The position numbers were made by a program, and so were the translations under genes. A stretch of 64,000 nucleotides of DNA, taken from the NCBI RefSeq assembly GCF_963921235.1, contig NC_086097.1, forward strand, positions 1,984,001 through 2,048,000. Direction: 5' to 3'. Shown here in pieces: positions 1 through 64,000 of the stretch; within the stretch, counting starts at the first letter, position 1; each line of letters begins with the position of its first letter. The notes below the pieces were generated by a model. It saw nothing but the letters and a program-made list of their open reading frames with translations. It was not told where the DNA came from and did not search any database. The DNA is from Mobula hypostoma (lineage: Eukaryota).

Positions 1-770
1 GCTGTGCAAATACAAAAAGAAAGAAATAATAACAATAAGTAAACATCAAGAATGTGACGAAGAGTCTTTGAAATTGAGTCCACAGGTTGTGGGAACATTT
101 CAATGATGGGGCAAGTGAAGCTGAATGAATGTATCCCCGTTTGTTCAAGAGGCTGATGGCTGAGGGTTGATAACTGTTCCTGAACCTGATAGCGTGAGTC
201 CTGAAGGTCTGTGCCTTCTCCCTGATGGTAGTGTTGAGAAGACAGCATGTCCTGGGTGGTGGGGTCCCTGATGATAGATGCTGATTTCCAATGACAACGC
301 TCTGTGTAGGTGTGCTGAATGGTGGGGAGGGCATTATCTGCGATGGACTGGGCTGTATCTACTACTTTTTGTAGGATTTTCTGTTGAAGGGCGTTGGTGT
401 TTCCATACCAGGCCATGATGCAGCCAGTCAATACACTCTCCACTGCACATGGATAGAAGTTTGTCAAAGTTTGAGATGTCATGCTGATTCTCTGCAAACT
501 CTCAAAGAAGTAGAGGTGCTTTCTTCATAATTGCACTTAGACCATCAGACAAAGGAGCAGAAGTCGGCCATTCGGCCCATCGAGTCTGCTCCGCCATTTT
601 ATCATGAGCTGATTCATTCTCCCATTTAGTCCCACTCCCCCGCCTTCTCACCATAACCTTTGATGCCCTGGCTACTCAGATACCTATCAATCTCTGCCTT
701 AAATACACCCAATGACTTGACCTCCACTGCTGCCCATGGCAACAAATTCCACAGATTCACCACCCTCTGG

Positions 771-1919
771 CTAAAAATTTCTTTGCATCTCTGTTCTGAA
801 TGGGCGCCCTTCAATCCTAAAGTCATGTCCTCTCGAACTAGACTCCCCCATCATGGGAAACAACTTTGCCACATCCACTCTGTCCATGCCTTTCAACATT
901 CGAAATGTTTCTATGAGGTCTCCCCTCATTCTTCTAAACTCCAAGGAATACAGTCCAAGAGTGGACAAACGTTCCTCATATGTTAACCCTCTCATTCCCA
1001 GAATCATTCCAGTGAATCTTCTCTGTACCCTCTCCAACGTCAGCACATCCTTTCTTAAATAAGGAGAACAAAACTGCCCACAGTACTCCAAGTGAGGTCT
1101 CACCAGCACCTTATAGAGCCTCAACATCACATCCCTGCTCCTATACTCTATTCCTCTAGAAATGAATGCCAACATTGCATTCACCTTCTTCACCACCGTC
1201 TCAACCTGGAGGTTAACCTTAAGGGTATCCTGTACGAGGACTCCCAAGTCCTGTTGCATCTCAGAACTTTGAATTCTCTCCCCATTTAAATAATAGTCTG
1301 CCCATTTATTCCTTCTACTAAAGTGCATAACCATATAATTTCCAACATTGTATTTCATTTGCCACTTCTTTGGCCGTTCTCCCAATCTATCCAAGTTTCT
1401 CTGCAGACTCTCTGTTTCCTCAGCACTACCAGCCCCTCCACCTATCTTTGTATCATCAGCAAACTTAGCCACAAAGCCATCTATTCCATAATCCAAATCG
1501 TTGATGTACAATGTAAAAAGAAGTGGCCCCAACACAGATCCCTGTGGAACACCACTGGTAACCGGCAGCCAACCAGAATAGGATCCCTTTATTCCCACTC
1601 TCTGTTTCCTGCCAATCAGCCAGCGCTCTATCCACGTATGTAACTTTCCCGTAATTCCATGGGCTCCTATCTTGTTAAGTAGCCTCATGTGTGGCACCTT
1701 GTCAAAGGCCTTCTGAAAATCCAAATATACAACATCCACTACATCTTCCTTGTCTAGCCTACTTGTAATTTCCTCAAAACATTGCAATAGGTTTGTCAGG
1801 AAGGATTTTCCTTTAAGGAATCCATGCTGAGTTCTGCCTATCTTGTCATATGCCTTCAAGTACTCTGTAATCTCATCCTTGACAATCGACTCCAACAACT
1901 TCCCAACCACCGATGTCAA
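771..1919 (-). pseudogene. CR1 ORF2 reverse transcriptase domain (382-aa open segment)
   Basis: Motifs [56 protein letters not shown]. Confidence 0.93.
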
Positions 1920-2046
1920 GCTAACAGGTCTATAATTTCCTTTTTACTTCCTTGCCCCCTTCTTAAATAGCGGAGTGACATTTGCAATCTCTCAGTCCTC
2001 CGGAACCATGACAGAATCTATCGACTTTTGAAAGATCATCGCTAAT

Positions 2047-2552
2047 AGTCATAGTCATAGTCATACTTTATTGATCCCGGGGGAAATTGGTTTTCGTTAC
2101 AGTTCCACCATAAATAATAAATAGTAATAAAACCATAAATAGTTAAATAGTAATATGTAAATTATGCCAGTAAATTATGAAATAAGTCCAGGACCAGCCT
2201 ATTGGCTCAGGGTGTCTGACCCTCCAAGGGAGGAGTTGTAAAGTTTGATGGCCACAGGCAGGAATGACTTCCTATGACACTCAGTGCTGCATCTCAGTGG
2301 AATGAGTCCCTGGCTGAATGTACTCCTGCGCCCACCCAGTACATTATGTAGTGGATGGGAGACATTGTCCAAGATGGCATGCAACTTAGACAGCATCCTC
2401 TTTTCAGAAACCACCGTCAGAGAGTCCAGTTCCATCCCCACAACATCACTGGCCTTACGAATGAGTTTGTTAATTCTGTTGGTGTCTGCTACCCTCAGCC
2501 TGCTGCCCCAGCACACAACAGCAAACATGATAGCACTGGCCACCACAGACTC
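2047..2552 (-). mobile_element. Young 5'-truncated Rex1/Babar LINE inserted in CR1-A
   Basis: (GACTAT)n tail and C-terminal ORF ..RKSFLPVAIKLYNSSLGGSDTLSQ. Nearly identical to 50612-51114. The CR1 sequence resumes at 2551. Confidence 0.88.
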
Positions 2553-2616
2553 CGCAATCTCCACAGCTACTTCCTTCAGTACATGAGGGTGCATTCCATC
2601 TGGTCCGGGAGATTTA

Positions 2617-4603
2617 ACCATGTAATGATATAACAATTACAGCATGGAAACAGGCCATCTTGGTCCTTCTAGTCCGTGCCGAACTCTTACTCTCACCTAG
2701 TCCCACCGACCTGCACTCAGCCCATAACCCTCCATTCCTTTCCTGTCTAATTTAACTTTAAATGACAACATCGAACCTGCCTCAACCACTTCTGCTGGAA
2801 GCTCGTTCCACACAGCTACCACTCTCTGAGTAAAGAAGTTCCCCCTCATGTTACCCCTAAACTTTTGCCCTTTAACTCTCAACTCGTGTCTTGTTTGAAT
2901 CTCCCTCACTCTCAATGGAAAAAGCCTATCCACGTCAACTCTATCAATCCCCCTCATAATTTTAAATACCTCTATCAAGTCCCCCCTCAACCTTCTACGC
3001 TCCAAAGAATAAAGACCCAACTTGTTCAACCTTTCTCTGTAACTTAGGAGATGAAACCCAGGTAACATTCTAGTAAACCTTCTCTGTACTCTCTCTATTT
3101 TGTTGACATCTTTCCTATAATCTGGTGACCAAAACTGTACACAATACTCCAAATTTGGCCTCACCAATGCCTTGTACAATTTCAACATTACATCCCAACT
3201 CCTATACTGAATGCTCTGATTTATAAAGGCCAGCATACCAAAAGCTTTCTTCACCACCCTATCCACATGAGATTCCACCTTCAGGGAACTATGCACCATT
3301 ATTCCTAGTGTTACATGCTCAAGGAGATCTGTTTTTTTGTGTGAGAATGATGTAATGGTCTTTTGGAGGTCACCTGATGTAATTTTCCCACCGCTGAGGT
3401 CACGTGATGACATGTGTACCACGGGTATATAAAGGGAAGATCCCAGATGACGCAGTCAGTTTTTAGTTTGTAGATTTCCAGGTGGAATGTGCTGTGTCTC
3501 CGTTTCTGTTGCGTGTTTGTTTTTGTGACGCAGTTTCATTTTTAAAACGGAGTGTTGCGTTCTGTTGCAAGATACAATATTATTGGACTGGAAATTTTTG
3601 GCTAGATGTGCTGATTTACCCTATTCCAGCAGTAGAAGGGAGAGTGAAGGCTTTATCGAAGTACAGGACCGAAGGATTGAGAGGAGTCGGCATCGGTCGG
3701 CAGTTTAACAGAGGATCGACCATATTGAGTCTTCGTTGAAGGAGTAGCGACCTGCATCGAGATAACTCTTGCCAAAAGAGAAAAGAGTTCATGAAAGGTG
3801 CTCTATCTAAAAGGAATTTAAGGTCAGTTGTTTTAAACTGTTTATTTACTGCATCGTGAATCCTTTGGACAGAACCAGCAGGAAAGTCGCATCTATGAAG
3901 AAATCCTTCTCCAGAGAAGTCTCTCCCAATTGAACGTATAAAGCTGTTGGACTTTTGAATTTACCATTTTAAGAACTATATCTGATTTTATTGCTTTAAG
4001 AACTGTTTTTGCATTTAATACTTTAAGAACCAGTGCCGAATGACGAGTTGTTGAACGGCTGCATAACGGTTAACTTCCGGTTGAAGTTTTCGTTTGTTTT
4101 TTTTTCCTCATCTTTTATCCATGTTTAATTAATGTTTGGTTGTTTTTATATAACCTGTCTCGACTGATATTCATTGTTGCCGGTTATGTAACAGTAGATC
4201 CCTCTGTTCTACTGCATTCTTCAATGCCCTACCATTTACCATGTATGTCCTATTTTGATTAGTCCTACTAAAGTGTAGCACCTCACATTTATCAGCATTA
4301 AACTCTATCTGCCATCTTTCAGCCCACTTTTCTAACAGCCCACTCATCTCTCTGCAAGCTTTGAAAACCTACTTCATTATCCACAACTCCACCTATCTTA
4401 GTATCATCTGCATACTTACTCATCCAATTTACCACCCCATCAACCAGATCATTAATGTATATGACAAATAACATTGGACCCAGTACAGATCCATTTTACT
4501 ACTTCAATATTAATACCTAACGATTGAACCTTCCTAACCAACCTTCCATGTGGGACCTTGTCAAAGGCCTTACTGAAGTCCATATAGGCAATATGAAGTC
4601 CAT
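2617..4603 (-). mobile_element. 5'-truncated CR1 (family B) inserted in CR1-A
   Basis: RT C-terminus (LVRPNLEYCVQFWSP..GYGLSAGRWD). Flanked by ATTTA at 2612-2616 and 4604-4608. Same family as 39280-42296 and 55492-56480. Confidence 0.85.
3309..4193 (+). mobile_element. Solo LTR (885 bp, Gypsy-like) inserted in CR1-B
   Basis: Termini TGTTACA...TGTAACA, 4-bp TSD CTAG/GTAG, TATA-like GGGTATATAAAGGG at ~3423. Uninterrupted CR1-B copies read TTCCTAGATCCCTCTG (e.g. ~40211). Confidence 0.85.
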
Positions 4604-5010
4604 ATTTATCTACCCTTAGGCTATTAGCTTCCTGAGTACTTTCTCTGTCGTAGTTGTGATTACTCACACTTCTCTTCCCTGACGCCGTTGAGTGTCCGAT
4701 ATACTGCTGATGTCTTCCTCAGTGAAGACTGATGCAAAATACTCATTCAGTTCCTCCGCCATCTCCTTATCTCCCATTACAATTTCTCCAGCATCATTTT
4801 CTATTGGTTCTATATCTACTCTCACCTATCTTTTACTCTTTATATACTTGGAAAAGCTTTTAGTATCCTCTTTGATATTATTTGCTAGCTTCCTTTCATA
4901 GTTCATCTTTTCCCTCTTAATGACCTTCTTAGTTTCCTTTTGTAAGCTTTTAAAAACTTCCCAATCCTCTGTCTTCCCACTAATTTTTGCTTCCTTGTAT
5001 GCCCTCTGCT

Positions 5011-5910
5011 TTAACTTTGGCTTTGACTTCTCTTGTCAGCCACAGTTTCATCCTTTTTCCATTCGAAAATGTCTTCTTTTTTTGGAATATACCTGTCTTG
5101 CACCTTCCTCACTTCTTGCATAAACTCCAGCCACTGCTGCTCTGCCGTCCTTCCCGCCAGTGTCCCTTTCCAGTCAACTTTGGCCAGTTCCTCTCTCATG
5201 CCAATGTAATTTCCTTTACTCCACTGAAATACTGACACATCAGACTCTGGCTTCTCTTTTTCAAATTTCACAGTGAACTCAATCATGTTATGATCACTGC
5301 CTCCTAAGGGTTCCTTCACCTCAATGTCTCTAATCACCTCCGGTTCATTACACAATACCCAATCCAGTACAGCCGATCCCCTAGTGGGCTCAACAACAAG
5401 CTGTTCTAAAAAGTCATCTCGCAGACATTCTACAAATTCTCTCTCTTGAGATCCAGTGCCGACCTGATTTTGCCAATCCACTGGCATGTTAAAATCCCCC
5501 ACAATTATCATAACACTGCCCTTCTGACAAGCCTTTTCTATTTCCTGTTGTAATTTATAGTCCACATCACTGCAGCTGTTTGGAGGCCTATAAATAACTG
5601 CCATCAGGGTCATTTTACCCCTGCGATTTCTTAGCTCAACCTATAAAGATTCAGCACCTTCCGATCCTATGTCACCTCTTTCTAATGATTTAATATCATT
5701 TCTTACCAATAAAGCCACACCACCCCCTCTGCCTACCTGCCTATCCTTCCGACACATCGTGTATCCTTGGACGTTCAGCTCCCAGAGACAGGCATCCTTT
5801 AGCCATGTCTCAGTGATGGCCACAATATCATACCTGCCAATCTGTAGCTGTACGACAAGATCATCCACCTTATTCCTTATGCATTTAAGTATAACACCTT
5901 AAGTCCAGTA
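5011..5910 (-). pseudogene. CR1 ORF2 apurinic-like endonuclease domain (frameshifted)
   Basis: Motifs VAITETWL, DRQVGRGGGVALLV, IYRPPN, VGDFN, LDWVLCN, GSDHNMIEF. Confidence 0.9.
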
Positions 5911-6075
5911 TTTGGTACTTTTTGCTTTGATTGCACTGCAACTCATCCCAATGGCTGTAAATTTGCCTCAACATCTGCCTGTCCTTCCTGACATCTTTAC
6001 TGCTCACTATCTTAGATTTATTTCTGTTTTCCCCTTCCTCTGCTCCATCATTCCGGTTCCCATCCCCCCGCCAAC

Positions 6076-7011
6076 TTAGCTTAAACCCTCCCTAACAGCT
6101 CTATTAAACCTTCCCGCCAGGATATTGGTCCCCTTTGGGTTCAGGTGTAACCTGTCCTTTTTGAACAGGTCGTACTTCCCCCAGAAGAGATCCCAATTAT
6201 CCAAGAATCTGAAGCCCTGTCCCCTGCACCAGTCTCTCAGCCATGCATTCATCTGCCTGATCCTACTATTCTTGCCCTCGCTAGCACGTGGCACAGGTAG
6301 CAATCCCGAGATTACTACCCTGGAGGTCCTGCTTCTCAGCTTCCTTCCTAACTCCCGGAAATCTCTCTTCAGGACCTCCTCCTTTGTCCTCTCTATGTCA
6401 TTGGCACCAACATGTACCAAGACAACTGGCTGCTCGCCCTCCCCCTTCAGAATATTCAGGACCCGATCCGAGACATCCCGTACCCTGGCACCTGGGAGGC
6501 GACACACCATGCGGGTATCTCTAGCAGTCTCACGGAACCTCCTATCTGTTCCCCTGACTATGGAATCCCCTATGACTACCGCATTCCTCTTCTCCCTCCT
6601 TCCCTCCTGCACAACAGCGCCAGGCTCAGTGCCAGAGACCCGGTCACCGTGGGCATCCCCTGTCAGGTCATCCCCCTCAACAGGATCCAGAACAAGATAT
6701 TTGTTGCTGAGGGGGACAGCCACAGGGGTGCTCTCCACTATCCGGGCATTTTCCTTCCCTCTCCTGACAATGACCCAGTTTTCTGACCCTTGTGGCCTAG
6801 GGATGACTACTCCCTGTAGCTCCTGTCTATCACCTCTTCACTTTCCCTGATAAGCAGTAGGTCATCAAGCTGCAGCTCCAGATCCCTAACACAGTCTCTG
6901 AGGAGCCGCATCTCGGTGCACCTGGCGCAGATGTGGCCATCAGGGGAGGCTGGAGGTCTCCCAGGATTCCCACATCTGACACCCTGAACAAAGCACTAAC
7001 CCTGCGGGCAT
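6076..7011 (-). pseudogene. CR1 ORF1: N-terminal C4 zinc finger/coiled coil plus SGNH/GDSL esterase domain (frameshifted)
   Basis: ATG at 7011 gives MPAGLVLCSGCQMWE..HICARCTEMRLLRDCVRDLELQLDDL (CxxC..CxxC). Downstream motifs VIGDSIVRG, LPGA, VHVGANDI, DRLHLNPKG. Confidence 0.88.
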
Positions 7012-7664
7012 GCTATCTAATTCTACAGGAATGAAACAGGAAAAATAAGTCTACTCACCCACTTACCTCACCAAACAGACGCACTTTTTAAACCGTTAGC
7101 TCGTACCGTTAGCTGTGAGAGCCCTGCTGTTCCTGTCTGTCCGGGCCGATTCGCCAAGGGGGAAAAAAAGAGTTGGTGCTTCACTTTCGCCTCTTTCTGT
7201 CACCGCCGAAGCCCATTGAGCCAAAGCCTTACACTCTGCTACCACTCACTCCGCTGCCCGCGCCAACTGCTGCCCGCTGTATAGGGTGGTCTCCTTTTAA
7301 AACTTCCCACGCTGTCCTGTCTACGTCATGTGCCTGCGCAGTCTCGTCCCTCTTGTACTCGAAGAAGTTTTTTTAAAAAACTGCCTTCCTTCAGAATTCA
7401 GCTCTCACGCTGCTCTTCTTGTCCCGATCAAAAAAACTTGTGTGCTGGGCACAGGAAAGGTCCCCTGAAGTAATGATTCCAAGGAATTTAAAGTTGCTGA
7501 CCCTCTCCACCTCTCATCGTCCAATGAGGACCGGCTCATAGACCTCTGGTTCCTTTTCCTGAAGTCAATAATCAGCTCCTTGCTCTTGTTGACATTGAGT
7601 GAGGGATTGTTCTGGCACCAGTCAGCCAGACTTTCAATCTCCCTCCTACATACATATTTCCCAA

Positions 7665-7772
7665 AATGTCAACTGCACTTTTTTCCACAGATGCTGCCTG
7701 GTCTGTTGCGTCCCTTCAGCATTTTCTGTGTGTTGCTCGGATTTCCAGTATTTGCAGATTTTCTCTTGTTTA
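7665..7772 (+). mobile_element. Penelope-derived terminal repeat fragment (decayed)
   Basis: AGATGCTGCCTGG..CAGCATTTT..TTTCCAG..TGCAGATTTTCTCTTGTTT, the same repeat as 36822-36951. Confidence 0.6.
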
Positions 7773-8299
7773 ATACATATTTCATACCTCACTCGGCGAA
7801 GATCTTTGCTCTGCCAGGGGCGAGATCTTTGGAGCGTCTGTTGGCAATTCAGTAGCGCTGGGTTTTTACAGGGTGGGCTTGCCGGCCTCACGGCCAAGCC
7901 CTCCTCCTCCTGTCTCAGACAGGCTTGGGATGTCTGTGGTGAAGTTTTGTATTTTATTTTTGCCACTGTAAAAGTTCACCAGGATTTTATCCCGGGATAC
8001 ACGGTAACTGATGAAAGCAAAGCCATTTCATGGGGAGTACATTTTTACAACGTGCTCTGTAGTGTGTAAGAAAGGTTCAGGGTCTAAGTACTCGATCACT
8101 GATCACAAAGATTTGGCTTTTTCAAGTTATGAGTACCGTCTTTCCAGGAGAATTCAATTTTTCAAGGTTTCCAAGGTAATTTAATGTCAGAGAAATGTAT
8201 ACAATATACATCCTGAAATTCTTTTACTTCGCAAACATCCATGAAAACAGAGGAGTGCCCCAAAGAATGAATAACTGTTAAATGTTAGAAACCCAAAGC

Positions 8300-8720
8300 C
8301 TCCCCACCCCAGCTCCCCCCTCCCACACACCAGCAGCAGCAAAGCAATGAGCCCCCCAACCCACCCCAACCCCCAACCCCCCACCCTCACCCCACCTCAG
8401 CTCCCCCTCCCACACACCAGCAGCAGCAAAGCAATAACCCCCCAACCCCCCCCACCCCAGCCCCCCCACACACCAGCAGCAGCAAGACAATGACCACCCC
8501 ACCCCCACCCCCATCCCTACCCCCCCAGCTCCCCCCCACACACCAGCAGAAGCAAGACAATGATCCCCCAACCCCCCACCCTCACCCCACCTCAGCTCCC
8601 CCTCCCACACATCAGCAGCAACAAAACAATGACTCCCCCACCCCAGCTCCCCCTCCCACACACCAGCAGCAGCAAAGCAATGACCCCCCCACCCCCACCC
8701 CCACCCCCACCAGCAAAAAG
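8300..8720. repeat. C-rich irregular minisatellite (~55-75 bp units)
   Basis: Recurrent CCCCAGCTCCCCCTCCCACACACCAGCAGCAGCAAAGCAATGA core separated by variable C-runs. Confidence 0.85.
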
Positions 8721-8840
8721 CATCAGCACCCTCCACCGAGCACTCAAGCATGCAGCAAGCATCAATATAGACACAGAGTAACACACATCAAAGTTGCTGG
8801 TGAACGCAGCAGGCCAGGCAGCAACTCTAGGAAGAGGTAC

Positions 8841-8876
8841 AGTCGACGTTTCAGGCCGAGACCCTTCGTCAGGACT
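8841..8876 (-). ncRNA. Minimal type-I hammerhead ribozyme motif within a Penelope-like terminal repeat (repeat spans ~8779-8912)
   Basis: Minus strand reads AGUC-CUGACGA-AGGGUCUCGGCCU-GAAA-CGUC-GACU: helix I AGUC/GACU, intact core, helix II AGG/CCU, palindromic ACGU helix III and GUC cleavage triplet. Confidence 0.8.
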
Positions 8877-8957
8877 AACTGAAAGAAGAGCTAGTAAGAG
8901 ATTTGAAAGTGGAGTACCCCAAAGACTACTCGTTCACCTGGTATTCGACATACCACA

Positions 8958-8959
<2 letters not shown>

Positions 8960-8997
<38 letters not shown>
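8960..8997. repeat. (CT)n microsatellite
   Basis: Pure CT dinucleotide run. Confidence 0.98.
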
Positions 8998-8998
<1 letters not shown>

Positions 8999-9819
8999 AT
9001 ACGGGAGAAAGAGGTGTCCCTGCTTCACAACGAGAGGGGAGATATAACAAACAACTCTCTGATTCACGATGTTAAAAGTCTGTTGCTTTGTTTTTCCCGA
9101 GCTCTGCACCCAGACAGTCGGCTCCAGAAAGGCGCAGTTCTCTGGATACAGTCCCCGGCAGCTAACCCGCTGCTCCCAATATTCCATGTTCTCCCGCAAC
9201 GCTTCAGTCAGGGGCACCGGCCTAGAATCAGCTCGTCCCCAGAGCCACGGAAATCCAGAACCCTGAACGCGCACTCGTCTTCCAGGCGCGTCCTTGGGAT
9301 ATCAAAAAGCAGCTGGTCGTGAGGCCCATTCCCACAAAGAACCAAGGTCTGAGTGTAACTCCACATCAGGGTCTTCAACAGATTCTGCAGGAATGGAAAT
9401 GTGAACCAGTTGCAAATACTGAAAATCTGAATTAAAATCAGAGATTTGCACAAATCAGAGAATAAGGTGTCGGGGGAGTGTGTCAGGAAGTTTGAGCTGG
9501 GATTTGAATAGAAACAGATGCACAGTGTGAGAGTTACGACTGAAAACACCCATCCTTCGAGCAATGCAGGACGTCAGCAGGACAGGCAGCTTCTAAGGGA
9601 GAGGAGGGATTAACAGTTGACTCTTCGGGCCAACACCCTTCATCAGGAGTGTAATTCTAACTGATTATTACTTCATGTAGTCCTCATGAGGAAATTGGTG
9701 GCGAGAGGATTAAGTGACCATCTTCTCAATGTCGTCTAGTTTGTGTCTGACCATTCAGGAAAAATGGGCAGGTCACTGAAATCACCCTCTTCACCTGAGA
9801 CTGAAACAGATTCCACTCC

Positions 9820-10560
9820 TGATCAGAATCAGAATCTGAATATCACCGCATATATCGTAAAATTTGTTTCACAGCAGCAGTACATTGCAATGCGTAATAA
9901 TACAATATAAATTACAATAAGAAATTTAAAAATTAAATTAAATAATTAATGCAAAAAGAAAGCAAAAACAAAGCTAAGGTAGTGTACACGGGTTCATTGT
10001 CCATTCAGAAATCTGATGGCGGGGGGACTGAGGTAGTGTACACCAGTTCATTGTCCATTCAGAAATCTGATGGCGGGGGGACTGAGGTCTTGTACACGGG
10101 TTCACTGTCCGTTCAGAAATCTGATGGTGGGGGGACTGAGGTAGTGTACACGGGTTCACTGTCCGTTCAGAAATCTGATGGTGGGGGGACTGAGGTAGTG
10201 TACACGGGTTCACTGTCCGTTCAGAAATCTGATGGCGGAGGGACTGAGGTCTTGTACACGGGTTCACTGTCCGTTCAGAAATCTGATGGTGGGGGGACTG
10301 AGGTAGTGTACACGGGTTCACTGTCCGTTCAGAAATCTGATGGCGGAGGGACTGAGGTCTTGTACACGGGTTCACTGTCCGTTCAGAAATCTGATGGCGG
10401 AGGGGAAGAGGCTGTTCCTGAAACATTGAGTGAGTGTCTTCAGGCTCCTGTTCCTCTCCTTGACGGTGGCAATGAGAAGAGGGCACGTCCTGCCTGATGA
10501 ATGCTGCCTTTTTGACGCATTGTTTTTTGAAGGGGTCCTGAATGCAGGGGAGGCCAGTGT
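9820..10560 (-). mobile_element. Rex1/Babar 3' fragment with an internal tandem expansion
   Basis: ATCAGA-type tail at ~9822. Minus-strand remnant GLPCIQDPFKKQCVKKAA, then TTCAGGAACAGCCTCTTCCCCTCCGCCATCAGATTTCTGAA (FRNSLFPSAIRFLN). Confidence 0.7.
9976..10405. repeat. 54-bp tandem repeat, ~8 copies
   Basis: Unit GAGGTAGTGTACACGGGTTCACTGTCCGTTCAGAAATCTGATGGTGGGGGGACT. It produces the 18-aa periodic ORFs 9949-10497 and 9974-10762. Confidence 0.97.
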
Positions 10561-10784
10561 TCACGATGGAACTGGCTGCGTTTGCAACTGCGAAACACTT
10601 TATTATATAACTGAGGTTTAAATTTTCAATCCTGTCCCTGAGGAAACTGAACAAATTCATAGCAATAGCAAATGCCATTGATGCACTATTGCCAGGGTTC
10701 AAATTTCCATTTAATTCAAGCCCAACAGATTGCTGACTTATGACATTCACCCATGCGTCCACAGTAAACCGCGAAGGGAACCAG

Positions 10785-11045
10785 AACCTTGTCGTGGATT
10801 GGAGGCTTGTGTGCCTCGATGACCTGGAAAACGACGTTGGCTGGAGTCAGGGCTTTATGCTTTGGCTCTTGGTAGGGTCACCCATGCCAAACAGGTCAAA
10901 GGGTAGAAGCCAGACTAAAAGTGGCCCACCGGTCCTCCAGGTTCGGGGGTTCAGCTCAGGGATAACAACCCTGACTGGTCAAACAAAACTGTTACGTTCG
11001 CAGCGATAAAGAATCCTCTGTATCTGTGTGTGACGGGATGGACCC
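10785..11045 (+). mobile_element. RTE-clade 5'UTR-like repeat fragment
   Basis: CCTTGTCGTGG..GGCTTGTGTGCCTC..GGTAGGGTCACCCATGCCAAACAGGTC..TAACAACCCTGAC resembles RTE 5' leaders (recognised from memory). Confidence 0.5.
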
Positions 11046-11964
11046 TGAGCCACACCTGGGCCACAGTAGAGAAAATGGCCAAGGACAAGGCACTACAACC
11101 AGAGGTCATAGGTTAAGGGTGAAAGGTAAAAAGCTCAAGGGGACCATGAGGGGGATCTTCATCACTCAGAGGGTTGTGAGTGTGTGGAATGAGCTGCCAG
11201 CACAAATGGTGCAAGCGAGCTCAATTTCAATGTTTAAGACAAGTTTGGATAAATACATAGATGGCAGGGGTGTGGAGGCCTTTGGACTGGGTACGGGTTG
11301 ATGGGAGTAGACAGTTTAAATGGTTCAGTGTAGCCTAGATGGGCCGAAGGGCTGTTCCTGTGCCAGGCAGAGATGGGAGAGCTTCATTGCCAGCGGCTTG
11401 AGGAACACAGTAAAACAGTGTCAGTTTGGCCTTGTTATTTTTTCTTGCAGCACTCTGACATCTGATGCCTCCGAGCTCAGTAGTGTGTGGTTCATTCCAA
11501 GGTCACCATCTGCTCTACAACAAGCATGCTGCCGGTGTGTAATATTCATCTTTTCAGCAAACCAGATTGTAATAGCATCAAGATCGCAGCTAGTCACGTT
11601 TGTACCCTGTTGTCAGATGCACTTTAAGTAGTGTCATGAGATTGTGTTTCTCATTGTCATCCTAATCTCCTGTTATCTCCGAATATGTAACAGAGCAGCC
11701 TAATGAATAACATTTAATGTTCCTACAGGAATCAAAAGGGCTCCGATTATTGAATGTCAGCATTGGATGGAGTATTGCAAAACTAGCCCAGTCACTGATC
11801 AAATTCTAGTCAATTATTTTATTAGTGTCAGCTTGTTCAGGGTTGGAAAGTTAATAATTTAAACAAAATAAATCAATACTTTAGTACTTCAGATGAATGT
11901 TTCAGAATCAGATTTGCTGTCAGTTGTACAGCAAATAGGATATTTGCTGGATATAATACAACAT

Positions 11965-12612
11965 ATAGACATCAATGGATCTGGGGTGAGAGGGTAAACA
12001 GCTTTAAGTTCCTCGGCATCCACATCACTGAGGACCTCACATGGTCTGTACACACCAGCTGTGTGGTGAAAAAGGCACAACAACGCCTCTTTCACCTCAG
12101 ACAGTTGAGGAAGTTTGGTATGGGCCCCCAAATCCTAAGAACTGTCTATAGGGGCACAATTGAGAGCATCCTGACTGGCTGCATCACTGCCTGGTATGGG
12201 AACTGTACTTCCCTCAATCGCAGGACCCTGCAGAGAGTGGTGCGGACAGCCCAGCACATCTGTGGATGTGAACTTCCCACTACTCAGGACATTTACAAAG
12301 ACACGTGTGTAAAAAGTGCCTAAAGGATCATTGGGGACCAGAGTCACCCCAACCACAATCTATTCCAGCTGCTACCATCCGGGAAACGGTACCGCAGCAT
12401 AAAAGCCAGGACCAACAGGCTCCAGGACAGCTTCTTCCACCAGGCCATCAGACTGATTAATTCATGCTGACGCAACTGTATTTCTATGTTATATTGACTA
12501 TCCCGTTGTACATTATATTTATCACAAATTACTATAAATTGCACATTGGACATTTAGATGGTGATGTAAAGATTTCTACTCCTCATGTAAGTAATAAAGT
12601 CAATTCAATTCA
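11965..12612 (+). mobile_element. Rex1/Babar 3' fragment
   Basis: KKAQQRLFHLRQLRKFG..ESILTGCITAWYGNC..LPSGKRYRSIKARTNRLQDSFF, AATAAA and a (CAATT)n tail. Same family as 35745-36697. Confidence 0.88.
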
Positions 12613-12894
12613 ATATCGATGTCATTTATAACACAGAGGCTGATAGATTCTTGATTGGTCAGGGCATGAAGGGATTTGGGGAAAAGGCAGGAGACTGGAG
12701 CTGACAGAGATATTGGATCAGTCATGATGAAATGACTCGATGGGCCAAGAGGCCTAATTCTGCTCCTGTATCTGATCGTCTTGTACTAACTGCTGATCCA
12801 AGTAACTGGATGGTAAAGATCCCAAGATATTGTTCAAAGAAGAGCAAGAATTTCTACTGATGCCCCGATTAATATTCCACCCTTAATGAATGAG

Positions 12895-14560
12895 GTGAGG
12901 GCCTCCATTGGTCAGAGTTAACCATGGATATTGCGTCCCAGATGTCTAGATACGCAAGCCTGGGCAGTACGATATGGAGAGCAAGCTGTTGCCCATGTAA
13001 CAATCTCCCCGTCTCCACACATCTGATGAACTCAAAGGAATGACAGAGACCGATACAGTTCGGTACCAGCAACATCGTAGAAGTCGTCAGTCAGCATTGA
13101 ACTCAACGTAGGACTGCCTTGGGGACTCCAGCTCCGGATTTTCCCCTCGTGGTTTACTCCTGAATCTTTCCCCATGAGTGGGTGTCACTGCAAGGCCACG
13201 GGGGTTAGAGATCAGAGTTTTCCTTCTCCAGGATGAGCTACCAACAACAGCTAACAAGCTCCATCTGCCCGAAGTGACTGGATTTAAAGTGCCAGTAACC
13301 CGTCTTTGCCCCTTCTCCTGTCAGTAGAAACAGTTCCTCCAGGCTCCGTAGCAAAGCCATACGTGGATCCAGAACTGGCTTACTCACAGAAGGCAAAGAA
13401 TGGTTGTAGATGGGTCACATCCTGCATGGAGGTCGGTGACCAGTGGTGTGCCTCAGGGATCTGTTCTGGGACCCTTACTCATTGTGATTTTTATAAATGA
13501 CCTGGATGAGGAAGTGGAGGGTTGGGTTAGTAAAGTTGCTGATGACACAAAGGTTGGAGGTGTTGTGGATAGTGTGGAGGGCTGTCAGAGGTTACAGCAG
13601 GACATTGATAGGATGCAAAACTGGGCTGAGAAGTGGCAGATGGTGTTCAACCCAGATAAGTGTGAGGTGGTTCATTTTGGTAGGTCAAATATGATGGCAG
13701 AATATAGTATTAATGGTAAGACTCTTGGCAGAGTGGAGGATCAGAGGGATCTTGGGGTCCGAGTTCATAGGGCACTCAAAGCTGCTGCGCAGGTTGACTC
13801 TGCAGTTAAGAAAGCTTACGGTGCATTGGCCTTCATCAATCGTGGGATTGAGTTTAGGAGCCGAGAGGTAATGTTGCAGCTATATAGGACCCTGGTCAGA
13901 CCCCACTTGGAATACTGTGGTTAGTTCTGGTCGCCTCACTACAGGAAGGATGTGGAAACCATAGAAAGGATGCAGAGGAGATTTACAAGGATGTTGCCTG
14001 GATTGGGGAGCATGCCTTATGAGAACAGTTTGAGTGAACTCGGCCTTTTCTCCTTGGAGAGATGGAGGATGAGAGGTGACCTGATAGAGGTGTACAAGAT
14101 GGTGAGAGGCATTGATCGTGTAGATAGTCAGAGGCTTTTTCCCAGGGCTGAAAGGGCTGCCATGAGAGGGCACAGTTTTAAGGTGCTTGGAAGCAGGTAC
14201 AGAGGAGATGTCAGGGATAGGTATTTTACACAGAGAGTGGTGAGTGCGTGGAATGGGCTGCCGGCGATGGTGGTGGAGGCGGATACAATAGGGTCTTTTA
14301 AGAGACTCCTGGATAGGTACATGGAGCTTAGCAAAATAGAGGGCTATGGGTAACCCTAGGTCATTTCTCAAGTAAGTACATGTTTGGCATAGCATTGTGG
14401 GCCGAAGGGACTATTTTGTTCTGTAGTTTTCCTGTGTTTCTATGTGAAGGCCAGGAGCTGGACTTGGTTGTCAGAAGCTATTTGAGACACACGCCACTGG
14501 GAGTATTTAATAGGCAGTTTTTGCTTTTCCCCATGACCACCCCTCCCCCAGCTATAATAA
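12895..14560 (-). mobile_element. Non-autonomous RTE-related/SINE-like element split by a CR1 insertion
   Basis: 12895-13365 shares its 3' region (GTACCGAACTGTATCGG..TGGAGA.GGGGAG..ACTGCCCAGGCTTG) with the SINE at 15606-15906. It appears to resume after 14445. Confidence 0.5.
13367..14443 (+). mobile_element. 5'-truncated CR1 (family C), RT to 3' end
   Basis: [53 protein letters not shown], with one in-frame stop. Confidence 0.92.
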
Positions 14561-14671
14561 CTTTAAGGGACCATAGTGAATACCAGTAATAAAAGTCACA
14601 TTGTTGTTGATAACTCTCATGCAGGATGTCCACTGTTTTTACAATAATAAATACCATTAATGAAAATCAAT

Positions 14672-14912
14672 CATTTATTGAGATACAGTGCAGAATACCC
14701 CCTTTGAGCTACAATGCCCTGATTTAACCCCAGCCCCGCACAGGACAATTTACAACGACCAATTAACTTACCAACCAGTGTGTCTTTGGACCGTGGGAGG
14801 AAACCAGAGCACCCGGAGGACGTACAGACTCCTTACGGATGGCATCAGAATTGAACTCTGAACTCCGACGGCCCGAGCTCCAATAGTGTTGCCCTAACCG
14901 CTGTACTACCAT
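14672..14912 (-). mobile_element. tRNA-derived V-SINE (HE1-like)
   Basis: Minus strand shows GGTAGTACAGCGGTTAG (A-box-like), AGTTCAATTC (B-box-like) and the V-domain CCTCCGGGTGCTCTGGTTTCCTCCCAC..CCAAAGAC. Confidence 0.75.
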
Positions 14913-15082
14913 AGAACACCATTCACTTCTGCACAAGTTGACGCCAGGCTGAGACATTAGTTACTTCTGTCAAAAACCTCTTGATTTCAGTGTCTGATAT
15001 GTAACTAATATAGAAAATATGACAATTTTCCAAAATTTTACCCAGTTGACCTTCCCAAGAAGCCTTCATTCCATCTCGGAAT

Positions 15083-15304
15083 TGTTATTATTTGTAGCTT
15101 CAAAACATAAAAGCTAATTGCAGTAAAACTCGGGAGTCCGAAATGCTCCGAGTGTTAGTTTGTGTTTACTTCAAGCGAGGTGCACACATGTCGTGTGGTG
15201 GTGTTATGGTTTTTGCATGCAGCCATAATGAATCAAAGGATGCTTTATCAATCCATAGATTTACAACTGTATTCAAATATTACTGAAATATTAAATACAC
15301 AACA
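15083..15304 (-). mobile_element. Short solo LTR (222 bp)
   Basis: TGTT...AACA termini and 5-bp TSD GGAAT/GCAAT. Related copies at ~38648-38900 and ~58742-58840. Confidence 0.65.
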
Positions 15305-15605
15305 GCAATCAAAGCGAGAATTTGGCGCAATTATTCTTTCTGACGAAGAGCTTCTCTGAAACACTTTAGAGCACTCACTTTCCTCATGGGCTGAATTTGG
15401 TTTAAGTGATTTGGTATTCCACACTGTCACCCCTCCTCCCCCACCCCCACCCCACCCTCCATTACCCACCCACCCCAGAAACAAGTTCTCAGAATTTTAA
15501 GTTCAAGTTTGATAGTCATTCAACCGCATGGCTTAGCCAAACAGTATTGCTCTGGGGCCAAGGTGCAAAACACAGTACCAACAGCCACACAAGGCGCATA
15601 TAATT

Positions 15606-15906
15606 TGAAAAAGGCATCTGTTAGTCTCGTGAGACCATAGATTTGTGCCTTGGAAGGTTTACAAGGCTCAGGCCTGGGCAAGGTTGTATGGAAGGCGGGC
15701 AGTTGCCAAGTCTCCCCTCTCCACGCCACCGATGTTGTCCAAGGGAAGAGCACTAGGGCCGATACAGCTTGGCACCGGTGTCGTCGCAGAGCAATGTGTG
15801 GATAAGTGCCTTGCTCAAGGGCACAACACGCTGCCTCAGCTGAGGCTTGAACTAGCGACCTTCAGATCACTAGACCAACGCCTTAACCACTTGGCCACGC
15901 GCCAAC
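15606..15906 (-). mobile_element. Complete tRNA-derived SINE with CORE-like domain
   Basis: A box TGGCCAAGTGG, B box AGTTCAAGCC, CORE-like GTGTTGTGCCCTTGAGCAAGGCACTTA. 14-bp TSD AGGCGCATATAATT (15592-15605) and AGGTGCATATAATT (15907-15920). Confidence 0.85.
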
Positions 15907-16699
15907 AGGTGCATATAATTACACTAGCAGTAAACACATCGTTACACAAAAACTACTAATAATATAGGCAAATTCCTGAGTGATGAGTCCTGTAGATTGA
16001 TGGGCGTGGGATGCATTCAGCAAGAACAAGCCCATGGTAGTCAGATTATCACCTGTTAGTGTGGCCACAAACGTAATCCACCAAGTGAACACTGGAGGGC
16101 AGCACAGAGCCCAGTGTGCCTATCGTTGCCTCTGCCCTCTCTCCATACTCTTATAATATAACGCACTAGGAAATCTTGTAACCTTTGATTTGTAAATCTT
16201 GTACATCTTATTTTTAAGGTAACTTTTTAATTCTTTCTTACTTCTTTCTAATATTTGTATATCTGTGCAATTGTAATGCTCCTGTGACACTGTAATTTCC
16301 TTTGGGATCAATAAAGTAACTATCTAATATTTTGTTTTATGTGCTGTGTTTTGTGGGTGGACTGTGTCTGGGGGAACATTGTTTCATTTGGTTGTATAAC
16401 GTACATTCAGTTGACAATGAGCTTAAACTTGAAGTTAAAGAACAGACGCAGGACAGGTCTTTTTTTACAAAGAGTGCCAACTGTATGGAATGTATTTCCT
16501 GGAGTGATTTTGGAAGTGGATACAATAGTGATCTCTAAATGCTTTCAGATAGGCTCATAAATATCCAGGGAATGGAGGGATATGGACAGTATAGGCAAAC
16601 AGGATTAGTTTAATGTGGCCATAGGTTCTGCAGCTGTACTGTACTGTTTCAAAGTCAGAGATTCAAACTACATTTATTTTCAAAGTGTGTATGCAGAAT

Positions 16700-18660
16700 A
16701 CAACCCTATATTGTATTGCCATTTCTTTGCCCATTCTCCTAATTTTTCTAATTCCTTCTGTAGCCTCTCTACTTCCTCAAAACTACCTGCCCCTCCATCC
16801 ATCTTCACATGATCTGCAAACTTTGCAACAAAGTCATCAATTCCATCATTGAATCAGTCCCAACACAAACCCCTGTGGAACACCACGAGTCACCAGCAGC
16901 TAGACAGAAAAGGCTCCCTTTATTCCCACTCTTTGCCTCATGCCAATGAGCCAATGCTTTCTCCATGCTAGAATCTTTCCTGTAATTCCATGGGCTCTTA
17001 GCTTGTTAAGCAGCCTCATGTGTGGCACCTTGTCAAAGACCTTCTGAAATCGTACAATCGTACAGCGAGGAACTGGAGGGGATGGTGAGTTTTCTTGGCC
17101 ATGGTGTCGAAAGCAATCATTCGACAGGAACTTGGCTCTATCTGCCTTGGTTCTGGTGATTGTTCTGAAATACGTAGGTAGAGGGGGGTGAAAATGGATG
17201 AAACATAATGGACAAACAGAAACTCATTTACTTTTGACACTATAAAACACTGTATTTTCATATATCTGACCACTTGCTGAAACAGACTCTACAATCCATA
17301 TCGACCTGATATTGTTAAAATTGTAATCAAGTATTTTCTCTAAGTGTCAGAAGTTCTCCTTTATTATCAAAGTGCTTATACTGTACACAACCTTAAGATT
17401 TGTCTTCTTGCAGGCAGCCACCAAACAAAGAAGCACAATAGAATTGACAAAGAAACCCACACAATGAAGACCAACAAATATCTAATGAGCAAAAGAGGAC
17501 GAATCATACAAATAAAAATAAATATATAGAACATGGGCTGACGAGTGTCTGAAGGCAAGTCCACAGTCTGTGAAACCAGGACAGGAGCCTGACGGCTGCC
17601 GGGCACAACTGCTCCCAAACTTGGTGGCACAGGACCCAAGACTCCTGCACCTCCCACCACAGGGAAGTGTCCAGTCCCAGCGATGGCCACCACGGCTCTT
17701 TCTGCATTCTCGCAAGTCAAGTTTGCCAAATCCTTCAGGAGACCACAAGACAAAGGAACAGAATGACGCCATTCAGCCCATCGAGTCTGCTCCACCATTC
17801 CATCATGGCTGATCCCAGATCCCAGTCAATGCCATACACCTGCCTTCTCGCCATATCCTTTGAAGTCCTGACCGATCAGGAAACTATCAATTTCCGCCTT
17901 AAATACACCCATAGACTTTGCCTTTACCGCAGTCTGTGGCAGAGTATTCCACAGATTCACTACTCCCTGGCTAAAAAATTCCTCCTAAATGGTCATCCCT
18001 CAATTTTGAGGCTGAGCCCTCTGGTTCTGGATACCACCACTATAGGAAACATCCTGTCCACATCCACCCCATCTCGTCCTTTCAATATTCAGTAGGTTTC
18101 AATACAAGTTCACATCACCTGGTTCCCCAGTGTCTGTCCTGCTTATTTCTTCAAAGAATTCAAACAGATTTGTCGGGCAAGATTTTCCCTTGAAGAACTC
18201 ATGCTGACTACAGTCTATTTTATCATCATGTGCTTCCCGAGACATCATTGTTAATAATCGACTCCCACCACAGAGGTCAGACTAACTGGCCTATAATTTC
18301 CTTTCTTCAGCCTCTCTGCCCTTTTGAAGAGTGGAGTGACATTTTGAAATTTTCCAGTCTTCAGGAACCATTCCAGAATCTAGTGATTCTTGAAAGATCA
18401 TTACTAATGCCTCCATAATCTCTTAAGCTACCTCTTTCAGAACTTTGGGGTGTACATCATCTGATCCAGGTGACTATCTACCTTCAGACCTTTAAGTTTC
18501 CCAAGACCCTTCTCTCTAATCATGGTAACTTCACGCACTTCATGACCGCTGACTCTGGAAATTCCACCATACTGTTAGTGCCTTCCGCAGTCAAGATTAA
18601 AGTAAAATACTTATTCAGTTCTTTCAGCATTTCTTCTCCCGCAGTACTACCTCTCCAGCA
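16700..18660 (-). mobile_element. Cluster of decayed CR1 fragments (~16700-17050 and ~17740-18660) with intervening other repeats
   Basis: Nucleotide similarity to the CR1 RT region (TGTGGCACCTTGTCAAAG) and 3' end (GCCCATCGAGTCTGCTCC). Confidence 0.7.
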
Positions 18661-18694
18661 GTGATCTCAGCGGCTCAGCGGTCCAATGCCCAGG

Positions 18695-20395
18695 AGCTGG
18701 CTTTTTACAGAGGTTTGTGCTTGAGCCCACTCGGGGAAAGGCTGTCATAGATTGGGTGTTGTGTAATAACCCAGACCTTGTTAGGGAGCTTAATGTAAAG
18801 GAAGCCTTAGGAGGAGGTGATCGTAATATGATTGAATTCATACTGCAATTTGTGAGGGAGAAGCACAAGTCACATGTGTCAGTATCGCAATGAAATTAGA
18901 GGAATAACAGAGGCACGAGAAAGAAGCTTGCCTTTGAAGTTCTCAAATGGCGGGGGTAGGCAACCATGGTTGACAAGGGAAGGTAAGGACTGCATAAAAG
19001 CAAAGGAAAGGTAGCAAAAGTGATTAGGAAGTTGAATAATTAGGAAGTTTTTAAAATCCAATGAAAGGCAACTGAAAAAACTATTAAAAGATGAAATATG
19101 AGGACAGACTAGCCAATAATGTAAAGCAGGATTCTTTACAGTTATATCAAGAGTGAAAGGAGGGTGAGAGTTAATATTGGACCGCTGGAAAATGATGCTG
19201 GTGAGGTAGTAATGGGGGACAAAGAAATGGCAGATGAAATTAATGGGTACTTTGCATCTGTCTTCACTGTGGAAGACACTAGCAGTGTGCCAGAGGTCCG
19301 TGAGTGTCAGGGAGCAGGAGTGAGTGCCATTTCTGTTACAAAGGGAAAAGTTCTAGGCAAACTCAAAGGTCTTAAGGTGGATAAGTCACCTGGGCCAGAT
19401 GGACTACATCCCAGAGTCCTGAGAGAGGTTGCTGAAGAGATAACGGATGCATTGGTCATGATCTTTGAAGAATCACTTGGTCCCAGAGGAATGGAAGATT
19501 GTAAATGTCACTCCACTCTTTAAGGAGGGAGGAAGATAAAAGAAAGGAAATTATAAGCCAGTTAGCCTAACCTCAGTGGTTGGGAAAATGTTGAAGTCTA
19601 TTATTAAGGATGAGGTTTCGGGGTACTTGGAGACTAATGATAAAATAAGTCAAAGTCAGCATGGTTTCTGTAAAGGAAAATCTTGCCTGACAAATCTGTT
19701 AGAATTCTTTGAGGAAGTAACAAGCAGGGTGGACAAAGGAGAGGCAGTGGATGTCACTTACTTGGATTTTCAGGAGGTGTTTGATAAGGTGCCACACATG
19801 AGGCTGCTTAACACGATAAAATCCTATGACATTACAGGAAAGATACTGGTATGGATAGAGGAATGGCTGACAGGCAGGAGGCAGCGACTGGGAATAAAAG
19901 GGGCCTTTTCTGGTTGGCTGTTAGTGACTAGTGGTGTTCCTCAGGGGTCAGTATTGGGACCACTACTTTTCACATTGTTTGTCACTGATTTAGATAATGG
20001 AATTGATGACTTTGTGGCCAAGTTTGTGGAGGGATAGTTAGTGCTGAGGAAGCAATGTAATTGCAACAGGACTTAGACAATTTGGAAGAATGGACAAAGA
20101 AGTGGCAGATGGAATACAGTGTTGGGAAATGTATGTTAATGTATTTTGGTAAAAGGAACAATAGTGCAGACTATTATCTAAATGGGGAGAAGGTTCAAAC
20201 ATCAGAGGTGCAGAGGGAGTTACGAGTTCTTGTACAAGACTCCCAGAAAGTTAACTTACAGGTTGAGTCTGTGGTAAAGAAGGCAAATACAATGTTGGCA
20301 ATCATTTCAAGGGGAATAGAATATAAAAGCAAGGAGATAATGCTGAGCCTTCATAAGACACTGGTCAGGCCGCACTTGGATATTGTCAACAGTCT
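18695..20395 (+). mobile_element. Decayed CR1 ORF2 fragment
   Basis: [49 protein letters not shown], with several frameshifts. Confidence 0.9.
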
Positions 20396-21480
20396 AAGCT
20401 TTGAAACAATTAATTGAAGGGAAAATATCACAGGTCAGAGGGTCCCAACCTGGAGGCCAGGGGCACCTCAGTTAATGGCAGGGGTCCATGGCGTAAAAAA
20501 GGTTGGAAACTCCTGCCATAGATACTGAGAATTTGAAATAAACACAGAGAGTGCCAGGTCAAGCATCACTGTGGAGTGAGAAACAGCATCGGTATCTTGG
20601 GCTCCTCGATCCCCATGGACGGATATTCAGTCTGGGACATCAGTTCTATTTCCGTTTCACAGGAGTTAGAACAGTTCAGCATGGGAACAGACCCCTTGGC
20701 CACTCTGTTGTGCCAAACCAATTAAGCGAATAGTCAGCTGGCCAACTAGACTAATCTCCTCTGCCTACACATTATCCATACCCTTCTATTTTCCTACATT
20801 CATGTGACCATGAGACATAGGAGCAGAATTAGGCCATTTGGCCCATTGAGTCTGCTCTGTCATTCAGTCGTGACTGACCCTTTTTTCCCCTCCCTGCCAA
20901 TCAAGAATCTATCAAGCTCTGCCTTAAATACACCCAATCACCTGGCCTCCACAGCTGCCTGTGGTAACAAATCCCACAAATTCACTGCCCTCTGTAAAGA
21001 AATTTCTCTGCATCTCCGTTTTAAATGGATGCCCCGCTATAGAAAACATCCTTCCACATCTACTCTGTCCAAGCCCTTCAACATTCAAAAGGTTTCAACG
21101 AGAACCCCCTTCATCCTTCTAAATTCCAGCGAGTACAGACCCAGAGCCATCAAATATACCCCGTATGATAACACTTTCATTCCCAGCAGCTCCTCTGGAC
21201 CCTCTCCAATGCCAGCACATCTTTTCTAAGATAAGGGGCCCAAAACTGTTCACAATACTCAAGGTGAGGCCTCACCAGTGCCTTATAAAGCCTCAGCATC
21301 ACATCCCTGCTCTTGTATTCCAGACTTCTTGAAATGAATGCTAACATGGCATTTGCCTTCCTCACCACCAACTCAACCTTGAAGTTATCCTTTAGGTTGT
21401 TCTGCACAATGACTCCCAGGTCCCTTTGCATCTTAGATTTTTGGATTTTCTCGCCATTTAGAATATAATCTGCACATTTA

Positions 21481-22374
21481 TGTAACCAGATGACTGTTGA
21501 ATATCATTTTTATTATTAAAGTGCACCTTGGTAATGCTGCAATAGCTGCCTGTGCCTTTAAGAGAATACAGTGATGTCATTATGCACGTGTGGAGTAGAA
21601 GGAAGAGTTGCCCTGTTATAAAGAGAATGACATCCAAGTGCATTTCCCAGGTTTGGTGAGGAAAGATGAATAATATCTGATAATACCCATGTAAATTCTT
21701 TTACGCTTGTTTGTAAATATAGAATATTGGTAATTTGACATGTTTTACATGTGGATGCTTTAGATTTTTGTGAGTAAGGTATTGGCGCTGAGTAGCATGG
21801 TTGTGAGAAGCTCCTTACCGGCCTAGTAGGTTAGTCTTTTTAGTAATTTAACTACAAGGCAATTTATTGTAAAAGCTTATTTTTGTCTTTCTTTATTGTT
21901 TCATGACTGAATGTGAATGTAACAGAGTAATGTGAAAGTGTTAATCTCCGTTCACCTAGCGTGAGCGAAGAGAACTCATTTTAAGGTCTAGCCTATATGT
22001 GTTTGGAGGTTAAGCACGTGTGTGTCAAAGTGAGTGTATCTCTTAGTTAAGACGAGATGTATTTATTCATATTATGTATAACGTACAGGGTTGGTGGGAT
22101 CGTAATGTTGTTTGTGTTGTTTTTTTTAGAATTGCCACTGCCGTATTGGTTTTGTATATTTTGTTTTATTTATTTTCATACTGCATATGTAGCAAGGGTA
22201 TGGTTCAAAATTAAGCTGAGGTTGTAACAGCAGGAACTGTGATTTTTTAATTAATTTTGTCATTTTTATTTTGATACCCTCTTTCTGCATTAAAACATCT
22301 AAAGCAGATTTAACAGAATTAAAGACCCGAAAAAGTATTTGTTGACCTGTGCGTGCATTTTACCCCAGGATACA
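21481..22374 (+). mobile_element. Probable solo LTR (~894 bp) inserted in CR1
   Basis: TGTAACC...GGATACA termini, ATTTA on both sides (offset by 2 nt on the right), ATTAAA signals near the right end. It interrupts a contiguous CR1 RT sequence. Confidence 0.6.
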
Positions 22375-23608
22375 AAATTTATTTCAACTACCAAAGCGCA
22401 TGGCCATGCATTTCCCAACAATGTCTTTCATTTGCCACTTCCTTGCCCATTCTCCTAATCTGTCTAAGTCCTTCTGCATCCTGCCTGTTTCCTCAACACT
22501 ACCTGGCCCTCCACCAATCTCCGTATCATCTGCAAACTTGGAAACAAAGCCATCTATTCCATCACCTAATTCATTTATTTACAGCATAAAAAGAAGCCGT
22601 CCCAACAACGACCCCTGCGACAAAGCATTAGTCACTGGCAGCCAACCAGAAAAGGATCCTTTTATTGCTACTTGCTGCCCCATATCAATCAGCCAATGCC
22701 CCAATCATACCAGTAACTTTCCTGTAATACTATAGACTCTTAACTTGGTAAACAGCCTCATGTGTGGCACCTTGTCAAAGGTCTTCTGAAAGTCCAAATA
22801 TACAACATCCACTGCATCCCCTTTATCTATCCGACATGTAATCTCCTCAAAGAACTCCAACAGGTTTGTCAGGCAAGATTTTCCCTTAAGGAAACCATGC
22901 TGACTTTGTCCTATCTTGTCCTGTGTCACCAAGTACTGCATCACCTCATCCTTAACAATTGACTTCAACATCTTCCCAACCACTGAGGTCAGGTTGACTG
23001 GTCTATAATTTCCTTTCTGCTGCCTTCCTCCTTTCTTAAAGAGCAAAGTGACACTTGCAGTTTTCAAGTCCTCTGGCACCATGATTTTTGAAAGATCATT
23101 ACCAAAGCCTCCACAATCTCTACCACTACCCTAGGGCGCAGTTCCTCTGGTCCGGGTGACTTATGTACCCTTAGGTCTTTCAGATTTTTGAGCACCTTCT
23201 CCTTTGTAATAGTAACTGCACTCAGTTCTCTTCCTTGAATCCCTTCAACATCTGGCACACTGCTAGTGTCTTCCACAGTGAAGACTGATATAAAATACTC
23301 ATTTATTTCATCTGTTATCTTCTTGGCCTCCGTTATTATTTCTCCTGCCTCACTTTACATACTTGAAAAAACTTTTACTATCCACTTTGATATTGACTGC
23401 TAGTTGCTTTCATATTTCATTTTTTCCCTCCTAATGATTCTTTTAGTTGCTCTCTGCAGGGTTTTAAAAGTCTCCCAATCTTCTGTCTTTGCTTTGTTGT
23501 ATGCCCTCTCTTTTGCTTTTTCATTAGCTTTGACTTCCCTTGTCAGCCAAGGTTGTACTATTTTACCATGTGAGTATTTCTTTGTTTTTGGAATACATCT
23601 ATCCTGGA

Positions 23609-23870
23609 CATAGAAACATAGAAAACCTACAGTACAATGCAGGCCCTTCAGCCCACAATGCTGTGCCGAGCATTTACTTACTTTAGAAATTACCTAGAGT
23701 TACCCATAGCCCTCTATTTTTCTGAGCTCCATGTACCTATCCAGGAGTCTCTTAAAAGACCCTATCATATCCGCCTCCACCACTATCACCGGCAGCCCAT
23801 TCCACGCACTCACCACTCTCTGCGTAAAAAAACTTACCCCTGACATCTTCTCTGTACCTACTTCCAAGCA
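23609..23870 (-). mobile_element. Short CR1 family-C 3' end inserted in CR1
   Basis: (CATAGAAA)n tail, reverse-complement match to ~14180-14443. Confidence 0.8.
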
Positions 23871-25216
23871 CCATGGGCCTTCATCATTTTTCCCAGAAAC
23901 TCACGCCATTGCTGCTCTGCTGATTTCCCCGGCATCAACTCCTTCTAATTTGCTCTGGCCAACTCCTCCCTCATACCACTGTAATTTCCCTTACTCCACT
24001 GAAATACCACTATGCCAAACTTTACTTTCTCTCTATTAAATTTCAAGTTGAACTCAGTCATATTGTGATCACTGCCTCCTAAATGTTCTTTTACCTTAAG
24101 GTCCTTAATTGCCTCCAGTTCATTACATAACAGCCAAACCAGTATAGCTGATCCCCTAGTGGGCTCAACAGCAAACTGCTCTAAAAAGCCATCTCGTAGG
24201 CAACCTCAGTCTCTTGAGATCCATTACCAACCTGATTTTCCCAATCAGCCGGCATGTTAAAATCTCCCATAACTATCATAACATTGCCCTTTCGATATGC
24301 CTTTTCTATCGCCATTGTAATCTGTGGTCCACATCCCAGCTACTGTTGGGAGGCCTGTAGATAACTGCCATCAGGGTCCTTTTACCATTGCAGTTTCTTA
24401 ACTCAGTCCACAAAGATTCAACATCTTCTGATCCTATGTCAGATCTTTCTACTGATTTGACGCCATTCTTTACCAGCAGAGCCACACCACCCCCTCTGCC
24501 GACCTTCCTATCCCTCTGATACAACGTGCAACCTTGGACATTCAGCTCCCAACTACAACCATCCTTCAGCCATGACTCAGTGATGGCCACAACATCAAAC
24601 CCAACAATCTGTAATAGAGCAACAAGATCAGCCACCTTATTTTGTATACTCCATGCACTGAGATATAACACTTTCATACTGTATTTGTTATCCTTTTTTG
24701 ATTCTGCATCCCTAATGCACTGATACTCACCCTGCTGGCTGCAGTTCTGTCCTACTGCCTGCCCTTCCTGACTGCATGCTATCTTTACATTTTTACCATC
24801 GGTCCAATCCTGAGTCCCTTCACTCCAGTTCCCGCCCCCCCCTCAAATTAGTTTGAACCCTCCCCAACAGCTCTAACAAACCTGCTCATGAGAATATTGG
24901 TCCCCCTTGAGTTCAGGTGCAACCCGTCATTTTTGAACAGGTCATACCTCCCCCAGAAGAGATCCCAATGATCCAAGAACCTGAAGCCCTGCCCCCTGCA
25001 CCAGCTTCTCAGTCATGCATTTATTTGCCAAATGATCCTGTTTCTACCCTCACTGGCACGTGATACAGGTAGCAATCCAGAAATTACTATCCTGGAGGAC
25101 CTGCTTCTCAGCTTTCTACCTAGCTCTCTCTGCTTTTCAGGACCTCTTTGCTTTTCCTTCCTATGTCATTGGTACCAATATGTACCAAGACATCTGGCTG
25201 TTCTCCTTCTCCAAAC

Positions 25217-25875
25217 TAAGACAATAAGACATAGGAGCAGCATTAGGCCATCTGGCCCATCGAGTCTGCTCCACCATTCAATCATGGCTGATCCTTTTTT
25301 TCTCCTCCTCAACCCCAGTTCCCGGCCTTCTTCCCGTAATTTTTTATGCCATGTCCAGTCAAGAACCTATCAATCTCGGCCTTAACTACACTCAACGACC
25401 TGGCCTCCACAGCTGCATGTGGCAACAAATTCCACAAATTCACCACCCTCTGGCTAAAGAAATTTCTCCGTATCTCTGTTTTAAATGGATGCCCCTCTAT
25501 CCTGAGGCTGTGGCCTCTTGTCCTAGACTCCCCCACCATGGGAAACATCCTTTCCACATCTACTCTGTCTAGGCCTTTCAACATTCGAAAGGTTTCAATG
25601 AGATCTCCCTCAACTTTTTGAATTCCAGTGAGTACAGACCCAGAGCCATCAAATGTTCCTCGTATGATAACCCTTTCATTCCTGGAATCATTCTTGTGAA
25701 CCTCCTCGGAACCCTCTCCAATGCAGCATATCTTTTCTGAGATGAGGAGCCCAAAACTGTACGCAATACTCAAGGTGAGGCCTCACCAGTGCCTTATAAA
25801 GCCTCAGCATCACATCCCTGCTCTTGTATTCTAGACCTCTTGAAATGAATGCTAACATTGCATTTGCCTTTCTCA
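25217..25875 (-). mobile_element. 5'-truncated CR1 inserted in the ORF1 of an older CR1
   Basis: TAAGAC-type tail and C-terminus FFSQRVVNLWNLLP..GIKNYGKKAGNWG. Host ORF1 resumes at 25876. Confidence 0.85.
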
Positions 25876-26347
25876 CAGAATGTTGTGGATGCAATCTGAG
25901 ACATCCCTGACCCTGGCATCTGGGAGGCAACATACTATCCAGGTGTCCCGTTCACATCCACAGAATCTCCTGTCTGTTCCCTCAAAGTCTATTGAGTCCC
26001 CTATCACCACCACTCCCCCCTTCTCCCTCTTTCCCTTCTGCACCATGGACCCATGCCCAATGCCTGTAACCCAGTCTCCGTGTCATTCCCCTGGGAGGTC
26101 ATCCCCCACAACAGTATTCAAAACTGCTTCTACCACTACCCCAGGCAGTGCACTCCTGGCATCCACCACTTCTTGTGTAAAAACCTTGGCCCTCACCACT
26201 CCTGATTATACCAATTGCTGAGTATTTCCATCAATTTCTGTTTTTATCAGTGTTTCCTACCAGGTTTCGGAATTAACTAATAGAAATAAACAAAATCTAA
26301 AAGCTTACACTAATGCAACGTTGTTTGCCTTGCCCTGCTCTCCTTTT

Positions 26348-26439
26348 GAGTGAGATCTGCCTGCCCCAGGAACTAATCATTCAGCCAAGACACGAGGAGT
26401 GAGATCTGCCTGCCCCAGGAACTAATCATTCAGCCAAGA
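26348..26439. repeat. Perfect 43-bp direct repeat, two copies (period 49)
   Basis: GAGTGAGATCTGCCTGCCCCAGGAACTAATCATTCAGCCAAGA at 26348 and 26397. Confidence 0.92.
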
Positions 26440-26659
26440 TTGTGTCAGTGTTTCACCCACATCGTACGTCATTCCTCCTTTCCTCGTCGAATCAATACTT
26501 CAATCCAGATACACATTTCACCTCAGCCTCTCCATCTACCAAAGCCCATTCAATTCTTGATTTATTTATTGGAATTATTAGAATTTAATCTCCCCAGTTT
26601 CCCTGGTGCAGTTTAAACCCCATATGAACTCTACAACAAGTGTTCTAGATATTTATTGC

Positions 26660-27487
26660 TTAGAAAGTGGCAAATGAAATACAATGTTGGAAAATGCATG
26701 GTCATGAACTTTGGTAGTAGAAATAAATGTGCAGACTATTTTATAAACGGTGAGAAAATCCAGGAATCTGAGATGCAAAGGGACTTGGGAGTTCTTGTGC
26801 AGAACACCATGAAGGTTAACTTGCAGATTGAGTTGGTTGTGTGGAAGGCAAATGCCATGTTAGCATTCATTTCAAGAGGTCTGGAATACAAGAGCAGGGA
26901 TGTGATGCTGAGGCTTTATAAGGCACTGGTGAGGCCTCAGCTTGAGTATTGAGAACAGTTTTGTGCTTCTCATCTTAGAAAAGACGTGCTGGCGTTGGAG
27001 AGGGTCCAGAGGAGGTTCACAAGGATGATTCCAGGAATGAAAGGGTTATCATATGAGGAACGTTTGATGGCTCTGGGTCTGTACTCGCTGGAATTTAAAA
27101 GGATAAGGAGGGGATCTCTTTGAAACTGTTTGAATGTTGAAAGGCCTAGACAGAGTAGATGTGGAAAGGATGGTGAGGGGAGTCTAGGACAAGAGGGCAC
27201 AGCCTCAGGATAGAGGGGCGTCCATTTAAAACAGAGAGGCTGAGATATTTCTTTAGCCAGAGGGTAGTGAATTTGTGGAATTTGTTGCCACATGCAGCTG
27301 TGGAGGACAGGTCATTGGGTGTATTTAAGGAAGAGGTTGATAGGTTCTTGGTTGGACATGGCATCAAAGGTTACGGGGAAAAGGCTGGGAACTGGGGTTC
27401 AGGAAGAGAGAAAAAAGCCATGATTGAATGGTGGAGCAGACTCGATGAGCCAGATGAACTAATTCTGCTTCTATTTCTTATGGTCTA
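26660..27487 (+). mobile_element. CR1 3' fragment
   Basis: KWQMKYNVGKC..LVRPQLEY..GIKGYGEKAGNWG and CTTATGGTCT tail. Confidence 0.88.
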
Positions 27488-27590
27488 GGTACCACTTTCT
27501 AGTGGCTAATTAACGACGAGCCGACAGTGCATTTATGTGGTGACTTATGCAGCAGTGTTTTGTGTGTTAGGGTGTGATGGGAATTAATTA

Positions 27591-28599
27591 CACTGGACAA
27601 CAAAGATTTTGCTTCCCAAGTACCTTTAGGTGTACCTTATGAATTTTGGGTTGCTGATCATGAAAATCACCATGAAATTTCCCTATCAAGCACCTTTTTT
27701 TAAAATAAACTTATGTTTATTATTTCAATTCATAATTCAAGTCAATTAAAATGTTGCCTACAATGACAGCTGGAAAGTTTCCTATCTTGTCCAGGCATGC
27801 TTGGGTATGCTTAGGCAGCACGGCTGCTGCGTGGCAGGACAGGTTTTAGTAATAATTATTGGGTTCAAGACCGTAAGGATGGAATTTGCTATCACCAGGC
27901 ACAAAAATCTCTATGAAGGGTTTTGATATTTGAGACAGATGCTTTCCAGAATAACTGATGCCAAGATTAAGGAAAGCATTTTGTTGGTCCGCAAATCAAA
28001 CAGGTCATCAATAACAGGCAATTTGAAGAATTTCTGGTGGGACTGGAGAAAATCACATGGAAGGCATTCAAGGAAGTTGTTGAAATTTTTCTTGGGATCT
28101 ACAGTGCACCAAACTACAGGCAGCTGGTTGAAAGCATGCTTCAAGCATATAAGACCATGAATTGCAACATGTCACTAAGGGTTCATTTTCTGCATTCCCA
28201 TTTAGACTTCTTCCCTGCAAATCTTGGTGCTGTTCGTGACAAGCTTGGTGAAAGGTTTCACCAGGACATTGTGGTCATGGAGAAAAGATATCAGGGCAAC
28301 TGGAATCCATCAATGCTGGCGAATTATTGTTGGACACTTAAGCAAGAAGCCTCAGACATTGAGTACAAATGAAAATTATTAACAAAATATTTTTAATTTA
28401 GTTGAACTATTGCAAAGCATCAGCACCATTATGCAATTAAACACATTATATTCAATAAAAGTTAATTTGTTGTTTCTCCAAATTTCTGCATGATACAAGT
28501 AGTCTGAAATTATATTTGTGTTCATCTTCAAGCAGTCTATCATAAATAAATAAAAAATTCTGAGGAAACAACATTTTTGAAAAAATTTGTTGTCCAGTG
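27591..28599 (+). mobile_element. Chapaev3 (CMC superfamily) DNA transposon, internally deleted, retaining the transposase C-terminus
   Basis: 14-bp perfect TIR CACTGGACAACAAA/TTTGTTGTCCAGTG and 3-bp TSD TTA (TWA). ORF remnants DAKIKE..AWKAFKEVV-like, MSLRVHFLHSHLDFFPANLGAV..GERFHQDI..EKRYQGNWNPSMLANYCW. Confidence 0.82.
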
Positions 28600-28819
28600 T
28601 TATGTGTACCGACTCAGGTCACTCAGAGTCAAAGTCACCTGCACAATATCTGTACAACAGCTGCATCAGATATACAATATTCACAAGGAAGATTAGGTTG
28701 TACGGAAAACTACAGATAATATGGTTAGCGATGTGGAAAGGGTGAAGCAAGCACTACGTGATTGTTGTTTTGCCACAATATGATGCGTGAACAAGGCCTT
28801 AACTGAAAAAGCATCTGGT

Positions 28820-30375
28820 GCTTTGTCGGCGTTTATGGCGAATAAATTATTCTCGAACTACTGCCAGGTACGGGTATCGATTATAACCGATGTTTTGATG
28901 ACAGACACTGCATCTTCATCAGGGAGGATGCTTGGGCATGTCTAGTCCGGTGCTGTTTATACCCTCGTAGTCCCTCCCTCCTGATTGGTTAGTTCTCATC
29001 CAATCAGGATTCTGTTCTGCCAACTTGTTTACAATCAAATGCCAGTTCTTATTTAGAGTGAGACCTTTGACTTTGTTAAAATTCTTTTCCTCTAGTTTTA
29101 TTTCAATTGCTTCCTTTACCAGGTGGTCCCAAAAGCCATTGGCTTAGCACAGTAGTTTTCTGCTGTCGAAGTCAATTCTATGATCATCACGAATTCAGTG
29201 TTCTGCTGTCGCTGATTTCTCCGGGTAACCAAAACAGATAAACCTCCTGTGCTCCTTGATGTGCCAAGATCCCTTTCTGTAGTGGTGTATATCAGCCATC
29301 TGGCCAATATGCACCACTCCGCATCGCAGGGAATACTGTCAATGCCAGTCGACCTGATCCCCAGGTCATCTTTGACCCACATAAACTGTGATTTGAGCTT
29401 CCTTACGGGTTTGTGGATAGTATTAATCTGGTATTTCTTCAGGATTTTGGCAATCAATCCTTACAGAAAACATGGAAATATAGGGAAGATAGGTGGTAGA
29501 GACAGATTCCTCATCAGTGTTAGTTTTCCTGGTTTCTCTGTCAGCCCTATTAAAGGCCCAATTAACTTCCTTCACCTTGTAGCTATTCTGTAGGAATGTC
29601 ATGTGTAATTGTCTTATTTCGTCGGGGAGACTGGCCGAGTCCAAAATAGTTTTCATATGGTTAATCAAAGTAGAAACAACTGTTCTACGTTAGGAAGTGT
29701 GATGGTGGCTGTTATTGTTGAGGTATAAGTTTGTGTGGGGTGTATGGGGTGCCCAGGGAGGGGTAGCACCTCTGGTGGTGGGCTTGTTGTGCTCCACCCA
29801 GGGGCAGCTTGTCCACCTGTGGTCCCCACCTGGCACCCAGCTCTCACCTGTGGCTCCAGGTAACTGCTCACATGTGACAGTGGCCACACCCCAGTACACC
29901 ATTTCACAGGCCAGCTAAACCAGTGAGGGCAGCTGTGAACCTCCAAAGCCAATGAGACAGGGATAAGCCTACCCCAGCAGACGAAGCCAGTTCTGGTGGA
30001 CTGGGCAGATTAGATCCAACGGTCAAGAAGATGCTGCAACGCTTCATGCAGAGCAAAGCGCATGACAAGGCACAGAAGGTGTCATGGCTATCCACTGCAG
30101 CCGAGGAGGTCTCCAGTCGTGACAAATTTTCGTACCTTTGGACCAAGATTATTGAGGCTGAGAGAGTGGAACCGCCCATTGCAATGGCTTTCTCACTATA
30201 AAACTCCTCCCACACAGGTTACGTCACCGTCGAAAACAACAGACAACCAACATAAGTCCATGTGAATGGGTTTCCGATAGATGGGATGTCTGAGGCGACC
30301 ATTCGATTTCCGTCATATTAGAATGTCCAGGAATGGGAGGCAACCATTCTTCTCAATCTCCATCGTAAATTGAAA
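28820..30375 (-). mobile_element. Penelope-like element (RT thumb, GIY-YIG remnant, terminal repeat with decayed hammerhead), interrupted at ~29737-30250
   Basis: Minus strand 30375-30255 gives QFTMEIEKNGCLPFLDIL..IYRKPIH. 29116-29668 gives TYLPYI..IAKILKKYQINTIHKP..KDDLGIRSTGIDSIPC. CUGAUGA-AGAUG..CAUC-AAAAC-AUC at ~28886-28925. Confidence 0.8.
29737..30250 (+). mobile_element. Unclassified non-coding interspersed repeat (possibly RTE-derived) inserted in the Penelope element
   Basis: Interrupts Penelope codons. Diverged direct repeat ATAAGT(TTG/CCA)TGTG on both sides. Confidence 0.5.
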
Positions 30376-30721
30376 GTCTGAATGTGTATAGTCTGGCCTT
30401 TGACAAGGTGCCACACATGAGGCTTCTTAGCAAGTTAAGAGCTGATGGTATTACAGGGAAGTGACTAACATGGTTAGAGCATTGTCTGGTTGGCTGCCAG
30501 TGCCAGTTCCACAGGGGTCGGTGTTGGGACCACTTCTTTTTATGCTGTATATCAATGATTTAGAATAGATAATGGAATAGATGGCTTTGTTGCCAAGTTT
30601 GCAGATGATACAAAGGTTGGTGGAGGGGCAGGTAGTGTTGAGGGAACAGGTAGACAGATTAAGAGAATGGACAAGAAAGTGGCAAAATGATACACAATGT
30701 TAGAAATAAATGTGCAGACTG

Positions 30722-31117
30722 TAGCCTCCAACCTGATGGCATGAACATCAATTTCTCAACTTCCGGCAATGTCCCCACCTTCCCTTCCTTCACCATCTCC
30801 CATCCCCTTTCCCTCTCTCACCTCATCTCCTTGCCCACCCATCGCCTCCTCTGCCGCTCCTCCCCCCACTTTTCCTTTCTTCCATGGCCTTCTGTCTCTT
30901 TCACCAAGCAACTTCCCAGCTCTTTACTTCATCCCTCTCCCTTCACGTTTCACCTGTCACCTTATGTTTCTCTCTTCCCTCCCTTCACCTTTTAAATCAA
31001 CTCCTCAGCACTTTTTCTCCAGTCCTGCTGAAGGGTTTTGGCCCGAAACATCAACTGTACTTTTTTCCATAGATGCTGCTTGGCCTGCTCAGTTCCTCCA
31101 GCATTTTGTGTGTGTTG
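30722..31117 (+). mobile_element. Penelope-like 3' end (endonuclease C-terminus, pyrimidine-rich UTR, terminal repeat with decayed hammerhead at 31021-31056)
   Basis: SLQPDGMNINFS, then AGTCCTGCTGAAGGGTTTTGGCCCGAAACATCAACT. Confidence 0.75.
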
Positions 31118-31119
31118 AA

Positions 31120-33510
31120 AGGTCATGTAAGGTAGCAACAGTGAGTGGAAAATTGGATGATTGGGAAGTTTTTAAAATCCTACAAAAGGCAACTAAAAAG
31201 GTATAAGGGAAAAGATGAAATATGAGCGCAAACTACCCAATAATATAAACCAAGATACTAAAAGTTTTTTCATTTACATGAAGAGTAAAAGGGAGGTGAG
31301 AGTTGATATTGGACCACTGGAAAATGATGCTGGTGAGGTAGTAATGGGGGACAAAGAAATGGCAAGATGAACTTAATGGGTACTTTGCAACAATCTTCAT
31401 TGTGGAAGACATCAGCAGTGTGCCAGAGGTCCATGAGTGTCCACACTTTAAAAAAGGAGGAAAGCAAAATAAAGGAAGTTATAGACTAGTTAGCCTAACC
31501 GTGGGAAAGTTTAGAGTCTATCATTAAGGATAAGTTTTCGAAGTACTTGGAGACTAATGATAAAATAAGCCAAAGTCAGCATAGTTTCTGTAATGGGAAA
31601 TCTTGCCTGACAGATCTATGAGAGTTCTTTGAGGAAGTAACAAGCAGGGTGGACAAAGTGGAGGCAGTAGATGCCATTTACTTGGATTTTCAGAAGGCAT
31701 TTGATAAGATGTCACACATGAGGCTGCTTAACAAGTTAAAATCCTATGGTGTTACAGGAAAGATACTGGCATGGATAGAGGAATGGCTGACAGGCAGAAG
31801 GCAAAGGGGCCATTTCTGGTTGGTTGCCGGTGACTAGTGGTGTTCCTCAGGGGTCAATATTGGGACCACTGTTTCTCACATTGTTTGTCACTGATTTAGA
31901 TAATGGAGTTGATGGCTTTGTGGTAAAGTTTGTGGATGATACGAAGATAGGTGGAGGGGTAGGTGGTGCTGAGGAAGCAATGTGATTGCAGCAGGAGTTA
32001 GACAAATTGGAAGAATGGGCAAAAATGTGGCAGATGGAATACAGTTGGGAAATGTATGATATTGCATTTTAGTAAAAGGAACAATAGTGCGGACTATTGT
32101 CTAAATGGGGAGAAGGTTCAAACATCAGAGGTGCAGAGGGACTTGAGAGTCCTCGTGCAAGACTCCCAGAAGGTTAATTTACAGATTGAGTCTGTGGTGA
32201 AGAAGGCAAATGCAAAGTTGGCATTTATTTCAAGGGGAATAGAATATAAAAGCAAGGAGATAATGCTCAGCCTTTGTAAGACACTAGTCAGGCTGCACTT
32301 GGAGTACTGTCAACAGTTTTGGGCCCCAAATGTCAGAAAGGATGTGTTGTCATTGAAAAGAGTTCAGAGGAGGTTCATGAGGATGATTCCAGGAATGAAA
32401 GGGTTAACATATGAGCAGTATTTGAAAGCTTTGGGCCTGTACTCACTGGAATTTAGAAGAATGCGGGGGAAGAAAAGGAGGAAGAGATGGCAGCGCGACG
32501 GCAGCGCCTGCGGCCTCTCCGGTGATGAATATCTGTTATCTGTCAAGTAGGGGGCCGTGCACAATCCTGATTTGATGGAGACAGACGTGAGAGCACAGAG
32601 GAACATCTGGAGAAACTTCTGAAATGCCCGCTTTGCTGCCGCTGTTACTGTGTGGTCCGGAATCTCCGGAGGGAAAGGCTCCGAGTCCTCGGCTTTGCTT
32701 GTTTCGGCGGCCGGGACGAGGTCGAAGGTGCTTGGGAGGCAGTATCGGAGGGGCTGGTCGGAGGCTCGAAGTTTTCGGACAGACAGACTCAGTGTCCGCT
32801 GTGGTTGGGTGCTTCCAATGCATCGGCAATTGTCAGTGCCTGGAGGTTTATGGCAGGGACTGTGTCTTTTGCTGCCTGCTATCGGGGACTCGGGAGTCGA
32901 TCGGGACGTGAGACTTTTTTTTACTGTGCCCATGGTCTGTTCTTTATCAAATTATGGTATTGCTTTGCACTGCTGTAACTATATGTTATAATTATGCGGT
33001 TCTGTCAGTGTTAGTCTTTGGTCTGTCCTGTTTTTCTGTGATATCACTCTGGAGGAACATTGTATCATTTCTTAATGCATGTATGCATTTCTAAATGACA
33101 ATAAACGAGGACTGAGTGTTCTCATAATCTAATCTAACCTACTGAATGTTGAAGGGACTAAATAGGGTGGATGTGGAGAGAATGTTTCCTATGCCGGGGG
33201 TATCCAGAACTAGAGGGCACAGCCTCAAAATTGAGGGGTGACCCTTTAGAATAGAGGTAAGGAGGAATTTTTTTTAGCCAGAGTGTTGTGTGTCTGTGGA
33301 ATGCTCTGTCATAGGCTGAGGTGGAGGCCAAGTCCCTGGATTTACTTAAGGCAGAAGTTATTCATTTCCTGATTGGTCAGGGCATCAAAGAATATGGTGA
33401 GAAGGCAGGTGTATGGGGTTGAGTGGGATCTAGGATCAACCATGATAGAATGCTGGAGCAGATTCGATGGGCTGAATGGCCTAGTTCTGTTTCTGTGTCT
33501 TATGGTCTTA
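31120..33510 (+). mobile_element. Decayed CR1 ORF2 to 3' end, interrupted at 32470-33137
   Basis: [34 protein letters not shown] and CTTATGGTCT tail. Same family as 18695-20395. A further CR1 RT fragment lies at ~30395-30720. Confidence 0.88.
32470..33137 (+). mobile_element. Non-autonomous ~660-bp retroposon (copy 1)
   Basis: 5' GAGATGGCAGCGCGAC, GC-rich body, AATAAA and (ATCTA)n tail. Homologous end to end with 58850-59503. Confidence 0.75.
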
Positions 33511-33696
33511 TTTGGCATTGGACTTTAACCAGCACAATTGCCACAAATATCTAGTGCACTGCGTTCTGCTTCTCATTATCACTGGAATGCACTGCTCCTG
33601 GTTTTCAGTGAACTGAGCTAACATTGGACTTCTGATACAGTGTCTGAAGTAAGTGACTGCAATCTGGGCGCAAAAGGCACATTATCTTTCACCTGG

Positions 33697-34165
33697 AATT
33701 GGAGAGGGTCCAGGTGAGGTTCACAAGAATGATTCCAGGATGAGGGAGTTATCTTGGCATCTGTTGGAGGTTAGCAGAATGAGAGGAGATCTCATTGAAA
33801 ACTATTGAATATTGAGAGGCCTGGATAGAGTGGATGTAGACAGGATGTTTTCTATCATGGGGGAGTCGAGGATCAGAGGGCACAGACTTTGAATAGAGAG
33901 ATGTTCATCTCTTTGGAGATGAAGAAGAATTTCTTTAGCCTGAGCATGAGGAATCCGTGGAATTCATTGTCACAGACGGCTGTGAAGACCAACTCATTGA
34001 ATATTTTTAAAGCAGAGGTTGGCAGGTTCTTGATTAGTCAGGGTATTAAAGGTTACGGCAAGGAGACAGGAGAGTGGGATTGAGAGGGATAGTAAATCAG
34101 CACTGATTGAATGGCAGAGCAGACTCGATGAGCCCAATGGCCAACTCTGCACCTATGTCTGACCG
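33697..34165 (+). mobile_element. Old CR1 3' fragment
   Basis: KNFFSLSMRNPWNSL..GIKGYGKETGEWD. Confidence 0.75.
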
Positions 34166-34417
34166 TCTGATTCCGATGAATGAATTTGTTCAGGTTTTGC
34201 TGCCTGTTCCCTGCAGGCAAATCTCTCCACGGGTAGTGCAAATTCTGAAAATTACTCTTTCCACCTTCTGAGCTTTCTAAAATAGACAGACATTAAACAA
34301 TATATACTGCTTGAGTGGGAAGTTGATATAGAGGAGTCATCTACTCTAAAACCTTGTTTCCTGAAAATAGTTCTATAGAATTAAAGAATGCATTTGCAAA
34401 GATGCTTCATGGTTATA

Positions 34418-34960
34418 CACATAAAATACTGAAGGAACTCAGCAGGTCAGGTAGCTGAATAAAAGTCGATGTTTTGGGCCACGACCCTTCATCAGGAGAG
34501 GAAGGGAAGGGAAGGGAAGGGAAGGGAAGGGAAGGGAAGGGAAGGGAAGGGAAGGGAAGGGGAAGAAACCAGAATAAGGAGGTGGGGAGGGAAGGGAGGG
34601 GAGAGTTGAAACCTGGTGGTCAGGGGATGGGATGAAGTAAAGGCTGGGAGTTGAAAGGCGGAAAAGGTAAAGGTATGGAGGAGAAGGAATCTGGTAGAAG
34701 AGAGTGGACCATGGGAGAAAGGGAAGGAGGAGGAGAATCCCCATTGGGAGGTGACAGGCAGCTGAGGAGAGAAGATGAGAGGTCAGAGTGGGGAATTGAA
34801 GAAGAGGGAAGTGGAGGGGAACGCTCACCAGAAGCTGGAAAAATTGATGTTCATGCCATTGGGTTGGAGGCTACCTAGATGGAATATGAAGTGTTGGTCC
34901 TCCACCCTGAGAGTAACCGCCTCGTGGCAGGAGAGGAGACCACAGACCAACATGCTGGAA
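34418..34960 (-). mobile_element. Penelope-like 3' end with decayed hammerhead (34464-34497) and an internal (GGAAG)n expansion (34499-34561)
   Basis: Minus strand LRVEDQHFIFHLGSLQPNGMNINFS and CCTGATGAAGGGTCGTGGCCCAAAACATCGACT. Confidence 0.75.
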
Positions 34961-35744
34961 TGAGAATGGGAATAAGAATGAACATGTTTATGTTTGGAAC
35001 AGTGCACATGGTAGTTTGTCTGCAGAACTACTGCATCATATGACAGTAATCATTTTCCCTGAGAACAACGTGTGTTTTGAATCACCTTCTGAGGTCAGTC
35101 GGTAATATTTAATAAGAGTTGCAATAACAGCTACACAAAAGGCCAAATGCTTTTATTTAAATTCAAATGCAATTATGCCTGATTCTGATAAGCCCATTTA
35201 TGGGAACATCTGTTCAGCGCCCATTTGGTTGATTCTCATAAGCTTGAACATGTTGATAAGAATATTTTCAAAGCCTTCAGATAAAGGGCAGTGCACAGAA
35301 TCTGTTTACAAAAAACCTGACTAACGTATAGGCAGCACACTAAATAAAGAGCATTTCTCATCGTCTCAACAATGGCCATCATCATATCACAAGTTTCTGC
35401 CTCTAGTCCTCGAATCTACCTCGTCAAGATCATGTATTTTTCAAAGAAATCCTTTGTAAACTCCTGTGGTTAAAACCAAAATTACATGATCCACGTGGGG
35501 TCATCCCACCATCCCAGGAATTAATCTGGTGAATCTGCACTGTGCTGTCCCTCATGTAAGAACTCGAGCTAACGACTAGACCTATCTGCACTCATTTCCA
35601 ATGTACAATTCACATATAAAGAGGAAAACTGGGCTAGAACTCCAACATGGACAGTCCCAAGCCTGGCTGCAAAAGAAGGGTTTGCATGGAGCTAGCAACC
35701 TCATCCCGTGAAATCCCAGAGCCACAGAAACTCCTGAGGAAGGA

Positions 35745-36697
35745 TCCACCCCTCTGACTCTCAATACAGGAGCCCCTCAGGGCTGCGTACTGAGTCCCCT
35801 CCTTTACTCACTGTATACCCACGACTGTATCACCACCCACAGCTCTAATCTGCTAATTAAATTTGCCGATGATACTACATCGATTAGCCATATCTCAAAC
35901 AATAACAAAGTGGCCTACAGGGAAGTAGTCATCACCCTGACACAGTGGTGTCAAGAAAACAACATCTCCTTCAATGTCGCAAAAACAAAGGAGCTGGTTG
36001 TGGACTACAGGAGGAATGGAGACGGGCTAACCCCTATTGATATCGACGGACCTGGGGTTGAGAGGATAAACGGCTTCAACTTCCTTGTCAACCACATCAC
36101 CGAGGACCTCACGTGGTCTGTACACACCAGCTGTGTGGTGAAAAAGACACAACAGTGCCTCTTTCACCTCAGACGGTTGAGGAAGTTTGGTATGGGTCCC
36201 CAGATCCTAAGAACTTCCTACGGGGCACAATTGAGAGCATCCTGACTGGCTGCATCACTGCCTAGTTTGGGAACTGTACCTCCCTTAATCGCAGGACTCT
36301 GCAGAGAGTGGTGCGGACAGCCCAGCACATCTATAGTTGTGAACTTCTCATGATCCAGGACATTTACAAGGACAGGTGTGTAAAAAGGGCCCATAAGATC
36401 ATTGGGGACCTGAGTCACCCCAACCACAATCTATTCCAGCTGCTATCATCCGGGAAACGGTACCGCAGCATAAAAGTCAGGACCAACAGGCTCCGGGACA
36501 GCTTCTTCCACCAGGCCATCAGGCTGATTAACTCACGCTGATCTGACTGTATTCTATGTTACATTGACCGTTCTATTTATTGTAAATTATTATGAATTTC
36601 TATGATTGCCCATTGCACATTTAGATGGAGACGTAACATGAAGATTTTTGCTCCTCATGTATGTGAAGGATGTAAGAAATAAAGTCAATTCAATTCA
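35745..36697 (+). mobile_element. Rex1/Babar RT to 3' end
   Basis: TGAPQGCVLSPLLYSLYTHDC..KFADDTT, WCQENNISFNVAKTKELVVDYRR, LSSGKRYRSIKVRTNRLRDSFF and (CAATT)n tail. Confidence 0.9.
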
Positions 36698-36821
36698 TTT
36701 CAAAGATGGGTTGCACTTGGGGACAACGTGAAAGACTGGCCCAGGACACAGGAACCTGGTGAGCTGCTGTCAGTGGCCTATGTCCCAGTAAGGGCGATGG
36801 GCTTAGGTAAGTAAGATTACT

Positions 36822-36951
36822 TTTTGATGAAGGGTCTCGGCCTGAAACATCGACTGTAGTTTTTTCCATAGATGCTGCCTGGCCTGCTGAGTTCCTCCAG
36901 CATTTTGTGTGTGTTGCTGAATTTCCAGCATCTGCAGATTTTCTCTTGTTT
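36822..36951 (+). mobile_element. Penelope-derived terminal repeat with 5'-clipped hammerhead motif
   Basis: TTGATGAAGGGTCTCGGCCTGAAACATCGACT. Flanked by the direct repeat GATTACTTT at ~36815 and ~36954. Confidence 0.7.
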
Positions 36952-37164
36952 ATGATTACTTTCTGAGGAGATCACAGTCAATGTGAAATTAGCTTCTTAG
37001 CACCTTAGCACAGCCGACAATGGCCTGGCACCTAATTAATGAGCAATGTTGTGGTTTCCTTGTGGTGTGGAGTTGATTTGGCCAGACATGTAGGTTGATT
37101 AAATGTACACAACAAATATCAGTGAATTTCTGGAAGAAAAGTCATGTTTGACAAGGGTTAGGTT

Positions 37165-37425
37165 GTCACGGTAACATAGTGGTTAGCATGATACTATTAC
37201 AGCTTGGTGCTTTGGGGTTCAGAGTTCAATTCTAACATTGTCTGTAAGCAAGTTTGTATGTTCTCCACATGAACCACGTGGGTTTCCTCCGGGTGCTCCA
37301 GTTTCCTCCCACAGTCCAAAGACCTACCGGTTTGTAGGTTAATTGGTCATCGTAAATTGTCCTGTGATTAGGCAAGGGTTAAATTGGTGGGTTGTTGGGT
37401 GGGACTGAAGGGTCTGTTTCTAAAT
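37165..37425 (+). mobile_element. tRNA-derived V-SINE (HE1-like)
   Basis: GGTAACATAGTGGTTAG, AGTTCAATTC and V-domain GGGTTTCCTCCGGGTGCTCCAGTTTCCTCCCACAGTCCAAAGAC. Confidence 0.78.
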
Positions 37426-37524
37426 AAGGAAATACTGTAGATCTTTCAGAAGGTTTTTGATGATGTAACTGCTGAAGAGAGACCAGTGGCTGTGCTATAC
37501 ATGAACTTTCAGAAAACATTTAAA

Positions 37525-38278
37525 ATGCATTAGTGATAATTTTTCAAAACTCTTTAGATTCTGGACTAGTTCCTGAGGATTGGAGGGTGGCTAATGTAAC
37601 CCCACTTTTTAAAAAAGGAGGGAGAGAGAAACCGGGGAATTATAGACCGGTTAGACTGACATCGGTGGTGGGGAAAATGCTAGATCAGTTATCAAGGATG
37701 TGATAACAGCACATTTGGAAAGCGGTGAAATCATCGGACAAAGTCAGCATGGATTTGTGAAAGGAAAATCATGTCTGACGAATCTCATAGAATTTTTTGA
37801 GGATGTAACTAGTAGAGTGGATAGGGGAGAACCAGTGGATGTGGTATATTGGATTTTCAAAAGGCTTTTGACAAGGTCCCACACAGGAGATTAGTGTTCC
37901 AACTTAAAGCACACGGTATTGGGGGTAAGGTATTGATGTGGATAGAGAATTGGTTAGCAGACAGGAAGCAAAGAGTGGGAATAAACGGGACCTTTTCAGA
38001 ATGGCAGGTGGTGACTAGTGGGGTACCGCAAGGCTCAGTGCTGGGACCCCAGTTGTTTACAATATATATTAATGACTTAGATGAGGGAATTAAATGCAGC
38101 ATCTCCAAGTTTGCGGATGACACGAAGCTGGGCGGCAGTGTTAGCTATGAGGAGGATGATAAGAGGATGCAGTGTGACTTGGATAGATTAGGTGAGTGGG
38201 CAAATTCATGGCAGATGCAATTTAATGTGGATAAATGTGAAGTTATCCACTTCGGTGGCAAAAGCAAGAAAACAGATT
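37525..38278 (+). mobile_element. Young CR1 (family D) RT fragment
   Basis: [32 protein letters not shown]. Nearly identical to 63416-64000. Confidence 0.92.
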
Positions 38279-38647
38279 AGGAAAAGGGGAAAACCCATCC
38301 CTGAACAGAGGAGGTGGGGTATGACACCACCCATCAGCTATACACAATGCAGTCCTAACATCTCTACCCCAGCATCTCCACAACAGTTCACACCTCCATT
38401 CAAGCAAAGGAAAGACTAATGACCCTCTCATTACCTCTACAATTCTTAACGACCCTCATGTGATTACTATACCTTCAAACACCTCACCGAGTTTATAAAC
38501 CAGAAAACTACCTGCCATGGATCAGAACTGAAGAAGGTGAGTGGCGAAACATCTTCGAGACAAGACCACAAGTCCATTTGCCTTGATTTACTCCTGCTTG
38601 ATGTGTAATGTCCTGGGTGATGAGAACCTTCATAGATATGGTTGATC

Positions 38648-38950
38648 TGTATTATGTTTCGTACCTTCAGAACATTAAACTAATTCAAAGGAAGCCATGG
38701 CAGTGAATCCAACTTAGAGTTTACTTTAAGCAAGGCGCGCATATCACGTGGTGTGTGAGATGACGTATGCAATTCACGTATTTATACACGTAGCCCGTAA
38801 TGAATTATTTAAATGAACAAGAATGGTTCATCAACCAATGTATATATAAGACTACTCAAATATTACTGAAATTAATGAAAAAATTACTGAACACACGGCA
38901 TTCCTTCCTGCTTAGCTATAAGCTCCAATGCAAAAGAGAGTGCACCTCAA
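38648..38950 (-). mobile_element. Short LTR with adjacent polypurine tract (3' end of an LTR element)
   Basis: Homologous to 15083-15304. On the minus strand AAGCAGGAAGGAA immediately precedes the LTR TG. Confidence 0.55.
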
Positions 38951-39755
38951 CTAGATAGCAGATGTACTTAATGAATACTTTGCTTCAGTATTTACTGCAG
39001 AAAAGGATCTTGGCGATTGTAGTGATGACTTGCAGCAGACGGAAAAGCTTGAGAATATAGACATTAAGAAAGAGGATGTGCTGGGGCTTTTGGAAAGCAT
39101 CAAGTTGGATAAGTCACCGGGACCGGACTGGATGTACCCCAAGTTACTGTGGGAGGCAAGGGAGGAAATTGTTGAGCCTCTGGGAATGATCTTTGCATCA
39201 TCAATGGGGACGGGAGAGGTTCTGGAGGATTGGAGGGCTGCAGATGTTGTTCCCTTATTCAAGAAAGGGAGTACAGATAACCATATATCCATATAACAAC
39301 TACAACACGGAAATAGGCCATCTCGGCCCTTCTAGTCTGTGCCGAACGCTTACTCTCACCTAGTCCCACCGACCTGCACTCAGCCCATAACCCTCCATTC
39401 CTTTCCTGTCCTTATACCTATCCAATTTTTCTTTGAATGACAATACCGAACTTGCCTCAACCACTTCTGCTGGAAGCTCATTCCACACAGCTACCACTCT
39501 CTGAGTAAAGGAAGTTCCCCCTCATGTTACCCCTAAACTTTTGCCCTTTAACTCTCAACTCATGTCCTCTTGTTTGAATCTCCCCCACTCTCAATGGAAA
39601 AAGCCTATCCATGTCAACTCTGTCGAACCCCCTCATAATTTTAAATACCTCTATCAAGTCCCCCCTCAACCTTCTGCACTCCAAAGAATAAAAACCCAAC
39701 TTGTTCAACCTTTCTCTGTAACTTAGGAGATGAAACCCAGGCAACATTCTAGTAA

Positions 39756-39971
39756 CATACATCAAAGTTGCTGGTGAATGCAGCAGGCCAGGCAGCATCT
39801 ATAGGAAGAGGCGCAGTCGACGTTTCAGGCCGAGACCCTTCGTCAGGACAAAGTCCTGAAACGTCGACTGCGCCTCTTCCTATAGATGCTGCCTGGCCTG
39901 CTGCGTTCACCAGCAACTTTGATGTATGTTGCTTGAATTTCCAGCATCTGCAGAATTCCTGTTGTTTGCGT
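39756..39971. mobile_element. 216-bp Penelope-derived inverted-repeat insertion with 14-bp TSD
   Basis: TSD CAACATTCTAGTAA at 39742-39755 and 39972-39985. Arms ~39754-39829 and ~39855-39930 are near-perfect reverse complements. Confidence 0.9.
39816..39849 (-). ncRNA. Minimal type-I hammerhead ribozyme motif (intact core)
   Basis: GUC-CUGACGA-AGGGUCUCGGCCU-GAAA-CGUC-GAC, core identical to 8841-8876. Confidence 0.8.
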
Positions 39972-41107
39972 CAACATTCTAGTAAATCTTCTCTGCACTC
40001 TCTCTATCTTGTTGACATCTTTCCTATAATTCGGTGACCAGAACTGTACACAATACTCCAAATTTGGCCTCACCAATACCTTGTACAATTTTAACATTAC
40101 ATTTTAACTCCTATACTCAATGCTCTGATTTATAAAGGCCAGCACACCAAAAGCTTTCTTCACCACCCTATCCACATGAGATTCCACTCTCAGGGAACTA
40201 TGCACCATTATTCCTAGATCCCTCTGTTCTACTGCATTCTTCAATGCCCTACCATTTACCATGTATGTCCTATTTTGATTCGTCCTACCAAAATGTAGCA
40301 CCTCACACTTATCAGCATTAAACTCCATCTGCCATCTTTCAGCCCACTCTTCTAACTGGCCCAAATCTCTCTGCAAGCTCTGAAAACCTGCTTCGTTATC
40401 CACAACGCCACCTATCTTAGTATTATCTGCATACTTACTAATCCAATTTACCACCCCATCATCTAGATTATTAATGTATATGACAAACAACATTGAACCC
40501 AATACAGATCCCTGAGGCACACCACTAGTCACCGGCCTCCAACCAACAAACAGTTATCCACCACTACTCTCTGGCATCTCCCATCCAGCCACTGTTGAAT
40601 CCATTTTACTACTTCAATATTAATACCTAACGATTGAACCTTCCTAACTACATTCTTTATATTCCTCGAGCACCTCATTTCCTCCATGCTGCCTATACTT
40701 ATTGTAGATATCTCTCTTTTTCCGAACCAAGTTTCCAATATCCCTTGAAAACCATGGCTGTCTCAAACTTTTAACCTTTCCTTTCAACCTAACAGGAATA
40801 TAAAGATCCTGTACCCTCAAAATTTCACCTTTAAATGACCTCCATTTCTCTATTACATCCTTCCCATAGAACAATTCATCCCAATCTACTCCTTCTAAAT
40901 CCTTTCGCATCTCCTCAAAGTTAGCCTTTCTCCAATCAAAAATCTCATCCCTGGGTCCAGACCCATCCTTCTGCATAATTATATTGAAACTAATAGCATT
41001 GTGATCACTGGACCCAAAGTGCTCCCCAGCTAATACCTCCATCACCTGACCTATCTCATTCCCTAACAGGAGATCCATCACTGCTCCTTCTCTAGTTGGT
41101 ATCTCTA

Positions 41108-41407
41108 GCTTCTTTCCAACTGTGATAAGACTGCTGAACGGATCCTGACCCGGATCTGGGTTGTACCCTCCAAATATCCGGACCTGCCTCTCCGTTTTTT
41201 TGCACTACCTTACTTTCCATTTTTCTATTTTCTATTTATGATTTATAATTTAAATTTTTAATATTTACTAATTTTTACTATTTTAAATATTTTTAATATT
41301 TAATATTTGTAATTCAGGGAGCGGGAAGTGCAGAATCAAATATCGCTGAGATGATTGTATGTTCTAGTATCAATTGTTTGGCGACAATAAAGTATGAAGT
41401 ATAAAGT
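41108..41407 (+). mobile_element. Short Rex1-type 3' end inserted in CR1-B
   Basis: SFFPTVIRLLN codons, AT-rich UTR, AATAAA and (AAGTAT.)n tail. Confidence 0.75.
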
Positions 41408-42602
41408 ATGTATTGCTGCAAAAAAACTATCCTACACACATTTTACAAACTCCAAACCATCCAGCCCTTTTACAGTATGGGCTTCCCAGTCTATGTGTGG
41501 AAAGTTAAAATCTCCCACAATCACAACCTTGTGCTTACTACAAATATCTGCTATCTCCTTACAAATTTGCTCCTCCACTTCTTGCTCCCCATTTGGTGGT
41601 CTATAATACACCCCCATAAGTGTTACTACACCTTTTCCATTCCTCAATTCCACCCAAATAGCCTCCCTAGACGAGCCCTCTAATCTATCTTGCCAGAGCA
41701 CCGCTGTAATATTTTCTCTGACAAGCAATGCAACACCTCCCTCTCTTGGTCCTCCGATTCTATCACACCTGAAGCAATGAAATCCAGGAATATTTAGTTG
41801 CCAATCACACCCCTCCTGCAACCACGTTTCGCTAATAGATACCATATCATACTTCCAGGTATTAATCCATGCTTTAAGCTCATCCATCTTTCTTATAATG
41901 CTCCTTGCATTAAAATAAATGCATTTAAGAAATTTTCCACCTCTTACTCTCTGTTTACCACTAACGGTGCAAACAACTTTACTATTTTCTTTTTCTTCCT
42001 TTTTCCCCACATCTTTTCCTACACTCTGGTTCCCCTCCCCCATCGTATCTAGTTTAAATCCACCGGAGCCTCTCTAGCAAATCTACCTGCAAGAATATTT
42101 GTCCCCCTCCAGTTCAGATGTAAACCGTCCCACCAGAATAGGTCCCACCTTCCCTGGAAAACTGCCCAATTATCTATAAATCTGAAGCCCTCCCTCCTGC
42201 ACCATGTCTTCAGCCACGTGTTGATCTGCGCTATCTTACTATTTCTAAACCCACCTGCACGTGGCACTGGTAGCAATCCTGAGATTGCTATCCTGGAGAT
42301 AGTCCAGGAAATTATAGGCCAGTGAGTCTTACTTCAGTGGTTGGTAAGTTGATGGAGAAGATCCTGAGAGGCAGGATTTATGAACATTTGGAGAGGTATA
42401 ATATGATTAGGAATAGTCAGCATGGCTTTGTCAAGGGCAGGTCGTGCCTTACGAGCCTGATTGAATTTTTTGAGGATGTGACTAAACACATTGATGAAGG
42501 TAGAGCAATAGATGTAGTGTATATGGATTTCAGCAAGGCAGTGGATAAAGTACCCCATGCAAGGCTTATTGAGAAAGTAAAGAGGCATGGGATCCAAGGG
42601 GA

Positions 42603-42744
42603 CATCACTCACTGTCAGACTGTACACCTCCTGCACACACTGATTCTGAAAGTAGACAGGTGATCTCTCACTGTCAGACTGCACACCTTGACAAATTGAT
42701 TCTGAAAATGGACAGGTGATCACTCACTGTCAGACTGTGCACCT
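42603..42744. repeat. ~55-bp tandem repeat, left part (~2.5 units)
   Basis: GACAGGTGATCACTCACTGTCAGACTGCACACCTT.ACA.ATTGATTCTGAAAAT, the same unit as 52912-53268. Confidence 0.88.
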
Positions 42745-43238
42745 TGTCATACGGAGCCTGTGTTGACAGCATACCCAAATGCAAGACACAGACACTGAAG
42801 TACAAGGAACACGACCAGGTTTGTCAAGAAAGCAAGGAAAGAGGGGAAGAAATGATGCAGGACATTGACACAGGCCCTGAATGAGACTAGGATACAGGGC
42901 CTGGGCTAGGACTTGACTAGGAAAGTGAGACCTGGACGAGGAACTGGGAACTTGGAACCTGGACAAGGACTCCGAGCCAGAGACTGGACAGGGACCTGGA
43001 ACCTGGGTTTTGACTCGGGCTCGGACCCTGGATCCAGGCGAGGACACAAAGAGACAGGTCCAAACAACAAAAGACAGCTCCTTATCTAGACACAGCAGGG
43101 CCCTGATCTTGCCTTGGCGGTTGAACCTGACGGTGTGACAGGTGAGGACACAGGCGGAGGTAGCAGGTGAGGCTTCAGGCGGAGATAGCATGCGAGGCTT
43201 CAGAAGGAAGGGGAAGGGGAGGGAAGGGAACAGTCCAG
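42745..43238 (-). mobile_element. Truncated LTR-like fragment
   Basis: Begins TGTCA abruptly within the tandem repeat and has the short internal repeats typical of fish Gypsy LTRs. The other terminus was not found. Confidence 0.45.
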
Positions 43239-43249
43239 AAAATGAAGCT

Positions 43250-46200
43250 GCTGCTTCTTCTTCTTCTTCTTCTGTTGTTTTATAGCGGTTGGCAAACCAG
43301 CTTTAAGGTGTATTACCGCCACCTGCTAGACTGGAGTGCTAAACAACAACATCGAACCTGCCTCAACCACTTTTGCTGGAAGCTCGTTCCACACAGCCAC
43401 CACTCTCTGAGTAAAGAAGTTCCCCCTCATGTTACCCCTAAACTTTTGCCCTTTAACTTTCAACTCATGTCCTCTTGTTTGAATCTCCCCCACGCTCAAA
43501 TCATCTATAATAGAGGTCCAGATCCCTCTTAGCAAAGTGGAAGTCAAGAGCATTATTAAAACTGAGGAGACGTGGCAGAAGCATTGGGATGAGAGTGAGA
43601 CAGGGAGACAACTGTACCAAATACGGAGGCAAGTCAGATACAAAAGATTGTCAAGTGGATATAGAAAGACAGAAGTGATCATCAGTTGTTTGAGAATTGG
43701 ACACACTAATCTTAATTACACATTACACAAAATAGGGAGACATCCAACTGGGTTGTGTGAGTACTGTAATCAACCAGAAAGAGTTGAACATGAATTGATA
43801 AAATGTAAGAAGTATCAAAAAGAGTGAAGATGATAAGAGCGCTTAAGATAAACAAAATAACTGATGTGGGTATAGAAGACATTTTAAGTGGGAATTCAAG
43901 AGAAATACAGATCTGTATCATGAAGTAAGTATCTTGATAAATATTTAATAGCGATATCTTGCTTGCACCCCAGTCCTGTCCGGCAAGACCCCTCAATAAG
44001 TTATTTATTTTTTTAGATTTGTTTGTAATTTTCTCGATTTGCTTTTTCCATGTAAGTGTCTCATCAAATAACAAACCAAGGAATCGAATTACCTTTACCT
44101 GCTGTAATTTTTGTTCATATAATTTCATGGAAACTGGTTTGGGACTTCTTGAGAAACATGTCACTTGCGACTTACTTGTAGACAATTTGAAACCCCATTT
44201 ATTTGCCCACTCTTCCACTTTATTTATCGCATCTTGCATTTTCCTTTGTATATAAATTAAATTTCTTCCCCTCACCCACAAAGCCCCGTCATCTGCATAT
44301 AAGGATTTCCCCACACTATGTTCAACTTGCGCAAATATGTCATTTATCACTAAGGAAAATAGTAATGGACTGCAGACACTACCTTGTGGTGTTCCATTTT
44401 CAACCAAATATGTCCTGGAGTACTCTGTTTCCATCTTGGCTTGAATTGTTCAACCAAAAAGAAAGTCTAGAACTCAATTATATAATTTTCCTTCCACCCC
44501 TAGTTCTTTCAATTTAATTAACACCCCCTCTTTCCAGAGCATATCGTATGCCTTTTCTACTTCAGAAAACACCACCAAGACCATTTCTTTATTTGTTTGA
44601 GCCTTCCTGATTTCAGATTCCCAGCTAAGTATTGAATCTACTGTAGTTCTTCCATTGTGAAAACCGCTTTGGTAGGGAGAAATAAGATTTCTTTTTTCAA
44701 GAAAGTATGTAAGCCTATCAGTTATTATTCGTTCCATAAGTTTACCTAGCTGTGAAGTCAGTGCAATTGGTCAATAATTTGTTGGGTCTGATAAATCTTT
44801 ACCAGGTTTTAATACTGGAACAATAACAGAATGTTTCCATGCAGTTGGTAGTTTACTTATTTCCCATATTTTATTAAACAGTCTCTGTAGAATTAGAGGT
44901 GCACTTCTTGATAAATGCTTCAGCATTATACCCCCTACTTCATCCTTCCCAGGAGAAGTTGGCCGCGCATTCACAATGGCTCTTTCTATTTCTGTTATGC
45001 TAACAGGTGTATCCAGCACTTCTGATGTTGCTCTTTCATCTGGAATTCCTGAATTTTGCTTAGGCCTCTCCTCCCTTTGCTGTCTAGCCTCGACCGTCAA
45101 ATTCTCCGAGCTATGTATGTTTACAAAAGTCTTTGCCACTATTGCTGCTTTCCCTACATTGTTAATTGCCATTTTGTCCTTACTTTTTAGCACAGGAAAC
45201 TCTTCACTACTTCTAATACCATTAATTCTCCTTATCATGCCCCATATTTCAGACAGTTGAGTTTCTCTTCCAATTTCGTTACAATACTGTCTCCAAAATG
45301 CTCGCTTTGCTTGTCTGATTGTTTTCCAAACTTCTGCTTGTGCTCTTTTATATTGTATTAATGTTTCTACCGAATGTTGTCTTTTTAACATTTTAAATGC
45401 TTTATTTCTTGCTTTTATACTTCTACTATATTCACAATTCCACCATGGAACATTTTTCCTCTTTCCTGTACCTTTACTTTTCGGAATTGTTTCTTCTGCT
45501 GAATTTATATTTGTTGTGACCAATTTATCATTCATTTCTTCAATATCTGATATATTTTCATCCAAAATCTTTGTGCATCTTACTTCATTTCTTTTTTGAA
45601 GTATCTCCCACTCTGCCTTATTTAGTTCCCACCTTGACACTCGAGATCCTACATTTTGTTCTATTTTAACCTGAATCCTTGTGAGTAAGGGATAGTGATC
45701 ATTTCCTACTGTAGTTTGTTTCAATACGTTCCAAGTACTGATTCCTGCTAATTCTCTACTTACAAATGTTAAATCTATTGCAGTTTCTGTGTTTTGGGAT
45801 ATATTATATCTCGTACCTTCTCCATTATTTATACATACCAGTTTTTCACCATCTAGAAATTCTTCTATCACTAATCTGTTTTCATCCACATTTTTACATC
45901 CCTATAGTGTACTGTCTCCATTGAAATCCCCACACCATGTTATTTTCCCTTGCATCCTACCACCCACTTCGTTTAATGTATCTTAGCTTAGTCTTCAACA
46001 TGGATTATAATAATTTATTATTACCAAGCTTTCTCTGCCTATCCATATTTTGTTATTATTGATTCATACTTCTGCCCTATGTTGACTATATTATATCTCA
46101 TCCCACTGGCTATAAATATTGCTGCTCCTCCACCATTGCCATTGCTTCTAACCCTCCTAATTGCTGGCTATCCCTGTAAAACAAAATCTAATCGTGGTTT

Positions 46201-47625
46201 CAACCATGTTTCTTGTATATGTAGAATCTGAGGTTTTTCCTTAAGTTCTGATACATATTTCTTAAATTCTTGACCATTTGCGATAAGACTCCTTGCATTC
46301 CATTGCAAAATACATATTGCCATTAAGATCCTGCCTCCCCTGCCTGTGATCTGTTTGATTCTCCATTCAGTGTTTTTTCAATTACTTCCCACCTAAGCCC
46401 TGTAATTCCAAGATATTTTTCTGCAGACTTGACTATAATTTTAATTTTTCTGTTCTTTTGTCTGTTTGCGCTGAACAGTTAATTGCATCTACCATAAACA
46501 GTACGAAATCTTTTCTATTCATTATTAGTGTGTCCTTATTTATCATATTACAGCCCTCACAGTTCACAGGTTTATTATTCCCTGTATTTGTTTGCTTAAT
46601 TGCTTTCTCCTTTTCAGCGAAACCTTTCACTGCGTCAGCATAACTAATCCCTTGAGTTACTTTAACATATTGTATCTCAGCTGCCTTCTTACTAATAATG
46701 CACTCTCGATAAGCTGTACTGTGTTCCTCACCACAATTGCAACATTTCAGCCCAGCTCCCGCCTCACACTTCCCGTATTCATGTTCTCCAGTGCATCTCC
46801 CACATCTCTGCAGACCACCGCAATATGCCCAAATTTCTGACATTTAAAACATCTTAAGGGCGGTGGTATATGTATTCTGACCTCATAACACATATACCCT
46901 AAATAAACTTTAGTCAGCAATCTCTCTTCATCAAAGTTAATCATTACTGATAAACTATCACACTTTTTTCCGTCTCTTGTAACTTTCAAACGTTTGGCCT
47001 CAATAATCTTTGCTCCTTTTATGTTCTGTTTAATCTCATCCATAGTAACTTTTGTTGGTATCCCCAAAATAACTCCTCTAGTCCACTTTCAATTGTCGAG
47101 TATTGAACATTGTACTTTTTTGCCGTCTATTTTATTTAATCTTATCACTTTGCCTTGCTGAGCACTATCCCGACATATCACAAATAGTGATCCATTTCGT
47201 AATACCTTGGCTCTTTTGACTTCGTCTATAAGTTTGTTGATTGCCTTCGTCAAATAAATCGGGTTCCAATCCCCGAAAGATGCCCCGTCTTCACTCAGTT
47301 TTATAATTGCTTTAATCTCACCTTCTTTCCATTCTTTTGCTATCATTTTTCGATCATCCCCGACCCCTCAGAATTTGACTGCTCATACCTGTTTTCTTTT
47401 TTTACTCTTTACACTCCATTCCTCTTTCCCGCCATCTTCCATCTCTAACTCACTTCCCAAATTGTCACTACCTCCTGCCATCCTCCGTCCATTCACAGTC
47501 TGGTTGTTTAGCCAACCACCCTCGTCCTCCGAAAACACCAGCAAAAATCCAAAGCAAAACACTGCAGGCGGAACTCCATTCGTCTCTCCCCAACCCAGCA
47601 CCCAGCACCAACCACGAACAGCCCC
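43250..47625 (-). mobile_element. Nimb/I-clade LINE (copy A): 5'UTR, gag-like ORF1, ORF2 APE+RT, rearranged 3' part, (GAA)n tail
   Basis: ORF1 47481-46323 with three CCHC knuckles (CFKCQKFGHIAVVC, CGRCTGEHEYGKC, CCNCGEEHSTAYREC). ORF2 starts MAICILQWNARSL at 46323. RT motifs NGTPQGSVCSPLLF and YADDGALW. 11-bp direct repeat AAAATGAAGCT at 43239-43249 and 47626-47636. Confidence 0.85.
43500..43922 (+). pseudogene. Inverted Nimb ORF2 C-terminal Cys/His domain
   Basis: WQKHWD..GRQLYQI..LRIGHTNLN..GLCEYCNQPERVEHELIKCKKY on the plus strand, opposite to the rest of the element. Confidence 0.8.
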
Positions 47626-47747
47626 AAAATGAAGCTCTCTCTCTCCATCTTGTTTTACGGTGGTTGGCACCCAGCTTAATGGTGCATTACTGCCACCTTC
47701 TTCTCCGGAGTGTGCAATAGACTTACATTCCAAATCCCTTCACCCAA

Positions 47748-47748
<1 letters not shown>

Positions 47749-47795
<47 letters not shown>
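47749..47795. repeat. (CA)n microsatellite in the Nimb-B 3'UTR
   Basis: Pure CA run. Confidence 0.97.
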
Positions 47796-47798
<3 letters not shown>

Positions 47799-50611
47799 AA
47801 CCTACACTTTATCCTCCCTGCTTATCCATCATATCCTATAAAAAAACCCTGTAACCCTTAAGAAAGCTAAAAATACCCTGACCTGTGCTCTCTCATCCAT
47901 GCCCAGCAACCCTTTTAATGTGAATTCCTGCACCTCCAATTCCCTTAGATTGATTATCATCATCTCTGCATCCCATACTTCCAGCAACTCAGTACTACAT
48001 GTTCTACTGACTCCTCTTCCTGACATTCCTCACACAATCCTGTCTGGTGTTTCCCTATCATTTTCAATTTTTTGTTTAATGCACAGTGCCCCGGCCTTAA
48101 ACTAGTCCGCACAGTTTCCTCTCATCTGTTTCCATTACCTACCCTAGTACCTGCAACACTCTTTTGTATTTGATATAAATGCCTCCCTTTCCCCTCCCTG
48201 TCCCATCCTTCTTGCCACATTTGGTTGATTTTTTCCCAGATTACACACTTAACCTCTGCTTTACTGATACTAATGTGCATTTCTATATTTTCTTTCTTTA
48301 ACGCCCTCTTTGCCAACTCATCCACCCTCTCATTCCCCTTCACCCCTACATGTGCTGGAACCCATAGAAATTTTACCTGACCTCCCTGATTTGCAATTCT
48401 TGTGACTAACTGAAGGACTTCATGAAGTACATCTTGCCGACTGTTTGAGTGAAAAGACCTTAAATTTGCTAGAACTGAGGATGAATCTGAGCATACCAAC
48501 ACTTTGGCTTGTCTGGCTTTCTGCACCCATCGCAACGCAACCAACACTGCCAGCATCTCCACTGTATACACCCCTAACTTATTAGATGTTCTTCTACTGA
48601 TTCCAATTTCTTTTGCTGGTACAGCCACCCCAAACCCTGTCACTCCTGTTTCAGGTTCCTTAGCACCATCCGTATAAATCTGAGTGTAATCACTATACTT
48701 TTCCATCACATGACAGTTAAATGCACTTACCAGATCAGCTTTATATTTTCCTTTCCATTTTACCTCTAACAAATGCCAGTCTAGGTCAGGCCATACAAGC
48801 TTCCATGGAGCTACAACCGGATAAACTACTAAAGGACTTATCCTTAGATCAAATACTCCACATTCTTTCGCGATATCATTCCCTACCCGATTAAAGTTAT
48901 CCCTCTGAAACCTCCCATTTTCCCAGCAGTCCTGCAACACTCCTTTAGCAGGGTGAGAATCATTGTGCCCCTGCAAATTAGCCCAGTAGTTTGCCATCAA
49001 TTGCATCCTTCTTAGTTCCAGAGGCATTATTCCCATTTCTACCTGTAGTGCTGACACTGGTGACGTTTTAAAAGCCCCACTGCACACTCTCAAGGCCTGA
49101 GCCTGAATCACATCCAGTTTCCTTATAAGAGACCTAGCTGCTGATCCATATACTATATTTCCATAATCCAATACAGATCTTACTAAAGCCACATACATTC
49201 TCTTCAAAGCTGAACAACTTGCTCCTCATTCCCTACCAGTCAAACATCTCATCACATTTATTACTTTTTTACATTTCTCCTCAACTTTCCTGATATGTTC
49301 TGCCCATGTTAATCGTGAATCAAATATAACTCCCAGAAATTTAAATGATGCAACCCTTTCTAATTCAACCCCATACATCCTTAACTTCTTCCCTACCTCA
49401 ACCCTTTTCCTGGTGAAAAATACAGTTTGAGTTTTATCTACTGAAAATCTACATCCCCAATCATAACCCCACTCTACCACTTCATCAATTGCTTCTTGTA
49501 GTTTCCTGATTATATGCTCCATGTTCCTGCCTCTTTTCCACAAGGCCCCATCGTCCGCAAACAGTGACCTACCTATATCCACTGGTACCTTTGTGAAGAC
49601 ATCATTGATCATAATGATGAAAAGTAACGGGCTAATCACACTACCTTGAGGTGTGCCATTTTCCACTATGTACTGTTTTGATCATTCTGATCCAATCCGA
49701 ACTTGAATTTTTCTACCAAACAAAAAATCTTTAATCCAATTAAAAACTCTCCCATCAATCCCCATCTTGTGCAGTTTAATTAATAATCCTTCCTTCCACA
49801 TCATATCACATGCTTTTTCAATGTCAAAAAACACTGCAACTACTGACTCTTTATTTGCCTGGGCCTTTCTTATTTCAGTCTCTAACCTTATCACTGAGTC
49901 CATGGAATTCCTTCCCTTTCTAAATCCACTCTGATATCTTGCCAGCATTCCTCTCTTCTCAAGCTCATACGATAACCTTTCTGTTATCATCCTTTCCATT
50001 ATCTTACATATATTTGATGTTAATGCAATTGGTCTGTAGCTAGTGGGTTTTGATGGATCCTTGCCAGGTTTCCTTATTGGAATTACTACTGCTTCTTTCC
50101 ATGCCCTTGGTAATCTTCCCTCCTCCCACACTCTGTTATAAAAATGCAGCAACTTCAAGAGCGCTCCTTCTCCTAGATTTTTTAGCATCACAGAGCATAT
50201 CAGACCTTTCCCTGGGGAGGTTGGTCTCGACCTTTTTATTGCTCTTACTATTTCTGCCAATGTAAATGGATCATCAATTATATCATCTGTTTCTTCCCTC
50301 CTGTTTAGCACACCTGGGTGTTGGCTCATTGTTCTTTCCCTTCTCTTTCTCCCTTCTTCAGACAAATTTTCTGAACTGTGTATCAGTACAAATGGCCTGG
50401 CCATGATTTCAGCCTTATCCCTACTGGAGACTGCCGTTTCCTCCTTAGATATCATTACTGGATATTCCCATTCCCTTCTATCTCCCCCCATCCTCTTAAC
50501 CATTCCCCATACCTCTCCCACAGGTGTTGTTCTTCCTATTTCGTTGCAAAAACTCCTCCAACTTGCCCTTTTAGTTTGACGTATAGATCTTCTCACCACT
50601 GCCTGTGCTTT

Positions 50612-52074
50612 CATAGTCATAGTCATACTTTATTGATCCCGGGGGAAATTGCTTTTCATTACAGTTGCTCCATAAATAATAACTAGTAATAGAACCATAA
50701 ATAGTTAAATAGTAATATGTAAATTATGCCAGTAAATTATGAAATAAGTCCAGGACCAGCCTATTGGCTCAGGGTGTCTGACCCTCCAAGGGAGGAGTTG
50801 TAAAGTTTGATGGCCATAGGCAGGAATGACTTCCTATGACGCTCAGTGCTGCATCTCGGTGGAATGAGTCTCTGGCTGAATGTACTCCTGTGCCCAGCCA
50901 GTACATTATGTAGTGGATGGGAGACATTGTCCAAGATGGCATGCAACTTAGACAGCATCCTCTTTTCAGACACCACCGTCAGAGAGTCCAGTTCCATCCC
51001 CACAATATCACTGACCTTACGAATGAGTTTGTTGATTCTGTTGGTGTCTGCTACCCTCAGCCTGCTGCCCCAGCACACAACAGCAAACATGATAGCACTG
51101 GCCACCACCGACTCGTAGAACATCCTCAGCATCGTCCGGCAGATGTTAAAGGACCTCAGTCTCCTCAGGAAATAGAGACGGCTCTGACCCTTCTTGTAGA
51201 CAGCCTCAGTGTTCTTTGACCAGTCCAGTTTATTGTCAATTCGTATCCCCAGGTACTTGTAATCCTCCACCATGTCCACACTGACCCCCTGGATGGAAAC
51301 AGGGGTCACCGGTGCCTTAGCCCTCCTCAGGCCTACCACCAGCTCCTTAGTCTTTTTCACATTAAGCTGCAGATAATTCTGCTCACACCATGTGACAAAG
51401 TTTCCTACCGTAGCCCTGTACTCAGCCTCATCTCCCTTGCTGATGCATCCAACTATGGCAGAGTCATCCGAAAACTTCTGAAGATGACAAGCCTCTGTGC
51501 AGTAGTTGAAGTCCGAGGTGTAAATGGTGAAGAGAAAGGGAGACAAGACAGTCCCTGTGGAGCCCCAGTGCTACTGATCACTCTGTCGGACACACGGTGT
51601 TGCAAGCACACATACTGTGGTCTGCCAGTCAGGTAATCAAGAATCCATGACACCAGGGAAGTATCCACCTGCATCGCTGTCAGCTTCTCCCCCAGCAGAG
51701 CAGGGCGGATGGTTTTGAACGCACTGGAGAAGTCAAAAAACATGACCCTCACGGTGCTCGCTGGCTTGTCCAGGTAAGCGTAGACACGGTTCAGCAGGTA
51801 GATGATGGCATCCTCAACTCCTAGTCGGGACTGGTAGGCGAAATGGAGGGGATCTAAGTGTGGCCTGACCATAGGCCAGAGCAGCTCCAGAACAAGTCTC
51901 TCCAGGGTCTTCATGATGTGGGAGGTCAATGCCACTGGTCTGTAGTCATTGAGGCCGCTGGGACGCGGCGTCTTCGGCACAGGGACGAGGCAGGACGTCT
52001 TCCACAGTACAGGAACCCTCCGGAGCCTCAGGCTCAGGTTGAATACATGGCGAAGTACTCCACATAGCTGAGGG
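50612..52074 (-). mobile_element. Young 5'-truncated Rex1/Babar LINE (RT) inserted in Nimb-B
   Basis: YRPVALTSHIMKTLER, FFDFSSAF, TGAPQG, QKFSDDSAIVG, LNVKKTKELVV, one frameshift, (GACTAT)n tail. Confidence 0.92.
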
Positions 52075-52911
52075 TTCTTATATTGAACCAAATGCTGCAT
52101 ATTATGGGTTCTTTTAACTAGCCTGAATGCTCTATTTCTGTTTTTTTACAGCCTGACAACACTCCTCTGTCCACCATGGTACCAGTTTTCTATTCATCCT
52201 AATTTTTATTTTTACTTCTGGATATAGATCCTTCTGCTGCCATAATGATTGCTGAAGTCACCTGACTGTTTAATTCATCTATATTTCCAGAAATGTCAAT
52301 CTTTGTCAATGCCTCTTCACTCGACTTCTGGAACTTACCCCAATCTGCGTTTCCAAACACCCACTTTGGGATTCCACCACCTGATCTTATTTCAATTATT
52401 TCACTCACTGAACATAAAACTGGGTGGTGATCACTGCCTATGCTGAAGCAGTCCAAACTCCCCAGTTACTAACACCAGCCAACGTATTAGACACTAACGT
52501 AATATCTAATATTGACTCAGTTCCTGTTGTTATGTTTATCCTTGTTCCTCTACCATCATTCATACACACCAAATCCCTTTCTTCCATCAAATTTTCAATT
52601 ACCTTTTCACTTGAATCTGCAATCTGATCTCCCCATATTGTGCTGTGAGCATTGAAATCTGCACACCACACTACTTTATGTCTGTTTTGTCCTTGTATCC
52701 TTAATAGGCTGTCCAAATCCAACCTTTTACATGGGATGTAGTAGTTAATTATAACCACTCCCTCGCCTCTCTCCCACACTTCCACAACTATGTATTCCTG
52801 ATCATCTCCTTTTTCCAGTACCCTATATGGTTTCTCTTGCTTGATTAACATAGAACAACCCTCTCCACCCCCTAGATTTCTATCTTTCCCTATAATTGTC
52901 TACCCATGTAC

Positions 52912-53268
52912 CAGGTAATCACTGGCTGTCAGACTGCACACCTACACACATTGATTCTGAAAATGGACAGATGATCACTCGCTGTCGGACTGCACACCTT
53001 CACGCTGATTCCAAGAAATGGACAGGTGATCACTCACTGACAGACTGCACACCTTCACACATTGATTCTGAAAACAGACAGGTGATCACTCACTGACAGA
53101 CTGCACACCTTCACACATTGATTCTGAAAACAGACAGGTGCTCACTCGCTCTCAGACTTAACACCTTCTTCACACAGTGATTCTGAATTGGACAGGTGAT
53201 CACTCGCTGTCAGACTACACACCCTCAGACACTGATTCTGAAAACGGACAGGTGTTCACTGTACACCT
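52912..53268. repeat. ~55-bp tandem repeat, right part (~6.5 units)
   Basis: Unit CAGGTGATCACTCACTGACAGACTGCACACCTTCACACATTGATTCTGAAAACAGA. Confidence 0.92.
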
Positions 53269-53989
53269 TTAGACACGGTTTCCGATGTAGGCAGTAGCAC
53301 AGTTTGAATACTGTTTCAGCTTCTTCAGTTTCTCCTCCAGCAAGGAATTCGCAAAAGGTTGTACCTGAGCAAATTTGGGGCTACACTGAAACAATGGTGC
53401 CCCAGTCCAAGTGCGGATAACAAACTGATGTGTGCCTGATTTAAGTGCCAAACGAGTTAAGGCATCGAGGCAGAGGCCATAGGACGTAGCCATGTTCAGC
53501 TGAATATTCTGTCCGGGTTTACGCATCTCTGTGCTGAACTGTCTCCGGGGCTGTGGTCTGCAGTCATCGGGCTCCTGGACTGGTGTCACTTGCCTCTGTG
53601 CTGAAATGTCTCCGGGGCTGTGAACTCACTCTCAGGGTGTCTGCAGTTCACGTTCTGTGTGGTATTTGTTTACTTGTTTATTGTTTGGATAATTTGTTCT
53701 TTTCTCACACATTGGGGGTTTGACGGTTTGTTCTGTGTGGGGCAGGGTTTTTCAGGGATTCTATTGCGTTTCTTTGTTTAGTGGCTGCCTGCAAGAAGAC
53801 AAACCTCAAGGATGTGTATAGTCTGCGTAGTTTGATAATAAATGTACTTTGAACTTTGAACTTGTTACTTTGGGACTGGAAGTGATTGGTCAGGTTTGAA
53901 GGGGCGGATACTCCTGATCCTCAAACTTATATATCCACATCAGTCTGCAGAGGCTGGAATCCAAAGCATCACATCATCAGGATTGAGTG

Positions 53990-54215
53990 ACACACACAAC
54001 ATGCAGGAGGAACTCAGCAGGTCAGGCAGCATCAATGGAATTTCATAAACTGTTGGCGTTTCAGGCCGAGACCCTTCAGCAGGATTGAAAAGGAAAGGTG
54101 GAAGGTGACAGAATAAGAGGGTGGGTGAGGGGAATGAGGACAGGTTAGTAGATAGGTGAAGGCCAGGTGGGTGAGGAGGGGGATGATGTGAGAAGCTGGA
54201 GGTGAGAAGTGGAAA
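53990..54215 (-). mobile_element. Penelope-derived terminal repeat with decayed hammerhead (a further fragment at ~54878-54990)
   Basis: Minus strand ATCCTGCTGAAGGGTCTCGGCCTGAAACGCCAAC. Confidence 0.65.
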
Positions 54216-55491
54216 AGTTCAGACATATAACAGGTAGCCGGCATTGAAACCTGCCGGCAAGAACCCGTCAACGTGTCCTCATTTTCCCTCCTTTCATTTA
54301 ATTGTTGCAACTTTATGTTCTTTGCACTGCCACATAGTAAACTGGACTCTGATTCTTTTCACTTCCATTTGAATTCACATTTTAGTGAATGACGGGTCTT
54401 TAAAATGATGAGAGGTTTTGTTTGAGAGGGTATGTTTGTGCTTGAGTAAACTGAAAATAGGGCCCATTAATTTATGACAGTCATCTAAAAAAAATGAGGT
54501 GGTAATATAATTTTCTTTTGCCTGGAGTGCTGTTAATGTGGAAATTGCAAACTAAAGTTAATTTAGATGTATTGACCAAGAGTCAGTGAGAGAGAAAAGG
54601 TTTTGCTGATAGATTTTATTGAGAATAGATAAAGGATGAAGACCGAATGGCCAACTCCAGGCTGTAAATTCTACATGAGAGTCACAGGAAAGCACAACAC
54701 AGGGGCAAGTCCCTCAGCCCATCTAGTTCCTGCTGAGCCATTTACTCCCATCGACCACAGCCCTCCATACCCCTACCATCCACATATTTATCCAGACTTC
54801 TCTTAAACATCAGAATCAAAATCACACGCACTATGACCCCCTGAGTGAAAGAATTGTTTTGTCAGAATGCACAAAAGTAACACGAGAAAGTCTGCAGATG
54901 CTGGAAATCCAGAGCAACACACACAAAATGTTGGAGGAGACCAGCAGATCAAGCAGCATCATGTTTGGCCGAGACCCTTCACCAGGACTTACCGATTAAT
55001 TAACTGATTGATGGAGCTATGGGAAGAAACTGCAGTCTGCCCTACATGTGACCCCAGGGGCGCAGATAATGTACTTACTTCCTAGCAAAGGTAACCAGAA
55101 AACTAATAACTTTGACCTTGTCAATGATACTTGTGTTTTTCTGATTAATGTAAAAGATGAAAATAGTTCTTATTTACATCCCAGAGTGGAGTTAATTTAG
55201 CCACAAACAGCTCTTGTATCCAATGTATTAATTAACTGTTTGATAAATCTCATAAAATAAATCAGTTAGAAGACATTCAATTATCACAGTAGAAGAAATT
55301 ATTCAGGACAGAGCCCAAACCAGCAGGGTGAAGTTCCTTCTCTCTGATCTCAGTGTCTGCATCTTGTGTCAGGCCAGTCCAGAGCTACCTGGTAACCCGA
55401 TTACGACGAAAGGTGTTTGTTGTTCACTATGCAATAGGCTGTGAAGGGCAGAATTCTGCACCAGCTCACAGCATTTATCACAATACGTTAT

Positions 55492-56480
55492 AACCATATA
55501 ACAATTACAGCACGGAAACAGGCCATCTCAGCCCTTCTAGTCCGTGCCGAACGCTTACTCTCATCTAGTCCCACCGACCTGCACTCAGCCCATAACCCTC
55601 CATTCCTTTCCCGTCCATATAGCTGTCCAACTTAACTTTAAATGACAACATCGAACCTGCCTCAACCACTTCTGCTGGAAGCTCGTTCCACACAGCTAGC
55701 ACTCTCTGAGTAAAGAAGTTCCCCCTCATGTTACAGCTAAACTTTTGCCCTTTAACTCTCAACTCATGTCCTCTTGTTTGAATCTCCCCCACTCTCTGTG
55801 GAAAAAGCCTATCCACATCAACTCTATCTATCCCCCTCATAATTTTAAATACCTCTATCAAGTCCCCCCTCAACCTTCTATAAAGACCCAACTTGTTCAA
55901 CCTTTCGCTGTAACTTAGGAGATGAAACCCAGGCAACATTTTAGTAAACCTCCTCTGTACTCTCTCAATTTTATTGACATCTTTCCTATAATTCAGTGAC
56001 CAGAACTGTACACAATACTCCAAATTTGTCCTTACCAATGCCTTATACAATTTCAACATTACATCCCAACTCCTATACTCAATGCTCTGATTTATAAAAG
56101 CCAGCATAACAAAAGCTTTCTTCACCACCCTATCCACATGAGATTCCACCTTCAGGGAACTATGCACCATTATTCCTAGATCCCTCTGTTCTACTGCATT
56201 CTTCAATGCCCTACCATTTACCATGTATGTCCTATTTTGATTCATCCTACCAAAATGTAGCACCTCACGTTTATCAGCATTAAGCTCCATCTGCCATCTT
56301 TCAGCCCGCTCTTCAAACTGGCCTAAATCTCAATGCAAGCTTTGAAAACCTACTTCATTATCCACAACGCCACCTATCTTAGTATCATTTGCATACTTAC
56401 TCATCCGATTTACCACCCCATCATCCAGATCATTAATGTGTATGACAAACAACATTGGACCCAGTACAGATCCCTGAGGC
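55492..56480 (-). mobile_element. 5'-truncated CR1 family B
   Basis: 241-aa ORF LEYCVQFWS..FFTQRVLAVWNELP..GYGLSAGRWD and AACCATATA tail. Confidence 0.92.
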
Positions 56481-57724
56481 ATGCTATGATCATAGCTTTT
56501 GAATTCTAGTCCACTGAGGACCAGGTAATGCTATTTTCTGGTATGTGGTGTTGCTTGCTCCACTGGAATCGTTAAGCTGTCTGAAAGAAGACTGTGCTGA
56601 GATTGGTAATGAGTTTTGTTTGATCAGTAAAGGGTTGACGAGCTGATAAGACACAGATCTGTGTGGAACTTGCCTGGGTGACTGCTGCTCATACACACCC
56701 AGGAATAGACTGGATGTGGAGAGGACACCTCCATCGGTAGGGAGTCTAGGACCAAATGGCAGAGCCTCAGGACAAAGCAAACTTGGGGATGGACTGAAGC
56801 AGTGGTGCCCAGGCCCAAGAATGGATAATGAACTGATGTTTGGCAGATTTAAGGATTATTCAGCTAGAATCTGGTGAATCTGTGGAATTCATTGCCATAA
56901 GCATCTGTGGAAGCCACATTATTGGGTTATTTAAGGCAGGGAAGGATGGGTTCTTGATTGGTTTGGGAGTGAAGGGTTATTGGGAATGGGAACACGTACA
57001 GGAGAATGGGGTTAAGAGGATTAAAAAATCAGCCATGATGGAAAGGCAAAGCAGACTCAATAGACCAAATGGCCTAGTTCTGCTCCTAAATCTTATGGTC
57101 TTCTAGTCTAAAATCAGCACTGTCCAGGACAAAGCAGTAACTAAAGTGTGTACCATCCATAAGATTTACTGGAGAAATTTGCCAAGATTTCAACTTGAAG
57201 ATCAAGAGGACTCACTGGAGTCATCACCACCATCATCATCGGGTGCCCTGTTGTGTGATGTGGCTGGTGATGGTCTTTGACTACGGCTGTTCATGGCAAT
57301 TTTTTCTGCAGAAGTGGTTTGCCATTGTCTTTACATGACATGTGACCATCAGCCATTATCAATACTCTTCAGAGATTGTCTTCCTGGCATCAGTGGCCCA
57401 ATAACAAGAACTTAACATGTGCACCAGCTGCTCATACGACCATTCACCACCTGCTCCTAGGGCTTCATGTGACCCTTATTGGGGGATAAGTAGCTTCTAC
57501 ACCTCGCTCAAGGGTGACCTGCAGGCTAGCCACGAGAAGGAGCACATTACACCTCCTTTGGTAGAGGCGTATCTCCACCCCACCATCTAATACTCATGCC
57601 TGCATGATAAACCAATATGTCCAACACACACCAGTATGCCCAGGATACACTAATATGTCAAAGACATACCAATATACTCAGTAGGCTCATGATACAATAC
57701 TCTGTCTATGATACACCAACATAC

Positions 57725-58048
57725 ACAACTCTATATAATACACTGATACACACCACTCCGTATAATACACTGATACACACCACTCCGTATAATACGCCGA
57801 CACACACCACTCCGTATAATACGCCGACACACACCACTCCGTATAATACGCCGATACACACCACTCCGTATAATACGCCGACACACACCACTCCGTATAA
57901 TACGCCGACACACACCATTCTGTATAATACGCCGACACACACCACTCTGTATAATACGCCGATACACACACCACTCTGTATAATACGCCGACACACACCA
58001 CTCCGTATAATACGCCGACACACACCACTCCGTATAATACGCCGATAT
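57725..58048. repeat. 27-bp minisatellite, ~12 copies
   Basis: Unit GTATAATACGCCGACACACACCACTCC. Confidence 0.96.
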
Positions 58049-58666
58049 ACGGCGGTCAGAGACGGACAGGGCCAGGTCATTGGTCGGTGACGGACAGGGC
58101 CAGGACGGCGGTCAGAGACGGACAGGGCCAGGTCATTGGTCGGTGACGGACAGGGCCAGGACGGCGGTCAGTGACGGACAGGGCCAGGACGGCGGTCGGT
58201 GACGGACAGGGCCAGGACGGCGGTCGGTGACGGACAGGGCCAGGACGGTGGTCGGTGATGGACAGGGCCAGGTCATTGGTCGGTGACGGACAGGGCCAGG
58301 ACGGTGGTCGGTGATGGACAGGGCCAGGACGGCGGTCAGTGACGGACAGGGCCAGGTCATTGGTCGGTGACGGACAGGGCCAGGACGGTGGTCGGTGACG
58401 GACAGGGCCAGGTCATTGGTCGGTGACAGACAGGGCCAGGTCATTGGTCGGTGACGGACAGGGCCAGGACGGTGGTCGGTGACAGACAGGGCCAGGAAGG
58501 TGGTCGGTGACGGACAGGGCCAAGACGGCGGTCGGTGACGGACAGGACCAGGTCATTGATCGGTGACAGACAGGGCCAGGATGGTGGTCGGTGACGGGCA
58601 GGGCCAGGATGGCGGTCGGTGACGCACAGGGCCAGGACGGTGGTCAGTGACAGACAGAGCCAGGAC
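58049..58666. repeat. 28-bp GC-rich minisatellite, ~22 copies with two main variants
   Basis: GACGGACAGGGCCAGG(ACGGC/ACGGT/TCATT)GGTCGGT. Confidence 0.96.
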
Positions 58667-58849
58667 TCTCATCTTGCTGTGCTCTAGTGGGTCAGTCTCC
58701 AACTCGGGTACATTTTTAAAACTATTTCATAGCCAGTGATATGTTTTGTAACTTCAAAGCATTAAGCTAATTCAAAGGACAATATGGGAGTCCAGGATTG
58801 TGGATCTAACTTCAAGTTTACTTTAATTGATACATGTATCAGTTTTTGG

Positions 58850-59503
58850 GAGGGAGGAGAAGATGGCGGCGCGACACAGAGCGCGCGGCTGTTCTGAATG
58901 AATATCGATTATGTGTAACTAGGGGGTTGTACACAATCCGGATTTGATGGAGACAGCCATGAGAAGCGCAGAGGAAAACACCTGGAGAAACTTCTGAAAT
59001 GCCTGTTTCACTGCCGCTGCTACTGTGCGATCGAGACTGTCCGAAGACGAAGGCCCCGAATCCTCGGCTTTGCCTATCACCTGTTGCCGGGGTCGGGGTC
59101 GAAACGCTCGGCAGAGATGGTGCTCGGTGCTCGGTGTCGGAGAGCTGGTCGGAGGCTCGGAGTTTTCGAACGGACTCGGAGTCGGACTCTGGTCAGATGC
59201 TTCCGGGATGCTGCACCAGCAAGTTTACGGCGCTGGAGGTTCACCGTCTGTGTGAGATGATGGGACTTTCGAGAGACTTTGAGATTTTTACCGTGCCATG
59301 GTCTGTTCTTTATCAAATTACGGTATTGTTTTGCGCTGTTGTAACTATACATTATAATTATGAGTTTTTTGTTAGTTTTTAAGTCGGTTTGTCATGTTTT
59401 CTCGTGATATCATTCTGGAAAAAGATTTTTATCATTTCTTAATGCATGCATTACTAAATGACAATAAAAGGGGACTGCGTTGTCCTCATAATCATAATCA
59501 TAA
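58850..59503 (+). mobile_element. Non-autonomous ~650-bp retroposon (copy 2)
   Basis: 5' AAGATGGCGGCGCGAC, AATAAA and (ATCATA)n tail. Homologous to 32470-33137. Confidence 0.75.
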
Positions 59504-59690
59504 AAAAATACAGGTTTTCTATGTTTCTATTAATTACCAGATGAATAAAGCTGATATTGGTGCGGTTCTCAAAAATCACCTGTCTTCAGCAGAACAAGTG
59601 CACAATTTTGAGAAAACCCTGATGACACTGGAAATTTTTGTGTTACCCTAACATTCACAGAATTTGTATCAGATTTGGAGCAGATTGAGG

Positions 59691-60560
59691 TGTTACGTAC
59701 CCTGTAATGGGTTTAAAGAACCAGCGGAAATGGAAAACACCTGGAGTCTGGTATTGCTGTTATATGAGCCACTTTATTAGTGACTACGCAATATAGTAAT
59801 ATAAAAATCAGATAAATCAAACAGGTTAGCAAAGTTCATGCATATATACGTGTGGGAATATAAAAGCCAAGCTTCTTCAAGCTTAGGAGGTAATGGATAT
59901 AGTCTTATGATGATGGTAAATGAAGTCCATTCAGTTCGTGTTATTGAGTTGAGTAATGATGGAGAGAGAGAGGTGTTGTGGTTGTCTGAGTAAGCTGATG
60001 CCATTGATCTTCCATTGTCCCCCGAAATCTTTTAAAGTCAACGAATGTGACCACAAGAAGGAGACCGTCTTCTGTGGTAAAGTTATCCACCCATGCGAGG
60101 GTTGGACACCCTGATAACTTTCCGCCGGTCACCCCTTTACACACTGCGAGAGCCACTGATCGATTCTCCCGCTCGATCCTCCAAAAACCCACCCTTCTGT
60201 GGGCACACAAAGCTCATCCAGTGTTCCAAACCATGTGTGTCTGTGTGTCTGTCTAACAACCAGCTGACCTTGTATTTATCCAGACATGCTGAACACCAGC
60301 TGTCTATCAAATAACACCACCCTCGGTCACCATGATGACTCACGAGCTGCTCGTTCTCTCTCTGTAAGAACTCACAAGCAGACAGCGTCCTTGAATATTC
60401 AAAACAAGCTTTAGAGTTCATATATACACCATCTCAAGGCAGGCTTCGTCCCTCTCTCTCTCTCTCTAACAGCTCAAACAGTGTCCAAAAGTCAGTCTCA
60501 TTCTCCCGACGTTTTAAAGTGACAGTCCAAAGAAAATATGAACCCCAGGTGTACATACCA
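59691..60560 (-). mobile_element. Solo LTR (~870 bp, Gypsy-like)
   Basis: TGTTACGTAC...GTACATACCA imperfect inverted termini, 4-bp TSD GAGG/AAGG, minus-strand AATAAA at ~59773. Confidence 0.65.
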
Positions 60561-60979
60561 AAGGAAGTGTATTATACTTAGACATTGTCTTAACAAGTTG
60601 ATGTATCTGGGAAAAAAATCTTCATATTTCATGGTTACTGAATGGAGCAAAACTGTTTGTGGAATAAATGCATTGGTGTCACATTAATTAGAATTCACAA
60701 ATGTTTTAGGATGAAGGCGTGAGAGAAAGACTCTGATGGAAATCAAGGAATAAACTTAACACAAAAGATGCCGCAGTTGCCGGAAGTCCAGAGTAACACG
60801 CACAAAATGCTGCAGGATCCAAACAGCTCAGGCAGCCTCTATGGAGAGAAATAAACAGTCAGCATTTTGCTCTGAGGCCCTTGTTGAAGGACATGGTTTG
60901 ATGATTGCCTCTGGTCTGAAACATAAACTGTTTATTCCTCTCCATAGATGCTGCCTTACCCACTGGGTTCAGATTTTAG

Positions 60980-61150
60980 TTTTATCTATTTATTTGGAGA
61001 CAGCGCAGAACAGGCCCTTCTGGTCCAACGAGCCACCGACCAGCAACCCACCAATTTCACCCCAGCCCAATCACAGGACAATTTACAATGACCTACTAAC
61101 TGGTATGTCTTCGGACCGCGGGAGCAAACCAGAGCACCTGGAGAAACCCC
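60980..61150 (-). mobile_element. V-SINE 3' fragment
   Basis: ACAGGACAATTTACAATGACC..AAACCAGAGCACCTGGAG matches 14740-14820. Confidence 0.65.
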
Positions 61151-61557
61151 CTGGCTTGCATATCACATAGACAGTTGGGACACAACAACCGTGGTCAACA
61201 CTGACCGACAGAGGGCCTCAAGTTCATGTATGGTTGAATGACAATTAACCTTGAACCTACTGATTTACAAGTCAGTTTGTAAGTAACAATTGTTACCCGC
61301 AACCTCTGGCCTTTCTCTTTTGAGATGGCAGAGGCCGGAGCTCCACAGGGTGTATGTGAAGAGTTCCTGGACTGTATCCTGCAGCAGGAATACCACTTCA
61401 GCCACGTTCCAGTAGTGCTGGAGTATCCAAAAAATTCAGCTAGTGGCTGGGGGTGGGGGCACGGGGGGGGCGGTCAATCACTTGGAGCACCTTATTTTAG
61501 TGAAAGGCCTTGGATTCTTCTGAAGAGCTAACATCATATCAGTGGTCTTGCAGGACG

Positions 61558-61848
61558 ATAAGACCATCAGACATAGGAGCAGAATTGGGCCATTTGGCCC
61601 ATCGAGGCTGCTCTGTCATTGCATCATGGCTGATTTATTGTCCCTCTCAACCCCATTCTCTTGCCTTCTCCCCATAACCTTTGACACCCTGACTTATCAC
61701 AACCTACCAATCTCTGCTTTACATATACCCAATGACTTGGCATCCACAGCTATCTGTGGCAATGAATTCCACAGATTCATCACCCCATGTCTAAAGAAAT
61801 TCCTCTTCATCTCTGTAATAAATGGATATCCCTCTATTCTGATACCTT
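61558..61848 (-). mobile_element. CR1 3' end fragment
   Basis: AGACCATCAGACATAGGAGCAGAATT tail region like 539-800. Confidence 0.75.
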
Positions 61849-61974
61849 GATGCAAGGATTATCTCCAGAGACACTTCTCTGTCTAAAAGCAACTGGGTTA
61901 TTTTAGATTTTTATTCAACCAACAGTGTGAATCTGAAATTTTCTTCAGGCAACTGAAGTCTCATAGAGTTTCAT

Positions 61975-62500
61975 AGAAAGCATTCTGACAGGCTGCATCA
62001 CTGTCTGGTATGGAGGGGCTACTGCACAGGACAGAAAGAAGCTGCAGTAGGTTGTAAATCTAGTCAGCTCCATCTTGGGTACTAGCCTACAAAGTACCCA
62101 GAACATCTTCAGGGAGTGGTGTCTCAGAAAGGCAGCATCCATTATTAAGGACCTCCCCAGCATCTAGGGCATGCCATTTTCTCATTGTTATCAACAGGAA
62201 GGAGATACAGAAGCCTGAAGGCACACACTCAGCGATTCAGGAACAGCTTCTTCCCCTCTACCAGCTGATTCCTAGATGGACATCGAATCTTTGGACACTA
62301 CCTCACTTTTTTTAATATACAGTATTTCTGTTTTTTGCATGTTTTAAAAAATCTATTCAATATGTATATACTGTAATTTATTTATTTATTTATTATTATA
62401 TATTTTTTTCTCTGCTAGATTATGTATTGCATTGAACTGCTGCTGCTAAGTTAACAAATTTCACATCACATGCTGGTGATAATAAACCTGATTCTGATTC
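61975..62500 (+). mobile_element. Rex1/Babar 3' fragment
   Basis: ESILTGCITVWYG..GRRYRSLKAHTQRFRNSFFPS, AATAAA and (CTGATT)n tail. Confidence 0.82.
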
Positions 62501-62559
62501 CGAGTTAGATGGGTTATCTTGGAGGTTTCTGAGCATTTCAAGAACAGTCACCTATAAAT

Positions 62560-62975
62560 TTCAAAGTTCTAAGTATCAAAGTACACGTGTGTCACCTTGA
62601 GATTCGTTTTCTTGCAGGCATTCACACTAAATACAAGAGACACAATGGAATCATTGAAAGAGCTCACCAACAGGATGGATAAACAACCAACGTGCAAAAG
62701 ACGTCAAACTGTGCAAATACAATATAAAAAATCATTATATATTCAGAATGTGAGTTGACAGCCCTTGAAAGTGAATGCATAGTTGTAGGAACATTTCAGT
62801 GATGGGCTGAGTAAAGTTGAGTGAAGTTATCCCCTTTGGTTCAAGAGCCTGATGGTTGAGGGGTAATAACTGTTGCTGAGCCTGGTGGTGAGAGTCCTGA
62901 GGCTCCTGTACCTCCTTCCTGATGACGGCAGTGAGAAGAGAGCCTGGCCTCGGTGTAAGGCTGCTGATGATGGTT
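62560..62975 (-). mobile_element. Rex1/Babar 3' fragment (related to 1-538)
   Basis: LFSLPSSGRRYRSLRTLTTRLSNSYYPSTIRLLN. Confidence 0.78.
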
Positions 62976-63041
62976 TCATGTGTGTCACCAAGAAGTTTAC
63001 AAAGGAAATCTGTGTAGAATGTTGGACAACACAAATTGGTG

Positions 63042-64000
63042 AGACTATGAGAGAAAACTGGCGGGGAACATAAAAACTGACTGTAAAAGCTTTTATAGAT
63101 ATGTAAAAAGGAAAAGACTGGTAAAGACAAATGTAGGTCCCCTGCAGACAGAAACAGGTGAATTGATTATGGGGAGCAAGGACATGGCAGACCAATTGAA
63201 TAATTACTTTGGTTCTGTCTTCACTAAGGAGGACATAAATAATCTTCCAGAAATAGTAGGGGACAGAGGGTCCAGTGAGATGGAGGAACTGAGCGAAATA
63301 CATGTTAGTAGGGAAGTGGTGTTGGGTAAATTGAAGGGATTAAAGGCAGATAAATCCCCAGGGCCAGATGGTCTGCATCCCAGAGTGCTTAAGGAAGAAG
63401 CCCAAGAAATAGTGGATGCATTAGTGATAATTTTTCAAAACTCGTTAGATTCTGGACTAGTTCCTGAGGATTGGAGGGTGGCTAATGTAACCCCACTTTT
63501 TAAAAAAGGAGGGAGAGAGAAACCGGGGAATTATAGACCGGTTAGCCTAACGTCGGTGGTGGGGAAACTGCTGGAGTCAGTTATCAAAGATGTGATAACA
63601 GCACATTTGGAAAGTGGTGAAATCATCGGACAAAGTCAGCATGGATTTGTGAAAGGAAAATCATGTCTGACGAATCTCATAGAATTTTTTGAGGATGTAA
63701 CTAGTAGAGTAGATAGGGGAGAACCAGTGGATGTGGTATATTTGGATTTTCAAAAGGCTTTTGACAAGGTCCCACACAGGAGATTAGTGTGCAAACTTAA
63801 AGCACACGGTATTGGGGGTAAGATATTGATGTGGATAGAGAATTGGTTAGCAGACAGGAAGCAAAGCGTGGGAATAAACGGGACCTTTTCAGAATGGCAG
63901 GCAGTGACTAGTGGGGTACCGCAAGGCTCAGTGCTGGGACCCCAGTTGTTTACAATATATATTAATGACTTAGATGAGGGAATTAAATGCAGCATCTCCA
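63042..64000 (+). mobile_element. Young 5'-truncated CR1 (family D), uninterrupted ORF2 frame running off the window end
   Basis: My translation shows no stop or frameshift from [20 protein letters not shown] through [40 protein letters not shown] and [14 protein letters not shown]. It is absent from the ORF track because no stop codon falls in the window. Confidence 0.92.

What the first reader, a model, noticed from the sequence alone, without database searches (positions are those of the whole stretch)
8779..54990. Dispersed family of minimal type-I hammerhead ribozymes, about eight copies forming a decay series
Seen: the same motif occurs intact at 8841-8876(-) and 39816-39849(-). Mutated copies lie at ~9625-9650(-, GAAG), 31021-31056(+, CUGCUGA), 34464-34497(-, AAAA), 36824-36855(+, UUGAUGA), ~54053-54086(-) and ~54962-54989(-). 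At 30722 and 34418 it lies downstream of a Penelope-like endonuclease C-terminus (LGSLQP(D/N)GMNI), which ties it to a PLE. Helix III is the loopless palindrome ACGU. Known: such minimal PLE hammerheads are thought to cleave as dimers. Inference: at this density the genome holds very many copies, and intact ones could cut host pre-mRNA transcribed on the minus strand, possibly pairing in trans between copies.
Basis: partly seen in the sequence, partly recalled or inferred. Interest (0 to 1): 0.7.

Follow-up and report, generated by a model that had tools for sequence, protein, structure and literature searches.

The report
Penelope retrotransposon minimal hammerhead motifs
The repeated motif is the minimal hammerhead ribozyme that Penelope-like jumping genes carry near their 3' ends, a class described in 2014, and the window copies are broken remnants of such elements.

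Summary
All eight motif copies are at the stated places. Two are identical and complete; chance would give 0.01. The same 28-mer occurs 46,653 times in the 3.48-Gb genome.

The motif has the published hallmarks of the Penelope-like-element (PLE) minimal hammerhead (Cervera & de la Peña 2014):
- CUGANGA…GAAA…GUC in type-I order;
- an unpaired A after A9;
- no helix III loop, only the palindrome ACGU.

Full-length genomic copies show motif, reverse-transcriptase/GIY-YIG ORF, motif. In 66 of 70 regions downstream of endonuclease hits, the motif and a conserved tail follow.

The "decay series" is really at least three PLE families plus CpG decay. Across families the 36-38-nt hammerhead block is a conserved island, but I found no covariation.

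Nothing here shows cleavage:
- Rfam hammerhead models do not match.
- Predicted energies favour a rod hairpin over the double hammerhead.
- Only 1 of 100 sampled copies starts at the cleavage site.
- A family with a mutated core (A6C; 1,031 exact copies) still multiplied.

The idea that copies cut host pre-mRNA is untested and looks unlikely. This is a new member of a known kind, of low to moderate interest.

The parts
8777..8914 (-). 5'-truncated PLE 3' end, young family Y, with a complete hammerhead motif. C3 is at 8872 and C17 at 8845; the predicted cut lies between 8845 and 8844. Helix I (5 bp) pairs 8873-8877 with 8840-8844.
   Evidence: 94-98% identical to the L023 element over 136-139 nt.
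39746..39861 (-). PLE 3' end, family Y, with a complete core (C3 39846, C17 39819). It is truncated about 6 nt 5' of C3, which leaves 3 bp of helix I.
39855..39971 (+). Inverted (head-to-head) partner arm. It starts inside the motif (…CCTGAAACGTCGAC) and forms a hairpin of about 190 nt with the arm above.
   Evidence: fold of -164.8 kcal/mol; weak mir-3926-like Rfam hit, 43.1 bits against a cut-off of 82.
30721..31117 (+). 5'-truncated PLE, family D. It holds the last codons of the endonuclease ORF (…SLQPDGMNINFS), a CT-rich 3' UTR, a motif with an A6C core (CUGCUGA) at 31021-31056, and the tail.
34415..34987 (-). 5'-truncated PLE, family B-like. It holds an ORF C-terminus (…EDQHFIFHLGSLQPNGMNINFSSFW*), a 3' UTR, a decayed motif at 34464-34497 (G12 to A), and the tail.
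36825..36951 (+). PLE 3' end truncated at the start of the motif (UUGAUGA…GAAACAUC), with the long form of the tail.
9565..9651 (-). Old, decayed motif plus tail (…GGCCCGAAGAGTCAAC).
53988..54132 (-). Older copy with an A6C core (CUGCUGA) and GAAACGCC.
54879..54992 (-). Copy with CUGGUGA and an internal deletion that removes GAAAC…linker; the tail is kept.
7660..7771 (+). PLE tail fragment that starts inside the motif (…AAAATGTCAACTG); there is no 5' core.
60793..60971 (.). Old head-to-head pair of decayed PLE 3' ends: 60793-60885(-) and 60912-60971(+).

Best explanation
These are copies of the minimal type-I hammerhead motif that Penelope-like retrotransposons (PLEs) carry in their terminal repeat (pLTR).

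Anatomy in this genome:
- The motif lies about 300 nt after the stop codon of the reverse-transcriptase/GIY-YIG ORF.
- It lies 95-135 nt before the 3' end of an insertion.
- A second conserved block, the tail, follows it.

The window copies are 5'-truncated or inverted PLE 3' ends. They were dead on arrival and are decaying neutrally, mostly at CpG sites.

Shown here: the motif, its PLE context, its copy number, and its conservation across families.

Inferred from published work on the class: in a PLE transcript that holds two sense copies (pLTR-ORF-pLTR), the two motifs pair through ACGU/ACGU and swapped helix I strands. This forms a double hammerhead that cuts after GUC, weakly, and probably only with help from the element's protein.

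My data add that catalysis is not needed for spread in this genome.
For: Motif features:
- Core boxes in type-I order, an unpaired A after A9 (the only invariant column of 64 aligned copies), the ACGU palindrome, and a 5-bp helix I.
- These match four features listed by Cervera & de la Peña 2014 (PMC4209133).

PLE context:
- L023 reads motif, 998-aa ORF, motif, with 3,512 nt between the motifs. L025 reads motif, 635-aa ORF, motif.
- The L025 ORF hits RVT_1 (E 4.9e-5) and GIY-YIG (E 1.8e-3), both below Pfam's cut-offs.
- The L025 ORF is 92% identical to the L023 ORF.
- The nearest Atlas clusters carry HTH_animal, RVT_1 and GIY-YIG (score 0.97).
- 66 of 70 regions downstream of endonuclease matches hold the motif plus tail.
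- L023 has an inverted 5'-truncated copy upstream.

Numbers and conservation:
- 46,653 exact 28-mers and 68,462 exact 25-mers.
- Across four family consensus sequences the hammerhead block is nearly identical. The 7 nt upstream agree at 0-4 of 7 positions and the linker at 6-12 of 15-17.
- In contigs of four runs from four other coded organisms, similarity breaks at 8839/8840 and 8875/8876, which are the ends of helix I.
Against: - No Rfam hammerhead family matches, even at E up to 10.
- There is no covariation: score 0.137 against a shuffled mean of 0.144, with 408 of 500 shuffles at least as high. Only one-sided changes occur: G-C/G.U at 10.1-11.1 and C-G/U.G at 2.5-1.5.
- RNAalifold predicts 0 pairs on the 64-row alignment.
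- The dominant family has a G10.1.U11.1 wobble instead of the G-C pair typical of the class (36 against 21 of 64 copies).
- Helix II has 4 bp, not the 6-8 bp described for flatworm and fly PLEs.
- Predicted energies disfavour the active fold. The double hammerhead is -12.7 kcal/mol, the best dimer -32.7, and the monomer folds as a rod hairpin at -12.2 in which GACG of the core pairs with CGUC.
- Cleavage was not observed here in any way.
Confidence: 0.85

Rival explanations
1. The hammerhead-shaped block is kept in these elements for a non-catalytic job, for example as part of the 3' RNA module that the element's protein recognises before reverse transcription. Self-cleavage would then be vestigial or dispensable.
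For: - A family with a mutated core (A6C, CUGCYGA) multiplied: 1,031 exact copies.
- Its N7 make-up is T 64, C 33 in the first 100 listed, against T 4, C 94 for the A6 form (my count).
- 18 of 20 sampled A6C copies share their own upstream UTR and linker but have different flanks.
- Three A6C copies follow endonuclease remnants: L037, L062 and window 31021.
- The largest family carries U11.1.
- Helix II and its loop are as conserved as the core.
- Only 1 of 100 copies anchored just 3' of the cut site begins at that site.
- The rod hairpin is predicted to be more stable than the active fold.
- Frangieh et al. 2024 (PMC11167929, passages read) report that catalytic mutants do not affect insertion in vitro, and that they found no RNA-seq reads ending at the cleavage site.
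Against: - The core boxes are intact in the great majority of young copies.
- The class is conserved across eukaryotes, with canonical active hammerheads in plant and fungal PLEs (PMC4209133).
- That A6C abolishes activity is recalled from classical mutagenesis and was not tested here.
- Nearest-neighbour energies ignore the tertiary contacts of the core.
Confidence: 0.25
2. One reading: complete copies embedded in host pre-mRNAs cut those transcripts, alone or by pairing in trans with other copies.
For: Only the copy number supports it: 68,462 core-intact 25-mers, so many must lie in transcribed DNA.
Against: - Pairing in trans rests on 4 bp of ACGU plus two 5-bp helices, and is predicted 20 kcal/mol less stable than the competing duplex.
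- Published in vitro activity of such motifs is low even as dimers (PMC4209133; PMC6765202).
- The copy at 39816 is locked in a -164.8 kcal/mol hairpin.
- No gene annotation or RNA data were available to test it.
Confidence: 0.03
3. The copies are non-LTR retrozymes: short tandem hammerhead repeats that give circular RNAs.
For: Same type of ribozyme, and a proposed PLE origin (bioRxiv 10.64898/2026.07.22.740005, abstract and Results part 1 read).
Against: - The copies are dispersed, not in head-to-tail arrays.
- Among the first 100 exact genomic sites, no same-strand pair lies within 1 kb (my count).
- The copies continue upstream into PLE 3' UTR and ORF.
Confidence: 0.03

Closest known systems
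Minimal hammerhead ribozymes (min-HHR) of metazoan Penelope-like elements (Cervera & de la Peña 2014, Mol Biol Evol, PMC4209133)
   Same: - Type-I order of the core boxes.
- No helix III loop, with palindromic 15.x/16.x positions.
- An unpaired nucleotide between A9 and 10.1.
- A short helix I (4-5 bp).
- Location in the repeats that flank an RT/GIY-YIG ORF.
- Most copies are single, on truncated elements.
- Some pairs lie close together on opposite strands.
   Different: - Helix II has 4 bp (two of them wobble pairs in the main family), not 6-8.
- The main family has G10.1.U11.1.
- Sequence variety is very low here, and I saw no compensatory changes; the paper stresses high variability.
- The copy number (68,462 exact 25-mers) exceeds the roughly 9,000 reported there for Xenopus.
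Poseidon element of Anolis carolinensis (PAc) and its protein-assisted hammerhead (Frangieh et al. 2024, Mob DNA, PMC11167929)
   Same: - A vertebrate PLE with a hammerhead in the pLTR.
- Catalysis is not required for insertion.
- Insertions end at internal RNA positions and are followed by a 'tail'.
   Different: - In PAc the ORF starts inside the hammerhead. Here the open frame starts about 218 nt after the motif.
- The two clusters of 3' ends here lie about 35 nt apart, not adjacent.
Small hammerhead variants of PLEs that cleave as dimers (Lünse, Weinberg & Breaker, RNA Biol 2016/17)
   Same: By its title, and by the description in PMC6765202: small PLE-associated hammerheads that act as dimers.
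   Different: I could not read the paper; it is not held. I saw only its reference entry and the review's summary.
Canonical type-I hammerhead (Rfam Hammerhead_1 and relatives)
   Same: The catalytic core boxes and the helix I/II arrangement.
   Different: No helix III stem-loop, and no Rfam hit at E up to 10.

Membership tests
PLE minimal hammerhead (min-HHR) | Core boxes CUGANGA … GAAA … U-H cut site, in type-I order | tested here: met
   2 complete copies in the window; 46,653 exact 28-mers in the genome.
PLE minimal hammerhead (min-HHR) | No helix III loop; palindromic 15.1-16.1 (dimer interface) | tested here: met
   GAA-ACGU-C in complete copies; family consensus sequences keep ACGU, or ACnU/ACGUU in family C.
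PLE minimal hammerhead (min-HHR) | Unpaired nucleotide between A9 and 10.1 | tested here: met
   This A is the only invariant column in the 64 aligned copies.
PLE minimal hammerhead (min-HHR) | Conserved G10.1-C11.1 pair | tested here: inconclusive
   G-C in 21 of 64 copies, G.U in 36, unpaired in 7. C11.1 is the majority in runs X9 and X24.
PLE minimal hammerhead (min-HHR) | Lies in the repeats flanking an RT + GIY-YIG ORF | tested here: met
   L023 and L025 read motif-ORF-motif; weak RVT_1 and GIY-YIG hits below cut-off; Atlas neighbours; 66 of 70 endonuclease-linked regions.
PLE minimal hammerhead (min-HHR) | Helices supported by covariation between families | tested here: not met
   Covariation score 0.137 against a shuffled mean of 0.144, 408 of 500 shuffles as high; RNAalifold gives 0 pairs. 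The helices hardly vary, so this says little either way.
PLE minimal hammerhead (min-HHR) | Self-cleavage after GUC, as a dimer | not testable with these tools
   No confirmed RNA run was found. Contigs cannot show RNA ends.
Canonical type-I hammerhead (Rfam models) | Match to an Rfam hammerhead covariance model | tested here: not met
   0 hits at gathering score and none among the 8 hits at E up to 10.
Non-LTR retrozyme | Head-to-tail tandem array of short hammerhead units | tested here: not met
   The window copies are dispersed. There are 0 same-strand pairs within 1 kb among the first 100 exact genomic sites (my count).
Penelope-like element (the carrier) | Single ORF with RT followed by a C-terminal GIY-YIG endonuclease; pLTRs; frequent inverted 5'-truncated partner | tested here: met
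   The Pfam scores are below the curated cut-offs, so the domain calls also rest on visible motifs (…GVIYCVRCSRCGLLYIGET…) and on the architecture.

The most novel reading that the evidence does not exclude
In this genome the hammerhead-shaped block is kept and copied for something other than self-cleavage.
- One PLE family whose master had a mutated catalytic core (A6C) still produced at least hundreds of independent insertions.
- The largest family carries a G.U pair at 10.1/11.1.
- The whole 36-38-nt block, loop included, is a frozen island across at least four families and in four other organisms' data.
- Genomic copies almost never begin at the cut site.

The block may act as a protein-recognition or folding module next to the site where reverse transcription starts.
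Probability: 0.25. Interest if true: 0.5.

Novelty: new member of a known kind. Interest (0 to 1): 0.25.

Why it matters
The finding places a very abundant repeat of a large vertebrate genome in a known class, so it should not be scored as a new ribozyme. Earlier notes of this scan call the genome a cartilaginous fish; I did not test that.

Three points have modest value:
- The motif count is several times the highest reported in 2014.
- A family with a mutated core still amplified. This is natural-history support for the in vitro result that PLE insertion does not need hammerhead catalysis.
- The motif escapes Rfam, so automated annotation will miss tens of thousands of copies.

Tried and rejected
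- Rfam search of the whole window at gathering score and at E up to 10: no hammerhead family. The only notable hit was a mir-3926-like hairpin, which is the inverted PLE pair.
- Pfam on decayed endonuclease fragments: nothing relevant. Pfam on the 998-aa and 787-aa ORFs: 0 families at E up to 0.01. PDB sequence search with the 998-aa ORF: only two chance-level capsid hits.
- RNAalifold on the 64-row alignment: 0 pairs.
- RNA evidence: no RNA holder listed. The four runs laid are contigs of uncertain kind, so they show neither expression nor RNA ends.
The 35-place version reads only 18 nt upstream.
- The Lünse et al. paper is not held.
- Rejected, chance motif: excluded by the counts and the reversed controls.
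- Rejected, retrozyme tandem array: the copies are dispersed.
- Rejected, single-family decay series: the copies fall into families Y, B and D.
- Not done: a tree of the ORF against named PLE clades (Neptune, Poseidon and others); gene annotation of the window; a genome-wide, unbiased family reconstruction.
Full report
**Observation**

The pattern CTGANGA-N(4-30)-GAAACGTC matches at 8845-8872(-) and 39819-39846(-). That is 2 matches against 0.01 expected from shuffles. The two share an identical 31-mer, and 36824-36854(+) differs from it at 3 positions.

A profile built only from genomic copies outside the window finds 12 fragments in the window, 7 on the minus strand and 5 on the plus strand. 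They are the eight reported copies plus four partial ones.

The same 28-mer occurs 23,291 + 23,362 = 46,653 times in the 3.48-Gb assembly; the reversed control gives 0. A 25-mer that allows C or U at 11.1 and does not require CGTC occurs 68,462 times.

**What the motif is**

Read on its own strand, the complete copy is 5'-UUAGUC | CUGACGA | A | GGGU-CUCG-GCCU | GAAA | CGU C^ | GACUG-3'.

- It has the hammerhead core boxes in type-I order.
- It has an extra unpaired A after A9.
- Helix II has 4 bp and a tetraloop.
- There is no helix III loop, only the palindrome A15.1-C-G-U16.1.
- Helix I has 5 bp.

Cervera & de la Peña (2014; PMC4209133, parts 1-2 of 4 of the text read, through the start of Methods) list four non-descriptor hallmarks of the PLE minimal hammerhead:

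- G10.1-C11.1;
- palindromic 15.2-16.2;
- families with covariation.

The first and third are met here. The second is met in older families but is G.U in the dominant one. The fourth is not met (see "Conservation and covariation").

Rfam's hammerhead models do not match, either at gathering score or at E up to 10. This is expected for a motif without helix III.

**Tie to Penelope-like elements**

I used a decayed endonuclease fragment as a protein query against the genome. This gave 105,905 first-look candidates and some long open frames.

- Locus L023 reads, in element orientation: an inverted 5'-truncated copy, then a motif at 1196, then a 998-aa open frame (1414-4410), then a motif at 4708.
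- L025 reads: motif at 837, a 635-aa frame, motif at 3477.
- The L025 frame hits RVT_1 (E 4.9e-5, 23.6 bits against a cut-off of 29.6) and GIY-YIG (E 1.8e-3, 19 against 22.6). It is 92% identical to the L023 frame.
- The nearest Atlas clusters (score 0.97) carry HTH_animal, RVT_1 and GIY-YIG.
- The L023 ORF ends …GVIYCVRCSRCGLLYIGET…EEQHLIFRLGSLQPDGMNIDFSNFR. This is the same C-terminus as the window peptides.
- I fetched 60 regions downstream of further endonuclease matches and added 10 earlier loci. 66 of these 70 hold the motif plus a conserved tail, typically about 370-680 nt into the fetched downstream region (L070 at 176).

An RT followed by a C-terminal GIY-YIG domain, terminal direct repeats, and inverted truncated partners together define PLEs. 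That definition is established knowledge; see also PMC4209133 and PMC6765202.

**Anatomy**

- The motif lies about 300 nt after the ORF stop, behind a CT-rich 3' UTR that differs between families.
- A family-specific linker of about 20 nt follows the motif.
- After the linker comes a strongly conserved tail (…GATGCTGCCTGRCCTGCTG…).
- Among 55 copies measured, the 3' ends cluster at 93-106 nt (19 copies) and 115-136 nt (28 copies) from C3.
- This recalls the internal start of reverse transcription and the "tail" described for the Anolis element (PMC11167929, passages read). There, however, the two start sites are adjacent.

**Window copies**

All are PLE 3' ends.

- Two still carry ORF C-termini: 30721-31117(+) and 34415-34987(-).
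- Several are cut off at or inside the motif: 36825(+), 39855(+) and 7660(+).
- 39746-39971 is a head-to-head inverted pair.
- In the listing, I counted 9 opposite-strand pairs within 1 kb among the first 100 exact sites. All 9 are in the -/+ order. None is +/-, and none is on the same strand.

**"Decay series"**

The copies belong to at least three families.

- Family Y (8841, 39816) has upstream …TTAGTC and linker TACCTCTTCC.
- Family B-like (9625, 34464, 54053) has upstream …CCAGTC and linker TTTATTC….
- Family D (31021, 36824) has linker TACTTTTTTCC.
- On top of the family differences, the changes are mostly CpG transitions: N7 C to T, CGTC to CATC, GAC to AAC, and CCCG to CCCA or CCTG.

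**Conservation and covariation**

I aligned 57 endonuclease-linked copies plus 7 window copies. Before aligning I dropped 4 of the 66 with no recognisable core (L027, L028, L036, L060). I also dropped 5 rearranged or truncated ones (L044, L054, L061, L072, L073) and the deleted copy at 54962.

- For the 9 hammerhead pairs, 87.9% of cells are paired. This equals the shuffled mean of 87.8%.
- The covariation score is 0.137 against 0.144, with 408 of 500 shuffles at least as high.
- Only three single cells show changes on both sides.
- RNAalifold predicts no pairs.

The helices barely vary, so the test has little power.

The other criterion goes the other way. Between the consensus sequences of families Y, B, C and D:

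- helix I 5' strand agrees at 4-5 of 5 positions;
- CUGANGA at 5-7 of 7;
- helix II stem at 7-8 of 8;
- GAAA at 4 of 4;
- helix I 3' strand at 5 of 5;
- the 7 nt upstream at only 0-4 of 7;
- the linker at only 6-12 of 15-17;
- the tail at 20-22 of 23.

Independent data agree. Contigs of four runs from four other coded organisms pile up only on 8777-8914. Their loose ends cluster at 8839/8840 and 8875/8876, which are the outer ends of helix I. In two of those runs C, not U, is the majority at 11.1. The G.U form is therefore a derived expansion by CpG to TpG change.

**Does it cleave?**

Nothing here shows cleavage, and several results argue that cleavage is weak or dispensable.

1. Predicted energies:
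   - The double-hammerhead pairing of two 46-nt copies scores -12.7 kcal/mol. The best dimer scores -32.7, and two separate monomers -24.4.
   - The monomer's best fold is a rod hairpin in which G5-A6-C7-G8 pairs with C15.2-G-U-C17.
   - Nearest-neighbour models ignore the tertiary contacts of the core, so this is only a hint.
2. The copy at 39816 lies in a hairpin of -164.8 kcal/mol that buries GAAACGUCGAC.
3. I listed 100 copies anchored on the 17 nt just 3' of the cut site. 99 carry at least the 10 nt 5' of the site. Only 1, an inverted junction, begins at G1.1. Cleaved 3' fragments are therefore not a common template.
4. Core-mutant counts:
   - A6C occurs 1,031 times and A6G 569 times, against 68,462 for A6.
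   - A transversion outnumbering a transition points to a lineage, not to scatter.
   - The first 100 A6C copies have N7 = T 64, C 33, A 2, G 1. The A6 copies have T 4, C 94 (my counts).
   - 18 of 20 sampled A6C copies share a distinct upstream UTR and linker but have different flanks.
   - Three A6C copies follow endonuclease remnants.
   - A family whose master carried A6C therefore transposed many times.
   - That A6 is essential for catalysis is recalled from classical hammerhead mutagenesis. I did not check it in a paper.
   - The result fits Frangieh et al. 2024. They report that catalytic mutants do not change insertion in vitro, that cleavage needs the protein, and that they found no reads ending at the cut site.

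I could not test it: there is no gene annotation and no confirmed RNA run. The genome-wide strand counts are symmetric, which says nothing about orientation relative to genes. The energetics, and the low in vitro activity reported for the class (PMC4209133; PMC6765202), make it unlikely.

**Comparison and novelty**

This is the PLE minimal hammerhead class. It is known since 2014, was surveyed again in vertebrates in 2026 (bioRxiv 10.64898/2026.07.22.740005, abstract and Results part 1 read), and has been studied biochemically (PMC11167929).

Local features are a 4-bp helix II, a dominant G.U at 10.1/11.1, very low sequence variety, a very high copy number, and an amplified core-mutant family. 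I rate it a new member of a known kind.

Earlier notes of this scan call the genome a cartilaginous fish. I did not test that.

Noticed in passing
window 39746-39971: A head-to-head inverted PLE pair folds into a near-perfect hairpin of about 190 nt (-164.8 kcal/mol). It gives a sub-threshold mir-3926-like Rfam hit. Among the first 100 exact genomic motif sites, 9 such pairs within 1 kb all have the -/+ order. Such hairpins could be substrates for small-RNA pathways.
   Followed up: partly
L026-L085 and the window copies, 93-136 nt 3' of C3: The 3' ends of PLE insertions fall into two clusters. One ends near …GTGTGTTGCTTG (93-106 nt from C3, 19 of 55 copies). The other lies about 35 nt further on, near …CAGCATCTGCAGA… (115-136 nt, 28 of 55). 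This may reflect two sites where reverse transcription starts.
   Followed up: partly
window 71-94 columns of alignment A1 (e.g. window 8790-8825 minus strand): The tail block GATGCTGCCTGRCCTGCTG… is as conserved across PLE families as the hammerhead block (20-22 of 23 positions). AUGCUG…CAGCAU could form a stem. I did not analyse its structure.
   Followed up: no
window 771-1943(-), 5011-5640(-), 6076-6837(-), 40104-45901(-), 48122-52899(-), 63043-63999(+): The window is packed with LINE remnants: APE-type endonuclease, RVT_1, RNase H, a GDSL esterase-like ORF1, and ALKBH8_N-like segments. No host exon was recognised among the 47 of the 99 ORFs of at least 110 aa that were scanned.
   Followed up: partly
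window 9946-10846: A tandem repeat with a period of about 54 nt lies next to the 9625 copy. It shows as a ladder of self-matches at 10082-10404 and gives spurious low-complexity Pfam hits.
   Followed up: no
L023 (G000:C52:92123400-92129400): The 998-aa open frame reads RYNDN where the 92%-identical L025 frame reads RYIDD, at the presumed RT active-site motif. Long open frames in this family are therefore not all catalytically intact.
   Followed up: no

What the first reader, a model, noticed from the sequence alone, without database searches (positions are those of the whole stretch)
39742..39985. 216-bp non-coding hairpin insertion carrying an intact hammerhead ribozyme, flanked by a perfect 14-bp TSD
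Seen: a CR1 is interrupted by 39756-39971 with CAACATTCTAGTAA duplicated exactly on both sides. The insert is two head-to-head copies of a Penelope-type terminal repeat with ~76-bp near-perfect arms. The minus-strand arm holds a complete minimal hammerhead (GUC-CUGACGA-AGGGUCUCGGCCU-GAAACGUC-GAC). The plus-strand arm reads AGTCCTGA|AACGTCGACT, so it has lost the 18 nt between two CCTGA repeats, removing helix II and part of the core. Known: Penelope-like elements carry minimal hammerheads and often insert with an inverted pseudo-LTR. Inference: this is a recent, protein-free ribozyme module mobilised in trans. It is either a retrozyme-like mini-element family or an extreme truncation product, and transcription from either strand would give a long dsRNA hairpin.
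Basis: partly seen in the sequence, partly recalled or inferred. Interest (0 to 1): 0.8.

Follow-up and report, generated by a model that had tools for sequence, protein, structure and literature searches.

The report
Truncated head-to-head Penelope-type retroelement insertion
A young 216-base insertion inside an older LINE is two inverted copies of the ribozyme-bearing end of a Penelope-type retroelement, an insertion pattern already described for these elements and most likely a dead-on-arrival by-product, not a new kind of mobile ribozyme.

Summary
A 216-bp insert (39756-39971) lies between perfect 14-bp duplications. Two uninterrupted paralogs of the host LINE in the window carry that 14-mer once. 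The insert is two head-to-head copies of a ~150-bp retroelement end. The 74-nt arms differ at one CpG site. The minus-strand arm keeps every core base of a minimal, helix-III-less hammerhead. The plus-strand arm lacks 18 nt of it and alone carries a 43-nt 3' tail.

Published work on Penelope-like elements (PLEs) describes each of these features: a minimal hammerhead in the terminal repeat, an inverted 5'-truncated copy, a 30-40-bp tail at one end, a short palindrome at the inversion, and a duplicated target site. Eight other single-orientation copies lie in the window, with and without the tail.

I read the insert as an extremely 5'-truncated product of one PLE integration event, most likely primed from both nicked strands. 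The ribozyme is intact only as sequence. Any transcript spanning both arms folds into a -163 kcal/mol hairpin, and the hammerhead-compatible fold costs 30.9 kcal/mol more. No same-strand partner for the required dimer lies nearby.

No genome is held and the public contigs were too repeat-swamped, so I could not test whether the hairpin form is a family. No PLE coding sequence was found in the window.

The parts
39742..39755 (.). Left copy of the 14-bp target-site duplication. Its last 10 nt match the reverse complement of the first 10 nt of the tail at 8 of 10 positions.
39756..39849 (-). Left arm: an inverted copy of the retroelement 3' module, read on the minus strand. It runs from the 5' edge of the hammerhead (39849) to the tail-less terminus (39756).
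   Evidence: Family copies continue past 39849 (loose end; c8800).
39819..39846 (-). Minimal hammerhead core CTGACGA-A-GGGTCTCGGCCT-GAAA-CGTC. All core bases are present and helix III is absent. The expected cut lies between 39819 and 39818.
   Evidence: features compared with PMC4209133. No Rfam hit.
39850..39852 (.). AAA at the inversion junction. It is the centre of the 7-nt palindrome TCAGGAC/GTCCTGA, and 1-2 of the three bases may belong to the right arm.
39853..39928 (+). Right arm: a direct copy of the same module, with 18 nt (helix II and part of the core) missing between 39859 and 39860.
39929..39971 (+). 43-nt 3' tail, present on the right arm only. It is shared by five other copies in the window.
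   Evidence: Family 3' ends at 39969 and 39971 with diverse flanks.
39972..39985 (.). Right copy of the 14-bp target-site duplication.
39278..42333 (-). Host non-LTR retrotransposon: GDSL-esterase-like fragment (sub-threshold match, where ORF1 would lie) at 42049-42333, APE at 41432-42073, RT at 40104-40553, 3' end near 39278 with an 8-bp microsatellite.

Best explanation
The insert is the product of one integration event by Penelope-like element (PLE) machinery. It is an extremely 5'-truncated, head-to-head pair of the element's 3'-terminal module.

Inferred steps:
1. The element's endonuclease cut the two strands of a LINE copy 14 bp apart.
2. Each free 3' end primed reverse transcription of PLE RNA at one of the family's two adjacent start sites. 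The bottom strand started at the end with the tail (39971). The top strand started at the tail-less end (39756), helped by 8 of 10 complementary bases.
3. Both cDNAs ran about 95-120 nt to the 5' edge of the hammerhead. They were joined there with 1-3 filler bases.
4. One arm lost 18 nt by slippage between two CCTGA repeats across helix II.

The result has no ORF and no head-to-tail partner, so it is most likely inert as a mobile element. Its hammerhead is a passenger. In any transcript covering both arms it is locked inside a roughly 74-bp double-stranded stem and should not cleave.
For: **Shown here:**
- The target site is exact, with the 14-mer present once in two paralogs. Both arms therefore entered in one event.
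- The arms differ at 1 of 74 positions, a CpG change.
- Both outer ends are family termini. Besides the right arm, 5 of 8 other window copies carry the tail. Besides the left arm, 3 of 8 stop within about 5 nt of the left arm's end. Contigs of other copies leave the stretch at 39969 and 39971 into diverse flanks.
- Both arms are 5'-truncated within 1-3 nt of each other. Other copies continue upstream (c8800; the loose end at 39849, 7 contigs).
- The target and the tail start match at 8 of 10 positions, P about 4e-4.
- The hairpin folds at -163 and -164.7 kcal/mol. The hammerhead-compatible fold costs +30.9 kcal/mol.

**From papers:**
- PLE insertions often carry an inverted 5'-truncated copy, and a 30-40-bp tail often at one end only (PMC8557442, passages).
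- Inverted pLTRs with 8-10-bp duplications and palindromes at the inversion are described in PMC3846280 (passages).
- A purified PLE protein cleaves and extends both DNA strands, and starts reverse transcription at two adjacent internal sites that define the tail (PMC11167929, main text).
- Minimal hammerheads without helix III sit in PLE terminal repeats, and pairs on opposite strands 100-700 bp apart have been seen (PMC4209133, main text).
Against: - No PLE coding sequence was found. None of the 157 scanned frames of 90 aa or more (of 158 listed) matches GIY-YIG, and every RT hit that has an endonuclease nearby sits beside an APE-type one. The PLE origin of the module therefore rests on anatomy alone.
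- Priming from both strands needs two RNA copies that end at nearly the same 5' base. No reason for such a defined end is shown.
- PMC11167929 reports that priming does not depend on homology with the cut DNA, yet here 8 of 10 bases match.
- The 18-nt loss could equally be a later deletion.
- Whether the same junction exists elsewhere in the genome was not testable. The contigs laid were too short and repeat-swamped.
Confidence: 0.55

Rival explanations
1. The same single PLE event, but made by one target-primed cDNA. It reached the RNA 5' end, snapped back on itself (self-priming) and copied its own arm. The upstream join was made by microhomology, and the 18 nt were lost later from one arm.
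For: - Both arms end within 1-3 nt of each other around a 7-nt palindrome with a 3-nt centre.
- Self-priming is the explanation offered for palindromes at PLE inversion junctions (PMC3846280 discussion).
- The 8 of 10 match at the left junction fits microhomology joining.
Against: - Neither arm can be a plain copy of the other. The left arm holds 18 nt that the right lacks, and the right holds a 43-nt genuine family tail that the left lacks.
- The left end coincides with the family's tail-less terminus. A snap-back copy gives no reason for that.
- It needs one extra event, the later deletion.
Confidence: 0.15
2. The hairpin is a member of a small non-autonomous family. An RNA read from a pre-existing head-to-head terminal-repeat junction was reverse-transcribed by PLE enzymes in trans, so the junction (AAA and the 18-nt loss) was inherited from a master copy.
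For: - PLE terminal repeats alone suffice for mobilisation of unrelated sequence in trans (PMC3846280).
- Reverse transcription starts internally at the tail site (PMC11167929). A transcript running from an inverted repeat into the next direct repeat could therefore yield exactly this unit.
- Non-autonomous PLE derivatives are reported (PMC8557442; bioRxiv 10.64898/2026.07.22.740005, abstract and results part 1).
Against: - The junction 23-mer is unique in the 64-kb window, and none of the 8 other module loci is head-to-head.
- The left end sits at a canonical terminus instead of a random truncation point or a piece of master-locus flank.
- There is no direct test, because no genome is held.
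Confidence: 0.15
3. The module is the 3' tail of a LINE or SINE-type retroposon rather than of a PLE. The inversion arose by LINE-style twin priming, and the hammerhead-like motif is incidental.
For: - The window is packed with APE-type LINEs and holds no GIY-YIG ORF.
- One copy (36825-36951) lies about 130 bp after a LINE fragment.
- The tail region gives a weak sub-threshold match to the UnaL2 LINE 3' element (15.9 bits against a 55-bit threshold).
Against: - Homology between that LINE and its paralog stops at 36697, before the module.
- The host LINE family ends at about 39278 without the module.
- Two discrete 3' termini about 40 nt apart are a PLE signature, not seen in LINE integration (PMC8557442, PMC11167929).
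- The motif has every hammerhead core base plus the extra base after A9 and the palindromic 15.2-16.2 pair described for PLE ribozymes (PMC4209133).
- Classical twin priming inverts without duplicating, whereas here 74 nt are present twice.
Confidence: 0.1
4. A DNA-level foldback or MITE-type transposon with terminal inverted repeats.
For: Long inverted repeats flanked by a target-site duplication.
Against: - The right end has 43 unpaired nt, so the inverted repeat is not terminal on both sides.
- All 8 other copies are single-orientation and variably 5'-truncated, as retroposed copies are.
- From recall, not from a call: a 14-bp duplication is longer than those of known cut-and-paste families.
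Confidence: 0.03

Closest known systems
Penelope-like element insertions with an inverted 5'-truncated copy and a one-sided tail (Evgen'ev and Arkhipova; described in PMC8557442 and PMC3846280)
   Same: Head-to-head inverted terminal repeats, a short palindrome at the inversion, a tail of about 30-40 bp at one end only, a short target-site duplication, heavy 5' truncation, and a hammerhead motif in the repeat.
   Different: Here nothing lies between or after the two repeats. There is no ORF and no direct repeat, and the whole unit is 216 bp. The tail is 43 nt. No RT plus GIY-YIG ORF could be linked to this module.
Minimal hammerheads of PLE terminal repeats (Cervera and de la Pena 2014, PMC4209133)
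   Same: CUGANGA and GAAA boxes, an extra base between A9 and 10.1, no helix III or loop 3, a palindromic 15.2-16.2 (C-G), and a GUC cleavage triplet. Pairs of motifs on opposite strands 100-700 bp apart were noted there.
   Different: Position 11.1 is U, so the closing pair of helix II is G.U (or A-U in another register) and not the G-C reported as highly conserved. Helix I next to the core is only 3 bp in this truncated copy.
In vitro integration by the Anolis PLE protein PAc (Frangieh et al. 2024, PMC11167929)
   Same: Both DNA strands are cut and extended. There are two adjacent internal start sites whose spacing equals the tail. Ribozyme cleavage is not needed for insertion. The start sites lie roughly 60-110 nt after the hammerhead cut site.
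   Different: That work is biochemical and used a reptile element. It did not show a completed head-to-head product. Here the top-strand junction has 8 of 10 matching bases, whereas that paper stresses the lack of homology.
Metazoan non-LTR retrozymes (Cervera and de la Pena 2020, PMC7229834, listing and abstract only; bioRxiv 10.64898/2026.07.22.740005)
   Same: Small, non-coding, hammerhead-bearing, derived from PLE terminal repeats.
   Different: Retrozymes are head-to-tail tandem units that give circular RNAs. This is a single inverted pair with one complete ribozyme.
L1 twin-priming inversions (recalled: Ostertag and Kazazian 2001; not read here)
   Same: The second nicked strand primes on the RNA by microhomology and gives a 5' inversion inside one target-site duplication.
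   Different: Twin priming inverts adjacent parts of one RNA. Here the same 74 nt are present in both orientations, and both ends are 3'-type termini.

Membership tests
Penelope-like element (terminal repeat / 3' module) | Hammerhead motif in the terminal repeat | tested here: met
   The core at 39819-39846 (-) has all conserved bases. Its features match the text of PMC4209133.
Penelope-like element (terminal repeat / 3' module) | [quoted passage not shown] | tested here: met
   A 43-nt tail on the right arm only. Of the 8 other window copies, 5 have the tail and 3 end without it.
Penelope-like element (terminal repeat / 3' module) | Inverted 5'-truncated copy adjoining a direct copy, inside one target-site duplication | tested here: met
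Penelope-like element (terminal repeat / 3' module) | Same repeat flanking an ORF with telomerase-like RT and GIY-YIG endonuclease | tested here: inconclusive
   None of the 157 scanned frames of 90 aa or more (of 158 listed) matches GIY-YIG. No genome is held in which to look further.
Hammerhead ribozyme, type I (Rfam models) | Conserved core C3-A9, G12-A14, A15.1-U16.1, H17 | tested here: met
   Read directly.
Hammerhead ribozyme, type I (Rfam models) | Three helices, including helix III, and a match to a curated model | tested here: not met
   There are no bases between 15.2 and 16.2. No hammerhead family matches at the gathering score or at E<=10.
Hammerhead ribozyme, type I (Rfam models) | G10.1-C11.1 closing pair of helix II | tested here: not met
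   11.1 is U here and in c8800, c36830 and c54000. c31040 and c34450 have C.
Hammerhead ribozyme, type I (Rfam models) | Self-cleavage | not testable with these tools
   The predicted active fold is 30.9 kcal/mol above the hairpin. The only other intact core in the window, at 8845-8872 (-), is 31 kb away.
Metazoan non-LTR retrozyme | Head-to-tail tandem units, each with a hammerhead | tested here: not met
   The only direct repeat is the 14-bp duplication. No tandem array lies over the insert.
MITE / foldback DNA transposon | Inverted repeats that reach both termini | tested here: not met
   43 unpaired nt at the right end.

The most novel reading that the evidence does not exclude
The 216-bp hairpin is a founding or current member of a self-contained 'retro-hairpin' family. 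In this reading, two inverted PLE ends, each carrying a reverse-transcription start site, are the minimal unit that PLE enzymes can copy from either strand. Its transcripts, being near-perfect 74-bp hairpins that cover the PLE ribozyme and start-site region, would feed the small-RNA pathway and silence the parent elements.
Probability: 0.1. Interest if true: 0.55.

Novelty: new member of a known kind. Interest (0 to 1): 0.22.

Why it matters
The insert is a very clean natural example of PLE integration. One event preserves an exact empty site, both alternative 3' termini on opposite strands, and the inversion junction. That anatomy is what the 2024 in vitro finding predicts, namely that a PLE protein cuts and extends both DNA strands from two adjacent start sites. 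Systematic collection of such minimal head-to-head inserts could therefore show how PLE inverted repeats arise in vivo.

It adds nothing new about ribozymes. The hammerhead here is a passenger that should be inactive.

Tried and rejected
- **Whole-genome search** for the junction: no genome is held.
- **Public runs**: four runs from four coded organism labels were laid, and all are short contigs. Between 3,097 and 39,828 contigs per run landed on the 851-base stretch, because both the LINE and the module are highly repeated. No piece spans the stretch, and no locus-specific empty allele, junction copy number or expression could be read. Depths were not used, as the tool warns. X9 is only guessed to be RNA.
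- **Collection scans:**
  - The head-to-head pattern gave 0 hits in metagenome contigs.
  - The plain module pattern also gave 0 hits there, so that collection holds none of this family and the first blank means nothing.
  - Viral contigs gave 0 hits.
  - Bacterial and archaeal genomes gave 11 hits. None has the full motif. The two I read look like ordinary prokaryotic DNA unrelated to the module, and I take all 11 as chance.
- **Earlier findings of this scan:** three look-ups, nothing found.
The frame is also not kept between copies (my reading).
- **Third match to the loose hammerhead pattern** at 38528-38553 (+): it has no helix II and no family context, so I take it as chance.
- **Rfam sub-threshold matches to miRNA precursors** (47 bits against a 103-bit threshold, and others): these reflect any long hairpin and are not evidence of a miRNA gene.
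- **Lunse et al. 2017** on dimeric PLE hammerheads is not held. It is known here only through the review PMC6765202.
- **Helix II covariation** across window copies: too few copies, and too decayed, to say anything.

Full report
**Observation**

The only direct repeat in 39500-40200 is the 14-mer CAACATTCTAGTAA, at 39742-39755 and 39972-39985. The only inverted repeat pairs 39746-39829 with 39855-39938.

The left and right flanks align at 90-93% identity to two other copies of the same repeat in the window, at 55506-56462 and 2638-3308. In both copies the two alignments overlap by exactly the 14-mer. A three-way alignment shows the paralogs running straight through with one copy of the 14-mer or a one-base variant. 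So 39756-39971 is a 216-bp insertion that duplicated 14 bp of target, and both arms arrived in that one event.

Inside the insert the arms are 74 nt each and differ at one position, 39779 against 39905, a CpG to TpG change. The perfect duplication and near-identical arms mark the event as young compared with the host copy, which differs from its paralogs by about 7-10%.

**The host**

On the minus strand, frames around the insert match several LINE domains:
- RVT_1 at 40104-40553.
- Exo_endo_phos at 41432-42073.
- A GDSL-lipase-like domain at 42049-42333. This match is below Pfam's threshold (30.6 against 32.9 bits). It lies where ORF1 would be.

Homology among the three copies stops at about 39278, next to a short 8-bp microsatellite. 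The host is therefore a minus-strand non-LTR retrotransposon with APE and RT.

**The inserted module**

BLAST and alignment find eight other copies of the same ~150-bp module in the window, all in single orientation:

| Copy | Coordinates | Strand |
|---|---|---|
| c8800 | 8777-8884 | - |
| c36830 | 36825-36951 | + |
| c7664 | 7664-7771 | + |
| c31040 | 31026-31117 | + |
| c54000 | 53982-54084 | - |
| c54900 | 54879-54960 | - |
| c34450 | 34417-34494 | - |
| c60800 | 60773-60860 | - |

The closest, c8800, is 90-92% identical. Their 5' ends vary, as expected of retroposed, 5'-truncated copies.

Their 3' ends fall into two classes:
- Five copies, like the right arm, run on through TTGCT-GAATTTCCAGCATCTGCAG...TTGTTT.
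- Three copies (c8800, c31040, c34450) stop within about 5 nt of where the left arm stops.

In the right arm this extra tail is 43 nt, 39929-39971.

Contigs of other copies in public runs support these boundaries:
- They leave the stretch at 39969 and 39971 into unrelated flanks (8 and 9 contigs in X9).
- At 39849 they continue with TAACTGAAGG... (7 contigs, full agreement), which is also what c8800 has upstream.

So both arms are truncated at the 5' edge of the ribozyme motif, within 1-3 nt of each other. Both outer ends of the insert are ordinary 3' termini of the family, one of each class.

**The ribozyme motif**

On the minus strand, 39849-39816 reads GUC-CUGACGA-A-GGGUCUCGGCCU-GAAA-CGUC-GAC. 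Every conserved core base is present: C3-A9, G12-A14, A15.1, U16.1 and C17.

Several features match the text description of the minimal hammerheads of PLE terminal repeats (PMC4209133, main text):
- There is one extra base after A9.
- There is no helix III or loop 3.
- Positions 15.2-16.2 are the palindromic C-G.

It departs from that description at position 11.1, which is U. The closing pair of helix II is therefore G.U, or A-U in another register.

The loose pattern CTGANGA-N10-16-GAAACNTC occurs three times in the window against 0.04 expected. Two of those are this family, at 39819-39846 and 8845-8872. By my reading, the other copies have lost core bases, which suggests no selection on inserted copies. 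No Rfam hammerhead model matches, at gathering scores over the whole window or at E<=10 over 501 bases. That is expected for a motif without helix III.

**Will it cleave?**

Published work says these minimal motifs act, weakly, only as dimers of two same-strand copies (PMC4209133; review PMC6765202). In one reptile element the ribozyme cleaved only with the element's protein and was not needed for insertion (PMC11167929).

Here the plus-strand arm has lost helix II. The only other intact same-strand core in the window is 31 kb away.

RNA of either strand folds into one long hairpin, at -163 and -164.7 kcal/mol with z-scores of -23 and -22. In that hairpin the GAAA box and the cleavage site are paired with the antisense arm. 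Forcing helices I and II and an open core costs 30.9 kcal/mol. The ribozyme is intact as sequence, but I predict it to be inactive in this setting. That prediction is an inference from folding, not an assay.

**What made it**

Published PLE anatomy fits point by point:
- An inverted 5'-truncated copy next to a direct copy.
- A 30-40-bp tail, often at one end only.
- Complex tandem or inverted insertions (PMC8557442, passages).
- Inverted terminal repeats with 8-10-bp duplications, a 31-bp optional tail and palindromes at the inversion (PMC3846280, passages).

The biochemical study of an Anolis PLE shows three things (PMC11167929). The protein cuts and extends both strands. Reverse transcription starts at two adjacent internal sites. 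The tail is the stretch between those sites.

The insert looks like the completed product of such an event. One cDNA was primed from the bottom strand at the tail site. The other was primed from the top strand at the tail-less site. The two met head-to-head at the ribozyme's 5' edge.

The 10 target bases next to the left arm match the start of the tail at 8 of 10 positions (P about 4e-4). That suggests annealing helped the top-strand priming or the join.

Neither arm can be a simple copy of the other. One holds 18 nt and the other 43 nt that its partner lacks. That weighs against pure snap-back synthesis, although snap-back followed by a later deletion remains possible.

A retro-copy of a pre-formed junction (the 'family' reading) would not explain why the left end falls at a canonical terminus. 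I could not test it directly.

**What is missing**

- No PLE ORF was found. None of the 157 scanned frames of 90 aa or more (of 158 listed) matches GIY-YIG. The PLE assignment rests on the motif, the two termini and the inverted layout.
- No genome is held.
- The public contigs are too short and too repeat-rich to show an empty allele or to count the junction.
- The other collections hold none of this family. The 11 bacterial hits lack the full motif, and I take them as chance.
- From recall only, the module resembles very abundant repeats of cartilaginous fishes. No call here tests that.

**Verdict**

The thing is real, but it is an extreme, tidy example of a known insertion pattern of Penelope-type retroelements. 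It is not a retrozyme, and nothing shows it to be a mobile family of its own. Its modest value is as a natural record of PLE integration from both strands.

Noticed in passing
window 8845-8872 (-), within copy 8777-8884: This is the only other copy in the window with all hammerhead core bases. It is single-orientation and tail-less, and it retains about 25 nt of family sequence upstream of the core, which looks like a pyrimidine tract ending in CAG.
   Followed up: partly
window 34417-34530 (-): A module copy whose 5' end abuts a (CCCTT)n microsatellite. The abstract of PMC8557442 reports an insertion bias of PLEs for microsatellites.
   Followed up: no
window 39885-39910 and the same block in all copies (alignment A3): GATGCTGCCTGGCCTGCTG is the best conserved block of the module in all 10 arms and copies. 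It can pair UGCUG with CAGCA just upstream of the tail-less terminus, so it may be the recognition stem-loop for the start of reverse transcription.
   Followed up: no
window 38528-38553 (+): A third match to the loose hammerhead pattern (CTGAAGA...GAAACATC). It has no helix II and no family context, and is probably chance.
   Followed up: partly
window 37525-38107 and 63416-64000: Two RT-coding LINE stretches that are 97% identical, far younger than the other LINE copies in the window.
   Followed up: no
window 48122-50629 (-): RNase H (48122-49225) lies downstream of RT (49226-50629) on the minus strand. This is a different retroelement type from the APE-type LINEs that fill the rest of the window.
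   Followed up: no
window 6076-6837 (-) and 42049-42333 (-): GDSL-lipase/esterase-like frames next to LINE APE domains. The first passes Pfam's threshold and the second is below it. They may be esterase-type ORF1s.
   Followed up: no
run X2, joint 39849 to 39819 (table 5c): One contig joins the 5' edge of the ribozyme core back to its cleavage site with a single T between. That would be a head-to-tail mini-repeat of about 31 nt somewhere in that organism. It rests on one low-depth contig only.
   Followed up: no
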